64,000 nt of DNA from an uncultured Nitrososphaerales archaeon. Lineage in GTDB: Archaea; Thermoproteota; Nitrososphaeria; Nitrososphaerales; Nitrososphaeraceae. The notes under the pieces were generated by a model. It worked only from the letters and a program-made list of their open reading frames with translations, was not told the DNA's origin and made no database searches. Each line of letters starts with the position of its first letter. Within the stretch, counting starts at the first letter, position 1. The stretch covers positions 164,229-228,228 of the forward strand of contig CAVOHZ010000006.1 of NCBI GenBank assembly GCA_963695855.1, read 5' to 3'. The position numbers were made by a program, and so were the translations under genes. Of this stretch, positions 1 through 64,000 are shown piece by piece.

Positions 1-1822
1 AGAGTATCTATAGAAGTGATTGGATCCTAATCCTCTATTGGGAGTCCCGGGTCTGCATGAGATTGTAAAGTTTTTGCAACCTTCCACTCCATTAACTTTA
101 TTTGTGATTCGCTATATTCTGGTTCTATAATTCCAGCCTCTTTGGCGTATTTGTCATAGGTGGAAACATCTTTTCAAGAATTTCTGGATGTTCTTTTGAC
201 AAATCTGTTGCTTCACGAATATCTTGTTTTATGTTAAATAGCTTCCGCTGTTAGTCTCCCAAAGGTATGACATGGTACCGTGCTTTCCAGTCACCCATTT
301 ATACCAATTTGTGACCAAATATCTCTGCTGATAATATTTCATCATCGTTGTGGATCTTTTCAAAATTACCTTCTAAGAGTGGTTTTATGGATTTTCCCAT
401 TATTGGACTGACTTGTTTTCTTTATACTCTAAACCAGAATATGTAGTATTTGCATATTCTAGAATTGTTGGAGTCATATCGCTGACATGAACAAATTGCT
501 TTACAATATCAAGTTCAGGTGTATTTGTTGCATGTGGTTCTGTTATTACAAATGGTGACATTATGCCTCCATTATACATGGTTGTACTTGTTCCTGAATA
601 AGCAGTATTGGACATGACAGCTCCCTGCCATCCATATCCCCAATACGAGTCTTTGCCGCCTATGGCATCAAAGGCTTTGTTGAATATATTTTTAAATTCT
701 TTCCTTAGCATGAACACCTGCACCATCAGTATCTCCTGCCAAAGGGGAATCAGATGGCTCACTACCACCGTTGTCTGATGTGAACATTATTATAGTATTG
801 TCATATTCACCTGTATCCTTAAGGAATTGAATCAGCTTTTCTATATTATAATCGGTGATACCAGCATGTGCTGCAAATATCGGTGATCTTTGTTTTTGTT
901 CATCTACTGGTAAGGCATTCGAGTCTACAAAAGTTGGAAAGCTTTGTGGTAATGTCATATTTGTAGACCATATTCCTAGTTCTTTTTGTTTTTCAAACCT
1001 TTGTTCTCTTACTTTATCCCATCCACCATCGTAAACTCCCTCATATTTTTTTATGTACTGCTGTGGGGCCTGGAATGGTGTATGTGCTACCTGGAATGCA
1101 AGATATCCGAAAAATGGTTTGTCGTTTTCTTTAGATTTCTTGATAAATTCGATCATTTTATCTGTGTAAAATTCATTTGAAAACTGAGTACCGTTTGGTT
1201 TGTCAACTATTTTGCCATTATCTATGTAAGTAGTAAACCCGCCAGGATAGTATGGTCCAGATGTAAAATGATTTGGTCCAGATTCAAGCAATGTAAAACT
1301 CTGGTCAAATCCTCTATCGGCCGTGCCAGTGCCTTAATGGTATCCTTTTCCTGATAAATGCCATTTACCTGAAAGAAGTGTATCATAACCCGAATCCCTT
1401 AATAACTCTGCAACGGTAACAACCCTGTCAGTAATATAAGTCTCATACCCTGTTTTATTCACCTAATTGAGAGCAATGTTTTCAAACATAGTACCGATCC
1501 CATCTAGATGATTATCAACGCCAGTAAGAAAAATGCTTCTTGCCAGAGAACATACTGGATGTGTATAATAATTGGTCAACATTTTTCCTTCCTTTGCTAT
1601 TTGATCTAAATTAGGCGTTGAAATCTCACTTCCAAATACACCTATATCAGAAAAACCAAAATCATCTCCCATAATTACTAGTATGTTTGGACGATTATTT
1701 GCTGAAACCGCTTCAGAATGGGCAATTACAGATGAAACGACCATCAAGGATAGTGTAATCATCAAACTAGATATCAACAAAAAGAAAAACAATGTTGTTG
1801 GTAATGAAATATGTTTTATCAC
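1..1822 (-). pseudogene. Arylsulfatase (AtsA-like), fragmented by stops and frameshifts
   Basis: ORFs 1463-1822 (signal peptide, RPNILVIMGDDFGFSD, CSLAR variant of CxPxR), 692-1291 (KPFFGYLAFQVAHTPFQAP, FTSDNGG) and 400-768 are consecutive sulfatase segments in different frames; the distal end is not resolved. Confidence 0.9.
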
Positions 1823-1984
1823 GTTAAAATTTAACGTCTTATTATATATCCATACCTGATGGGTTCCATATTGCTAACCCAACACAACTATATCTTTGCC
1901 AATATTATACAATCGGCGTTAGATGGATGAAACTACTTGTTGTATAATAAGTACACCGTTTGAAGAACGCATAAAATCTAGTTT

Positions 1985-3028
1985 ATGAATCAAGAGGTTT
2001 GTCATGGAACAAAAAAAGAAAGATTGTTATATAACTATTGTATATTAAAATATGTGAAAACCTGGTATTTTAAGAACCCAATAAGGCATGGTAGTTATGT
2101 ACCTTTTGCATCTCATCTTTTGAATACATCGAATACAAAATTATTACAAGTATCAACTCGCAATCACTTTAACCTTCAGACAAGTGAATTGAATCCGTCT
2201 CATAATATAGAAGATTATGACTCATATAATGTTCCTGGATTAAATGGAAATCCTTTTTCTGACAATAATGAATTAGCAGTATATATTCATGGAGTATGGA
2301 CCGGACAGATTGCTGCTAAAGAGCAGCTAGATAGAACAAATTTATCATTGAAAACTAATGAATATGATATTCCAGTAGTAGGTTTTAGCTGGGATTCGAA
2401 CACTGTTATAAATCCTTCAGGATGGGCTATTGCTAAATCTATAGCAAATCAGAATGGGCCGAAGCTAGCAAAATTTCTGTGTGATTTTAGAATCAATTGT
2501 CAAAATCACCATATTAGAATAATTGCGCATTCTTTGGGCGCAAAAGTAGTTGAAAGTGCCTTGATAAGCTTAAATAATAATAATCAAATGTGGAAGAAAG
2601 GTTCATTTGATAATATTACGTCTGTACATTTTATAGGAGCTGCCATTAGTGATAGGGCAACATCAAAGAATACAGAGCTTGGATCAGCCATTGATGGTAT
2701 AGTAGACAACTTTTATAATCTATATAATCCTAACGACAATGCCCTTCAAGGTGCATACTTTAAGACAGAAAATGAACATCCATTGGGTTTATTTGGCCTA
2801 AAAAAAGGAGAGCCATTTCCTGCAAATTATACGGAACGTAATGTTATGCACGAAATTCCGCCATTTAAGAGCGCAAGTGGGCTATACAAATCACTTTCTG
2901 ATAATGCAGTATTTGAATGGGGAAATAACCATTCTGCATATATTGGTTTTAGAGATGTCAACGGTAAGTTAAAAGACGATGGAGCTATCAACCAAATTGT
3001 AGCAGATTGGAAGGTTAATAATAAATAG
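1985..3028 (+). CDS. Alpha/beta hydrolase (DUF726/DUF900-like)
   Basis: YIHG, GFSWDS, nucleophile elbow AHSLG, LYNPND, C-terminal His; true start uncertain. Confidence 0.75.
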   Translation: MNQEVCHGTKKERLLYNYCILKYVKTWYFKNPIRHGSYVPFASHLLNTSNTKLLQVSTRNHFNLQTSELNPSHNIEDYDSYNVPGLNGNPFSDNNELAVYIHGVWTGQIAAKEQLDRTNLSLKTNEYDIPVVGFSWDSNTVINPSGWAIAKSIANQNGPKLAKFLCDFRINCQNHHIRIIAHSLGAKVVESALISLNNNNQMWKKGSFDNITSVHFIGAAISDRATSKNTELGSAIDGIVDNFYNLYNPNDNALQGAYFKTENEHPLGLFGLKKGEPFPANYTERNVMHEIPPFKSASGLYKSLSDNAVFEWGNNHSAYIGFRDVNGKLKDDGAINQIVADWKVNNK

Positions 3029-3291
3029 TAATAATAATTTAGTGTGTATTATTTGGTAAAGTTATTCATTTATATTATTTTTACAAAAAAATTTGAGATT
3101 ATCAAAATCTTCTGAAATTAAAATGATAGACTGGAAGAGTACAAAAATGATAAATCAAAATGATCATGATATAGACAGTAAATATGACTAATTATTTTTT
3201 TATTAGAGCATTTTCTGAAATCAGCTTATGCAAATGCATTTCTAGGAAAGGATGTAATTACTGCGGCACTTATTAACAGGACCCCTATAGT

Positions 3292-4417
3292 TATACCAAC
3301 TAGCATATATTTTCTAATCAAATTTATTATTATCATATATGATATAGAGTAAAAGCTATCAATCATCATGTTTATTCCCTAACATCATCACAGTGTATTC
3401 CAAAAATGAATTGATTAAATTATACAAGAAGGAAACTAATATCAAAGTAAAGGAAAGATTACTTCTTGTAATAAAGGTAAAATATGACAATATAATTCCT
3501 GCTTATGCTTCTGATGAACTACATAGAAGTAGACCATGGGGATTGTACTGGTTGGATAGATTCTCACAAGAAGGAGTGGAAGGATTAAAAAACAGACCAA
3601 AAAGTGGTAGACATCCCGATATAGCAGAAGAGACAGTATATGAGATAAAAAACGAATTAGCATCCAGTAAACAGGGTTGGACCACAAAACAGGTAGAAGA
3701 TCTGATTGTAGGAAAATTGGAATAAGATACCATTATACACATATTTACAGACTCATGCACAAGTGGGGATTCAAACAGAAGATACCCAAACAGGTACATG
3801 TAAATACAGCAACAAGAGAAGAGAAGGAACGTTTTAAAAAACAGCCAGAAAGATACTGGACAATAATCTCCACGACGAAGGATTCACGGTAGTATCTACA
3901 GATGAATCATTTTTCTTCTATGATTCACTCGTCAGGAAAGTATGGATAAGCAAGGATGAAAGACCAGTTGTAAGAATAACTGGTTCTCATCAGGAATCCG
4001 TTCTATTTGGTGCCACAAGTTTAGAAGGAAAACAGATATTCAGGCAATACGACTGGTTTGATGAAAACACATTTTTAGATTATCTGAAACAGATACGCAG
4101 AAAGTTTCCAAAATGCTATCTGTTTCTGGATAAGGCAAAACAACATCACAGATCAAAAAAGGTACTGGAATATTTTGATAAACACAAAAAAGATCTAATT
4201 CCAGTATATCTTCCAACTGCATCTCCTGAATTTATGGTACTGGAAGAGATATGGCATCTAGCCAAAAATGATCTGCTTGTTCTACAATACTATTCATCCT
4301 TTACAGATTTCAAAAATAAAATATCCTCGTATTTTAGAACAAAAAGATTCCATCTGGATATGAGGAACTATCTACTTGCTAAAATTGATAATTAGAAAAC
4401 ATAAGCTAGTTGGTATA
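3292..4417 (+). mobile_element. IS630-family insertion sequence
   Basis: TIRs TATACCAACTAGCATATATTTTCTAAT / ATTAGAAAACATAAGCTAGTTGGTATA including the TA target; HTH ORF from 3393; slippery TTTTAAAAAAA near 3835 leads into the DDE frame (STDES, FLDKA, SPEFMVLEEIW) ending near 4394; an extra frameshift near 3715 probably inactivates it. Confidence 0.92.
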
Positions 4418-4936
4418 GGAATATTAATACGTTTTTCATAGTAAAAATTTATCCACTATTATATGACAAAAGTGTATCTTCCGTTTTTTATATACAACTA
4501 TATTCATGTATCAATACCAAGATCATCCCGTAAAAAACTGCCTGCATTTTATTTTTCCCTTTTTTTTTACGATAATGAATAGACATATTGCTAGAATAAA
4601 TATTAAACTTAGAATATACTCTACCAAAAGGAACAAAATCAACTAATAATGATCATTTTGTTATTATCTTAAAATAAATTGATTCAATCATTTAAAGCTA
4701 TTATAGAGAGAAGCCAAAAGCGGATCTGATATAACAAACTCTAAAGTTTAGAATTTAAGATGGTTCACATTTCTACATATATTTCATAAAGTAAAAATCA
4801 ATGGTATTCACATTGATTTTTTATCACAAGCATATAGGAAATTAGTATTTGATTTAGTTATTCTTGCAATCAGGTGTACATACATGATCAAAACAAATAT
4901 CTCAGAAACAGTAAAAAACAATATAAAAAAACTAAC

Positions 4937-5985
4937 TGTTGTACTTACCAACATAGGTTACAATTTCATTTACCGAGATAGGTAACACTTCCTAATCTGC
5001 TAGGAAGTGTATAAAAAATAGAATTCCAAACAAAATTTAATTTAATTCATGAGAAAGAGTCGACTGGAGATACTGTAACTAATATCTGTAATAGATATCA
5101 TACATCTAGAAAGTCATACTACAAATGGAAGAACAGGTACCTTGAGAATGGAATAGACGGTTTACGGGATAAAAGTAGGAAACCATATAATATACAACCT
5201 GGAAAAGTAACAAATGAGATAGAACAGGAAATATTGGATTTACGTGTAACAAAAAGATTTGGTTGCAATCGCATAAGGTTCAGGTTAAGACGACTGAATG
5301 ATATCTCCTTCAGTACAAAAACCATCTACAAGATACTGAAAAGACATGGACTGAACATACTAAGATGCAAGATCAGAAATAGAAAATACAAAAGATTTGC
5401 AATGGAAAAACCCAATCAAATGGTACAGATGGACATTTTAGGACCATTTTACCTTGAGAATTCTACTCAAAAGAACTATTTTATCAGTTGTGAAGATGAC
5501 TGTTCAAGAAAGGTAACAAGTGACTGGTCTGAAAGAAAACGAAGTGTAGATGTACTACAGGTACTGGAAGACTACATAGTAGAGAATGGTAAACCTCTCA
5601 AGGTACTGCATGATAATGGTAAACAGCTTACATCCAAAATATTCAGACGTTTTCTACAACGTAACAACATTAAAGATAAATCCATACCTGCTAGATATCC
5701 ACAACTACAGGGTAAAATTGAAGCATATAACAAGATAGTCAAAAATGAATTTTTGGCAATAGAAAATATTTCCAACAGAGAAGAAGGAAAGAGAAGATAT
5801 TCCATGTTTGTCAAAGCATACAATGAAACAAGAGAACATGGTGGAATCAATGGTCACACACCATCTGAAATGTTTCTTATGAAAGGAAGATTAAATAGTT
5901 GTAAGAATATCAAAACAAATAAGCAGATAAAAAGTGTTACCCATGTTGGTAAGTGAATCTGTTACCTATCTGTGTAAGTACAACA
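4937..5985 (+). mobile_element. IS481-family element, copy 1
   Basis: TGTTGTACTTAC...GTAAGTACAACA ends, 6-bp TSD ACTAAC, rve transposase (QMDILGP, HDNG, GKIE). Confidence 0.93.
5018..5956 (+). CDS. IS481 transposase (HTH + integrase core); frame open from ATA 5018
   Basis: The frame extends 72 codons upstream of the called 5234 start and includes the HTH segment ICNRYHTSRKSYYKWKNRY. Confidence 0.85.
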   Translation: MEFQTKFNLIHEKESTGDTVTNICNRYHTSRKSYYKWKNRYLENGIDGLRDKSRKPYNIQPGKVTNEIEQEILDLRVTKRFGCNRIRFRLRRLNDISFSTKTIYKILKRHGLNILRCKIRNRKYKRFAMEKPNQMVQMDILGPFYLENSTQKNYFISCEDDCSRKVTSDWSERKRSVDVLQVLEDYIVENGKPLKVLHDNGKQLTSKIFRRFLQRNNIKDKSIPARYPQLQGKIEAYNKIVKNEFLAIENISNREEGKRRYSMFVKAYNETREHGGINGHTPSEMFLMKGRLNSCKNIKTNKQIKSVTHVGK

Positions 5986-6477
5986 ACTAACAAAGGATCA
6001 TTTAACAGGTTATCCAATCAACAAACGAAATCTTACTGTAGTAATTTTTCTCATGCCTAAAAAAGAGATAAAGTCCGTTAAAAAATATATATAACTAAAA
6101 GAATTTTACCTGTATTCACCAAAGCATAGTATATTATAGTTTTTATAGATTGGCTCAATTAATCGGATTATGAATTTATATGATAAAGAAATAATAAACC
6201 ACCATCTTGATACATAAAGACTAGTGATAATAATACAACTATTCAATCAGAGAACAATCACGTACCAATCATTGTAAACTGTCAAATCCACAAGCCACAG
6301 ATTATTATACATCACTGTATCATACCGATAGATAAGATATCAAACATGATACAGCAGTGTTATTTGCATAAAGGAATACGTTTAGCGGGGACTTTTACAT
6401 AAATGCGCAACAATCAAGTACTATTCATTAAGTTTGAAACCATCGAAAATATATATAAGTATTTAATTTGTAACGAT

Positions 6478-6969
6478 ATGAAGCCAGACATCAACATAGA
6501 ATCTACTTTACTAGTATTGATAGTTCTCACTCTTTCCGTAACTATAGTACACTTTGAATATGCAAATGCACAAACTATTAGTTCAGCTGATCCTAAGGAA
6601 CTAATAAAAGAATTTAAAACAGGAAAGGACATTATTCAAAAGGACATTCAGGTTTATTTCAATCAATTAACTAATGAAGTTAAATCACAACTAAATTTTA
6701 GTTCGGTCGATTCACATCTTTCAATGGCATCTCAACATCTTGTAAATGGAAGAATATCTGAAGGATTATCTGAATTGGAAACTGCAAATCAAGAATGGAA
6801 GAATTCCAGTATAACAATTATTAAAACAGGAAATGAATTTGTTTCTTTTGCTAAAAGTAATTCGACATCTATGAGTGATAGTTCAAGAGAGATTTTAGAT
6901 CATTTCGGAAATATTTTAGTAAATTTGGGAAAGAAAGTTGATAATTTGAGAATTCAACTTTCCAATTGA
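6478..6969 (+). CDS. Secreted or membrane-anchored helical hypothetical protein
   Basis: Hydrophobic N-terminus ending ANA-Q; likely start MKPD. Confidence 0.65.
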   Translation: MKPDINIESTLLVLIVLTLSVTIVHFEYANAQTISSADPKELIKEFKTGKDIIQKDIQVYFNQLTNEVKSQLNFSSVDSHLSMASQHLVNGRISEGLSELETANQEWKNSSITIIKTGNEFVSFAKSNSTSMSDSSREILDHFGNILVNLGKKVDNLRIQLSN

Positions 6970-7688
6970 ATTACATCTAATTATATACAATTAGATTATT
7001 ATTTTTATAGTTTGAAAATATGGTAATCGGAATTTTCTTTACATCATAATATGAGAAGACATACATGTTGAATGTGTATGAAAAAGAAATTGAAATAATA
7101 GATGTAAATTATAGTTATTAATTTATTAGTGAAAGAGAATCCAAATCAACAAATAAAATAATTATAAATGTAAGTCCAAATGTAGACAGATATAATTATT
7201 GTATTAACAATATGATGTTTGATATGAAAGTTACCGATGATGAAGCTGATAAATTGATCATAATTGATAATGAAAAACCTAAAAGAAAATACCAATCTAA
7301 CGATGTCATTGAGAACATCAAATCACAAGGTAATAGAGGATTTGAAACTCAACTCGAATCAATTACAATTTTATTATTTCCTTCGGAACAACTTTCTGAA
7401 CAAGGTTATCAAAATTTTAAAGGAAATCTCTTCTGCACGCTTTCAATAATTCTCACTTGAGGAGTTTTTTGTAGATTCAATAGAATATAGAGAATTGTTA
7501 TTAGGAAATGGATTTAATTTATTTATTGGAAAAGTTCTTCTACATTAAAATATTGAGAAAGATCTTAAAATTGAATTCATTTGAAATATAGTAAGATAAG
7601 AATAAACCATTCCATTTGAATTCGTCTTAGATTTAAACACAATGAATATGCTAATTACACACAAATTCGATTTTAGTTCAGATGGCTC

Positions 7689-7807
7689 GGCTCTGTTAAG
7701 TTAAGCAAAAACTACAAATTAAATTGAAAAAATCTACTAAAATTGAGTGTAGAACATTATAGATAAACAAAACATATCTTATATTTTATACTTAACTTAA
7801 CAGGGCC
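7689..7807. mobile_element. IS6-derived MITE (119 bp)
   Basis: 17-bp TIRs GGCTCTGTTAAGTTAAG / CTTAACTTAACAGGGCC, no ORF, no clear TSD. Confidence 0.8.
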
Positions 7808-7829
7808 CAAAAAATTACAGTGTTTTAAA

Positions 7830-8033
7830 TTAATTATAACTTATCCAGAAGTGACCAAAACTACAATTAAGCGATCTCATTGTTTGTAATGAAGAATCAC
7901 ATTCTACCCCATTACCGTCTTCATTATAGTATCCACCTGAAGTTTGAAAGAATGGCTTGATCTCAAGTACAAATACTTTACTTCTTAAGTTAAATTGTTT
8001 ACATATTGGACAAATGATTCTATCTTCCATCAA
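7830..8033 (-). CDS. Small Zn-finger-like protein
   Basis: CPIC ... CSFGH motifs. Confidence 0.5.
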   Translation of the reverse strand: MMEDRIICPICKQFNLRSKVFVLEIKPFFQTSGGYYNEDGNGVECDSSLQTMRSLNCSFGHFWISYN

Positions 8034-8194
8034 AATTTCTATGATGTCGTTGCTATTATTATTTACTGATCAATTTTGATCTTACATTGATCTTTATCTT
8101 ATTTCTTTTGATATAATAGTACTGTTAAGATTTAGAGAAACTATATCTCTAGAAGTATTGTTATTGATCTTATTATTGATATCTCTGAAAATAT

Positions 8195-8916
8195 GGCTCT
8201 GTTAAGTTAAGCAGTAAATTTATAGCTAGGCACGTTCTGTTTATGATATGAAAATTAGATTTGAGGGAAACATAACATCCACTTTTATTGTAATGTATTC
8301 TCTTTATCTATACTTTCTTGGTTTAGGTTTACGAAATGCTTCTAAGGCATTAGTGATATTCAGAGAGGAGAAGAGAAGTTATGTTTCTGTTTGCAATTGG
8401 ATTCAGAGATTTGTATCCTGTCAGATCTATAAACGTAAAAGAGTATCTGCATTCATAATCGATGAGACAATGATTCAGATTGGTAACCAGTACTTCTGGT
8501 TATGGTTTTGTATTGAACCAGTCCACAGTTCTGTGCTTGGAATCTATCTCCCAGAAGAGAGAAACATGATAGTCGCTGAAAAATTTATTCGATCTCTTAT
8601 CAAAATATGGAAAATATACCGAGTATACAGATAATGGAGGTACATGCTATGATAAAGCATGTAACGTAATTGGATTAAAACAGTATCTACACTCACCGTT
8701 TCAGAAAAATTTTGATGGAAAGAGTCAACCAGCATTTGAAAGACAGAATAAAAAGTTTTATTGACTACTCTCCTTGTAGGCAAAAAGAGGAATGTAATCT
8801 ATTTCATTTACATAACTGGATACAATTCTTTGTTTCGATGTATAATGATACTATAGCAAATAATAAGAATTATTTTTGGTTAAAGGAGGTGAATATTAAC
8901 TTGATTTAATACAGCC
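8195..8916 (+). mobile_element. IS6-family element with degenerate transposase
   Basis: Left end GGCTCTGTTAAGTTAAG, right end TTAATACAGCC; fragments 8248-8634 (IIDET) and 8712-8909 (MERV..KDR). Confidence 0.88.
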
Positions 8917-9317
8917 TAAAATTATAAAGTTATTTATTCAAATCTTATGCGTTATTCGAGATTAAATCTATAAGTCATTAACAAAAAAAAGAATATGTAA
9001 ATGATACAGTTCATATGAATACCTGTGAATGCAGAGGTGATGTAATGGATATTGATGAAAAAGTTCATGTCTTTGAAAAATCCAATTTAGATGGATATTG
9101 TAATCTATTTCAGTTTATTAATAATAGTAGAAGAAAGACTAGAAAGGACGGATTCATGGAAATTCATTGCTATCAGGGCGCGCAACATTCAGAAAATAGA
9201 AGAATCAATTTTAACGAATGTACAGAAAAATTTGACTCTTCTTCATACCCTAAATTTGGTAGATAAAAAAATTTCTAAAAATATTAATAATTTTAATATG
9301 TATTCATATCAGGGGAA

Positions 9318-9764
9318 ATGAATCATCAATATAATTTAAATATAATTTTATTAGTAATGATTGGGATATGTGGTATCTTTTTAGCTTTTCCTCTATTCGA
9401 AAATATATATACAAAAGATGATTCTGACAAATCTACCAAACAGGAAGATATTGATGAAAATGAATCAGAAAACAACAATATAATTCCTAATCAATACATT
9501 ATATATCTCAACGATAATAAACAAGGTAGCAATTCTATTGACCCACTTGAATTTTTTAATTCTGAATTGAAAGATACTGGAACAGAACTATTACATGTCT
9601 ACGATAATGTTGCAAAAGGATTTGCAATAAAGGTTCCCAACGAAAAAGTTCTAGAAAAACTGAAAAATAATCCATCTGTGAAATATATAGGACAAGATAA
9701 AAGAACAACAGCTTTTACAGATTCAGACAGCGACGAACAGAAAATAACAATAAAAGTAAATTAA
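9318..9764 (+). CDS. Stand-alone peptidase inhibitor I9 (subtilisin propeptide-like) protein
   Basis: N-terminal TM/signal, IPNQYIIYL, HVYDNVAKGFAIK, LKNNPSVKYIGQD. Confidence 0.8.
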   Translation: MNHQYNLNIILLVMIGICGIFLAFPLFENIYTKDDSDKSTKQEDIDENESENNNIIPNQYIIYLNDNKQGSNSIDPLEFFNSELKDTGTELLHVYDNVAKGFAIKVPNEKVLEKLKNNPSVKYIGQDKRTTAFTDSDSDEQKITIKVN

Positions 9765-10559
9765 TAATATTATTTTATCATAATAATATGATATTTTGGT
9801 TTAACACCCTTGACTATGTTACCTTATCTTCTGGAGTTATCTAATATCTCCACTAGATCTTTATATTTTAAAATAGATCCCATCTCTTAAAATAAATTAT
9901 TTTATGTTTCACCTGATACAAAAAATATGTAGACATAAAATATGTGGCTAAAATAAGAGTTCAAAAACAAAGGCAAGAACCAAAAGAATAAAAATACTTT
10001 ATGAATGTATTATTCTATACATTATTTATTTTTATCATGAAATGTGTGAACATGTCAGACTTTATCGTACGATATCTAGCGAACTAATAAAGATCAACTT
10101 AGCATTATGATTAATATGATATTTGCCGCAAAATTTCCCATCGATCTTTGGAATCCAATTTACTTGATCGCTATCAATATCAATATCAATATCAATATCA
10201 TTATCTTTAAAATCTTTTCTAATCTTTTTTAGACATTGCTCAAATATAGAAAATTTTGTCCTCTCTCTAAAAGATAAAGACCTGATTTTCCAAATGTTCA
10301 AATTTATATTGTATTGGCCTTTCAGGCCATTTGCTGGCAAACAATACTAAAGATATGGTAAACTTTTTAATCGAAAGCAGTATTAATACTCATTTTTGAC
10401 CCGTGGTATTTTTATATAAAAGTGTCATTTATTGAGTCTCAATTATACATATATTATTTTTCTTTATTCTTCTTTCTCTTTGCAAATTTTTTACGATTTT
10501 TGTTTCTTTTCTTTGATACATTCGAACTTTCATTTGTTTTATGACAGCAAAGAATAATT

Positions 10560-11260
10560 AAATTGTAAGCGTAATGTTAAGAAAAAATTTCTATAAACTT
10601 TTTTGTATCGTTCTATGCTGTAACTTTAACAGGACATAGTTAAAATAAATGCCCATAAACGATAAATAAAAGAAATCTTGTATACTGGATTTGCGTTCAG
10701 ACAATCCATCTATCCTTTTTTCTTCAATGATGATTTTTAATTTCAAGCCTTTTAAAGTATTCCGTAGGATGTAATACTTATCTAGATCTTTTGACAGACC
10801 ATTGAAGTATTCTTTATTATCGCTAGACTTTGTATTCAGATAGTCTGTTTTAAAATAATATCAGGACGGACAGTAGGTGATCCTCGGTAAATCCATTTTT
10901 CAATAAATAGTTCAAAATAGAAAAAAGCTGAGGTTGTGCTTTTATTGTATCACGTTTCGATTGTATGTTTTGATCTAACAAAGAATTTTCATTTTGTTTT
11001 TCCAATTTCAATTTTTCTAATCGAGATATCTCATGGTATTCAGCTAGTAATCTGAATAATATGGCTTTAACTTGTTGTTTATCGATTTGATTTTCATCTG
11101 CAATTTCTTGAATCACTGAATTCAATTTCTGAAAATCTAACAAACCAAATCCCATATCTGCTAAATCCATCAGTGCAACATCCATTATATTATGTGGAGA
11201 TATCTCTTCTTTATACATAGGAAGCCTTGTTTCTAAGTTTTTAAGAACGATACCATCTAT
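10560..11260 (-). pseudogene. Fragmented coiled-coil protein, paralogue of 53991-56414
   Basis: ORF 10850-11218 plus a downstream frame LSKDLDKYYILRNTLKGL resembling LSKDLDKYKTVRDTLKGL; boundaries approximate. Confidence 0.65.
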
Positions 11261-11297
11261 TGGTTCGACTGAAGCAGATAAAATACTATTTGTATTA

Positions 11298-11436
11298 TTT
11301 CAGATCCTTTTCAGATCTCTTTCAAATTCTTTCTTACCACTTCCAAATCTCTAGAAATGTTTCCGATCCCTTTTAGATCCCTTTCAGATAGTTATTTTTT
11401 AGATTTTAAATGTCTTATAAATCCTTTTCAGATCCC
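11298..11436. repeat. Array of about 9 imperfect 11-bp direct repeats, consensus TTTCAGATCCY
   Basis: Units at 11298, 11309, 11320, 11360, 11371, 11382 and 11426, plus degenerate ones. Confidence 0.8.
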
Positions 11437-11542
11437 TGTTAAAAGATGATCCGTGTTAAATTTCAAGCCCAAATTTCAACCTCAAAGAGATAAATATATT
11501 TTCTACTAGATCGAATCTTCATAATTATACTCCTGAAACTTA

Positions 11543-12273
11543 GAGCCTATCCCAAAATTAACCTCCCATAAACAATTATGCTATTAGCCAATTGTACAAG
11601 ACCAAGATCGTTCTCATCATCCTTCTTTTCCTACCTTGTAAATAATTTCCTGAATCGATTATGCCATGAATTTGTTCTTTCTATGACCCATCTTCTTGCA
11701 GGATGTTTCCTAGGAAATATTTCTTCTTCTCGTCTGGGTCGTATATGTGGAATATATCCCCTTTCGAGAATTTCTTGTTCCACTTCCTTCGAATGATATG
11801 CTTTATCAAGGCACAGGTTCTGTTTCTTCTGTTTATAGTTTGGTTTGTATGATGATGATGAGGGTCTTTTGATAACCATGCTGTCAAGTGATTGCCAGGT
11901 CAATTTGATTCCTATCTTCTGATCGTATGTTTTTAATAGTCTTGTTCATATTCTATCAAATATATCTGATTCTCTACATTTTTGAAATCTTCTGTGACAT
12001 GTTGAACCAGAACCATAGTCTTTGGGTAACAATTTCCACTGACATCTAGTTCTCAGGATAAACATGATACCATCAAATACTTTTCTATATGAAACAATTG
12101 GACGGCCTATGGTGTTATCTGGCTTCTCTCCTGGTAGAATATTTTTGATTTCATTCCAAAGATCATCTGGAGTGCGATTAATTGGTCTAACATGCTTTCT
12201 AGTCTTAACCATCATTATCAGATATGATAAGAAACCAATGAGCTATATTCCTATCTATTTTGGGGATAGGCTC
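11543..12273 (-). mobile_element. IS5-family (IS427-like) element with internal deletion
   Basis: TIRs GAGCCTATCCC.AAAT, TTA on both flanks; lacks about 190 bp (ISVKSPLGG..TIDN) relative to the copy at 51666. Confidence 0.9.
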
Positions 12274-12345
12274 TTAATATTTTCTCTTTAACCAACTATA
12301 CATCTTGATTTCTTTATATGCATATAGATCAAATAAGAATTATGA

Positions 12346-13081
12346 TATGAGAAGAATTCCATCTGATATAAAAATAGAAATTATCAGGAAATATTTAGAG
12401 GGACATTCAATACCTGAAATTAGCAATTTATATAACGTCTCTGTTGCAAGCGTATCGGCAATTATAACAGAAGAAACAAAGAAAGAACTATTTTTTGCTG
12501 CTTTTAGAGAAATATCAAAAATAATACGTAAAAAAAATTTAAATATCTATGATTTAATTCCTGCCATTCATTTAATTTCTAAGATAGAAGAATTAGGCTT
12601 AACAAGTGAATTTTTTGATAAATACTTAGATTTAGCAGATTCGAAAAGCTTTAGATTGAATATGAACCTCGAGGAATTTTTAAATAAAATAATAGATATA
12701 ATAAACTTTGAAAAATCTAATCAAATACAGATCCACGACATTCCATCATTTAGTCAGAATGAGAAAAATCTATTAGATAAAGTACATAGAGAAAAAGAAA
12801 TGATTGAGAAGGAAGTTAATAATTTATGTGGTAACATTGGCGTCATGAAGTCTCAAATACTAGAATATATTAAACTAAAACCCCTATTTTTGAGGTTTAA
12901 AGAAAATACCGATGCATTTTCTAAATCGGTGGGTTGGTATACTTACCCACCTTTATTTGAAAAAGCAAGTAACGAAATTGGAGTAATTATTGATCCCGAT
13001 ATTCTGATTAACAAATTACATTTCATTTATGAAAATCCTCATAAGAATGCAGAACTCATTCGAATTATTTTAAATTTATAA
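12346..13081 (+). CDS. N-terminal HTH + coiled-coil hypothetical protein
   Basis: IIRKYLEGHSIPEISNLYNVSVASVSAII HTH; likely start MRRIP. Confidence 0.7.
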
Positions 13082-13289
13082 TAAATATCATGTGACTAAG
13101 ATAATGACAAAAAATACAATATTTAAGATGTCTCATATGATAGTTATCTGAAAATTGACGAACTCATGAAAAAGCCAACATGAGTCATAGGTTAACACTA
13201 TTATTAAATGCCTCGACTCACAATATCGGGTCAGCTCTCATGTCTAGCAAAGATTGACTTAGCAACTTATGTAATGGTTGCTCTCGGTA

Positions 13290-13324
13290 GCTGGTGGTTG
13301 TGGGTTCAAATCCCACTGGCCCCA
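13290..13324 (+). other. tRNA 3'-half fragment (tRNA-Pro-like), probable att remnant
   Basis: GCTGGTGGTTGTGGGTTCAAATCCCACTGGCCCCA has a T-arm (GTGGG/CCCAC) and acceptor 3' strand; no matching 5' half upstream. Confidence 0.75.
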
Positions 13325-13326
13325 TT

Positions 13327-13746
13327 ACAAACGTAAATGTCTCTACTGGAAGTAAAATTATATCTACTGCAGGGATGCTCTCATGTATGATATGGCGCGG
13401 AACTCCTTAATCAAACGTGCTTTTGGGGACGAATCTGTTACTGATATAACAGATTTGCCCGTCTACAGCATAGCAAGTCCTAAGACAGATTCTCTCAAAA
13501 TTTTGAATATATTGCTGAGAAATAATGGCAACATAAAGAAAAAGAAACTGATTGAGAGACTTGAAGGAGAACGGCTAATTGATCATAATCTATCCCTAGC
13601 TGCCAAACACAGGAGACTAAAGGCGCTTCTAAACCCACTTGTCAGCACAGTGGATACCCCTCTTGTTAAAGTCGATTATTTAGGTAGATAAAGTAACGTG
13701 ATCATAACTGACCAGGGAAGAAATACCTTAAGGATTTTTGGCTGAT
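13327..13746 (+). pseudogene. 5'-truncated DUF6293/HFX_2341-like (CARF-like + wHTH) regulator
   Basis: NVNVSTGSKIISTAGMLSCMIW, then a frameshift to LPVY..P and a wHTH (LKALLNPL...ITDQGR). Confidence 0.65.
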
Positions 13747-13774
13747 TTTTCACTTAATTTTATCATACTTTTGA

Positions 13775-14306
13775 CTAATCATCTTCGAACAACCATGGTT
13801 GGCAAACCTTTGGATATCTGTCGCTATCTTCAGGATCATCATATACAGCGTCTTCATATGCTGTTTTTTCTTCGTCTTTTATATCACATTTACCTGTATT
13901 ATCATTCCATACTCCATCTCCATAATGAGAACACTTGTATTTGTCTGGACTATCTTCTTGGTTATAACTAGCTTCTTCTTCATCGGTGTAATTAGCATAT
14001 AGACCTTTGTCTTGTAGCTCATGTTCAAAGGCAGATGTCTTCTCCCTATCGTTATCATTTTCAAATTTACATTCTCCGCCCGTACTCCATACCATCATGT
14101 TCTTTACAAATCTCTTTTCTATCTTCATCATAGTCTATATCTATATAATGAGCATCTTCTCTTTCTTTTACTTCTTCAGGCGATGTATCCCAGTAAGCAT
14201 CTAGTTTATTTTCATATCTCTCTTGAGCTTCTTTATCGTCACCAAATTTACATTCATTATGTTTCCATTGTCCACCATTATAGTCACACAATTCACCACT
14301 ATGCAA
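13775..14306 (-). pseudogene. Acidic Cys/Trp-repeat protein, frameshifted
   Basis: Two overlapping ORFs together give three C-x4-5-G-x-W-x4-6-C units. Confidence 0.6.
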
Positions 14307-14315
14307 ATGCCTATC

Positions 14316-15368
14316 TTATAAAGCCGGATCTGGTCCAACCTTTACTAGCATTTTACCAAAATTTTCTCCTTTAAAAAGAGAAATGAAAGCTTTCGGTGCA
14401 TTCTCTATACCTTCTAACACTGTCTCCTTCCACTTGATTCTTCCTTCGCCAACCCATTCGCTCATAGAGGCATAAAACTCGTTTAGCATATCATAATGAT
14501 CCCCTACAATAAAGCCTTGAAGTTTGAGTCGATTCGTTATGGCCAAGAAGAGATTAGATGGACCAGACATTGGAGAATTGGCGTTATATTGTGATATCAT
14601 ACCACAAAGTACGATTCTGCCAAATGTTTTCATGTTATCTAGGGCCGCTTCTAAGTGTTTTCCACCCACGTTATCAAAGTAGATATCAATTTTATCAGGA
14701 CAGACCTTTAGGAGTTCAGAAGAGATATCTTCCACCTTTTTGTAATTAAATGCATAATCTATTCCTGCTTGGTCAACTAGCCACTCTACTTTCTCATCTG
14801 ATCCAGCGCTTCCTATAACATGACAACCCTTGGTCTTTGCGATTTGACATACAACAGACCCTACTGCTCCTGATGCTGCTGAAACAAATACTGTGTCATT
14901 ATCCTTGAGCTCACCAATCTTTAAAAGCCCGACATAGGCCGTAAGACCTGTCATACCGAATGTTCCAAGAAATGCTTGAATTGGAGCTATCTTTTGATCG
15001 ACCTTAATGACGTCTGAACCATTTGACAACCAATACTCACGCCAACCGAGAAATCCTAGGACATAATCACCTACAACAAACTGATTGTTTTTTGATACTA
15101 TAACCTGACCTATGCATGCTCCTTCCAAAGGCTGACCTAATTCGAAAGCAGGTATAAAGCTATTAGCTCTTCCAGCTACTTCTTCATTCCTCATGCGGCC
15201 CCGCATGTATGGGTCTACGGACATCCAGATGTTTCGTACCAAGAATTCTCCCTCTTTTCTTGGCTCGGGAATCTCTACTTGGACAAGTTTGAAATTGTTA
15301 TCTGTAGGCAAGCCTACTGGATAATCGCTTAGACAAATCTCTCGACTTGTCCTCCTTGTTGCAACCAT
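14316..15368 (-). CDS. NADP-dependent oxidoreductase (PTGR/CurA/YncB-like MDR)
   Basis: SVDPYMRGRM, GMTGLTAYVGL, SAASGAVGS, YFDNVGG, CGMISQYN, GENFGK. Confidence 0.95.
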   Translation of the reverse strand: MVATRRTSREICLSDYPVGLPTDNNFKLVQVEIPEPRKEGEFLVRNIWMSVDPYMRGRMRNEEVAGRANSFIPAFELGQPLEGACIGQVIVSKNNQFVVGDYVLGFLGWREYWLSNGSDVIKVDQKIAPIQAFLGTFGMTGLTAYVGLLKIGELKDNDTVFVSAASGAVGSVVCQIAKTKGCHVIGSAGSDEKVEWLVDQAGIDYAFNYKKVEDISSELLKVCPDKIDIYFDNVGGKHLEAALDNMKTFGRIVLCGMISQYNANSPMSGPSNLFLAITNRLKLQGFIVGDHYDMLNEFYASMSEWVGEGRIKWKETVLEGIENAPKAFISLFKGENFGKMLVKVGPDPAL

Positions 15369-15497
15369 ATATAACCTTGTAGAAATGAAGTTAAATGAAT
15401 TTCTTTATGTCTAGACTTTATGATAAAGATATATGTGGTTGATTGGTTCTATGCTAAACGCTTTACGACATAACTGGACTAAAAGAATATCCAAATT

Positions 15498-16754
15498 TTA
15501 TCCTTTACTTTTACATTGGAAACGTAAAGGCAGATGTGATAATCCAAGTAAAAAAGAACTTTTCAGTGGAATAACTATTGTATGTAGATCTTGTCTATCG
15601 CTATAATCAAATTTAAATTGAAAATTCTCAAATCTTTCAAGCATTACTTTTAGTGCTATTTGTGTTTCAAGTCTAGCTAAAGGAGCTCCCAAACAAAAAT
15701 GAATTCCATTTCCAAAACCCAAATGACGTAAGTTTTTACGAGTAATATCAAATCGTGCAGGATCCGTAAATACCGTCTCATCGTGATTGGCAGATCCCAG
15801 AAATAATGCAATCTTTTGACCTTTCTTTATCTCTTGTGTATGTTGTCTTTCTCCATCTCCTCCTTCAGATAAAGTTACGTCAGTATTTGCTACACGAGTT
15901 ACGAATTGTGCCGGCGACCTATAGCGTAGAGACTCCTCTATGGCGGATTTAATTAAGGAATTTTGGTTTTCTTGTAATCGTTTAAACTCTTCAGGATTTT
16001 CAAGTAATGAGAATACCAAGTTTCCTATCAGATTAACTGTAGTAATATGTCCTGCATTCAAAAGAAGACTACAAAAGCTAAGTATTTCTGTTTCAGATAA
16101 AGATTGCTCGTCCACTTTATCTCTGATGATATGACTAATAAGATCATTGGTTGGTATTTTCTTTTTTTTCTCTATTAATTTACTAAAATAAGTGTCCATA
16201 TCAGCTACTGTTTCGTCTGCCTTTCTAATGGAATCAATACCACTATTACCAGTAGTAACCTCAAGGCTCGCTATATTATCTGCCCATTGACGAAAAGTAT
16301 CCTGGTCTTCAGACGGTACCCCCAATAGTTCTGCAATTACCGTTGCAGGTAATGGGTAGGCAAAATCTGTTATTAAATCCATTGTAGTATTACCTTTTTC
16401 AACAATGTTTTCGACCAACCCATTTGCAATATCTTCAATACGTGGCCCTAACTTGGATATTTCTATGGGAACAAATAATATATCAACAATACTACGAAGT
16501 TTCCTATGATATGGAAGATCGGAATTTAAAAGGCTCGGCCGATTAAGATTTTTTTGAAATTCCTGAGGTACTAGAAATGGCCCAAATTTAGACGAAAATT
16601 TTAGGGGATCTCTTAATATTTTTTCAATATCACTATAACGATATAATCCCCATTGTTCATTTCTGTCGTCATATACAACAGGGTTATTTTTTCTCATCGA
16701 TGAATAGAATTTAAAAGGTGAAAATCTTTGATCTATCGGAGGATATATATCCAT
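15498..16754 (-). CDS. Cytochrome P450
   Basis: AGHITT I-helix, EESLR (ExxR), SANHDE, heme motif FGNGIHFCLG. Confidence 0.96.
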   Translation of the reverse strand: MDIYPPIDQRFSPFKFYSSMRKNNPVVYDDRNEQWGLYRYSDIEKILRDPLKFSSKFGPFLVPQEFQKNLNRPSLLNSDLPYHRKLRSIVDILFVPIEISKLGPRIEDIANGLVENIVEKGNTTMDLITDFAYPLPATVIAELLGVPSEDQDTFRQWADNIASLEVTTGNSGIDSIRKADETVADMDTYFSKLIEKKKKIPTNDLISHIIRDKVDEQSLSETEILSFCSLLLNAGHITTVNLIGNLVFSLLENPEEFKRLQENQNSLIKSAIEESLRYRSPAQFVTRVANTDVTLSEGGDGERQHTQEIKKGQKIALFLGSANHDETVFTDPARFDITRKNLRHLGFGNGIHFCLGAPLARLETQIALKVMLERFENFQFKFDYSDRQDLHTIVIPLKSSFLLGLSHLPLRFQCKSKG

Positions 16755-16986
16755 ATTTTATAGGTGCAAACAAGAAATTTAAGCGTACAGTTGCTAATCC
16801 AGAACATATTTGTTAATTGCCGGGATAGAGTAAGCGATGCCAGAATGATTTGCTAACAGTTTTTTTGTTAAATTGTTCTTTTTTAATTTTTTCGCAATAC
16901 TGTTTATTTATTTATAATATTCTTACGTCCTTCATTCTTTCCACTACTAATATTACCTATAATGCATGTTGTAAACATGTACATTT

Positions 16987-17170
16987 ATGAAAGCATTAGT
17001 TTATCATAGTGCAAAAAATATAAGAATACATGATAAACCCAACCAAAAATAAAAGATAAAGAAGATATTACTTTGCGTGTTAGATCCACTGCTCTTTGTG
17101 GGTCCGACTTGTACCTTTATCTTGGAACGGTACGAGGTATGGAACCAGGACAAACATGAGGACATGATTT
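16987..17170 (+). pseudogene. N-terminal relic of a Zn-dependent (formaldehyde-type) dehydrogenase
   Basis: MKALVYH...LRVRSTALCGSDLYLY...GQT*GHD. Confidence 0.75.
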
Positions 17171-17234
17171 ACTAATAAATTATTCTAGAAAAGGAACTTA
17201 TTATTCTAACATTGTCTCATGGATTCCACAAAAA

Positions 17235-18257
17235 TTAGGTTTTAACCGCCTGTACTTCAAAGGTCGCAGAGGAATCTTTGCCATTTTTTATAATCTGATT
17301 AGTAAGTTCTTTTAGTTTAAAATTTGGAATCACTATGTGTACAATTCTATCATTTTGATCTGAAAAATCATCAATTAAAATAAAATTATTTGGAATTTCG
17401 ATACCATTTACCTTACCGGTAAATGATGTAACTGTAGATAATGGTGTGTGAGATTTTGGTAAAATAAGTTCTTCATGTAAATTAACAACCTGACTTACAT
17501 AATCTAAATTCCATCTAAATGGCATTTCAAATGAAATCGTTGATGTCTCTTTATCGTAGGTGAAATTTGTAATTTCGTCATAAAAAGTTTTAACTTTCAA
17601 TGTCAAACTACCAAGACTAGTGCCATTATTAGTATCGTTACTAGCTTTTTCTTGTGTTATTAAATAGGTAAAGGTTTTCCCAATACTAATAAACAGATTT
17701 ACTTTTTTATCTGAATCTAATTTCAAACCTTTGCTTGATTTTTCTAGAACAACAGATATATCATACAATCCACCATCTGCAAGTAATCTACTTTTTATAA
17801 CAACAGGATTCCTTAAACTCACTTCTACTAGATCATCCTTTGATAAATTTTGTTGTACTTTATCTTTAGTCACTATTTGGTATGTATTGGAATCCTTCGA
17901 AGGAATAAGATCTGATGAAATGACTCCATCAATGGAATGAAATCGTTGATCAATTATTGTTTCATTCTTAAATTTAGCTATTATTCTATAGTTAATATCA
18001 CCTATAGTTTCATTAGTTTTTTCGTCAAAAGCTCTAATCATTAGAGTAGGCGTTTGAGTGCTTTCGTTTAAAAATGGAGGTTCAAGTTTTCCTTCAACCG
18101 CGATTTGTCTTCCGGAAATATCCAAAGGAAGAGATTTATCGCTGCTAATGCCATGCCCATATACTTTGTCGAGTGAATCAAACCAATTAGAACCAAATAG
18201 TATTGAAAGAACAGATCCAAGTAACAATGTAAAAAATATACTGTGATTAATAATCAT
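17235..18257 (-). CDS. Secreted thaumarchaeal-type protein
   Basis: Signal peptide ending VYG-HG; LADGGLY, FEMPFRW, HEELILPK, IDDFS..RIVH. Confidence 0.75.
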   Translation of the reverse strand: MIINHSIFFTLLLGSVLSILFGSNWFDSLDKVYGHGISSDKSLPLDISGRQIAVEGKLEPPFLNESTQTPTLMIRAFDEKTNETIGDINYRIIAKFKNETIIDQRFHSIDGVISSDLIPSKDSNTYQIVTKDKVQQNLSKDDLVEVSLRNPVVIKSRLLADGGLYDISVVLEKSSKGLKLDSDKKVNLFISIGKTFTYLITQEKASNDTNNGTSLGSLTLKVKTFYDEITNFTYDKETSTISFEMPFRWNLDYVSQVVNLHEELILPKSHTPLSTVTSFTGKVNGIEIPNNFILIDDFSDQNDRIVHIVIPNFKLKELTNQIIKNGKDSSATFEVQAVKT

Positions 18258-19043
18258 AGAAAAAATATATTTAACACCAAATATAAGACATTATTCAAGT
18301 CATCAATTTATTATTTTATCAAATAAAAACATTACACCATACAAATAGTAAAGACGAGAAGGGAGCAACAACAAAGACATATTCTGGATGCACTAAAACT
18401 AAGTGTTTTAACACAATAAAAAGTATAATTATACAAACCCCATCACATCGCATCATGATCACCCTGACTGCTACGATTACCAATAGAAGAAACATGCAAC
18501 ACATTTCTCTCTAGGGGTCAAATTACGTTTCCAAGAGGACGGTGTCAACCCTCACAATAACTATTAGAATACCCCTCAACAAAGAATTTCCAAAGGAAAT
18601 GTATTTTTGTAAATCAGAACCTTCTTTTGAAGTGCCTTCAAAAATCAATGAAGTTTAAAATGATTAAATGTTCTAAAATTGTAGATAGTCTGGTCTGTTA
18701 ACGTAGTTAACTAATCAATATATAATTAAAATTAAAAGTAATTAGTGAATGAGAATATATGATAATAATAAAACTATTGTTTTGAATAAAAATTTTTACG
18801 ATAGAAATAACTGTAAATTCCTATTCTGTAATTCATGTTATTGGTGTGCAACTAATTTAAAATCTGTATCTGATATTAACAAATGTGTTGTCTGTGGAAA
18901 AAGTAAATTATACGTTAGAAATATTTAAAGAATTAAATCATATGCCTATCAAAATTTACATGAGAAATATCCTGATACCTCTGGTGTTTTCTACAAAGTC
19001 TACACACTCTAATTGTTAAATATAATGATGAGAAAAAAATAGT

Positions 19044-19586
19044 ATGCCAATTGATGGGGAGTTTCCAAAAAATCATCGTGTAATAGGTAAGCATGCCCTC
19101 TCGGACGGAGACCATTATCATTTTGTCTGGGGTCCAGGAAGATCTGATGCAGAAACATCAACAAAATCAGACGTTCAGGCAGCATACAAAGAGAGAGGTG
19201 AAGAATACGTTCCTTTAGGTGTTCATGGTACAATGGTAGCCGTCGACTGGGATTCATGCTATGCGGACGGAGCATGTATTGAGGCATGTCCTGTACAAGT
19301 TTTCCAATGGTACAGAACAGAGAATGATGTACCTGCATCAGAGATGGTTAATGCTACAAGTGAAGGAACAGGAGAACAATCGCTAAGAGATGGACGAAAA
19401 GATTATACTGACAAGTCAGACCCAATCAGAGAACATGATTGTATATGGTGTATGGCATGTGTCTCCGTTTGTCCTCCGCAAGCAATCAAGGTGGACCAGT
19501 CAAATTTAGAATTTCACGAGAAGGCTTCAGGAACCTATAATGAAAGTCTTTCAAAATCTAGTGCGCCACCTCCACACGGACACTAA
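19044..19586 (+). CDS. Zinc-containing dicluster ferredoxin (Zfx-like)
   Basis: [26 protein letters not shown] and [12 protein letters not shown], His-rich N-terminal extension. Confidence 0.9.
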
Positions 19587-19828
19587 TAATGATAATAATC
19601 TAAATAGCTTTTTAAACTATCTAAGTTTTTAATCTAATTTAGTGGTTTACCAATGAGAGATTCTAAATTTTATAACCAGAACCAGAACCATAATAGACCT
19701 TGTTCCTGTATCGGTTACTTTAACTCTATAAAAATTACTTGAAATATGTGTCTTAAATTTGATAGCATCACTTTCTAATGAGTGTGCTTTTTATCTTGCT
19801 CTTTAGAATTAAACCACTAGTTTAACTA

Positions 19829-20330
19829 TCAAGACCTACAATAAAATAGTACATTGTTTTCAATTAATTTGTAAACCCGTAAATCTAGATTTTTACTATT
19901 TCTAGTATTTTGTGTTGTCTGAGAAAACCTGACCATACTGCTTTCCTGTACTTGATTCTGTTTCATATGAAACCTCGGCTTTTGCAAGTAATTCACTTTA
20001 AAAAAATAAAACTCAAGCTCTGGAGGACTGATTACAATTGCATGTCCACCTTTGTACCCCACAATGATTCTATGTGGGGTTCCTTTAGGAACAAAAATCA
20101 CATCTCCCGTTTTGCCCGTAGCTGATTTCCCATCTAAAATGATTTCATAATCTCTCTCAACAATGTAAAAGGTTTCTGAACCTTTGGGATGTATATTTAA
20201 CGCAGGCCCATATTAGGTGGATGAATTATATGTAGCATAGTATAGGTACCATTCGTCTCAGAACTAAGAACCTTGATAGTAAATTTCGCACTATCAAAAT
20301 CAAATGGTTTATCCTTCACAAAAAATATTC
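19829..20330 (-). pseudogene. Cupin-domain protein, disrupted
   Basis: HPKGSETFYIVE and IFVPKGTPH cupin motifs in broken frames; boundaries approximate. Confidence 0.7.
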
Positions 20331-20454
20331 TATATTTTAAGAATATATCTGTTAATTTTCTAAACAGAGAATTATTAAGCAGACAAATATTCTTCCTAAT
20401 ATAACTTGCAGGAAGATGCGCTTTTTAAATATATTTCTTATACCTTTATTAATA

Positions 20455-20880
20455 AAAATAAAAAATTTTCATGATTCTCGTATTCAGATTGAATCTTCCT
20501 GTTCTAAAATATCTAGATATTTTAATTATGAAATCTGTGAAGAATGAATAATACAGTAGGACTAGAAGATCATTTTTGGGTATATTGCATATATTTGTTC
20601 CAGTACCAACCACACACTCTGGAGAAGCATTTGGAAGATATACTGGAATCAAACTATCTTTATTGCCAGCAAAATATTCTAGTACTTTTTTTTTGATTTG
20701 TAATCTCCTTTTGCTTTATCAAGTATAGGTAACTTTTTGGAAAATTTCTGTATCTGTTTCAGATAATCCAGAAAGTATTTTCATGAGTCAAAGCAGTCAT
20801 ACTGTTTAAATAGCTATTGTTTTACTTCCAAACTTGTAGTACCAAATAGGACTGACTCTGATGAGATCAAGTGATCCTTA
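20455..20880 (-). mobile_element. IS630 transposase remnant
   Basis: IPVYLPNASPE...KNDLLVL.YYS.FTDF..KIS.YFRT, similar to the C-terminus of the 3292 element. Confidence 0.8.
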
Positions 20881-21224
20881 CAATGAGTCAGGACACAATA
20901 TAGAATTTTGATGACTGGTGACCATGTATGCAAAATAAACGTAACTTATTTCATGTGTATAACTAGATACAATTCTTTATTTTCATATACAATGATGATA
21001 TGACATCTAAGAAAAATTATTTTATTATCCCTGTTAAAAAAGGAGGTGAATTAATCTTAAATTAACACAGTTCTTACCAATATGAAAATACTTAACAGTT
21101 TCTTTTTGTTACATTCAATTTATTATGAATGAAAAAGAGGGTAATCGCTTTTCTTTTGCAAAATCTTGTTTTATTGATATGCCATTTGGTAAGAAAAAAG
21201 ATGATGGTAGTGTAATACAAATTG

Positions 21225-21591
21225 ATGGGCATTGACACGTTCGGTTAGACAGAATAATGATTCTGTCATTCTCATGCTATATAGCCTAAAGTATATTTAG
21301 TTTTTTTATGAATGATTTCAATTTAGAAACTGTTAGTTTATCGCCTCTTTATCTGTATTATTGACTATTAATAAGTTAATAAAATAATAAATACGAAAAT
21401 CTATATTATAATAAGATAAAAATCAAACTTACTTCGTATTTTTATCGATTATGGTTATTGCAATAACATTTGGAATTAGCATTTCATCGTTTTTAAATAA
21501 TACTAATCCATTAGTATATGCCGTGGATAACTACAATTATTCTACTGTAGAAAGTAATACTCGATTATTTTTAGAGAGTCTACAAAAGAAT
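21225..21591 (+). repeat. About 360-bp direct repeat, copy A (att-like motif, upstream region and esterase 5' end)
   Basis: Aligns by eye with 31318-31676. Confidence 0.9.
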
Positions 21592-22491
21592 TCCGGTCCT
21601 CCCATGTATACTTTGGCACCCAATGAAGCTCGTAATGTACTGTCTGGTCTTCAGTCTGGTCAAATACAAAAACTTGCCGCTGAAATTGAAAACAAAACTA
21701 TTCCAGGCGGCCCTAGCGGTGAAATATCTATTCAAATAGTCAGACCCCAAGGTAGCAGAAACGAAACTCTACCTGTTGTAATGTACTTCCATGGCGGTGG
21801 ATGGGTCCTGGGTGGTTTTGATACTCATGAGAGACTCTTAAGGGAACTTGCTAACGGGGCACATGCAGCCATTATATTTGTAAATTATACTCGCTCCCCC
21901 GAGGCTAAGTATCCAATACCTGTAGTAGAAGGATATTCTGCTACAAAATGGATTACAGAAAATGGTCAAACTATCAATGTAGATCCTTCACGGATAGCTG
22001 TAGCAGGTGATAGTGCAGGTGGCAACATCGCTACTGCAGTTGCACTACTAGCCAAAGAACGGGGTGGAAATCCTATCACGTTCCAATTACTCTTTTACCC
22101 AGTCACAGATGCGAATTTTGACACTCCATCATATTTGAAATATCAAGAAGGTTACTTTCTTACCCGCGAAGCAATGAAATGGTTTTGGAATAATTATCTT
22201 TCAAATGATACTGATAGAAAAGAGCCAACTGTTTGTCCACTGCAAGCATCAGTTGAGCAGCTTAGTGGATTACCGCCTACACTTATCATAGTCGGAGAGA
22301 ATGATGTACTTCGTGATGAAGGTGAGGCCTATGCTCATAAACTGATGCAGGCTGGAGTTATAACCACTGCAACCCGCTATCTTGGCACTATTCATGACTT
22401 TGTGATGCTGAATCCAATTACCGATACTCCTGCAGCGAGGGGTGCAATAGACCAAGCATCTCATACACTTAGAGAAGTATTGTCAAAGTAG
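21451..22491 (+). CDS. HSL-family (Aes-like) esterase/lipase
   Basis: HGGGW, GDSAGG, DVLRDEG, HDF; N-terminal signal-like segment. Confidence 0.95.
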   Translation: MVIAITFGISISSFLNNTNPLVYAVDNYNYSTVESNTRLFLESLQKNSGPPMYTLAPNEARNVLSGLQSGQIQKLAAEIENKTIPGGPSGEISIQIVRPQGSRNETLPVVMYFHGGGWVLGGFDTHERLLRELANGAHAAIIFVNYTRSPEAKYPIPVVEGYSATKWITENGQTINVDPSRIAVAGDSAGGNIATAVALLAKERGGNPITFQLLFYPVTDANFDTPSYLKYQEGYFLTREAMKWFWNNYLSNDTDRKEPTVCPLQASVEQLSGLPPTLIIVGENDVLRDEGEAYAHKLMQAGVITTATRYLGTIHDFVMLNPITDTPAARGAIDQASHTLREVLSK

Positions 22492-22854
22492 AAATGAAAG
22501 TGAGGGAATGACAATTTCACTACGTGGTTAAACTTTTGTTAATTACGAAAATTTCCAGTTTTTTCATGCCTTTTTAAATACCCGTTCTCTTATCCACGGC
22601 CATATTATCTTTCTAATAATTATCATATCTGTACTCATCTCCGTACGCTTGTGCTTGTGCATTCGTAACTAATTGGTATGTTTAGAAGTATTATAGGTGG
22701 TGACAATATCGCTGCCAATAAAGACTATAAAACAAGTTTATTTTATCTAATTATATATCTAGATACATATGAAAACTAAAACATCTACTTCTAATGGATT
22801 TATAATGAAAATTATAAATGGTTATTATAATATATAAATTCTAGAAACAGAGTA

Positions 22855-23169
22855 ATGCTACTGAGAATGTTTTTAATTTTTAAGAAGTTTAGTATTTTAG
22901 CCATTTTTATTGTTCTCTTCATAGGATTATGCAGTCAAAATATTCAGGGTCAAACTTCAAACGCGTCAGATGAATTCGAAAGGATTTTGAAAATGCAGCA
23001 ACAAGAATTAGACGAGCAATTAAAGCAAACAACGGAAACAACACAATCCTATAATGTGACAGATGAATTCGAAAGAGATTTGAAAATGCAGCAACAAGAA
23101 TTAGACGAGCAATTAAAGAACACATTGAAATCCTTCAATGCCACAAATCCACTTGAGGAACTCAGATAA
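22855..23169 (+). CDS. Small secreted protein with a 31-aa internal repeat
   Basis: DEFER.LKMQQQELDEQLK twice, 93-bp period (22967 and 23060). Confidence 0.75.
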   Translation: MLLRMFLIFKKFSILAIFIVLFIGLCSQNIQGQTSNASDEFERILKMQQQELDEQLKQTTETTQSYNVTDEFERDLKMQQQELDEQLKNTLKSFNATNPLEELR

Positions 23170-23285
23170 AAATAATATTATACTGAAGTTTCATTAGTAG
23201 CTTTTATATAAATTAATTTTCAGAAGATTGACATTTTCGTTTATGTTTGTGTGTTTTGTTAGCGCAAGAACAGATTGTCATTCAA

Positions 23286-23375
23286 TGGATTGGACGGGAT
23301 TTGTTCGCTCGCTTCGACAGACGACGGACTCTGTTATATGCTTGTTTATTGTCAAAGATATCTTTAGCTTTCTTG
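23286..23375 (-). repeat. Degenerate att-like element (tRNA-Ala 3' end + conserved arm)
   Basis: TGGATTGGACGGGATTTGTTCGCTCGCTTCGACAGAC resembles 61737 onward. Confidence 0.75.
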
Positions 23376-23653
23376 ATTTGAATTATTGCTGACCAAAAGT
23401 AGAAATCTTACTTTATTTTTTATATTCTTATAAAATAATTTTCAATAATCAAAAAAGGATGTAAAAAAATTTAATTATCCTTACAAGTGGATTATCAGAA
23501 CATTGCGCAACAGTTATGACATTACCCTTACTGCCATCTGAAATAATCACAAATGATTTATTTATTAACAAACTATTATGCTCTTTGTATTTGGATTCTA
23601 CTTCAGTTAAAGCTTTAATGTTACAATTTATTATTTATGAATAGATAATACGT

Positions 23654-23977
23654 TTGCATAAAAATGAAGATTTAGAAGAGAAGAAGCTGTTAGGCTCAGG
23701 TGGCTATGCTTTTGCATACCTAACAGAAGATGAAGAATTAAAATTCAGTCTAGGAGTACCACATTTATTCTTGGGAAATATAGGTAGACTAGACAAAGAA
23801 AGATTAACAAGGTATTATTGCAAGAAATGTGGAAAAGAATATCTTGGATTTCCTCTAATAACATATGAGAATCCAAATGAGGAAATTACACAAGATGTTA
23901 TTTTACTAGAAAAGGGAGAATACAAATGCACGATTTGTAATAATACAATAGCACAATATCGTAAATTCAACAAATAG
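23654..23977 (+). CDS. Zn-ribbon hypothetical protein
   Basis: YYCKKC and YKCTIC. Confidence 0.75.
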   Translation: MHKNEDLEEKKLLGSGGYAFAYLTEDEELKFSLGVPHLFLGNIGRLDKERLTRYYCKKCGKEYLGFPLITYENPNEEITQDVILLEKGEYKCTICNNTIAQYRKFNK

Positions 23978-24346
23978 ATATAATGAAACTTTATAGCTAG
24001 ATTTTTTGGATATGTAAAACTATAGCAACTAAAATGAATTCGCTAAACAGATACTATCCTAGAAATATAGCATAGATTTCAAATAAAATTCGTATTGTTC
24101 TTTAATATCGTGCTTAAATTATCTCATGCCATAATAAAGACGAAATTAAATTCAATAATTAGGTTATGATGATATTATTGATTTTCATAGTTGTACAACA
24201 ACGCAAAGATTACAATCAAATTTATTTTTTTATTAAATTTATAGGCACGTAGAATTTTAACGTTTTTACTTTTTCCAAAACAATTTTAAATAATAAAACA
24301 TATAGTTGGTTGGTTATATTCTAATTCTATGAGGTTTTTAAATATA

Positions 24347-24646
24347 TCAAGTTACTTGTTCTATTATCCATTCTTTGAATTTTATAATTCCAAATTCTTC
24401 TGATTCTTTAATAAATGAAGAGTCATTTAATCTCCATTTATCTTGAGGTATAGATTCAAAAAATTGTTGCATGCATAGAGTATACATAACACGTAGGTTT
24501 TTTGGATTTTCATTTATCCCGTATCTATTTAAAATATTAGAAATTTGACCAAAAGATTCATCATATTTTCTTTGTATTCCTGGTAATTCAAAAGTTGCAT
24601 GTAATATTGATACGACTTTATCCAAATCATCTTTTAATGTTATCAT
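24347..24646 (-). CDS. Hypothetical protein
   Basis: 99-aa ATG-initiated ORF with normal composition. Confidence 0.5.
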   Translation of the reverse strand: MITLKDDLDKVVSILHATFELPGIQRKYDESFGQISNILNRYGINENPKNLRVMYTLCMQQFFESIPQDKWRLNDSSFIKESEEFGIIKFKEWIIEQVT

Positions 24647-25090
24647 GACTATTCTTTTAATATATTATCCAGTGCAATATCAATTATTTCTTTAAGGAAA
24701 AAAACAAATTTATCGATTTGTGATGGTGTTCGTAACTTTCAAGATGCATACAAAAAGGAATACTGGACATTCAAGAATCCAAGAACAAAACACATTGAGA
24801 ATACGGTTCATTAACAACCTGGTCCAGGTTTGTTCCTTCCTGCCTATTCTAATACATTCCATGTCTTTCAAAGATTGAGGCTAAGCAAGTGCTAATAAAC
24901 AGAGTACATAATTCTCGCAGTGGATGTTCCGTTTCTTTCAAGAAATCTACTGATCATAGGTTAGAAATAGAACATTCATAGCTAAATCTATTTTGTTAAA
25001 TTAAAAGCCATCGTTATTGTACTTAATTAAAGCAAGAATAAATAGATAATAGTATCAATCTTAATATCACTAAATTACGTGTTAATGTTA

Positions 25091-26519
25091 ATGTCTACAA
25101 TTACAAACGAGGTTACAAAAGCAATCAGTAAATTTCAGGAAGAAACTAGAAAATTATATGAAAATGATATCCAATTACAAAAAAACGTATTCTATTCCTG
25201 TCAATCAGCATATGGTCAATTTCTTGAAAATATACCGAAGTTATACTGGAATAATTCAAGGATGCCGGAAAGATTTATTGAAGCATACAATACAATTAAC
25301 AAAAATGTTGTAGATAATATCACTAACCGGACAAATTTCACAAACGAAAAGATATTGGAAAATATAGAAAAATTTGGCAGAAATATTGAATATGCACAAA
25401 GATATTTCAATGATACAACTCAAAATTATTTCAATTATCAAAATTATTTCAACTATGTAAAAGAATTGGAAAGAGCTGCTTTGTTGCGTAACTCGCTATT
25501 CCTAACACATTTAGCTAGCCTATTCTAGTCATAATACATGTGAACTGGAAGAAGTACAATGAATCTCTTGTTAAACGTGGTGAGGTATTACTTGATTTTG
25601 ATGTTATAGATAACTGGGATTCTGAACTAGAGAAGATGAATGAATACAAAGAAGGTAGAAAATTTGTATATCCAGAGTCATTCATCAAACTACTTGGATA
25701 TGTGAGAGCATATTTTCATTTACCATACAGACAAACTGAGGGTATTGTACCGAGCTCATGCTGCAAATACGTTACCATCAATTCCAGATTATAGCGGGAT
25801 TTGCAGAAGAATAAACAGATTGGATATCAAAATAGATGATGATGATGATCAGGATAAATCCACTTTACAACATGATGATAATTTTGTAATTGTAATTGAT
25901 TCTACTGGTGTTAAAGTTACAAACAGAGGAGAATGGATTAGGCACAAATGGAAAGTAAAAAGAGGTTATCTCAAAATACATATAGCAGTTGACATAAAAA
26001 AGAAGAGAATTCTATCATTACATGTAACCAGTGAAGAAGTGCATGATGGAAAAGTATTACCTAAATTAGTGGGTGATATAACTATAAAACAGAACAAAGT
26101 AGTTGAAACTGCCATTATGGATGGTGCCTATGACAGTAACAAGAATTTTCAATTTTTATCATTTAAAGGAATTCAACCAGCAATTAAGGTAAGAAAGAAT
26201 GCCAAGTATAGAAAGACAAACCATTATTTGAGAAACAAGAACGTACAATCACAGAAAACCAATCTACAACAATGGAAGGATAGTGTAGACTATGGACAAA
26301 GATGGATTGTAGAAACTGTCTTTTCCTGTATTAAGAGAATGTTTGGCGAATATGTTACTGCTATAAGATTTGAGAACATGATAAAGGAGATAATACTGAA
26401 AGCGTCTTTGTATAACTGGTTTCAAAGTATAAGGGTTACATAATTTACCTTAGTAACAAAAAATAGATGATTATCTAGACGAGTTACGCAACAGAGCAGA
26501 AAGAGCCTACAACAAATAA
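25091..26519 (+). CDS. Helical hypothetical protein with an IS5 inserted a few codons before its stop
   Basis: Removing the IS and one TSD restores ...KELERAYNK*; currently read through into the IS to 25528. Confidence 0.7.
25477..26498 (+). mobile_element. IS5-family (IS903/ISH1-like) element
   Basis: TIRs TGCTTTGTTGCGTAACTCG / CGAGTTACGCAACAGAGCA, 8-bp TSD GAAAGAGC; transposase (IDSTG, DGAYD, YGQRWIVET) frameshifted near 25750. Confidence 0.95.
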
Positions 26520-28606
26520 GATATTATTTTTTGAAAATAGGATTAGAATTTTTAATTTACAAATATTCTATTTCAAATCCATCTACAATTTTTTTAACTT
26601 GGTTATATTTCGATCTAATGAAAGACCAAATTTTATCATTTTGCCATGGGAGTAAATCGTCACATGTTGATCGTTAGACCAGGATTGACGTCACTCATAT
26701 TTAAGATCAGTTAGACCAGCAATATTTAAACTGAGAATTGATATGTCATATATTTTTGATATTTCAATTTAGTCATTCATCTATTATTAATGTTACCATT
26801 ATTCTATAGTTTTAAATTTGAGAAATATAATCATCTGGAATGTATCCTGTGTGTCCTTTTACGGGTAAATTTGCTTTAATGACTTACTAAGATTAATGGC
26901 CTCTTCATCACACCCTTTAATAAAATTAATAGTTATACTTTATTTAAAAACAAATTATTTAATATATGATTATCTTAATATTTCTAGAAATTTATTTTAA
27001 TCGTAACTTAGTCGTTGTTTTAAATTAGTTTAAACAATTGATCTATATATTCAAGAGATTAACAAATATTTCTCCTTGTTTTTTATTAATTTTTTAATCA
27101 TATTTACATCCCTATTCCTAATTTTAGGATTTTTTTTATTATTCTTTAATTTATCTTCTTCACTTCATACATTTCTATTCTTTATATTGGGTTTAATGTT
27201 AAACAATGTATTGTTACCACCTAATACAGATGACTACGATTAGCTACAAAATATAAATGCAGAAAAAAATATTGAAAATCAGAATCACATAAATCAAATT
27301 ATTTCAATAAATCGAAATTCCATTGATAATGTTATTTTTATAGGTAATTGAGCTCATTTAAATAATAGTCTCATTCTCCAACATTTAAAAGGAGAAGAGC
27401 AAAAAAATGCATTACGTACTCTTCTTAAGCAAGGTTTTCATGAATATTATTTCTCCATGAATAATTTAAGACCATGATTATGCAAAATTAGCAGAAAAAT
27501 TACTAGAGTCTGCTGAGAAAACTAATATAAAAATAATAATTATTCTCCGTCCCCTTCAGAGGGTGATTCGAATACAAATTATGACTGGAAAGGACAAATT
27601 AAATATTTTAATTCTGTTGATAATTGGTAAAGAATTATCCAAAATAATTTGAAGCATTTACTATGGATGATTTTAATTGGATAAGTACACGAGATGATAC
27701 TAAATTTGTAAATAATAATGATTTTATGGAACATTCTAAGTTCGTTAAAGCACTTAAAGATAAAGACAAAGATATTAAATTTTATCCAACAATATATTTT
27801 GAAGGAAGAGAAACAGACATAGTAGTCACAAAATACTATCATTTTACAGAAGGATTAATTGTAGCCAGTGGATGTTATTACAATGTTTCAACTTTAAAAA
27901 AAGAATTTACTATGTTTAAATAAATTTTTGAAAAACCTATTATATATTGTCTATCATACTACAGCATATAATTATTCCCGACAAGGATATAATTAGTCGA
28001 CAGACCGTCTTATACAAGCTACTTTATCCATAGCATCCAATTCTACTAATGGCTTAATCGTTTGGCATGATATAAACAATCCTACCATACAAGGGCATTT
28101 AGTGAATCGGGTTGATAAACAATATCTATCAGAAATATCCAAGGTGAGTGAATCTCAGATTAGAGAGGAACCAACAAATGATGAATATAGCTAATTCTAA
28201 AAAAAGTTATTGAATACACCAAGTACTGAACAGGATGATAATTGTTATGAATGGTCTATCAAACATAATAAGGCATACAATAAATGGAAAGATTTATCTC
28301 AACATGAAAAAGAAAAGAACGAATGGAAAAAAGATATTACAAGTATTAAGGAAGGATAAATAAACAGTATTAAATGAAAGCAATAATCGATTAAGCTACA
28401 ATTTACTCGATCGTAAAGTTCACTGTTGTTTATTAAAATTACAAATAATGAAGTCGAATCTCTTCTAAAATTACTGTTGTTACTAGTTATGCAACCTTAT
28501 TATCATATTTGGCAGAATCCTCTAGAAATTTCAATACAATCCTTTTGATGAATGAAGTTCGAGAAAGTGCAGAAGTTAAGTATTGTAAGTATTATTCCAT
28601 TTAGAA

Positions 28607-29026
28607 TTAGTGATGAGCCGGTTTCCATTCCCACACTTTATAGATAATATGACCATCCTTGTCTACTGAGGCTTCATGAACTCCTACTAGATTATTTAAG
28701 AATGATAATTTTCCTGTATTTGAAGAATGATAGAAATTAGAGCCGGTAACTATTTTCGATGAATCCATAATAAGTTTACTAATACTTTGTGCTTTGACAG
28801 TTGCCATTTCGTCATCACTTCCTTTAACAGTTACAATATCCTTGCCTTCTACATAGAAGAGACCAGGTGAGATTGGAGTACTCGTAAACGTTCCTATTTC
28901 CTCAACTTCAATTTCTCTCATTTTTCCTTCTAAAATATATGAGCTTTCTGTTTTAGGTCCATCCAAATCTAATACTTTTTTAGATGTAATTCTTCCCTTT
29001 GCTTCATAAAATAAATCTCCTAGCAT
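28607..29026 (-). CDS. Hypothetical beta-rich protein
   Basis: Intact 139-aa ORF, GKLSFLNNLVGVHE...KVWEWK. Confidence 0.7.
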   Translation of the reverse strand: MLGDLFYEAKGRITSKKVLDLDGPKTESSYILEGKMREIEVEEIGTFTSTPISPGLFYVEGKDIVTVKGSDDEMATVKAQSISKLIMDSSKIVTGSNFYHSSNTGKLSFLNNLVGVHEASVDKDGHIIYKVWEWKPAHH

Positions 29027-29786
29027 GTTAATGATGCTTTATAAACCAAAATAATATAAAAAGTAAATTAAAATAAATGAAAATACAGAGGAAGGAGAAC
29101 GGTTAATTACTTTTTATTCAAATACAGAAACCAAAAGACTTCGATATTACCTAAATTCTTTAATTCTGTAGAAATGGATTTAACTTTCTATTAAGAATTT
29201 TATTGAATGACGTAAAGGCATATTTCTTAGTATTCCTAAAGAAACTCTCCAAAATTTTGATTTTTAATCAAGGTACGTGAAGAAATCACCCATAGAAAAA
29301 ACTTCAATTAATAAGCGAATGAATGTATATCGGATTTAAATATCGTCACAAATCACTAAACCCAATAAATGCTAAGTGCCGTAAATCATTTAATTCAAGA
29401 TGAACTTTATCAGTGTATGAATCAAGAACACGTAGAGAATTCTTGAAAGGCTTCGTTTTATTTATATTTATGATTTTATTCTCAAATATGTAAATGCTAG
29501 TGTAATAAAATAAAATTATTTGGGTCAGTCTGTAGTTATTGTTATTATTTTATCAAATTCTTCATCTGACATATCATGAATATGACCAATTACCGATCTT
29601 ATAACTGCATCATCTAACGCTCTGAGATTGAACGGATTAAATAATTGTGATGCATCTTCTCCAGTACCAGAATAGAATTTACGAAAAACTGTTTTTATTA
29701 ATTTTTGACCTTTTCTCATGATTCTTAATCAGTCAGTGCATAATATTATTGTTTTATATAATAAATATATCCTTAGCATTTTTTAA

Positions 29787-30540
<754 letters not shown>

Positions 30541-30734
30541 TGTAAAATAATCGGGAAATATTATTTTCTAATCTATACAGATTGTGTATGAATTTCTTAA
30601 TCCTTTGTGGCTCTCGATTTTGATTTCGGTGTTGTGATATTAGTTAGATAAATACATTAATTGCCTTACTATTGGATCTTGGTAAAATAAAATAAAATAT
30701 TTATTAATTTGTACTACTATAATTATAATAAAAT

Positions 30735-31031
30735 ATGACTGATAATATAACTCAACGTGGCGCAACTTTTTTGGTATTTTACAAGTTTCAATCAATGACA
30801 CGTGACGAAAAAGAGAAATCTAAGAATGAATGGAATCAACTAAAAAATACTCTTCCTCAAGGAATAGAGCTAATAGGAGAATATAGTCATGCTTGGGGAA
30901 CCGAATATAATGGATTCCTATTATTTCAAGCAGAAACAAGTGATTCATTTTTTGATTGGTGGTCCAACTTCAAAGATTCAATTCGGTGGTATGTTGATAA
31001 AACGCATACTATAACAGCAAGAAGAAAATAG
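30735..31031 (+). CDS. Small protein, possibly a GYD/dimeric alpha-beta barrel domain
   Basis: GIELIGEYSHAWGTEYNGFLLF pattern. Confidence 0.65.
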   Translation: MTDNITQRGATFLVFYKFQSMTRDEKEKSKNEWNQLKNTLPQGIELIGEYSHAWGTEYNGFLLFQAETSDSFFDWWSNFKDSIRWYVDKTHTITARRK

Positions 31032-31317
31032 AGTTTTCCTTAATTCTTTTTTATAGTCTAAATTTATTATTGGAATAGTTGGTGAAAAAATTTAAAAAAC
31101 ACATACGCTTTAAGGGAAAAAGAAATTATCTTTCAGGTAAACATGATAGCATTGATGCACGATCATCTATAGTAGGTTAGTTACCAACCGATTCCCAACA
31201 TCTGATTTAAACAACTTTAAAATCAACAGAATCTAAAAAAAGTTTATTATATTTTGGTGAACAACAAATAGAAATTGAACATAAAAAACAGCGATCTTTT
31301 TTATCTAAATAATTTTT

Positions 31318-31676
31318 TGGACGGCAGGATTGACACGCTCGGTTAGACGGACGATTGATTCTGTCACGTTCTCATTTTATGGTCTAAAGCATTCAATTTT
31401 TTTTGAAACAATTCAATTTAGAATGTGTTAGTTTATCGGCTCTTTATCCTTATTATTACTATTAATAAGTTAATAAAATAATAAATACGAAATCTAATTA
31501 TAATAAGATGAAAATCAAACTTTGTATTTTTATCCATTATGGTTATAACGATAACATTTGGAATTAGCATTTCATCCTTTTTAAATAATACTAATCCATT
31601 AGTATACGCAGTGGATACCTAAATTATTCTACTGTAGAAAGTAATACTCGAATATTTTTAGAGTCTACAAAAGAAT
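31318..31676 (+). repeat. About 360-bp direct repeat, copy B, with a dead esterase 5' end
   Basis: Matches 21225-21591; ATG at 31539 followed by a stop and truncation. Confidence 0.9.
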
Positions 31677-32298
31677 GCCGTTAAAGAGAACTATTTGTTT
31701 ATTCACCTTCCAGGAATGTATACTAGTTTTTATATTTTTCTAGTAAAATTATTATTGACTGTATAGTTTATTTTTATTGATAATATGAATTGTTTTCTCT
31801 GTATTGATGTAAAATAAAAGTATTTTTGGTTCATTTTTAATTTTTAATATTCAGTTTTTTACCTTCAGATTTTGAATTTGTAATCAAAACTTCTATGTTT
31901 TCTTCGTATTCATATATTCTAGGAAGGTAATTTGTTGTTGCAATTTCTCGATCATCCATTTTATTCTAACCTAATGAAATTTGTAATTAAATCAGTTAGA
32001 CAAAATTTGTTAACTCTTTAATTTGAACCTTATTTTCTATTTTTTCATTATTGACAATAAGAAAATTTGATAAACTTGTGATGATAAGTAGGTTCGAATT
32101 TCAATCCATGATTCATTACTGAAAAAAACCATTCGAGAGTTAAAGACGGCATTGGAACGATTTATATTTTGATCAAGTTGAGGTCATAAATTCAATTATA
32201 AGGGATTTGATAAAGTTCTCTTGATATTATCTTTTTATATTCAAATAATTAAACTTTTAAATGATCGAAAATATTTTATTGTTTATGTATTTTCTAGA

Positions 32299-33351
32299 TG
32301 TTGTACTTGCTAACATAGGTTACAATTTCATTTACTGACATGGGTAACACTTTCTAGTTCTGCTAGGAAGTGTATAAAAAATAGAAATACAAACAAGATA
32401 TATTTTAATTCATGAAAAAGAATGGACTGGAGATACGGTAACTGATATTTGTACTAGATATCAAATATCCAGAAAGATATACTACAAGTGGAGGAACAGG
32501 TACCTAAAGTATGGAATAAATGGTCTACATGATAGAAGTAGAAAACCACACAATATACAACCTGCAAAAATAACAAAAGAGATAGAAGAAGAAATATTGG
32601 ATTTACGTATAACAAAAAGATTTGGATGTAACCGGATCAGATTCAGGTTAAAAAGACTAGAGGAGATGTCACTAAGTACAAGAATCATATACAAGATATT
32701 GAAAAGACATGGTCTGAATATCCTGGAATGCAAGATAAGGAATAAAAGAAAATGGAATAGGTTTGCAATGAAAAAACCCAATCAAATGGTACAGATGGAT
32801 ATTTTAGGTCCTTTTTATCTAGAAAATTGTGCTCAAAAGAACTATTTTATCAGTTGTGAAGACGATTGTTCAAGAAAGGTATCAAGTGACTGGTCTGAAA
32901 GAAAAAGAAGCATAGATGTATTGCATGTACTAGAAGACTATATTGTAGAGAATGGGAAACCAGAAAAGGTAATGCATGATAATGGTAAACAGTTTACATC
33001 CAGAATATTCAGACGTTTTCTACAACGTAATAACATTAAAGATAAATCCATACCTGCCAGATATCCGCAACTACAGGGAAAGATAGAAGCATATAACAAG
33101 ATAGTAAAAAACGAATTTTTAGCAGCAGAAAATATTCCTAATGTAGAAGATGGAAAGAGAATGTATGCCATGTTTGTAAAAGCATACAATGAAGAAAGAG
33201 AACATGGTGGCATCAATGGTCACACACCATCTGAAATGTTTCTTAGGAAAGGAAGATTAAATAATCATAATGGTAACAAGAAAATCAAGCAGCTAAAAAG
33301 TGTTACCCATGTTGGTAAGTGAATCTGTTACCGATCTATGTAAGTTCAACA
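32299..33351 (+). mobile_element. IS481-family element, copy 2 (diverged isoform)
   Basis: TGTTGTACTTGC...GTAAGTTCAACA ends, TSD TCTAGA, frame open 32381-33322. Confidence 0.93.
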
Positions 33352-33603
33352 TCTAGATACTAATAATCAGAGAGATTATTTCCAGATTTTATTTACTCTT
33401 GTATCGTTTCTCCTCTCTTTTATTTTACTTGTTATTTGCATTTTTTTACGATCTTGGTTCTTTCATTATTTTTATTCTTCAGTTCTATATCACAAATTTG
33501 TATAATTTTTAAAGGTTATTTTTCGTGATAAATTAGAAATTCCATATGTCAAAAATTAATTTTCAGATATGGAGAAAGATTCTGTCAGTATTTAAACAGA
33601 TAT

Positions 33604-34056
33604 CTATAGTATCCGAAAATCTTCTTTTACGGTTATAAATACAATATGTGTGTTAGTCCTTTCTACATAAGGCAATGATAAATCTTTTTTTACAAAAATA
33701 CTGAGTTCCTTTCTATTTTTAAACTTTGCTACAATTACCATGTCAGTTATACCAGTAATATCATAGATTGCACATACGTTTTGGTATTTTGATAGGATCT
33801 TTTCTACTTCGGCGACCCTATTTTTAACAGCAGTAACTTCAATTATTGCTGTTAAGTCATACCCTAATTTCTCATGATCGAGTATTGCCGAATATGACTT
33901 GATAATGCTATTTTTTTCAAGCTTTTCTACCCTCGAAAGTATAGTAGGAGGAGAAACTCCAATTTGATCAGCAATCGCACGATATGATAATCTGGCATCA
34001 GAAATCAATTTTTTAAGTATCTTTATGTCTAAATCATCCAAAGAAATAGTAGCCAT
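33604..34056 (-). CDS. Lrp/AsnC transcriptional regulator
   Basis: LDDLDIKILKKLISDARLSYRAIA HTH; YDITGITD RAM domain. Confidence 0.95.
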   Translation of the reverse strand: MATISLDDLDIKILKKLISDARLSYRAIADQIGVSPPTILSRVEKLEKNSIIKSYSAILDHEKLGYDLTAIIEVTAVKNRVAEVEKILSKYQNVCAIYDITGITDMVIVAKFKNRKELSIFVKKDLSLPYVERTNTHIVFITVKEDFRIL

Positions 34057-34438
34057 TATTATTCTCCTTGCTGATTGCTTTTATACTTTACATATAGAAA
34101 GTATTTGATATTTATGGTTATCAATTGTTATCCTAACACGCGAATTTCATATTGCATTTAAAATTTTATCAGAGTGAAGATTATTTACATAAAAACTCAT
34201 TATAAAAAAAGAGTTTTCGTTCTATATTTATAACATGCTAATTGCAAAAATTACCAAACCTTTCTGATTATATTACATATATATACTTTTTTTATATATG
34301 TTCTTGAATAATATATCTAAATACAAATTAAACTTTTTTTATGGCAATATCATATAGTTGGATTAATGTACGTTAACTGATCAGGTAATTTATTTATCAT
34401 ATGTTAACCAAAAATATAAATATGCTTTATATTTTAGT

Positions 34439-35962
34439 ATGTCAATGCAATTAGCTCAAACAGATTTAGATCTAAGCAAGAAATGCATGGAGATAGTGAA
34501 TGAAATAGAACAATCGAATATAAAATGGGTTCGATTGAATTTTTGCGATCCTTTTGGTTTTTTACAACAAATAAGTGTCCAAAGTGAAGAGATAACAGAA
34601 GATGCGTTTAAAAACGGTATTCCTAGGCTAGATGGAAGTTCGATAAGAGGGTTCAGAGAGATTCAGGAATCTGATATGCTGCTAAAGCCAGATCCAACTA
34701 CTTTTGCTGTTTTACCAAATTATTTTGATAAAGATCATCACAATTATAATAACACTTACAGATCAACAGCTGCCCGTATGTTTGTGGATATATATGAGGG
34801 CTTTAAGGGTACCCGTTACACTCGAGATCCTAGATTTATTGCACAGAAAGCTGCTCAAGTTGCAAAGGATAAAGGTTTTGAAAACAGCTATTGGGGTCCA
34901 GAATTGGAATTTTTTGTATTCAACAATATAAGACTGTTGCCAAATGCCATGTCAGCAGTTAATTGCTCAGGAGGTACTGGATATTCTATTGAATCTACTG
35001 AGGCTCCGTGGGGGAATGGTAATGAAGGTGCAGCAGGATACACAATTCCTTTCAGAAGTGGGTATTTTCCAGCGCCACCTGCAGATAGTTTGACGGACTT
35101 TAGGGATGAAGTATCCGACATGCTACGCCAATATTTTGGAATCACGGTTGAAGCCCATCATCATGAGGTAGCTACGGCGGGACAATGTGAAATACAAATG
35201 TCGTTTGCTAGTCTTGTTTCTATGGCTGATCAGGTAGTCACATACAAGAAAACAGTAAAGGAAACTGCTGCAAAACGTGGAATGGTAGCAAATTTTATGC
35301 CAAAACCGGTTGCACTAGATAACGGATCTGGAATGCATGTTAGCCAGAGTCTGTGGGGAAAGAAAAAAAATGATGAAGTAAATTTGTTTTATGATCCTGC
35401 TGATGAATATGCAGAGTTGAGTCAAACTGCATTTTACTATATAGGAGGGCTGATAGAACATGCTGAGGCACTATGTGCCATTACTAATCCGACAACGAAT
35501 TCTTATAGAAGGTTAGTGCCAGGATTCGAGGCTCCAATAAATGTTGCATGGAGCAAGATGAACAGGTCAGCAAGTATAAGGATTCCTGCTCACTTTAGAA
35601 AAATGGAAAAAAGAAAGAGGATAGAGTTAAGAACACCAGATCCTAGTTCCAATATCTATCTTGTTGAGGCTGCATTGTTACTTGCAGGTCTGGATGGAAT
35701 CAACAAAAAATCTTCAGTTCCAGAACCAGTAGATGCAGATATCTACAAGCTATCCGAAGAGAAAAAAACAGAATATGGAATTAAAAAATTGCCAACATCT
35801 TTGCAGGATGCCATAGAATCGTTAGAGAGTGATATGGAATTTCTAAAGCCGGCATTTACAAGTGATTTTCTAGAAATGTATTGTGATATTAAAAAAGATG
35901 AACATGTACAAGTTGCATCGATTCCATCGCCAAGAGAATTCTATATGTATGGTAACGTCTGA
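34439..35962 (+). CDS. glnA: Glutamine synthetase type I
   Basis: DGSSIRGF, GPELEFF, HHHEVATAGQCEI, FMPKP..DNGSGMH, NSYRRLVPGFEAP, NRSASIRIP, RIELRTPD. Confidence 0.97.
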   Translation: MSMQLAQTDLDLSKKCMEIVNEIEQSNIKWVRLNFCDPFGFLQQISVQSEEITEDAFKNGIPRLDGSSIRGFREIQESDMLLKPDPTTFAVLPNYFDKDHHNYNNTYRSTAARMFVDIYEGFKGTRYTRDPRFIAQKAAQVAKDKGFENSYWGPELEFFVFNNIRLLPNAMSAVNCSGGTGYSIESTEAPWGNGNEGAAGYTIPFRSGYFPAPPADSLTDFRDEVSDMLRQYFGITVEAHHHEVATAGQCEIQMSFASLVSMADQVVTYKKTVKETAAKRGMVANFMPKPVALDNGSGMHVSQSLWGKKKNDEVNLFYDPADEYAELSQTAFYYIGGLIEHAEALCAITNPTTNSYRRLVPGFEAPINVAWSKMNRSASIRIPAHFRKMEKRKRIELRTPDPSSNIYLVEAALLLAGLDGINKKSSVPEPVDADIYKLSEEKKTEYGIKKLPTSLQDAIESLESDMEFLKPAFTSDFLEMYCDIKKDEHVQVASIPSPREFYMYGNV

Positions 35963-36346
35963 TGGTCAGTTGCTATTATATTTCATTTAGTGTTGGATAA
36001 TTGATAGCAAATTCTCACATTTACTCGGAAAAGCCTTTGGACGTAATATCGACTGCAGAAAATGTTTACCGTCATATTTTTGGAAACGATAGGAACAAAG
36101 GGAGAAATTAGGGGAATCCCTGCTGCCTTGGGATATAGTGATTTTCATTTCATAATCTATCTCCATCCGATTTGCGTACATCCAGTATAGATGCAAGTTT
36201 GCAAGGAAATATACTGCTTGAGGGAATCGACAGAACTTATATGGAGATTATAGAGGAAATAGTTAATGAGTATGTTAGTGAGAACGGAATACACATGAAT
36301 TCGTCAGAAACTCAAGAGGTTATAAAGTCGATGGTAGGAGAATAAA
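35962..36346 (+). pseudogene. Probable relic of the FMN-binding glutamate synthase subunit (GltB2-like C-terminus)
   Basis: Broken frames read ENVYRHIF, EIRGIPAALGYSDFH, LSPSDLRTSSIDASLQGNILLEG; start abuts the glnA stop and the stop abuts the next ATG. Confidence 0.55.
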
Positions 36347-36348
36347 AT

Positions 36349-37257
36349 ATGTGTGGAATATGTGCCATTATGTTGGAAAATTGCAAAAAGGATTTTCCTA
36401 TTGGTTCTCTACTATATAAAATGATGGAGAGCCAGCAGATAAGAGCTCAGGATAGTACAGGTGTGGCCATCTTCAATAAAGAAACAAACAAAGAGTTTTA
36501 CAGAATAGATTACTATAGAAAAATTACAGGGACAAAATTACCTGTGAGACATAATGACAGTATATGCAATATCTTTACACAAAAAGTACCTAGCGAGAGA
36601 TTAGCTGAAACTTTGTATGAAATAAATCAAGATCCCAAAGCCGTAATAGCAAGTTTTGCAAAAGAAATGATCCTTATAAAAGATTTAGGACTTGTAAGGG
36701 ACCTTGATGCAAAATATAACATCAAGTCAATTCAGGGAACACATGGGATAGGTCACTTGAGGATAGCCACAAGCAGTAGAGTCACTCCAGACCATTCACA
36801 TCCATTCAGTACTACAGCGATTCCAGATATTGCTGTGGTACATAATGGCGAAATAACAAACTATTCCAAGTTAAGGTCTTCACTTGAGCTTAAAGGATAT
36901 CGTTTCTTTACTAGATGTGACTCAGAGGTCATTGCTGTATTCATTGCAGATCAAATTTTGAGACATGGCGATATAGAAAAGGCAAATTATGAATTTATAA
37001 ATAAAGCAGATGGCCCTTTTACATATATAGTTGCTACACCCGACTCTCTCGCCTTGGTTAGAGACAAATTTGGAGCAAGAAAAGCTATTTTCGGATATAA
37101 TCCAGGCAGTAAAGACTATCCATCTTTCTGGGCGATAGCTACTGATTTATCTGCTTTGGATTCTGTGGGAGCAACATATTACGTAGAAACTCCGCAACCT
37201 GGAAAACCAAAAATATTTTACAACCAGATGAAAATCAGACAATCTATTGCTAATTAA
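36349..37257 (+). CDS. Class II (Ntn) glutamine amidotransferase, GltB1/MgsA-like
   Basis: N-terminal MCGI, GIGHLRIATSS, HSHPF, VHNGEITNY, CDSEV, RDKFGAR. Confidence 0.92.
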   Translation: MCGICAIMLENCKKDFPIGSLLYKMMESQQIRAQDSTGVAIFNKETNKEFYRIDYYRKITGTKLPVRHNDSICNIFTQKVPSERLAETLYEINQDPKAVIASFAKEMILIKDLGLVRDLDAKYNIKSIQGTHGIGHLRIATSSRVTPDHSHPFSTTAIPDIAVVHNGEITNYSKLRSSLELKGYRFFTRCDSEVIAVFIADQILRHGDIEKANYEFINKADGPFTYIVATPDSLALVRDKFGARKAIFGYNPGSKDYPSFWAIATDLSALDSVGATYYVETPQPGKPKIFYNQMKIRQSIAN

Positions 37258-37510
37258 ATAATCAATCAATCAATAAAATAATTTATTTTTGAAATTTTTA
37301 ATTAAATTATTAATAAACTACTACTTGTCTTGTGCTCTTTTAAAATCTGTCTGTTTTGGTTTTGATTTATTTATTATGGTGAATAAAAAATATATATCAT
37401 ATCAATTTTCTACACATTTTAAAAATGTGTGCATATACGACTTTATCAATTTGTGTTAATAGAATAAAAGATATATCAGTAACCTTGCTAAATATTCGAG
37501 ATAAAATAAA

Positions 37511-38416
37511 TTGTATATTCTAGATATTGATGAAATAAGATCCATTGCGGACTCTATAAGGTCTAAGACATCAAATCTAGATGAACAATTTAAACGACTC
37601 AATTGTTTGTTATATGAAAAATATAGAATAGATCTCCCTAAAGGGCTAAAGAGGGCGTCTTTAGAAAAGTTTAAGGATATTATAAGTTCGCCATTGGTAT
37701 ACGAAAGAGCAGTAAATTCTATTCTAAAACGGAAAATAATCGAAGGCGAAAATAAAATTACTATAAAAAATCCTAAAGCACTTTATAGAATTGGAATTCT
37801 CAGTTTTAGAGAACCGATAAAACTAGATTTAATTGTAGAGGGGAGTGTTGGAAATTTTTTTGCAGCTGGTTGTAATTTTGATGGAACATGGACAGTAAAA
37901 GGTCATTCTGAAAATGGATTGGCTGATAAGGGTTATGCTGGTAAAATTGTTGTTGATGGTCTTGCTACAGAACTTGCAGGACAGAACAATCAGGCGAGAG
38001 AAGATAGTGATGGTGTTGATATTCTGGTCAGAAAGGGATGTATGGAAAGAGCTATGGGTCAGGCTAGAGGAGGGAGCTTGATAACGTTTGGCGCAGGATA
38101 TAATTCAGGTCTGTACATGTCAGGGGGAGTATTATTAAATTTGGGAGCACCAGGAAGATCCTTTGGCCCTGGAATGGTTGGTGGAGCTATTTATTCTCCT
38201 CAAGGTACTACCGTTGGCGAAGGTGCAACAATTCGAGATATGACTAGAACAGACTATCAAGTTATTTTATCTGTACTAAAAAAATTTGAAACCGAATTGG
38301 ACATAAAAGGACTAGATAATTTTTCCCCGGAAAATCATGTATTAAATATTACAAATAACGGAATTAGTGAAGAATATGATTTTAAAAATATTATAAAAAT
38401 TAGCGCAACAAAGTGA
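37511..38416 (+). CDS. GXGXG beta-helix protein (GltB3/FwdC-like)
   Basis: VEGSVGNFFA, ERAMGQARGG, GAGYNSGLYMSGG, GPGMVGGAIY. Confidence 0.85.
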   Translation: MYILDIDEIRSIADSIRSKTSNLDEQFKRLNCLLYEKYRIDLPKGLKRASLEKFKDIISSPLVYERAVNSILKRKIIEGENKITIKNPKALYRIGILSFREPIKLDLIVEGSVGNFFAAGCNFDGTWTVKGHSENGLADKGYAGKIVVDGLATELAGQNNQAREDSDGVDILVRKGCMERAMGQARGGSLITFGAGYNSGLYMSGGVLLNLGAPGRSFGPGMVGGAIYSPQGTTVGEGATIRDMTRTDYQVILSVLKKFETELDIKGLDNFSPENHVLNITNNGISEEYDFKNIIKISATK

Positions 38417-38856
38417 CAATAAAATCAAAGGACTAAAAACAGTCAGTCATTGCAAATAGTCAATGTTTTTTTAACAGTTTTAATGGAACTGATATATTAA
38501 AACATTTTTTTAAAAGTTTTATAATGGATACTGAATAGGAATGCTCCAAAAAAAAAACCAAATATATGCGTAAATAAAGATTAGTAAATAAACATTTCAA
38601 CGATATAACTGAAAGTTTTAATGCTTACTATCCTTATATGCAAAAAGAAATAGGAGATTGTAATCTATTACAGGAATATAATTGGATACAAATCTTTGAT
38701 TCTATTTATGATAATGCTACAATATATAATAACAATTTTGCGTTAAACAATATGAATGTTATAACATTAACAGGATATATAAAATGAGAAATATTAAATC
38801 ATCATATCCATTACTTTACTTCTCTGAATTATAAATGCTAATAATGAAAATCAAGG

Positions 38857-41310
38857 TCAGATAGTATTATCAAATGTCGGGATCCATGTAAGAGATATTA
38901 ATTTAACTGAAATATCTTTCTTATCCAGTTTGATAGTTATTGTTTCTAAATCTTCGATATTATTTTTTATTTTATAATCTAATTCAGCAAACTCTGCTCT
39001 AAATTCATTTTCTACATCTACGAGCTGTTGTTCATATAACTCTCTGGTCTGAATAGCTCTTTCAATATCTTTCTTTTCTTTCGTAGTTCTTGTCATTCCT
39101 CTCATTACACGTGAAGCATTGTTTCTAGAATATCTGGAAACTTTTCTTCCCATAAATGCTCCTATCAATGTACTTCCTAATGAAATATAAGCATGCATAT
39201 TTTGTTGATTTGATTGTTCTTGTTGGATTTCGACATTATATTGAGCTCTTTGGATTTTATCTTGCAAATTGCGTATTTTGGGAGCATATTTTTGACGTAA
39301 TTTCTCAACCATATTGTCTCTATTTTCTCTCATTAATGTTCTAATTCTGTTTCTAAAGTTACTTTCAGACTCTCCAAGCTTTGAAATTTCTTTTGAATTC
39401 TTAAATTTAAATAGGTTTAGTTTTTGATTTCTATATAGCCAATCAACAAACTCCTTTTTCCAAATATCATATTTTTCTGGTTTCGATGCGATAGAAGGCA
39501 ATTCTGTGAAATTTTCACTTTCAGGTTTTTGTTGAAGGTTTTTTATGTCAATATCTATTTCATGTGAATTCATCCAGTCAACAGAGATTGGTTCATTCAC
39601 AATTGGTGTAATAACCTTTAAATCTTTTATAGTATCTATGTCCAATTTGGAATCAACGAAGTTTAGGGATGCGGCTCCCAGTACTACTGGCTTATAATAA
39701 AATTTACTAGGTTTATTTGTCCCAAAGTGAGAAACAGGTATAAAATATTGGGTTATTTCAGGGGGAAGCATAGGTTGTTTTCCATGATGATTGATGAGAT
39801 TGCTGCTAGATACTTGATCTTTATTGATCATGTTTTTAGAATCAATTTCTTTTAGGTCAGATTTTGTACCTTTCATAAAAAAGTCAGGCAAAATTTTTAT
39901 TTGTATCATTAGTTTTTTAATTTGATCCCTTGTAAGTGGTCCTCGTAAATATGATAATGCCCATCTGGTTTGAAAGATTTCTAAACCGTCCTCATGTGCA
40001 TTGCTCATAACAAAAACCCTATTCTCCAGACCTGAAATTATTTGGTCTATTTTTTTCCTATCAAATTCTCCATTACTATTTTGTGATGATCCCTGTAGAC
40101 CATCTAATACTCTTGCTTTGTCTCTATCTGTTTGCAATCGTCCAATAAACCATGTTCCTATGTTAGACAGCCCCTTGTAGTCTAAATCCACGGGATTTTG
40201 TGTAGCTAATAATAAACCTAATCCAAAAGCTCGGGCTTGTTTTAATAAAGTCATTAAGGGTTGTTTAGATGGAGGATTTGCCACGGGCGGCAAATAGCCA
40301 AAGATCTCATCCATGTATAAAATAGTCCTAAGACTCGTAGTACCAGATTGGGTTCTAACCCAGTATAAAATCTGATTTAAAATTAAAGTAACAAAGAACA
40401 TACGTTCATTATCATTTAAATGTGCTATGGAGAAAATCGAGACATTTGGTTTTCCCCCACTGTCGTACAACATTTTTTCAATATCCAAATCCACACCCTC
40501 CATCCATGAGGAAAAACTAGGAGATGCGACCAGATTATTCAATGACATGACAAGATTGAACCTATCTTTGGATGGAAAGAAAGATTCGATATCCAAAACT
40601 CCGACTTTGTTCATAGGTGGATTTTGAATAGCATTTATTAGACCAGCAAGATCAAGATCCTTCCCCTCTTTCCATAATTTGTCTAAAATTGTAGAAATAA
40701 GAATATGTTCCCGATCTTCTAATGGATTTGCTTGTATTCCCGCCAAGGTTAGTAGACTATTTACTGTATTTGTTATCGTTTCTCTAAATAATTCAGAATC
40801 ATCTACCACTTCCTTTGGTGGTACTGCAAATGAATTTAGGATAGAGATTGGGATACCTGCATTGCTACCTGGAGTATATATGACGAAATTTGCTGAACTG
40901 CGCAGACGTTGAATCCGTTCTTCTTGCTGTCCCCACTCCATTAGTCCATTTCTCCATGTTTCCGCTTGATTACGTGCGTACTCATCTAAAGTAAATCCTT
41001 TTTTTCTTGCATCTTCTTCATTTATCCATGGTAAGAAATTTTCGCCAGTTAATTGTGGAAAATTGAGTAATAAATTAGGAATATCTCCTTTTGGATCAAT
41101 TATTATCAATGGAATACCATCGATGATAGCTTCTTCAAGCAAAACAGTACATAATCCAGTTTTTCCACTTCCAGTCATACCTAGGCATACAGCATGGGTA
41201 AGCAAATCTTTAGAATCATACAAAACTAACGATTCTTCTCTTTTTCTTGATTCTAAATTATATTTTTTACCTATGTAAAAAACTCCTAATTTTTCATAAT
41301 CTTCAATCAT
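38857..41310 (-). CDS. HerA/FtsK-superfamily ATPase (DUF87/DUF853-like) with C-terminal coiled coil
   Basis: Walker A GMTGSGKT, IIDPKGD, Walker B YMDE, QARAFG, ATQNP. Confidence 0.9.
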   Translation of the reverse strand: MIEDYEKLGVFYIGKKYNLESRKREESLVLYDSKDLLTHAVCLGMTGSGKTGLCTVLLEEAIIDGIPLIIIDPKGDIPNLLLNFPQLTGENFLPWINEEDARKKGFTLDEYARNQAETWRNGLMEWGQQEERIQRLRSSANFVIYTPGSNAGIPISILNSFAVPPKEVVDDSELFRETITNTVNSLLTLAGIQANPLEDREHILISTILDKLWKEGKDLDLAGLINAIQNPPMNKVGVLDIESFFPSKDRFNLVMSLNNLVASPSFSSWMEGVDLDIEKMLYDSGGKPNVSIFSIAHLNDNERMFFVTLILNQILYWVRTQSGTTSLRTILYMDEIFGYLPPVANPPSKQPLMTLLKQARAFGLGLLLATQNPVDLDYKGLSNIGTWFIGRLQTDRDKARVLDGLQGSSQNSNGEFDRKKIDQIISGLENRVFVMSNAHEDGLEIFQTRWALSYLRGPLTRDQIKKLMIQIKILPDFFMKGTKSDLKEIDSKNMINKDQVSSSNLINHHGKQPMLPPEITQYFIPVSHFGTNKPSKFYYKPVVLGAASLNFVDSKLDIDTIKDLKVITPIVNEPISVDWMNSHEIDIDIKNLQQKPESENFTELPSIASKPEKYDIWKKEFVDWLYRNQKLNLFKFKNSKEISKLGESESNFRNRIRTLMRENRDNMVEKLRQKYAPKIRNLQDKIQRAQYNVEIQQEQSNQQNMHAYISLGSTLIGAFMGRKVSRYSRNNASRVMRGMTRTTKEKKDIERAIQTRELYEQQLVDVENEFRAEFAELDYKIKNNIEDLETITIKLDKKDISVKLISLTWIPTFDNTI

Positions 41311-41647
41311 AAATCTAATTATTAAAGAAAAGGCTAACTACATATAGTATACACTTGAGATTTGTATTATTTCACTTCTTACTATGAAATTATATACTGA
41401 TATACTAACCAAGATTTACCTGGCAGTATCTATCGTAAAATCTATCTCTTACTAAAATGCTATTAAAGTCATTTTTTTTACAGTATCAATATCTGAGCAA
41501 TAGCAGCGCCAAAAGATGAATAATCATATTTGCCCCCTTGAAATGCTTATGTCTAAAATAAATGAGATTGTCATTTAGATATTGCCTTGTTCTTAAAAGC
41601 TGGCCAACTTTTATAAGTTCTATTATCTTTAGTGGCATGCATCACTA

Positions 41648-42904
41648 TTGAGCCGTTGGAATCTTTTGGGCAGGAAGGATTCTTTGCTCAAACTTGCTCT
41701 ATACACAGGACCTGCCCTTATTGTAAGTATGGCCTATATGGATCCTGGAAATTATGGTACTGATATTCAGGCAGGTGCTTCTCTTAATTACGGCCTTCTT
41801 TGGGTTGTTTGGCTCTCAAGTGGTATGGCCATGCTTCTTCAATATTTATCTGGAAAGATTGGAATTGCAACAGGATTATCATTACCAGAAATAATCCGAG
41901 AAAAACTCAAGAAGAAAGGAAAAGGTTATGTAATATCTTACTGGTTGGCTGCAGAGACGGCAGTAGCTGCCACAGATTTGGCCGAATATCTGGGTACTGT
42001 CATTGCTCTTAATTTGCTATTTGGGATACCTATGATTTATGCTGCAATTTTTGGAGCTCTGGATGTAATTTTCATTCTGATATTGGCCACGCAACGTAGA
42101 TTTCATATTATTGAAAGGCTATTTGTGGTCTTTGTATCAATAATAGGGTTCGGATATCTGTATGAAATAATTATTATAAACCCAGATCCGTCTGCTATTT
42201 TATACCATTCATTTGTTCCCTCGCTTGGGAATACTAATGCTATCCTTCTTGTTGTAGGAATTATAGGAGCTACTGTTATGCCTCATGCTCTTTTTGTTCA
42301 TTCTTGGCTTACAAAAAATAAGGCTCAAAACAAATCTCTGGAAGAAAGAAGAAAAATTCGTAAACTTCATCTTATAGAAAATGTTGTTTTGCTGACAGTT
42401 GCAGGTACGATTAATGCAGCTATTATGATTATGGCTGCTGCTGCCTTTCATTCGTACAGTCCTAATGTAGCTTCGATATCGGAAGCCTATAAAACTCTAG
42501 TACCATTGTTTGGTGCATCAGCTGGAATAATCTTTTTAATTACACTTCTTTCATCAGGTATTGCGTCATCGGTTACAGGAACACTTGCTGGTCAGGCAAT
42601 AATGGAGGGTCTTTTAGGAAAGAAAGTAAATGTTTGGTTTAGGAGATTTGTAACTCGCTTTATCAACGTTATTCCAACTACAATAGCAATACTTTTAGGC
42701 CTTGATCCACTTAGTATATTAGTATATAGCCAAGTCATTTTAAGCTTAATGATCCCATTGCCTATGATTCCGCTTGTTCTACTTTCAACAGATAAAACAT
42801 TAATGGGCGAATTCATAAATAGAAAAATTACTACAGCTGTTGCGATCGTATTCGCTGGAATTATACTTGTATTCAATTCTTATTTATTAGTCAATATAAA
42901 ATAG
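41648..42904 (+). CDS. mntH: Nramp divalent metal transporter
   Basis: AYMDPGN, GATVMPH, GTLAGQ.IMEG, SQVILS. Confidence 0.95.
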   Translation: MSRWNLLGRKDSLLKLALYTGPALIVSMAYMDPGNYGTDIQAGASLNYGLLWVVWLSSGMAMLLQYLSGKIGIATGLSLPEIIREKLKKKGKGYVISYWLAAETAVAATDLAEYLGTVIALNLLFGIPMIYAAIFGALDVIFILILATQRRFHIIERLFVVFVSIIGFGYLYEIIIINPDPSAILYHSFVPSLGNTNAILLVVGIIGATVMPHALFVHSWLTKNKAQNKSLEERRKIRKLHLIENVVLLTVAGTINAAIMIMAAAAFHSYSPNVASISEAYKTLVPLFGASAGIIFLITLLSSGIASSVTGTLAGQAIMEGLLGKKVNVWFRRFVTRFINVIPTTIAILLGLDPLSILVYSQVILSLMIPLPMIPLVLLSTDKTLMGEFINRKITTAVAIVFAGIILVFNSYLLVNIK

Positions 42905-43446
42905 AACCCTGTTATTAACACAAATTTGTATTATTTACATTTATTCATTGTTATAATTTTCTTCCCACAATACATTATCTTCATTTTATATTGTTACATA
43001 TCTACTATGATCTAAATCGTTGTTATTATGATAACAATAAATCGTGAATCTACCAATCCAATTAGGGCTAAAATCTATTATTACAAATAAAATTCTCTTT
43101 TTGTGAAAAGAAGTATACTACTACTTGATATCAGAAGAAAATTATATGAACTATAATCATACAATAATAATAATAATAGTGAGCCGGCCTTGGTAAGTTA
43201 GGGAAAATAGATAGCTAGAATTGAAAAATTTTGTAAAAGTGAGCACAGAACATAATAGAATTATATAATATGACTATTACTCTACTTTTAAGTTAACAGG
43301 GTCGTTACAACAAAGGTAACAAAGTATCTACTATGACATGTTATGCTGAATATATGTACTCGAAATACATGTTAGATCTTATGAAACTGAAGCCTCATTG
43401 TGATCATGGAAAAAAGTTGAGATTAAGAAGATGTGATAGCGGCGTA

Positions 43447-45729
43447 TTATGGTTTTTTTGTTTTCTTTATTATTTCTTGGAATTGTAATGCTGATTCAAT
43501 CAACGACGTTTTGTCTTCTTTTTGTTGCATATCCCTTTCAGCAACTTTTTCAGGAACTTTCATGGCTGTGACCCTATCTATAAAGTCGTCAGTCTCCTGC
43601 AATGTTGCCTGATTTCCCTTGTCTGTTATCATTCTTCTTTGAATTCGTTGCAGTCCTTCTTCTAATTCGTGTACATATTTATTCTCTTTTTCTGTTGCCT
43701 TTTTACTAGCTATTTTTACTATTTCATCTTCCATCGATTGTATTCCCATTTGTTTTAATGTGTCCTGATAGCCTAATTTTATTAGTTTTTCTATAGTTGT
43801 ATAAGAGTAATCATAGATTTTATTGGCAACTTCGTTTCCGTCATCTATATGATCTATACGAATTACTTTGGTTAATCTAAAACGTCCTCCCAAAAGATTA
43901 TCAAGTTTTCTTGTATATCCTTTTCGGTTTTTACTACCTGCAGGTTTTTTTAAGATATTATCTATTTCATCCTTTGACGCACCTTTTCTTTCTGCCAAGT
44001 TCCTTAGTGCCTTCGTCATATAAACAAAATCACTGACAACTTCTGCGACTTTTTCATCATATTGAGTTTTATCACTAAAGATTATGTTCCACTTTCTATC
44101 CTCAAAAAAGTCATGATCGAAGGAGATTGGATTGTCTTTAAGTTCGGATGGCCACAAATTGGCTATATAGACCTCTAGATCAGGAACGTCATCTTCATCG
44201 GTATCCTTCTTATGCCAATAGTCTCGATGGGCTTGTATAACTTCTCTTAATGGTGTATTGCTCCTGAACCCACCATCCCAGAAATTATGTCGTTCCATCT
44301 TGAGCTCATTCATTTTGGTTTCGGACATCTCATAATCTTGTACTGTAAATTTTGGATAGTCAAAAAAGTTTGGAAAAGTTCCACTTGCAAGAACGTGTTC
44401 GATTTCAACACCTTTCTCGTAGAATATTACATGTTTGTTTTGGTCACTGGAGCCATAGTCAGAATAGTACTTTGTCTTCTTACTTCCGGTTTCATTATTT
44501 AGAACATTATCATCAAAGTCTTGTACATAATCTCTTTTTTCATAGCTATCAAATGTAACGGCATCACCAGTTTCTAAATCAACGGTTACCAGAAGAAATC
44601 TAGGCTGGGGATATTGTGTTTTTATTGGAAAGTCGGCATAGTTTTGTAAAGTCTTTTTGAGAGAGAATCCAGGTAAGTGTTTGTTATCTGGTCTTGGAAA
44701 CGAATTTAATTTGTCTGAAAAGTCAAAGAATTTACCTAGTATAGACCAAGGAAGTATTCCAGAAGCTACATTAGGAGCTCCTGAGTTTTGAAATTGTTTA
44801 GCAGAATAATACTTTCTTGCAGCTTCTCCTGACGCTGGGATATACCATCCATTTATAAAATAATCTTTCCAGAAATCTGGATTTAAGAGAAAATAATTTG
44901 CGGAAAAAACATCATACCATTTCTTAAAATCTGGATTCATTTTCAAATACAGGTCTTTTAACGTGTTCGAGTATGACTCTATCAAATTACCAGCTGATAA
45001 CTTGAAGGCTTTATTTGTACTATTTATTATATCCCACCAATAATGATAAATTGGACTCTTATCAAGAAGCTCAGCCAAAGTAGGGAAAACATATTCTTGA
45101 TTTCTCCAAAATTTTAAAAGTTCTTTAGACGAATCTTTCCAGTTTTTACTCTTAATAAAATTACTTACTACGACTGCACCATTCAGTGCACCAATGGAAG
45201 TTCCAGCTATGATATCAAACAAAGGTCTTTTTCCGTTTATTAGACCTCTTTCACTATCTTCGCTAAGCTTTTCAACTAAAGCCTGAAATACACCTGCCTC
45301 GTATGCTCCAAGTGATGCTCCGCCCTGAAAGATTATGGCTCTATGTACCCGTTTTACAACCACACTTGCATCATGGATAACCTTCGTATTCTTGTTATCT
45401 ATGGTCTCTAATTCGAATTTCAGAATGCTATTAATTTCATTACCTTCAATGTAAGGAGCTGTAAATGATAGATTTCGAGTCCTTTCATCGATCATATCTG
45501 TAATTATCATGCTATTGTTGGTGATTTTTTGTTTCCATGAGAAGGATTTGATAGTATCAATATCCATATCCTGTATGAAATCCAGAGCATCGATAACAAC
45601 TGTTGACCCCTCTGCAAAGGTTTGGATCGCATTCGTGATCTCGTTATCTTTCTTACTACTGTTTCCTGAGGATTTATCAGTAAATTTTTTTCTCATAATT
45701 ATATGTTTAGGTGAAAGTCTCTTATACAT
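43447..45729 (-). CDS. Patatin-like phospholipase with N-terminal PKD/Ig-like domain
   Basis: QGGASLGAYEAG, GTSIG, WDGG..SNTP. Confidence 0.92.
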   Translation of the reverse strand: MYKRLSPKHIIMRKKFTDKSSGNSSKKDNEITNAIQTFAEGSTVVIDALDFIQDMDIDTIKSFSWKQKITNNSMIITDMIDERTRNLSFTAPYIEGNEINSILKFELETIDNKNTKVIHDASVVVKRVHRAIIFQGGASLGAYEAGVFQALVEKLSEDSERGLINGKRPLFDIIAGTSIGALNGAVVVSNFIKSKNWKDSSKELLKFWRNQEYVFPTLAELLDKSPIYHYWWDIINSTNKAFKLSAGNLIESYSNTLKDLYLKMNPDFKKWYDVFSANYFLLNPDFWKDYFINGWYIPASGEAARKYYSAKQFQNSGAPNVASGILPWSILGKFFDFSDKLNSFPRPDNKHLPGFSLKKTLQNYADFPIKTQYPQPRFLLVTVDLETGDAVTFDSYEKRDYVQDFDDNVLNNETGSKKTKYYSDYGSSDQNKHVIFYEKGVEIEHVLASGTFPNFFDYPKFTVQDYEMSETKMNELKMERHNFWDGGFRSNTPLREVIQAHRDYWHKKDTDEDDVPDLEVYIANLWPSELKDNPISFDHDFFEDRKWNIIFSDKTQYDEKVAEVVSDFVYMTKALRNLAERKGASKDEIDNILKKPAGSKNRKGYTRKLDNLLGGRFRLTKVIRIDHIDDGNEVANKIYDYSYTTIEKLIKLGYQDTLKQMGIQSMEDEIVKIASKKATEKENKYVHELEEGLQRIQRRMITDKGNQATLQETDDFIDRVTAMKVPEKVAERDMQQKEDKTSLIESALQFQEIIKKTKKP

Positions 45730-45793
45730 AAGGCATCCTTTGTTTTCAAATGAAATTAAGATTGTTTAGTATTCCAACGGCATCTTAGGTTTT

Positions 45794-46925
45794 TAATGAT
45801 GCTATTAGGTTAACAGTTATGTGAATAAATAGATGAGTTCATTATGTAAACTGTTTCTAGTTGTATTTGCATGTTTGACGTTGTAGTTATCAGTCCAATT
45901 AGATACTGCTTTTCCAATATCAGATTCATTTCTAAATGTAGAATTGTTTATGGCCTGTCTCTGTAACCACATCCATCTTACCTCTATCAGGTTCAGTTCT
46001 GGAGATCTGGTTGGCAGGAATACAGGAACTATTCTGGGATGATAACGTGTTATTGCATTTCTTGTCTTTTTTGACATGTGTATAGATGCGTTATCTAATA
46101 CAACAAATATTGTTTTTATACTGGAATCATATCTGGAATCAACTCTTTTTATAAAATCTATAAACTGGTCACTGGTCTTAGTTTTATAACAGTGAGTAAA
46201 CATTGTATCGTTGGTATGATCATAGATACCAAATACATTCAGAATACCTTTTATCTTCTGTGCCTTTTCTACCTTGGCTTGTGTGGAACACCATGATGGA
46301 CCGCCATATGTCTTTGCTGCAATAGAACCTTTCTCATCCTCATATAGCAAGATGGAATCAGAAGGTGTACTGTACCTTAGTTCTTCAATTCTCTTTTTTT
46401 CAATTCATACTCAGGGTCTCTGCTTTTACCCATTACTGTCTTTGAATTCCTCCATTCAATACCGTGTTTTACCAGCACATTCTTTACTTCAGTATGACTG
46501 ATACTCTCTACCAACTTCTTTTCCATTATGTATCCTGCAAGTACACGTAATGACCATGTAGAGAATTTCAGTTTGTACTTTCTCGGAGGATCGTTAGATG
46601 CTATCTCTACAATCTTGTTTTCTATATCCTCTGTAATCTTTTGAGCATTACGTACATGTTTTCTAGATATAATACCATCAATACCTTTTCCATTGAATCT
46701 GTGGATCCATTTACGTATGTTGTTATCATGATGGTTTGTAATTCTTCGTATCTCAGGTACTGTGTATCCTTCATCTCTAAGCAAGATCATTTTGGCTTGA
46801 TAACCTGATTCTGGATCGTTATCGAGCAACCAGTGAAGGTGATCCATTTCCTTTGTACTTATTTCTCTAAGATAGGTATTCCTCACAATATGTACGACGT
46901 GATGGTTAGCTAAAGCTGTTGTTAT
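45794..46925 (-). mobile_element. IS630-family element, two-ORF frameshift type
   Basis: HTH ORF 46377-46886 and DDE ORF 45817-46350 (YEDE, LDNAS, SPELNLIE) overlap at an A-run near 46395; ends approximate. Confidence 0.9.
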
Positions 46926-46988
46926 AAAATTGATTTGTCAAACTAATCATTATCATTTTACAAGAATAACTATATGGAATATTACAAT

Positions 46989-47262
46989 GCTGTTAACGAA
47001 AGATCCATAGCTGTGAACATTCTATTCTAACAATATATGTTATTGAGATTTGTCAGAAACAGGACATCCATTATCATTGCAATGTATTCTTTGTATTTGT
47101 ACTTTCTTCGTCTCAGTCTACGAAATACATACATCCAAAGCATTGAGGCCATTTATGGATCAAAATATAAGTCATGTCGCTGTTTGGGAGTGGATTCAAA
47201 GATTCGGTTCACCGCAAATCTATAACAAGAATAGAAGGATTTCGGCATCCATCATAGATTAA
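46989..47262 (+). mobile_element. IS6 left-end fragment
   Basis: MLLRFVRNRTSIIIAMYSLYLYF, as in the 56836 element; broken and truncated at ISASIID. Confidence 0.8.
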
Positions 47263-47566
47263 AATATGAAATTATCTTTTTTATACAAATAAATCCTTTA
47301 ATTCAAGCACGCATATAAAAAAAAGTATAATATTATGCTCAAATATGAATATAGATATGGAATATAGATATGATTAGGTCATATTTTTATTTATAAGTTA
47401 TTCTATTTATTATATTTCCTATTTCAAGATATTAGTGCAAATTTTGATCAAATGATAAATAATAATCAATTAAATACCTCCTATTTTGTACGGTCGGATT
47501 GTTAGCTGGTGCTGGTTATACGATAAAATAATCAAATACCATATTATTTAATATTATAATCAAGTA

Positions 47567-49276
47567 ATGATGAAGGCGTCAGATCTATTCATAAGGTGCT
47601 TAGAATCAGAAGGAGTGGAGTATATATTTGGTTTACCTGGCGAAGAGACTAATGATTTAATGTTTTCGGTATTAAACTCACAGATTAAGTTTATCTTAGT
47701 AAGACACGAACAAGGGGCGGCTTTTATGGCTGATGTTTATGGTAGACTGACCCAAAAAGTTGGAGTATGTCTATCTACATTGGGTCCTGGTGCAACAAAC
47801 CTGATTACAGGTGTGGCAAATGCAAATATGGACAGGTCTCCTATATTGGCGATTACAGGACAAACAGATTCAACCCTACGCCATAAAGAATCTCATCAAA
47901 ATATGGACGTTGTATCTATGTTTAAGCCCATAACAAAATGGAGATGGTCAATCCATAATGCTGACGTTATTCCAGAGATAGTAAGAAGGGCTTTCAAAAT
48001 TTCAATTGAGGAAAAAGCGGGAGCAGTACATCTAGAATTACCTGAGGATGTAGCCAAAGAGAAATCCTATATTAAACCAATAAAAAAGTCTCGTAGAACC
48101 TCAAGATCAAGACCACACAACGGTTTGATAAAAAATGTAGTTAAAATGATATTGAGTGCTAAAATGCCAATGATTTTGATAGGAAATGGGTGTATACGAG
48201 GGAATGCTAGCACATACATAAGAAAGTTCGTAGAAAGAACTGGAATATGTTCAATGAACACATTTATGGCCAAGGGTGTAATTTCAGATAAATCTGAAAG
48301 ACATCTGCAAACAATTGGAATTAAGGATGCAGATCATGCCCTCATTGCATTGAAAGAAGCTGATTTGGTCATTTCGATAGGATACGATCTAGTTGAATAC
48401 AGCCCAAAAAATTGGAATGGAAATTTAGACAAGAAAATCATTCATATTGATTCTGCTCCAGCTGAAGTGGAAACATATTATCCTCCAGACATTGAGATTG
48501 TCGCAGATATCGGTTACACGATAAATGCGATTTTACTTGAACTGACTGAGAAAAAAATAAAAGTAAAAAAAGAGAAAAAAATCCTAAACAGGAGCAGCAA
48601 CAATCTAGATTCTACAGACATACCATATTTTGAAATGCCAGATTTATTTATGAAAGTTAAGAAACAAATTACAGAGAGAATTGAAAAATTCAAAGATGAT
48701 TTTGCTTATCCTATCAAACCTACAAAATTAATCATTGATGTAAGGAATGCGTTAGATGAAAATGATATTGTTATCTCAGATGTTGGAGCTCATAAATTGT
48801 GGATAGCAAAAACTTATGATACTTTTACTCCAAATACCTGTCTAATTACTAATGGTTTTTGTTCCATGGGGTTTGCGCTTCCAGGTGCTATTGCAGCGCA
48901 ACTTGTCAGACCAAATCAAAAAGTTGTTGTCATGTGTGGTGATGGCGGCTTTTTGATGAATGTTCAGGAATTGGAAACTGCTGTTCGTTTACAGTTACCA
49001 ATAATAGTCATTATCTGGTGTGACTCAGATTTTGGTATGATCTCTCTAAAACAAATTCATGAATTTGGAAAAAGTGCATTTACTCGATTCAATAATCCTG
49101 ACTTTGTTACACTTGCTCAAAGTTTTGGAGCCATTGGATATCATGTTAAAACCACTGAAGAATTTCCAAAAATCCTGAAAAAAGCAAAAGAGTCAACATC
49201 TCTCCCAGTAATCATAGCAATTGATGTAGATTATTCTAAAAACCAAATTTTGTTGAATGATGACTTTAAGGATTAA
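47567..49276 (+). CDS. Acetolactate synthase large subunit-like ThDP enzyme
   Basis: FGLPGEE, RHEQGAAFMA, TLGPGATN, SDVGAH, SMGFALPGA, GDGGFLMN. Confidence 0.93.
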   Translation: MMKASDLFIRCLESEGVEYIFGLPGEETNDLMFSVLNSQIKFILVRHEQGAAFMADVYGRLTQKVGVCLSTLGPGATNLITGVANANMDRSPILAITGQTDSTLRHKESHQNMDVVSMFKPITKWRWSIHNADVIPEIVRRAFKISIEEKAGAVHLELPEDVAKEKSYIKPIKKSRRTSRSRPHNGLIKNVVKMILSAKMPMILIGNGCIRGNASTYIRKFVERTGICSMNTFMAKGVISDKSERHLQTIGIKDADHALIALKEADLVISIGYDLVEYSPKNWNGNLDKKIIHIDSAPAEVETYYPPDIEIVADIGYTINAILLELTEKKIKVKKEKKILNRSSNNLDSTDIPYFEMPDLFMKVKKQITERIEKFKDDFAYPIKPTKLIIDVRNALDENDIVISDVGAHKLWIAKTYDTFTPNTCLITNGFCSMGFALPGAIAAQLVRPNQKVVVMCGDGGFLMNVQELETAVRLQLPIIVIIWCDSDFGMISLKQIHEFGKSAFTRFNNPDFVTLAQSFGAIGYHVKTTEEFPKILKKAKESTSLPVIIAIDVDYSKNQILLNDDFKD

Positions 49277-50099
49277 TTGTTACTTTATATTGTCACTGTT
49301 ATCATAAAGAAGAAAGAATTTTGAATGAAAATAGATTATGTATAGAAAAAATAGAACAAAGTTGATTTTATTAACTAATTATCAAATACTATAAGGTTAC
49401 CATGAAAAATATCCATGTTACCATAATTTGTAAAATGTTGTTATTTTTGCAACTTTTTTAATAACCAAAGATTAATTATGTTAACAAAAATGTTATCATG
49501 GATCGCATTTTGTTAATAAATTAGATAAAGAATTTGTAACCCTTTATTTTTGAGCCTAAAACCTATCGAACGTTTGACATTAAAAGCGATGCACTAAGCG
49601 GGTTAAAATAAAAAAGTTTAGTCATATAAAATTTAAAATATTGAGCTCCAATCAGTTCCGATATAAATAAAATATAAATAAAATATGAATAAAATATAAT
49701 GAGAATTCTTACTGTTAAAATTGAATACTAAAGATAGATGGGATTTCAAAATTTTCCTATTTAATCCCAAACACCGGTTGTCTTGTCATTAATTCTTCTT
49801 CAAAATAACAATGTCTATAACAAAACGAGTTACATAAAACGGATTCAAGTGTATTTATTATTATTGATCTAAAGGAGATTACATAGGCTATTACACTAAC
49901 GCTATTACACTAACCAGATTCCAAATGAGTTTACAGTAATAAGAATCACGAAATAAGTTTTAAGAATTCTAGCACATAGAAAAATATGATTATTATACAT
50001 GATATATTTTCCAAATGAATCATTGAAAACATTATGAACTTCACAAAAAAAATATTTACAACTAATTTACATGAGAGGGTTTTGATGACTATTGTGTAT

Positions 50100-50203
50100 A
50101 TATCTGGATACAATTCTTTGTTTCGATGTATAATGATACTATAGCAAATAATAATAATGATTTTGAGTTAGAGGAGGTATTTTTATCTTAAATTAATATA
50201 GCC
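50100..50203 (+). mobile_element. IS6 right-end fragment
   Basis: CTGGATACAATTCTTTGTTTCGATGTATAATGATACTATAGCAAATAATAA matches the 8815 region; ends TTAATATAGCC. Confidence 0.8.
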
Positions 50204-50280
50204 GAAAAATAAAATGAATGTCATGATGGTTAACAGAATTTATTATAAAAATGTTTATTTAGTAGAAAAATATCTGAATT

Positions 50281-50658
50281 ATGATGAACAAAATAATTCT
50301 GACAAATACTATAGTAATTGTCATATTGATGACTGCAAGTATGACAATTCCACTAGTCTCTGCTCAGGCCCCTAAAATCATCGCTCCGGGTAGCGAGGCG
50401 GAGAAACTACAAGACATGTTGAAAGGTACAGACGTGCAAGATTTGTTCGCACCAGGAAATAGATTAATTAACATCATTTGCCCCTCTGACTCCGGTCCGA
50501 ACTTCGAGAACTGTCAAGTTTTTGAGGGAACAAAAGTAGCGGGACCTACAGGCCCAGGTCTGATGGCAGAAGGAGACACATTAGTTACTGGAATTTGCCC
50601 CTCTAGCTTCACTGATCCGAGTGAATGTCGACTATTCACAGGAATGCCCGTCCGCTAG
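50281..50658 (+). CDS. Small secreted protein with repeated ICP...C..F.G modules
   Basis: Signal peptide ending VSA-Q; ICPSDSGPNFENCQVFEG and ICPSSFTDPSECRLFTG. Confidence 0.75.
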   Translation: MMNKIILTNTIVIVILMTASMTIPLVSAQAPKIIAPGSEAEKLQDMLKGTDVQDLFAPGNRLINIICPSDSGPNFENCQVFEGTKVAGPTGPGLMAEGDTLVTGICPSSFTDPSECRLFTGMPVR

Positions 50659-51074
50659 CTTCACTGATCCGATTGAATGTCAAGTATTCACAGGAACGCC
50701 GCGTTACCCCGCGGTCATAGTAGTAGATTAAATATCGTTTCTCATAACTTCCATTTTTTTTAGTAAAATAATTATTAATATGTCACCTAAATTAGACAAA
50801 AAGTGAGGAGAAATTTTCATCATAACTGAAAACAAACTTTCATTAGGTTTATCATATAAGATTAGCCTGGTTACCAAAATATATGATTTCCGACCTTCAA
50901 GAATCCCTAACAAATACATTTAATTTCACACTACCACTTTATCTATATTATCATAGCAGAATTCACCAGTCGAGCTACGTCATCTGGTCCAATCATCAAT
51001 TCAACATTCATGGGAACACCACCTCTTTCAGGTAGTAATAGTAGATTTAATATTCAAACATTCATATTTCTTTA

Positions 51075-52606
51075 GGCTCTGTTCCGATAAGCAGCATCAG
51101 GTATAGCTGAGAATGTTCTAAATATACTATGAAAATTAAATTTGAAAGAAATAAAACATCATCTTTAATTGTAATGTATTCTCTTTATCATACTTTCTTG
51201 GTCCCAGTCTACGAAATACATACATCTAAAGCACTGGAACCTTTTAAGGACCAAAAAAGAAGTTATGTTGCTGTTAGGAAATGGATTCATCGATTTGATT
51301 CATGCCAGATCTATAACAACCCTAGAAGAATTTCTGCATTCATAATCGATGAGAGAATGATTCAGATTGGTAATCAACATTTCTGGTTATGGTTTTACAT
51401 TGAACCTGTTCATAAATCTATACTTGGAATCTACATTTCTGAAGAAAGAAACATGTTTGTAGCAGAGAATTTTATCCCATCTCTTGTGTCCAGATATGGT
51501 AGACATACAGTTTACACTGATGGTGGTACATGGTATCTACAAGCCTGTAACTTTTTACATTTGAAACATAGATTACATTCTCATTTAGAGAAAAGTCTGA
51601 TTGAAAAAGTCATGCAGTATTTCATAGATAGGACAGAATGTTTTGATAATTACTATCCATGTTTAGAGCCTATCCCAAAAATAGATAGGAATATAGCTCG
51701 TTGGTTTCCTATCATATCTGATAATGTTTGAGTAAGAGTAAAAAATATGTTAGAACCATTACACGTATTCCTGATGACCTTTGGTATGAAATAAAAAATA
51801 TTTTACCAGATGAGAAACCAGATAATACCATAGGTAGACCAATTGTTCCTTATAGAAAAGTACTTGATGGTATCCTGTTTGTCTTGAGGATCGGATGTCA
51901 ATGGAAAATGTTACCCAAGGAATATGGTTCTGGTTCAACGTGCCACAGAAGATTTCAGGAATGGAGACAATCAGGATTATTTGACAAATTATGGACGAGA
52001 TTACTAAAAATATACGATAACACGAGAGGAATAAAATGGAACTGGCAATCACTTGACAGCATATCAGTAAAATCTCCTTTAGGGGGCGATGACTGGTCAT
52101 AATCCTACAGATAGGAGTAAATTAGGAAGCAAAAGACATATTCTAACAGATAAAGATGGTATTCCTCTTTCTACTTTTATAACATCAGCCAATACTCACG
52201 ATGTTACCGTTGCAACAAATACAATTGATAATATTGTTATCAAAAGACCATCGTCATCATCATCGATAACAAAATACAGAAACAACAACAATAACAAGAA
52301 GAAGAAGAAAAAGCAGAATCTATGCCTTGATAAAGCATATCATTCCAAAGAAGTAGAACAAGAAATGGTCAAAAGGGGATACATCCCACATATACGACAC
52401 AGAAGAGAAGAAAAGAAACTCAACAAGAAACATCCTACAAGAAGATGGGTTGTAGAGAGAACAAATTCATGGCATAACAGATTTAGGAAATTATTTACAA
52501 GGTATGAAAAGAAGGATGAGAACTATCTGGGTCTTGTACAGTTAGCAAATAGTATAATTGTTTACAGGAGGATAATTTTGGGATAGGCTCTTAACTTAAC
52601 AGCACC
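51075..52606 (+). mobile_element. Degenerate IS6 carrying a nested IS5
   Basis: Left end GGCTCTGTT, transposase 51129-51665 (IIDE, YTDGG, YYPC), right end TTAACTTAACAGCACC directly after the IS5. Confidence 0.85.
51666..52590 (+). mobile_element. IS5-family (IS427-like) element, two ORFs
   Basis: TIRs GAGCCTATCCCAAAA / TTTTGGGATAGGCTC, TTA flanks; ORFs 51728-52102 and 52089-52586 overlap at TTTAGGGGG (likely programmed frameshift). Confidence 0.95.
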
Positions 52607-52748
52607 CTACAATCCTTGTAATTCAACATCTAATATGACCAACTACTATATTCTTTATCCATACTCTAATTATCAGGTATTAGTTGTTCCAGATGTATAT
52701 TTCACAATAATTCTTTTATCAGGAAAAATAGTATATATTATTATAATT

Positions 52749-53528
52749 ATGTTTAAAATCAATAAATTTAGCAGAAATACCTTTGGTTTTCCTTATACAA
52801 AAGATTCTTTTATATTATATAAAAATGTAGCAAGACAATACAAAGACAAAAAAGTTCTTGCTTATGTTAATCATCTTATTCCATCAAAAATTAAACAAGA
52901 GATAATAACAATAAGCAAAGAAAATAATAATAACATACAAATTTTAAAACCACTTCTTGATTGGTTTAAGCAAGATTATATGAAATGGATGAATAGTAGC
53001 GACATCAGCAAAAACATCAAATGCCAAAATTGCAACATACCTTTGCATTTTAGCATAATCAAAGGTAATTCTTGGAAGCTAAGAATGAGTGAAGTTTATG
53101 AATGTCTGAAATGTAATTCAAAAATAGTATTTCCAAGATATGGCGAAATAAAAAGAATAGCAGATAACAGAATAGGTAGATGCAGTGAATGGTCAATGCT
53201 ATTTGGGGCAATTTTAAATTCACAATTTGTGGAAACAAGAATTGTACAAGATTATCTAGATCATTGTTGGAATGAAGCATTGATTGATGGCAAATGGATA
53301 CATATTGATTCTACGTTAGCCTATCCTATCTCTTTAAACCATCCTCATTACTATGAGAAAAATTGGTCAAAGAAATACAAGTACATTTTGGCTTTTTCCT
53401 ATAATTCTGTAGATGATGTTACTTGTGCTTATACCAATGAATGGCAAGATGTACTAAAAAGAAGGAAACAAGATAATAAGAAGGAAATTATTATGGAATC
53501 TTTTAAGATTTTTTATAGAGAAATTTAA
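52749..53528 (+). CDS. Peptide:N-glycanase (Png1/NGLY1)-like transglutaminase-fold protein
   Basis: LLDWFKQDYMKW, CQNC, EVYECLKC..FPRY, RIGRCSEW, DHCWNE, WIHID, PHYYEKNWSKKYKYILAF...DVT..Y. Confidence 0.88.
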   Translation: MFKINKFSRNTFGFPYTKDSFILYKNVARQYKDKKVLAYVNHLIPSKIKQEIITISKENNNNIQILKPLLDWFKQDYMKWMNSSDISKNIKCQNCNIPLHFSIIKGNSWKLRMSEVYECLKCNSKIVFPRYGEIKRIADNRIGRCSEWSMLFGAILNSQFVETRIVQDYLDHCWNEALIDGKWIHIDSTLAYPISLNHPHYYEKNWSKKYKYILAFSYNSVDDVTCAYTNEWQDVLKRRKQDNKKEIIMESFKIFYREI

Positions 53529-53990
53529 ATGTTGGATATTGATTTTAAATTGTTCCAATCGATCTATGTGTAACAGTAAATGTGGGTATGTTACCTTAAT
53601 ATATTTATGATGGAATACTTTTAAAAACAACCAACGCATTTAAAGATAAAATTGAAATTTGATAAAATTTATGAAAAACAAATTATTATCCTTCTAAATC
53701 TTTTATATAGATCAAAGTAAATTATTGACTAATGAAATGTAAAGAATTCTAAATTTTATTATTTATAAAATGATATTATTGCAGTTGATTTTTATTTACT
53801 TGAATTTAATGATATGTATTTTTTTGTTTGGCTTTTAAATTTTAAAAGTTGTTTCGTAAATTCTTTATTTTCACCATATACTTTTGTTAGATCATTTAAT
53901 ATCTTAACATTGATTTTAAATTTATTATATTATTTTTTATGTTGTTTCTACAAACTATCGAAATTTATTGTCAAGATACAGAATATTACT

Positions 53991-56414
53991 TTATTCCATT
54001 GATTTTTGTCTTTGCAGTTTATTGTTTCTTTTTATTTCTTTTTTCTTATTATTATTGTTGTCGTTGTTATTTTTTGATTTTATTTTGAATTTATTAGATT
54101 TCAGAGTCTTTTCAGGACTTTTTACAATGTAGATTAAAGGTAAATAAATAAAGTTATATATTAAAAGTATTCTAAATTTCTTTTGTATTTGTAATTGTAT
54201 ATTTAAAATAAAAAAGTAAAAATAAATGGTCATAGCTAATGAGAAAAGAAAAACCTGTAAATTAGTTTTAACCAATGTCAGTTTCTCTATATAAGATTTC
54301 TTTAACAATACTTTTGTATCTAACCCTTTCAAAGTATCTCTTACTGTTTTATATTTGTCTAGATCTTTTGAAAGAGCTTCAAGATAAGTTATCATATCAA
54401 AAGGCATATTGTTACATAAATCTGTTTTAAATATTTTTAAAGTCATTAGAATATCATTTTCATTTAATCCTGCATTAACCAAGTTTTGTAAAATAGAAAA
54501 TACAATGGGTTGAGATTCTTCTATTACCTTTCGTTTTGAAGATATTTCACTGTCCAGTATAGAAAGCTTATCTGTCTTTTCTAAGATATCTTGTTCAAGA
54601 GTTAAAAGAGTATACAAATGATCCATATATCTAAAGAATCGGATTTTGATTTGCTTTTTATTCAAACCAAATTTTTTAGAGACGTCTGAAAATGTTTTCT
54701 CTAGGTATTTAATATTAGAAGCATTAAACCCAAGGTTTTCCAACCTTTTCAAGGATTGAACTATAGGTTCATTTGATGTTATCTTGATTTCATAATTGTC
54801 ACTTATTGCATTTAAATCTTGGATATGTAATTCAAGTTCCTTTATTCCTCTCTCTTTATTTTCAACTAGATCTCTGTAATCATTTATATCTGAAAATTCA
54901 CTGAAGATTGTAAGAGGTTGGAAGTTCATCTCTTGAAAAATTTTTATAACATGTATTAAAGGCTCTAAAATTTGAATATCTATACCATTTTTCTTTAGTT
55001 CATCTTTTACATTTTTGAATAACAAAAAATCTTTTTTCTCATTTTGTATCTCTTTTCTAATAGAATCAAAATCATCTTTTAAATCTTGGATCTCTTTTCT
55101 CTTCCTTTCTTTTTCATGATCCAATTTTTGGATTTCGATTTTTCTGTAATATATATCTCTATCTAGTTTAATCCTTTCTTGCCTTCTTTTATTGATATAT
55201 GTTGGTAGATCATTTAATGAGGAGATATCGGGATAGTCATTTATCACTTTAGCCAGTCTTGCAATATCAGCAGGTAGTAATCTTTGCTCTTTACTTTCAT
55301 TATATAGTTTAGATCTCTTGCGAAATTAGAACTCATCAACATTCTACTCTTTATTAAATATATTATAAAATATCAAACTACAACACTATTCATTATCCTG
55401 TAATTCACAAGACCAGATACAATATCAGATACTGTATTATATCGCTTTAGTTTGTTCCTGTATCTCGTACCCATTATACCAAATTTCTTTATCCTGCAGA
55501 TAGTATGCTCTATTATGACTCGCTGTCTGGAATGATCTTTGTTATATCCTTTTTCTTCCTCCGTTAATTCAGTATTTCTTTTCTTCTTTACTGGTAGACT
55601 ATACTTTACAGTAGGAAAATCTTTTTCACATCCTAAATATCCTAAATCAAGTATATTTTCTACCTGTGATGGTGTTACAGGATTTTCTTTTTTGTAGACA
55701 TCGTAATCATGTCTCCTTCCTTTTTTGTATCCTGTCTTATGCAGAATCAAACCATGGCCATTTACCATATACTGAGTTTTGACTGTATGTCTTTTCTTCT
55801 TACCAGAAAAGAATTCTTTTTTTCTCTTTTTCTTCTTTGGTCTAGGTATCTCCTGTTCTGATGAATCTATAAATGCTTTGAATCCTGGAAAGTATAGTTC
55901 TACTTCTTGGACAGTTCGTAAGCGTCTTGTAACATTGTATAGTTTTTGGGGTAGTGGAATACAACTTTTTACTATTGGTTCCATGTAACGTATATCTCTA
56001 TGTACATTGCTTTGATCCAGATCAAATAGAAATCCAGAAAGCGAATTTGTTATGTATAGTTTGTAGTATACTAAAAGCATTAGAAATCTATCTTTTACTG
56101 TATGTTTGAAATGTCTTCCAGCTCCTATACCACGAGTTCTATCCTTCTTTCTTTTTGATAGACGTTTTATCTCATATTTTGGATATTTTGATTCTACTTG
56201 CTTACAAATGGAATCAAATTCAGATAATTCTAATCCCGTGAATGATCTAAATAATAATGGTTTTCTGGATAGTTTACCATAGTTTAACAATTATTAGAAA
56301 TTATCATGTAAATGTGGAATATAGCTGTAAGCTTTCTAATTATGCAAAGGATCTTTTGTTTAAAAAATAGTTGAGGTGGTCCTCATCAATATATAGTTGA
56401 TTGAGTATGTTAGT
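53991..56414 (-). pseudogene. Long coiled-coil protein with C-terminal TM segments, split by IS5 and 5'-truncated by IS481
   Basis: Excising 55311-56354 and one TSD restores TNILNQLYIDEDHLNYFLNK-LYNESKEQRLLPADIARLAKVINDY. Confidence 0.8.
55311..56354 (-). mobile_element. IS5-group (ISL2-like, DDE_Tnp_4) element
   Basis: TIRs AGATCTCTTGCGAAATTAGA / TCTAATTATGCAAAGGATCT, TSD TTT, intact ORF 55373-56290 (FIDSSE, DLGYLG, RVIIEH). Confidence 0.93.
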
Positions 56415-58195
56415 TGTTGTACTTACCAACATAGGTTACAATTTCATTTACCGAGATAGGTAACACTTCCTAATATGCTAGGAAGTGTATAAAAAATAGA
56501 ATTACAAACAAAATTTAATTTAATTCATGAGAAAGAGTCGACTGGAGATACTGTAACTAATATCTGTAATAGATATCATACATCTAGAAAGTCATACTAC
56601 AAATGGAAGAACAGGTACCTTGAGAATGGAATAGACGGTTTACGGGATAAAAGTAGGAAACCATATAATATACAACCTGGAAAAGTAACAAATGAGATAG
56701 AACAGGAAATATTGGATTTACGTGTAACAAAAAGATTTGGTTGCAATCGCATAAGGTTCAGGTTAAGACGACTGAATGATATCTCCTTCAGGTACAAAAA
56801 CCATCTACAAGATACTGAAAAGACATGGACTGAACGGCTGTGTTAACTTAAGACTGTTTCACCTCCAATTTTGAATACAATATTGTTTCTGATTTTTGCG
56901 TTATACAGATAAACAAATAATTTGATCCAATTGTATACATGCTATAGATCACAATTATTCTTACTCTTAACAAAACATGGATAGTAATCATCAAAACATT
57001 CTGTTCTATCCTTGAAATACTGCATTACTCTTTCGATAAGGCTCTTCTCTAAAGGTGAATGCAACCTATGTTTCAGATTTAAAAAGTTGCATGCTTGTGG
57101 ATACCATGTACCTCCATCTGTATACACAGTATGTCTTCCATACCTTGATACAAGAGATCTAATGAAATTTTCTGCTACAAACATGTTTCTCTCTTCTGAA
57201 ATGTAGATTCCAAGCACAGATTTGTCAATTGGTTCAATACAGATCCACAACCAAAAATGTTGATTACCAATCTGAATTATAGTTTCATCTATGATGAACG
57301 CTGATACTCTTTTTCTCTTGTAAATCTGCAATGAACCAAACCGTTGAATCCAATCCCATACAGCAACATGACTTCTTTTTTGATCCTTAAAAGGTTCCAA
57401 TGCTTTGGATGTACTTCGTAGACTGAGACCAAGAAAGTACAAATACAAAGAATACATTGCAATGATAATGGATGTCCTGTTTCTGACAAATCTTAACAAC
57501 ATATGTTGTTAGAATAGAACCTTCACAGCTATAGCTCTTTCCTTAAGTTAACAGGACCGACTGAACATACTAAGATGCAAGATCAGAAATAGAAAATGGA
57601 AAAGATTTGCAATGAAAAAACCAAATCAAATGGTACAGATGGATATACTGGGACCATTTTACCTTGAGAATTCTACTCAAAAAAACTATTTTATCAGTTG
57701 TGAAGATGACTGTTCAAGAAAGGTAACAAGTGACTGGTCTGAAAGAAAACGAAGTGTAGATGTACTACAGGTACTGGAAGACTACATAGTAGAGAATGGT
57801 AAACCTCACAAAATAATGCATGATAATGGTAAACAGCTTACATCCAAAATATTCAGACGTTTTCTACAACGTAACAACATTAAAGATAAATCCATACCTG
57901 CCAGATATCCGCAACTACAGGGTAAAATTGAAGCATATAACAAGATAGTCAAAAATGAATTTTTGGGAATAGAAAATATTTCCAACAGAGAAGAAGGAAA
58001 GAGAATGTATTCCATGTTTGTCAAAGCATACAATGAAACAAGAGAACATGGGGGAATCAATGGTCACACGCCATGTGAAATGTTTCCCATGAAAGGAAGA
58101 TTAAATAGTTGTAAGAATATCAAAACAAATAAGCAGATAAAAAGTGTTACCCATGTTGGTAAGTGAATTTGTTACCTATCTGTGTAAGTACAACA
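56415..58195 (+). mobile_element. IS481 copy 3, interrupted by IS6
   Basis: Near-identical to copy 1; +1 G near 56791; flanks GTTAGT and CCTAAA do not match. Confidence 0.93.
56836..57558 (-). mobile_element. IS6-family element nested in IS481
   Basis: TIRs GGCTGTGTTAACTTAAG / CTTAAGTTAACAGGACC, 8-bp TSD GACTGAAC, transposase 56942-57502. Confidence 0.95.
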
Positions 58196-58856
58196 CCTAA
58201 ATAACGGATCTATCGTATTTGCTTGTAAATTAGATTCTCTAATATATGCAATCGCAATCGCAATTTCAAATAACAAAAACATAATGGCAGTTGGAGATTC
58301 TAATAGCGGTGTTTATGCGATGAATATAAACCTATTTAATTTTCTATTTTCTATTTCTGTATATTTTGAAAATTTAGCTTTTGTAAATATTCATCATATG
58401 TCGATAAACTATTCTTTTCTTTTTTTAAAATAAGTATCCACAAAATAGTAACCCTGAGAAAGAAAATTTTGTCTAGAATTTCACTAAAAACGAATTTAAT
58501 CCTATGTTATTTTTTCTAATATTATGGGTATTTGAAATTTTTAATTGAGATATTACAGGATTGAAAGATATTATAATAAGTGAATAAAAAGGGAAACGAA
58601 TAAGATGGAATGAATTTCATTCGTATGCAGACAGAAATGATATACATCCTTTTAGTAATTTTATACCCTTTTGATGTTATTTTATAATAAGTTCTATTAT
58701 CTGGAACTATCTCTTCTATATATAGAGCCTTTGAATTAGGAGACCTCCATTTCGATCTTAATTACAAAAGAATTAGTAATACGAAGTTTTCCAAATCTTT
58801 TTTATTGTTTTTAAAAATTACAAATATTTTTATAATTACTGAAATTAATTATATAT

Positions 58857-59246
58857 CTATTTATCATTTTGAAAAGCTGAAATAAAACTTAGCCATCCTG
58901 CAAGTAATCTCTTGCCTTTTGGAGTTATACTATACATTGTCATTCTAATTGGCTTGCGATCTCCTTTGATATTTGGAACATCTTTTCCTTCTACGTATCC
59001 AAGTTTCCTCAATCTTTTTTCGAGAGTATCTTTAATAGTGCCTGAGACTTTGAAAATCTTACCATTAGATTTAGAAGAAATCATTTGAGATATCCGTGTA
59101 GAACTTTGAGGTTGATTTGATTCGTCTAACGCCATTAATACTATAAAACTATTTGACAATTCAGCTGCTTGTATAAAGTCATAATATTTTGCAATTTGTA
59201 ACCATTTGTCTTTTTTGCTATTCTCATATTCTTTGTTCTTATCCAA
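58857..59246 (-). CDS. Winged-helix (PadR-like) DNA-binding protein
   Basis: RLRKLGYVEG...MYSITPKGKRLL. Confidence 0.75.
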   Translation of the reverse strand: MDKNKEYENSKKDKWLQIAKYYDFIQAAELSNSFIVLMALDESNQPQSSTRISQMISSKSNGKIFKVSGTIKDTLEKRLRKLGYVEGKDVPNIKGDRKPIRMTMYSITPKGKRLLAGWLSFISAFQNDK

Positions 59247-59322
59247 AGTCTAACAAAGTATGGTAAAGAAGCTGCTACTATAATTTACTATCATTTTTTT
59301 GAAATGTTTACCTATTAAAATA

Positions 59323-61491
59323 TTATACAAGATAAAAGTTTGTAACCCCAAAATTTTGCCATCCTGAAATATACTTTGCAGAAAGTTTTTCAGGATCATT
59401 TAAAACATAATGTCTTGCACTAACAGATTTAAATCGTCCAGCTAAAACTTCAGCTTCATCAACTTCAAATGCATTCTTAAATCGAAGTACATTAGATCGT
59501 TTGCGTAATTAGATAAAATCTATTATATATCTTGATGATGCCTTATATTGCTATCATCTTCTGTTGTGTATTATTCGATAATTTACTAAACCAGAAACAA
59601 TATCTGACATTGTATCGTATCTTTTCAATCTGTTTCTGTATTTGTTTCCCATAATACTAAATTTCTTTATTCTACATATAGTATGTTCTACTATTACTCT
59701 CTGTCTACGATGTCTTTTGTTGTACATTTTCTCTTTTTCTGTAAGGTCAATATTACGTTTCTTCTTTACAGGTAATACTGCTTTGATATCTGGAAAATCT
59801 TTTTCTACTCCAATATAACCAAGATCAAAATAGTTTTTTACATCTTTTGGTGTTGTCGGATGAACATCTTTGTATACTGTATAGTCATGCTCTCTTCCTT
59901 CTTCATGGTTTGATTTATGTAATATTTCTCCTTTTTTGTTTACCATATACTGTGTCTTTACAGTATGTTTTTTCTTTTTTCCAGAATAGTACTCTTTTCT
60001 TCTTGTTTTGTCTGTAGGTACTGGAATTTCCTGTTCTGTTGAATCTATAAATGCTTTAAATCCTGGAAAATACAGTTCTACTTCATCTACTGTTCTTAAT
60101 CTTCTTGTTACGTTGTATATTTTTTGAGGTAGTGGAATACAACTTTTTACTATAGGTTCCATATATCTTACATCTCTATGTACATTGCTCTGATCCAGAT
60201 CAAACAAAAATCCTGTTAATGCATTGGTTATGTATAGTTTATAGTACACAAGAAGCATAACAAATCTATCTCTTGTTGTATGTTTGAAATGTCTTCCAGC
60301 TCCTAAATTTCTTTTTCTCTTTCTTTTTGATAGACGTTTTATCTCATATTTTGGATATTTTGATTCTACTTGCTTACAAATAGAATCAAACTCAGATAAT
60401 TCCAATCCTGTAAAGGATCTAAACAATAACGGTTTTTTAGATAAACTATCATAATTGAGCAAATTTATGAGAAATTAGTATAGAAATGAGGAATATAGCT
60501 GTAAGCTTTCTAATTATGCAATAGATCTATTGTAGTGAATTTTTCTTAATACTATATATGCAATACCTGTTTCTCTTTTAAGAATTTTATGAGCAGCCTG
60601 TATATCATAATAGTCAAACCTTTCCAAGCTTCTTAGTTTCTCCCAGTATCGTGTAGGAAGTATTGTTGCTAATGCTTTTTTCTGACCTCTGGTCCAATTT
60701 ATCGCAATTACAGTGAGACCATTCTTACAGGAAGCAACATGCAATTTATCGCATTGACATCCAAAGGATTGTATACAAATTTCTCTTTGTTTTATGTAAG
60801 AGATTTCTGATTCACGTAAACCTGAAAATAATCCAATTCTACAAGTAAAGCCAATATCTCCAGTAATTTTCATTATTTTTGAAATTTTTTCTTCAATAAA
60901 TTGAGGACTGACAAGATATATACGATCCTTTTGATCTAAATCTCTATTAAGATCGTATCTTTTAATAATCCTTGCAATTAAATTCTTGACCTCATTGTTT
61001 CCATATCTGTATGCATAATAATCTCCAAATCTTTTGATTGCTTGAAGAATCCATGATCGTTTATGTTTCGCTAATTTAAATAAATCTACGTCTACTGTGG
61101 GACAAAAAAAGATATCTACGTATCTAATATAATAACTATGATAGCATTTTGCTGTATGTGGATGGTATCTTCCCAATAACCAATTAAGTAAATCTTGTTC
61201 GTCTACTTGCTTCCAAAAGTCAAACCTTTGGCCAACTTGTAATAATGCCAAACTTGTTGTTTGGTATTGTATATTCATTACTTGCACTTGCTCGTCATCT
61301 GATAATCTTCGAAGTTTACCTTCAATTAATAAATTACATAAATCCTTGAATGTTTTGCAGTGCAAATTATCGAGTTGGCGATTAAAAAGATCCACTTCAT
61401 TTTTCTTTATACTAGCACCAACGCTTATCCAATTTTTCTTTACCTCTTTATTGCTTTTTAATTCTGTTTTAACCGAAAGCACTATATTCAT
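59323..61491 (-). pseudogene. Tyrosine recombinase/integrase split by an IS
   Basis: SGLRESE, GQKKA, LRKIHYN | VLRF...LAGR...ARHY; the C-terminal 59323-59493 is in frame after IS removal; likely start at 61491. Confidence 0.88.
59494..60528 (-). mobile_element. IS5-group (ISL2-like) element
   Basis: TIRs AGATCGTTTGCGTAATTAGA / TCTAATTATGCAATAGATCT, TSD ATT, intact ORF 59554-60462. Confidence 0.93.
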
Positions 61492-61537
61492 TTGGTAAAA
61501 CCAAATCATAAACATTATGAAAACCCAATCCATAATT

Positions 61538-61690
61538 CTTAAGAACCTAAATAATATATTAAGAAAAAATAGCAATAATTAAGAAAAATCACCGCGATTG
61601 TATTGGCGCACTAATATTATCTTAAGAAAAATCGTAAGAATGTACAAAATAAATGTATATAAAAAGATTATAAATTCTTAAGAAAAATAT
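61538..61690. repeat. TTAAGAAAAA direct repeats between the integrase and the att site
   Basis: Copies near 61559, 61579, 61622 and 61678, partial at 61539. Confidence 0.65.
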
Positions 61691-61736
61691 AATAATAATC
61701 GGGATTTGAATGCGAAACCTTTCGATTGAAGTGCGA

Positions 61737-61757
61737 TGGACTGGGCGGGATTTGAAC
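61737..61757 (-). other. tRNA-Ala 3'-end fragment (att core)
   Basis: Minus strand GTTCAAATCCCGCCCAGTCCA: T-loop plus acceptor strand CCAGTCC-A with U70, the Ala identity element if paired with GGGCTGG. Confidence 0.8.
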
Positions 61758-61888
61758 GCTCGGTTCGACAGACATTTGATTCTGTCATATTCTTATATTA
61801 TATTCCAAGAGATATTTAGCTTTTATTATTAGAAGCATATTTTAAAATATATCAAAATCAAACTTTGGTTAATAGATTGTCATTTATC

Positions 61889-62071
61889 TTATTGAGATTT
61901 TCTGTTACAAATAGCATCTTTTTGGATTAATATGAATATCATTTGATAAAAAGAAATTCCTAATTTTAATGCCTCAAAATCTATTTTTTTTATTGATTCA
62001 TTATCTGATAAAGATAGTATAAATTCATCGATAATTCTTTTGAATTCATGTTCGTCATGGTGTTGAAACAT
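61889..62071 (-). CDS. Small hypothetical protein
   Basis: 60-aa ATG ORF with an AT-rich TATA-like upstream region. Confidence 0.5.
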   Translation of the reverse strand: MFQHHDEHEFKRIIDEFILSLSDNESIKKIDFEALKLGISFYQMIFILIQKDAICNRKSQ

Positions 62072-62308
62072 GAGCTTATTCTATCAATATAATTAATAAG
62101 AGTTTTTTAGAAATGTTAGAGACTAATGCATAACATTTGAAATAATAATATTCTAGAAAGAGCTATCATTTGGTCTTGGAATAGTCCATGTAGTAGGGTT
62201 CTACTACATTGTATATAGCTTTTTAAGAATACATTTACACATTATTTTGATTAGAGATTTGAATTAATTAATTAAATCTCTATTTATACAAAAGGTCTAA
62301 CAGTATCA

Positions 62309-63019
62309 TTAAAGCAATCTTACAATTGCAAAACCAATTATAAAGCCCAAGATTGCACCAAAAGTAGGAAGCCACTTTCTGTCTTTATGTGCTTTAGGTA
62401 TCATATCATAAAAGAGCATATAAAAAATACCTCCAGCAGATAATGCGAATATCAGTCCTATCATATAATGTAATCCTTGTAAAAAAAATAATCCTATTAA
62501 TCCAAGAATAACAGGAATTATAGATATAACACCAATCGCATAAAGAGCTCTTCTTGAATCCTTGAATGCTGTTTTTCCAGTTCTCATCTCTTTATACGCA
62601 GCAATACCCTCAGGAATATTTTGTATCCCAATAAGTAATGCTATTGCTAAAGCTGGACCAGCTGCTATTGAAGCTCCTATAGCTAAAGATTCAGGTAGTG
62701 TATCTAAACCAATACCAATTAGTATATCCGCTCCTCCACCTTTACGTGTAGCTATCACATCAGCAATTGTAAATATGATAGAGCCAAAAATGAAAAATAA
62801 AAATGTTTGAATTACTCCAATTGATTTTTCTGCCTGAATTACCATTCCAAATATAGCAGCAGATATTAAAATGCCTGCTCCAAATGCAGTTAAAAATAAA
62901 ATAACGGATGTGGAAAAATGTACATACTTTCCAATTATTGCACCAATAAATGAAGTTCCACCAGCAATTAATGTGATACCAATGACCATGAAAATATCAG
63001 TAAATGAAATAGCAGACAT
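62309..63019 (-). CDS. ZIP-family (ZupT/GufA-like) metal transporter
   Basis: AFGAGILISAA, LDTLPESLAIG, IQNIPEG, AGGIFYM..DMIPKAH. Confidence 0.9.
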   Translation of the reverse strand: MSAISFTDIFMVIGITLIAGGTSFIGAIIGKYVHFSTSVILFLTAFGAGILISAAIFGMVIQAEKSIGVIQTFLFFIFGSIIFTIADVIATRKGGGADILIGIGLDTLPESLAIGASIAAGPALAIALLIGIQNIPEGIAAYKEMRTGKTAFKDSRRALYAIGVISIIPVILGLIGLFFLQGLHYMIGLIFALSAGGIFYMLFYDMIPKAHKDRKWLPTFGAILGFIIGFAIVRLL

Positions 63020-64000
63020 CTTATTCTAATAATTCAAATTAATATCATATTATAAATTTAATTGGAAATAGTTTTCAAGTTAAAATTTACAAATCTATAC
63101 TTGCGTACGATTTTATATAACCCAATTAAAATACTATTATTCATATATTTAGCTAATCTGAATGACTTTAGTAATACTATGTGAGGTATAAACCGACCTT
63201 GGCGAAGAATGGTAATCAGGCATTAATACAACACAAAAAAGTTCTCCGTTCTTGAACACTTAAATAGCTGTAATGGTATATTATAGTACCACTAAAATCT
63301 CTATAGCGTATTTTTGCGGCACTAATCTTAATCAATCTGATGCGGAGAGAAAAAAAGAAGTATATAACATTAACCTATGGAGAATCTTCATGCCCATTTG
63401 GTGGATTACTTAATACATTTGTCTCCTAGATGACTAGATGTTATCTCCTTTTTTTAATATATTTGAACGGATTTAAAGAAACATTAAATGGACCAACACC
63501 TACTGCGCCTCCAATATTAATTTCTCTTGATGTACTTTCAGTTGATGCAACTTCGCCAATTATTAAATCATACCCACAAAAACGACAAAAGGATACTAAA
63601 TTCACCTGAAGATGTATAACAGTAAATCTAAAAAAATTTAAGTTTATTAATTTTTGTGATAATACATACCGAACTTAAGGAAGCATTAGTTGAATAATTC
63701 AATTATTGTTTGAAGATCCAAAGAGGTGGGCCCTAGAATACTGCGGGCCAGACAGGAGTGATACAGATAGTGGCACAAAAACAAGAGTTTATTGTAGGTA
63801 TACTACTATCTTGTATTTAGCTTTTATTATTAGAAACTTATTTTTAAATGGATACCAATGTGGAGTTACTATAAAAATTAATATTATATATTTTGATATA
63901 TAAAAAAATATTAAATTAATTAGTCATTTTTGATGGTAGTAGCTTGTAATAATTCGCCCATTTCATTATGCATTTTAAGATAGTTTAGTCCTTTTTCTGT

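Follow-up and report, generated by a model that had tools for sequence, protein, structure and literature searches.

A tRNA-Ala(CGC) gene as a probable long-used docking site for stacked and decaying integrative elements in an ammonia-oxidising archaeon

Among the sites at which elements integrate, a tRNA T-loop sublocation class is said to have been defined by Williams 2002. In SSV1, attP lies within the integrase gene, which integration therefore splits. In thaumarchaea, tRNA genes are the targets of 39 of 68 integrated elements, the median att identity is 17 bp and tandem re-use of att sites by tyrosine-recombinase elements is already published, as presented in the main text of Krupovic et al. 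2019 (PMC6563490), from which the term 'tRNA-Ala' is absent. The kind of island described here is already known, and its mechanism is textbook. We analysed a 64,000-nucleotide stretch of DNA (the window) from an uncultured Nitrososphaerales archaeon (G000), whose genome carries an archaeal amoA. The window is, in all probability, the region downstream of the genome's single tRNA-Ala(CGC) gene, which has long served as a docking site, with stacked elements and decayed relics along it (Table 1).

Table 1. Features of the window, ordered from the tRNA-proximal end; E0 and E1 denote the newer and older predicted elements and J1 to J4 the arm-bearing junctions
Feature	Position	Strand	Description
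Distal end of E0	61813..64000		MITE-like repeat 61813-62223, ZIP transporter gene, further repeats; continues into C9, then C1
Left arm (armL, P-arm), attP family	61758..61834	-	conserved in 22 arms of relatives
J1 core	61737..61757	-	exact 21-nt copy of tRNA-Ala(CGC) 3' end, T-loop to discriminator
Right arm (armR) of older element E1	61576..61736	-	TTCTTAAG repeats and decayed second tRNA 3' half
E1 integrase, N-terminal part	60530..61575	-	archaeal tyrosine recombinase, ends after LRKIHYN motif
IS inside integrase gene	59488..60529	-	DDE_Tnp_4 transposase, 1042 bp; Pfam and other genomic copies
E1 integrase, displaced C-terminal piece	59371..59487	-	tblastn with G004 integrase and three-frame translation
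PadR-like gene after integrase	58857..59246	-	Pfam; int-PadR module, also on C1
E1 cargo block	51665..55310		IS5-like element, transglutaminase-like gene ('Png1' of the sequence-only reading), 418-aa ORF
J1b partial core	49590..49602	-	13 nt, 3 mismatches to tRNA 3' end, without armL hairpin
Orphan right arm, GTTAACA type	49350..49589	-	resembles G014 attL arm; no integrase behind
Nramp, patatin, IS630 block	41626..47456		Pfam; G000 only, missing from colinear G014 contig
J2 (31336)	31323..31389	-	arm and degenerate core, in block 31091-31743
J3 (23306)	23287..23382	-	arm and degenerate core; orthologues G014:C54:31500-31574, G019:C48
J4 (21238)	21223..21308	-	arm and most degenerate core; orthologue G014:C54:33547-33642

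A sequence-only reading of the window had reported four co-oriented att-like motifs, and this observation is confirmed. Allowing up to 2 mismatches, CGCTCGGTTMGACAGA matched at 21238, 23306, 31336 and 61757, all on the + strand, against a chance expectation of 0.00 and no match in any of 100 shuffles of the window; the GACAGA...TCTGTC inverted repeat is present at all four arm sites. Across the whole 3.55-Mb genome, an exact-style arm pattern gave five matches, the four window sites and C2:118403, and a profile built from 22 arms of relatives gave six, namely the window sites, C2:118341-118427 and a weak match at C8:577776-577862. The motif is therefore not scattered, with only one or two copies besides those of the window. 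Among relatives, a match covering the arm occurs in 19 of 24 sister genomes (E <= 1e-5), which supports the earlier view of the conserved arm as a signature of attP, here of its left arm. It is very improbable that the motif is instead the end of a tRNA-derived, SINE- or MITE-like dispersed repeat that transposes by itself. IS and MITE copies abound in the genome, and a MITE-like repeat abuts the arm at 61813, likewise in the sister genome G017; however, the other copies of this MITE stop exactly at 61813 without the arm, no inverted terminal repeats or target duplications were found around the arms, four of the six profile matches fall within 40 kb, and all six are co-oriented with the tRNA.

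A tRNA 3' end had been read at all four motifs. This holds for 61757, where the core is identical to C1:75961-75981 over 21 of 21 nt, the 3' end of an intact tRNA-Ala(CGC) at C1:75909-75981, but not for the other three, where the tRNA-like part is degenerate. Of the two direct repeats that flank E0, an element of ~18 kb beginning at the tRNA on contig C1, the J1 core is the second. Its left arm contains the 6-bp inverted repeat GACAGA/TCTGTC at 61767-61786 and the box AAAGCTAAATAT at 61812-61823, which reads towards the core and lies ~25 nt upstream of an ATG. On the other side of the core, the right arm of E1 holds most copies of TTCTTAAG (7 matches in the window, 5 of them within 61536-61684) and a decayed tRNA copy that matches tRNA positions 39-64 at 21 of 25 nt, and it aligns to the tRNA-integrase spacer of G017. 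There, a tRNA stands where the window has the left arm: homology to the window breaks exactly at the 5' edge of the J1 core and resumes at the core's first base. Because sister genomes have the same integrase directly behind the tRNA and the homology breaks at the core edge, 61757 is a hybrid tandem-array junction composed of the left arm of E0, the core, and the right arm and integrase of E1. The exact core and the break against G017 thus uphold the tandem-array junction suggested earlier. At the loci of relatives we distinguished 22 arm sites, nine of which have the order arm, core, right arm, with a well-preserved core (1-3 mismatches); at the remaining 13 the flanks are unrelated and the core shows 2-14 mismatches. 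The core copy next to the arm has a different second T-loop base in most relatives, so that the identity shrinks to 18 nt. Overall, the sites fit their assignment as att-type junctions of elements that target tRNA-Ala(CGC).

An intact minus-strand tRNA-Ala had been predicted past position 64000, and it was located through a bridging contig, C9, which puts tRNA-Ala(CGC) ~18.2 kb beyond that position in the predicted orientation. C9:1-5425 equals C1:81464-86897 at 99.61%, the 5.4 kb containing 8 mismatches and 9 gaps; the end of C6 is matched by C9:10436-12248 at 99.89%, and a 97% paralogue of C9 is present elsewhere on C6. The linkage from C1 through C9 to C6 consists of overlapping contig ends only, without a spanning read; by these overlaps, the tRNA on C1 (+) is joined to C6 (-), so that the intact proximal tRNA is co-oriented with the repeats. 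The interval of ~18.2 kb between the tRNA and 61757 is assigned to E0, a predicted newer element or composite flanked by perfect 21-bp direct repeats. Its integrase, on C1, is intact (393 aa), paralogous to that of E1 and directly behind the tRNA, and GTTGACC occurs six times within 150 bp behind this tRNA, compared with 0.6 expected per 12.9 kb. Because E0 also carries a truncated second int-PadR module, and replication, conjugation and virion genes were not found in its gene content, it may be a composite instead of a single element.

Behind E0, we assign about 61757 to 49.6 kb to an older element, E1, whose integrase was later split by an IS. This IS, overlooked in the earlier reading, is 99.4-100% identical to five further copies (three on C10, one on C3 and one on C8). 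The displaced C-terminal piece carries the motif AGR.K....HY with the presumed catalytic Tyr, and the alignment of the family shows the conserved blocks GLRE, K, LRK.HY and AGR.K....HY. The N-terminal part scores 19.7 bits against Pfam PF16795, under the 27-bit cut-off, and matches a PHROG integrase at E 6e-7; the C1 paralogue scores 30.5 bits, above that curated cut-off. By nucleotide identity the E1 and G017 integrases are 87% alike, and the PadR-like protein has 96% amino-acid identity to C1:78551-78937. A search of PDB sequences with the integrase matched no chain. For the intact C1 paralogue, whose predicted fold has a mean pLDDT of 69, the best Foldseek match was the catalytic domain of the SSV1 integrase (3vcf_A, E 1.3e-3, prob 1.00, TM 0.65 on target), followed by Xer, Cre and lambda Int, with no match at E <= 0.001. 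The family occurs in 14 of 24 same-genus genomes and in none of 16 from the order's other families. In 7 of 11 loci of relatives, the integrase comes directly after an intact tRNA-Ala(CGC); behind the tRNA in C1, G004 and G003 the integrase ORF is uninterrupted, and attP lies not inside the gene but ~160-250 bp upstream of it.

The distal end of E1 is likely J1b, a fifth junction, without an arm, that the earlier reading had passed over: a partial core is followed by a right arm. An orthologous junction lies at about position 320 of G014:C12, and the orphan right arm is 81% identical to G014:C12:10943-11238. On the same G014 contig the transglutaminase gene (93% identity) lies 3.9 kb behind tRNA-Ala and its integrase; G014 thus shares with E1 both the integrase and the transglutaminase gene in the region behind the tRNA. 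The cargo block also equals C10:1053367-1049722 with 100% identity. An element boundary had been placed at 31.3 kb, but the integrase-bearing element likely ends instead at this motif-less junction, about 49.6 kb.

Beyond J1b, window 49349-14290 is colinear with a single sister-species contig (G014:C54) at 85-94% identity, across both J3 and J4. Its content runs through a TPP enzyme, ATPase, GXGXG, GATase, glnA, Lrp, site 23306, a hydrolase, site 21238, ferredoxin, P450 and ADH. Lineage-specific DNA is limited to E0, the J2 block and the Nramp-patatin block, and the last of these is an insertion inside the conserved block whose ends lack an att motif. The genome has only two glnA copies, identical in protein sequence; because this is its sole glnA type, glnA is a housekeeping gene and not obvious cargo. 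That it sits with other cross-species conserved genes between J1b and J3 is unexpected under simple accretion. We also searched for integrase remnants by tblastn at E values up to 10 and found none beside J2, J3, J4 or J1b. The idea that the segments between the sites are successive integrated elements is not supported, in view of the colinearity with G014, the duplicate nature of J2, the lack of integrase remnants and the presence of the sole glnA type. The earlier reading had also asked whether synteny breaks at the sites; it does so at 61757, with the G017 break at the core edge, but not at J3 and J4.

The more distant sites carry only a degenerate tRNA-derived repeat (J2, J3, J4 and the orphan site on C2), and core decay increases with distance from the tRNA, as predicted for accretion from the tRNA side. 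J3 and J4 lie at orthologous positions in two other species (G014, G019). We infer that J3, J4 and the C2 site are attR relics of much older integrations that would predate the split of at least three species, and that J2 is probably a later, G000-specific duplicate of the J4 block. The J2 block is absent at that position in G014, and the left flank of J2 (31236-31331) resembles the armR behind the C1 tRNA. In G017, contig C31 presents the tRNA, the integrase, about 6 kb, and then an arm with a degenerate core, and the flank past this terminal arm and core equals G000 C2:118346-118999. Because the orthologue of this terminal attR, flanked by an ORF of 177 aa, sits on another contig, C2, and not at the end of the window's series, the array appears to have been broken or rearranged.

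We regard it as unlikely that the arm sites besides 61757 are not independent scars but all derive from a single old attR region that segmental duplication and IS-mediated rearrangement multiplied. In favour of this, the window is rich in recent duplicates and IS copies, 31329-31680 and 21231-21595 form a single duplication at 87% identity (as the earlier reading had correctly cautioned), the 31336 block is the one missing from G014, and the left arm of C2 has 93% identity to that of 61757. However, the flanks of J3, J4, C2 and J1 are unrelated on both sides, J3 and J4 each have orthologues in other species and decay patterns of their own, and relatives too have arm pairs 0.6-2 kb apart.

The persistence of old copies at orthologous sites would be accounted for if the arm had been domesticated for regulation, as a promoter directed outward over the core that selection kept wherever it landed. 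AAAGCTAAATAT lies ~24-26 nt upstream of an ATG at the hairpin start in most of the 22 arms, and ~23-25 nt before an ATG at two unrelated loci (C2:121148 and C8:194371); moreover, in G000, G017 and G012 alike, the C2-type attR is followed by the 177-aa ORF, which has the same orientation. We nonetheless find such domestication improbable: the ORF from that ATG is short and variable in length (35 codons at J1 and, read from the sequences, 20-25 codons in two relatives with an early stop in two others), the arm has no Rfam match, and AAAGCTAAATAT overlaps a repeated sequence of ~36-45 nt and may simply be the end of this repeat. A doubtful but specific proposal is that the left arm is more than a binding arm and contains an outward archaeal promoter (the box AAAGCTAAATAT) whose leaderless start falls at the hairpin, forming a junction-dependent expression switch across the att core. 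The circular or tandem-junction form would then drive the integrase of whichever unit is behind the core, the terminal attR form would drive the host ORF behind the site, and arm survival at orthologous sites long after element decay would be explained. Circular-form promoters exist in some bacterial integrative elements, which offer a comparison for the putative switch.

For the array as a whole, our preferred reading is repeated docking. Small integrative elements would dock time and again at tRNA-Ala(CGC), each with an archaeal tyrosine recombinase (predicted SSV-type catalytic domain) just within its tRNA-proximal end. The integrase would recombine an 18-21-bp identity between attP and the tRNA, from T-loop to 3' end, rebuilding the tRNA at attL and leaving 'left arm + core' at attR; insertion of E0 between the tRNA and the older E1 would have given the hybrid junction 61757. 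No sequencing run contained half or more of the words sampled from the stretch, and neither an excision product nor a transcript was observed. The conserved arm, with its inverted repeat and AT-rich box, is by position and conservation the putative arm of attP to which the integrase or an accessory factor would bind. IS elements and duplications have presumably reshuffled the DNA between the relics, where housekeeping genes now also lie.

The locus offers a species-to-species worked example of how one tRNA gene in soil ammonia oxidisers may collect, stack and decay integrative elements. It defines a genus-restricted integrase lineage, an 18-21-bp core and a conserved attP arm, and together these could help to detect such elements and set their limits in fragmented metagenome assemblies. 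Old att scars, it suggests, can outlast speciation and flank housekeeping genes, a warning that not everything between att-like repeats is an island.

The identity block, running from T-loop to tRNA 3' end, resembles the T-loop sublocation class. In predicted fold the intact C1 paralogue comes closest to the SSV1 integrase (PDB 3vcf, 3uxu), and PF16795 is its family; unlike in SSV1, attP is upstream of the integrase gene, and integration leaves this gene whole behind the tRNA. As in the tandem arrays reportedly described by Das et al. 2013, the intact tRNA is followed first by a newer element and then by an older one, the internal junction is arm-core-arm and all repeats are co-oriented; unlike in those arrays, only two units here still have an integrase, one of them broken, and the distal 'units', which contain conserved host genes, cannot be recognised as elements. 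The cryptic thaumarchaeal elements, as the main text of PMC6563490 portrays them, share with ours the host group, a tyrosine-recombinase integrase, insertion in the tRNA 3' part, a size below 20 kb, the lack of signature virus or plasmid genes and IS insertions within, with a median att identity of 17 bp compared with 18-21 bp here. Unlike those elements as portrayed there, the integrase lineage here is confined to one genus among the genomes searched, and the elements form a stacked, largely decayed array whose relics are common to several species.

The pattern CGCTCGGTTMGACAGA, allowing up to two mismatches, occurs four times in the window, at 21238 (J4), 23306 (J3), 31336 (J2) and 61757 (J1), always on the plus strand; none is expected in a shuffled window. 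The four copies align over about 100 bp, and all share a GACAGA...TCTGTC inverted repeat. Elsewhere in the 3.55-Mb source genome the pattern matches once, at C2:118403. Searching with a profile of 22 arms from relatives recovered six sites: the four in the window, C2:118341–118427 and a weak one on C8. The motif is thus rare and clustered, not scattered genome-wide. Across the genus, this left arm comprises the box AAAGCTAAATAT, about 25 nt of spacer, ATG-ACAGA...TCTGTC and 10 nt, followed by the core, a repeat of a tRNA 3′ end; the hairpin stem is nearly invariant in the profile alignment. An Rfam search of the window gave no match at gathering level. From reading the sequence, we rejected two other interpretations: a long gene running from the arm into the integrase, whose frame ends after 35 codons at J1 and after 20–25 codons in two relatives, and a split-tRNA 3′ half made of arm and core, whose would-be T-stem (GAGCG/CCCGC) is unpaired. 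TCTAATNATAAAAGCTAAATAT is also found at C2:121148 and C8:194371, roughly 23–25 nt upstream of an ATG that opens a shared sequence, and may be either a promoter module in common use or the end of a repeat.

ARAGORN detected no tRNA gene anywhere in the window. The 21 nt at 61737–61757 (minus strand) are identical to the 3′ end of an intact tRNA-Ala(CGC) at C1:75909–75981; the true tRNA end is retained only at 61757 and is degenerate in the other three copies. The window takes up the final 64 kb of contig C6. C9, a 12.2-kb contig, overlaps two other contig ends, with C9:1–5425 corresponding to the right end of C1 (C1:81464–86897, 99.61%) and C9:10436–12248 to that of C6, in reverse (C6:228228–226416, 99.89%). 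Read this way, from contig overlaps rather than spanning reads, the tRNA gene lies about 18.2 kb past window position 64000 (10,916 + 5,010 + 2,243 bp), intact and in the orientation predicted by the sequence-only reading. Core decay grows with distance from the tRNA, from perfect at J1 through partial at J3 and at the arm-less junction J1b to most decayed at J4, a gradient that fits accretion from the tRNA side. In the right arm, between core and integrase, a decayed second tRNA-Ala 3′ half occurs twelve nt behind the core (61700–61724, minus strand), matching tRNA positions 39–64 at 21 of 25 nt. The same GAAAGGTT-containing stretch follows the core at 5 of 7 tRNA-linked sites and at 9 of 22 arm sites of relatives, a recurrence that suggests an older att whose core was longer.

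Paralogues of the window integrase lie directly behind the C1 tRNA: an intact gene and, downstream of it, a truncated second copy. The predicted model of the intact protein (mean pLDDT 69) found its nearest fold in the SSV1 integrase catalytic domain, with Xer, Cre and lambda Int next. PDB sequence searches with a single integrase protein or a seven-sequence profile returned nothing useful, and a search of the genome contigs with the C1 integrase for related loci gave no confirmed relative. The window integrase gene ends directly after an LRKIHYN block, with a C-terminal piece bearing an AGR.K....HY motif about 1 kb on, at roughly 59371–59487. Between the two pieces sits a 1042-bp IS (59488–60529), 99.4–100% identical to five other copies; the integrase beside the best-preserved junction is therefore broken. 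With both integrase types as queries, no integrase remnants were found near 31336, 23306 or 21238. Between core and integrase, the short repeat differs by element type: six GTTGACC in the 150 bp following the C1 tRNA, where 0.6 would be expected per 12.9 kb; a TTCTTAAG cluster at 61536–61684; and GTTAACA-like repeats at 49350–49589. These look like arm-type binding sites.

Searches found the integrase family in 14 of 24 genomes of the genus and in none of 16 genomes from other families of the order. Seven of 11 loci from relatives have an intact tRNA-Ala(CGC) directly ahead of the integrase; in one the tRNA is tRNA-Gly(CCC), and the remaining three lack a tRNA. An arm query matches 22 of the 24 sister genomes and covers the arm itself at E ≤ 1e-5 in 19, in support of the earlier proposal that the arm is an attP signature. 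Among 22 distinct arm sites in the relatives' loci, which comprise the best match per genome and a few larger stretches rather than all matches, nine read arm, core and right arm with good cores (1–3 mismatches); at the other 13 the flanks are unrelated and the cores are more decayed. Pairs of co-oriented arms 0.6–2 kb apart occur in relatives (G017:C31:21113–21211, G014:C54:31500–33642), which makes short 'units' between arms a common feature of the genus.

A complete occupied site is found on contig C31 of the relative G017. Upstream of the tRNA this contig is syntenic with C1; behind the tRNA it carries an integrase 87% identical in nucleotides to that of the window, then about 6 kb, then an arm and a degenerate core, past which the flank matches C2:118346–118999 of the source genome. 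Similarity between G017 and the window sets in at the first base of the 21-nt core, and upstream of the core there is tRNA body in G017 and arm in the window. This break in homology indicates that 61757 joins one element's left arm and the core to another element's right arm and integrase, and on this alignment we read the site as a hybrid junction of a tandem array. Two further parts of the sequence-only reading are upheld: the sites are att-type junctions of tRNA-Ala-targeting elements, and stacking of such elements has happened. Short metagenome contigs from four runs, too fragmentary to count, include some that end at 61713 or 61733 and continue into other sequence, consistent with right-arm partners that vary. 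Among sequencing runs, the best DNA run contains 0.31 of the window words, and no RNA run with the window is listed.

Features at and around the junctions (window coordinates unless a contig is named)
Feature	Position	Strand	Remarks
E0, newer element (~18 kb)	C1:75982 through C9 to window 61758
E1, older element	61757 to ~49.6 kb
C1 integrase	C1:76232–77413		393 aa, intact; PF16795 at 30.5 bits, above cut-off
J1 integrase ORF	60514–61575	minus	weak Pfam match 'Archaeal phage integrase'; PHROG integrase match
J1b, arm-less junction	49590–49602		partial core, then right arm of the type behind the G014 tRNA; no integrase behind
Nramp-patatin-IS630 block	41626–47456		Nramp transporter, 760-aa patatin-like protein, IS630-like element; only in source genome, absent from G014 contig
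J2 block	31091–31743		only in source genome, in comparison with G014:C54

Besides the intact integrase and IS fragments, E0 has a PadR-like gene, a second int–PadR module that is truncated, and genes for GNAT, cyclase/receiver, Alba and ZIP proteins; it lacks replication and virion genes. It is a cryptic integrated element and possibly composite. Part of it (C9:7974–10527) has a 97% paralogue at C6:93939–96495, near a second ZIP gene copy (C6:110138–111051), and this region may be another E0-like remnant. In E1 the IS-split integrase is accompanied by a PadR-like gene, a transglutaminase-like gene, a 418-aa ORF and nested IS copies. The nested copies, at 56406–58210, consist of an rve-type IS (also at 4923–5990 and elsewhere) split by another IS (56836–57558). 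The 3646-bp block at 51665–55310, comprising an IS5-like element, the transglutaminase-like gene and the 418-aa ORF, is 100% identical to C10:1053367–1049722, and is either an assembly repeat or a duplication that took place very recently. In the relative G014, the transglutaminase gene is found behind tRNA-Ala and its integrase, at a distance of 3.9 kb. The junction orthologous to J1b, on G014:C12, bears the window-type right arm instead; the swapped types indicate that right arms at this junction were exchanged between species. J1b, which lacks the motif and lies at 49.6 kb, is the likely true distal end of the integrase-bearing unit.

The segments between motif copies had been proposed as discrete successive elements, but they are not discrete: for 49.3–14.3 kb the genes are syntenic in relatives, a finding that the reading had itself named as counting against it. 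The window and one G014 contig (C54) are colinear between 49349 and 14290, at 85–94% identity. Both carry, in this order, TPP enzyme, HerA-like ATPase, GXGXG, GATase, glnA, Lrp and J3, then alpha/beta hydrolase, J4, ferredoxin, a 340-aa ORF, P450 and ADH. Besides the two blocks found only in the source genome, the departures are an 11.4-kb insert in G014 and IS copies; the ends of the Nramp-patatin-IS630 block showed no att motif. Across J3, G019:C48 is 93% identical, and the orthologous sites in relatives make J3 and J4 old relics common to at least three species. J2 is a copy of the J4 block specific to this lineage. The source genome has only two copies of glnA, one in the window and one on C8, with identical protein, which marks it as the housekeeping gene. 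Both glnA and the GATase gene (34445–37714) have duplicates on C8 (491084–492641 at 99.9% and 495035–496768 at 96.5%), where a 2.4-kb insert separates the two genes. In G012, the C2-type attR is represented by an aligned region that the arm profile no longer matches; this region and the 177-aa flank ORF are followed directly by GXGXG, GATase and glnA. Around these genes the order varies from species to species, and the region has therefore been rearranged repeatedly. G014:C12 and C54 show no end-to-end overlap, so a link from tRNA locus to colinear block in G014 is putative. The 817-aa HerA/DUF87-like ATPase (38857–41310), with weak PHROG matches including terminase large subunit, is kept at the same position in G014 and present in several genomes of the genus. 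A sulfatase gene at 400–1822 (minus strand) appears split into at least two ORFs (692–1291, 1463–1822).

The genome encodes an archaeal AmoA, and the host is therefore an ammonia-oxidising archaeon. PMC6563490 describes thaumarchaeal elements that integrate into the 3′ part of tRNA genes, with short att sites, IS insertions and arrays that arise by re-use of an att site. Set beside that account, this locus belongs to a known kind, to which it adds an arm conserved throughout the genus, right arms exchanged between species, and att scars beside housekeeping genes that have outlasted speciation.
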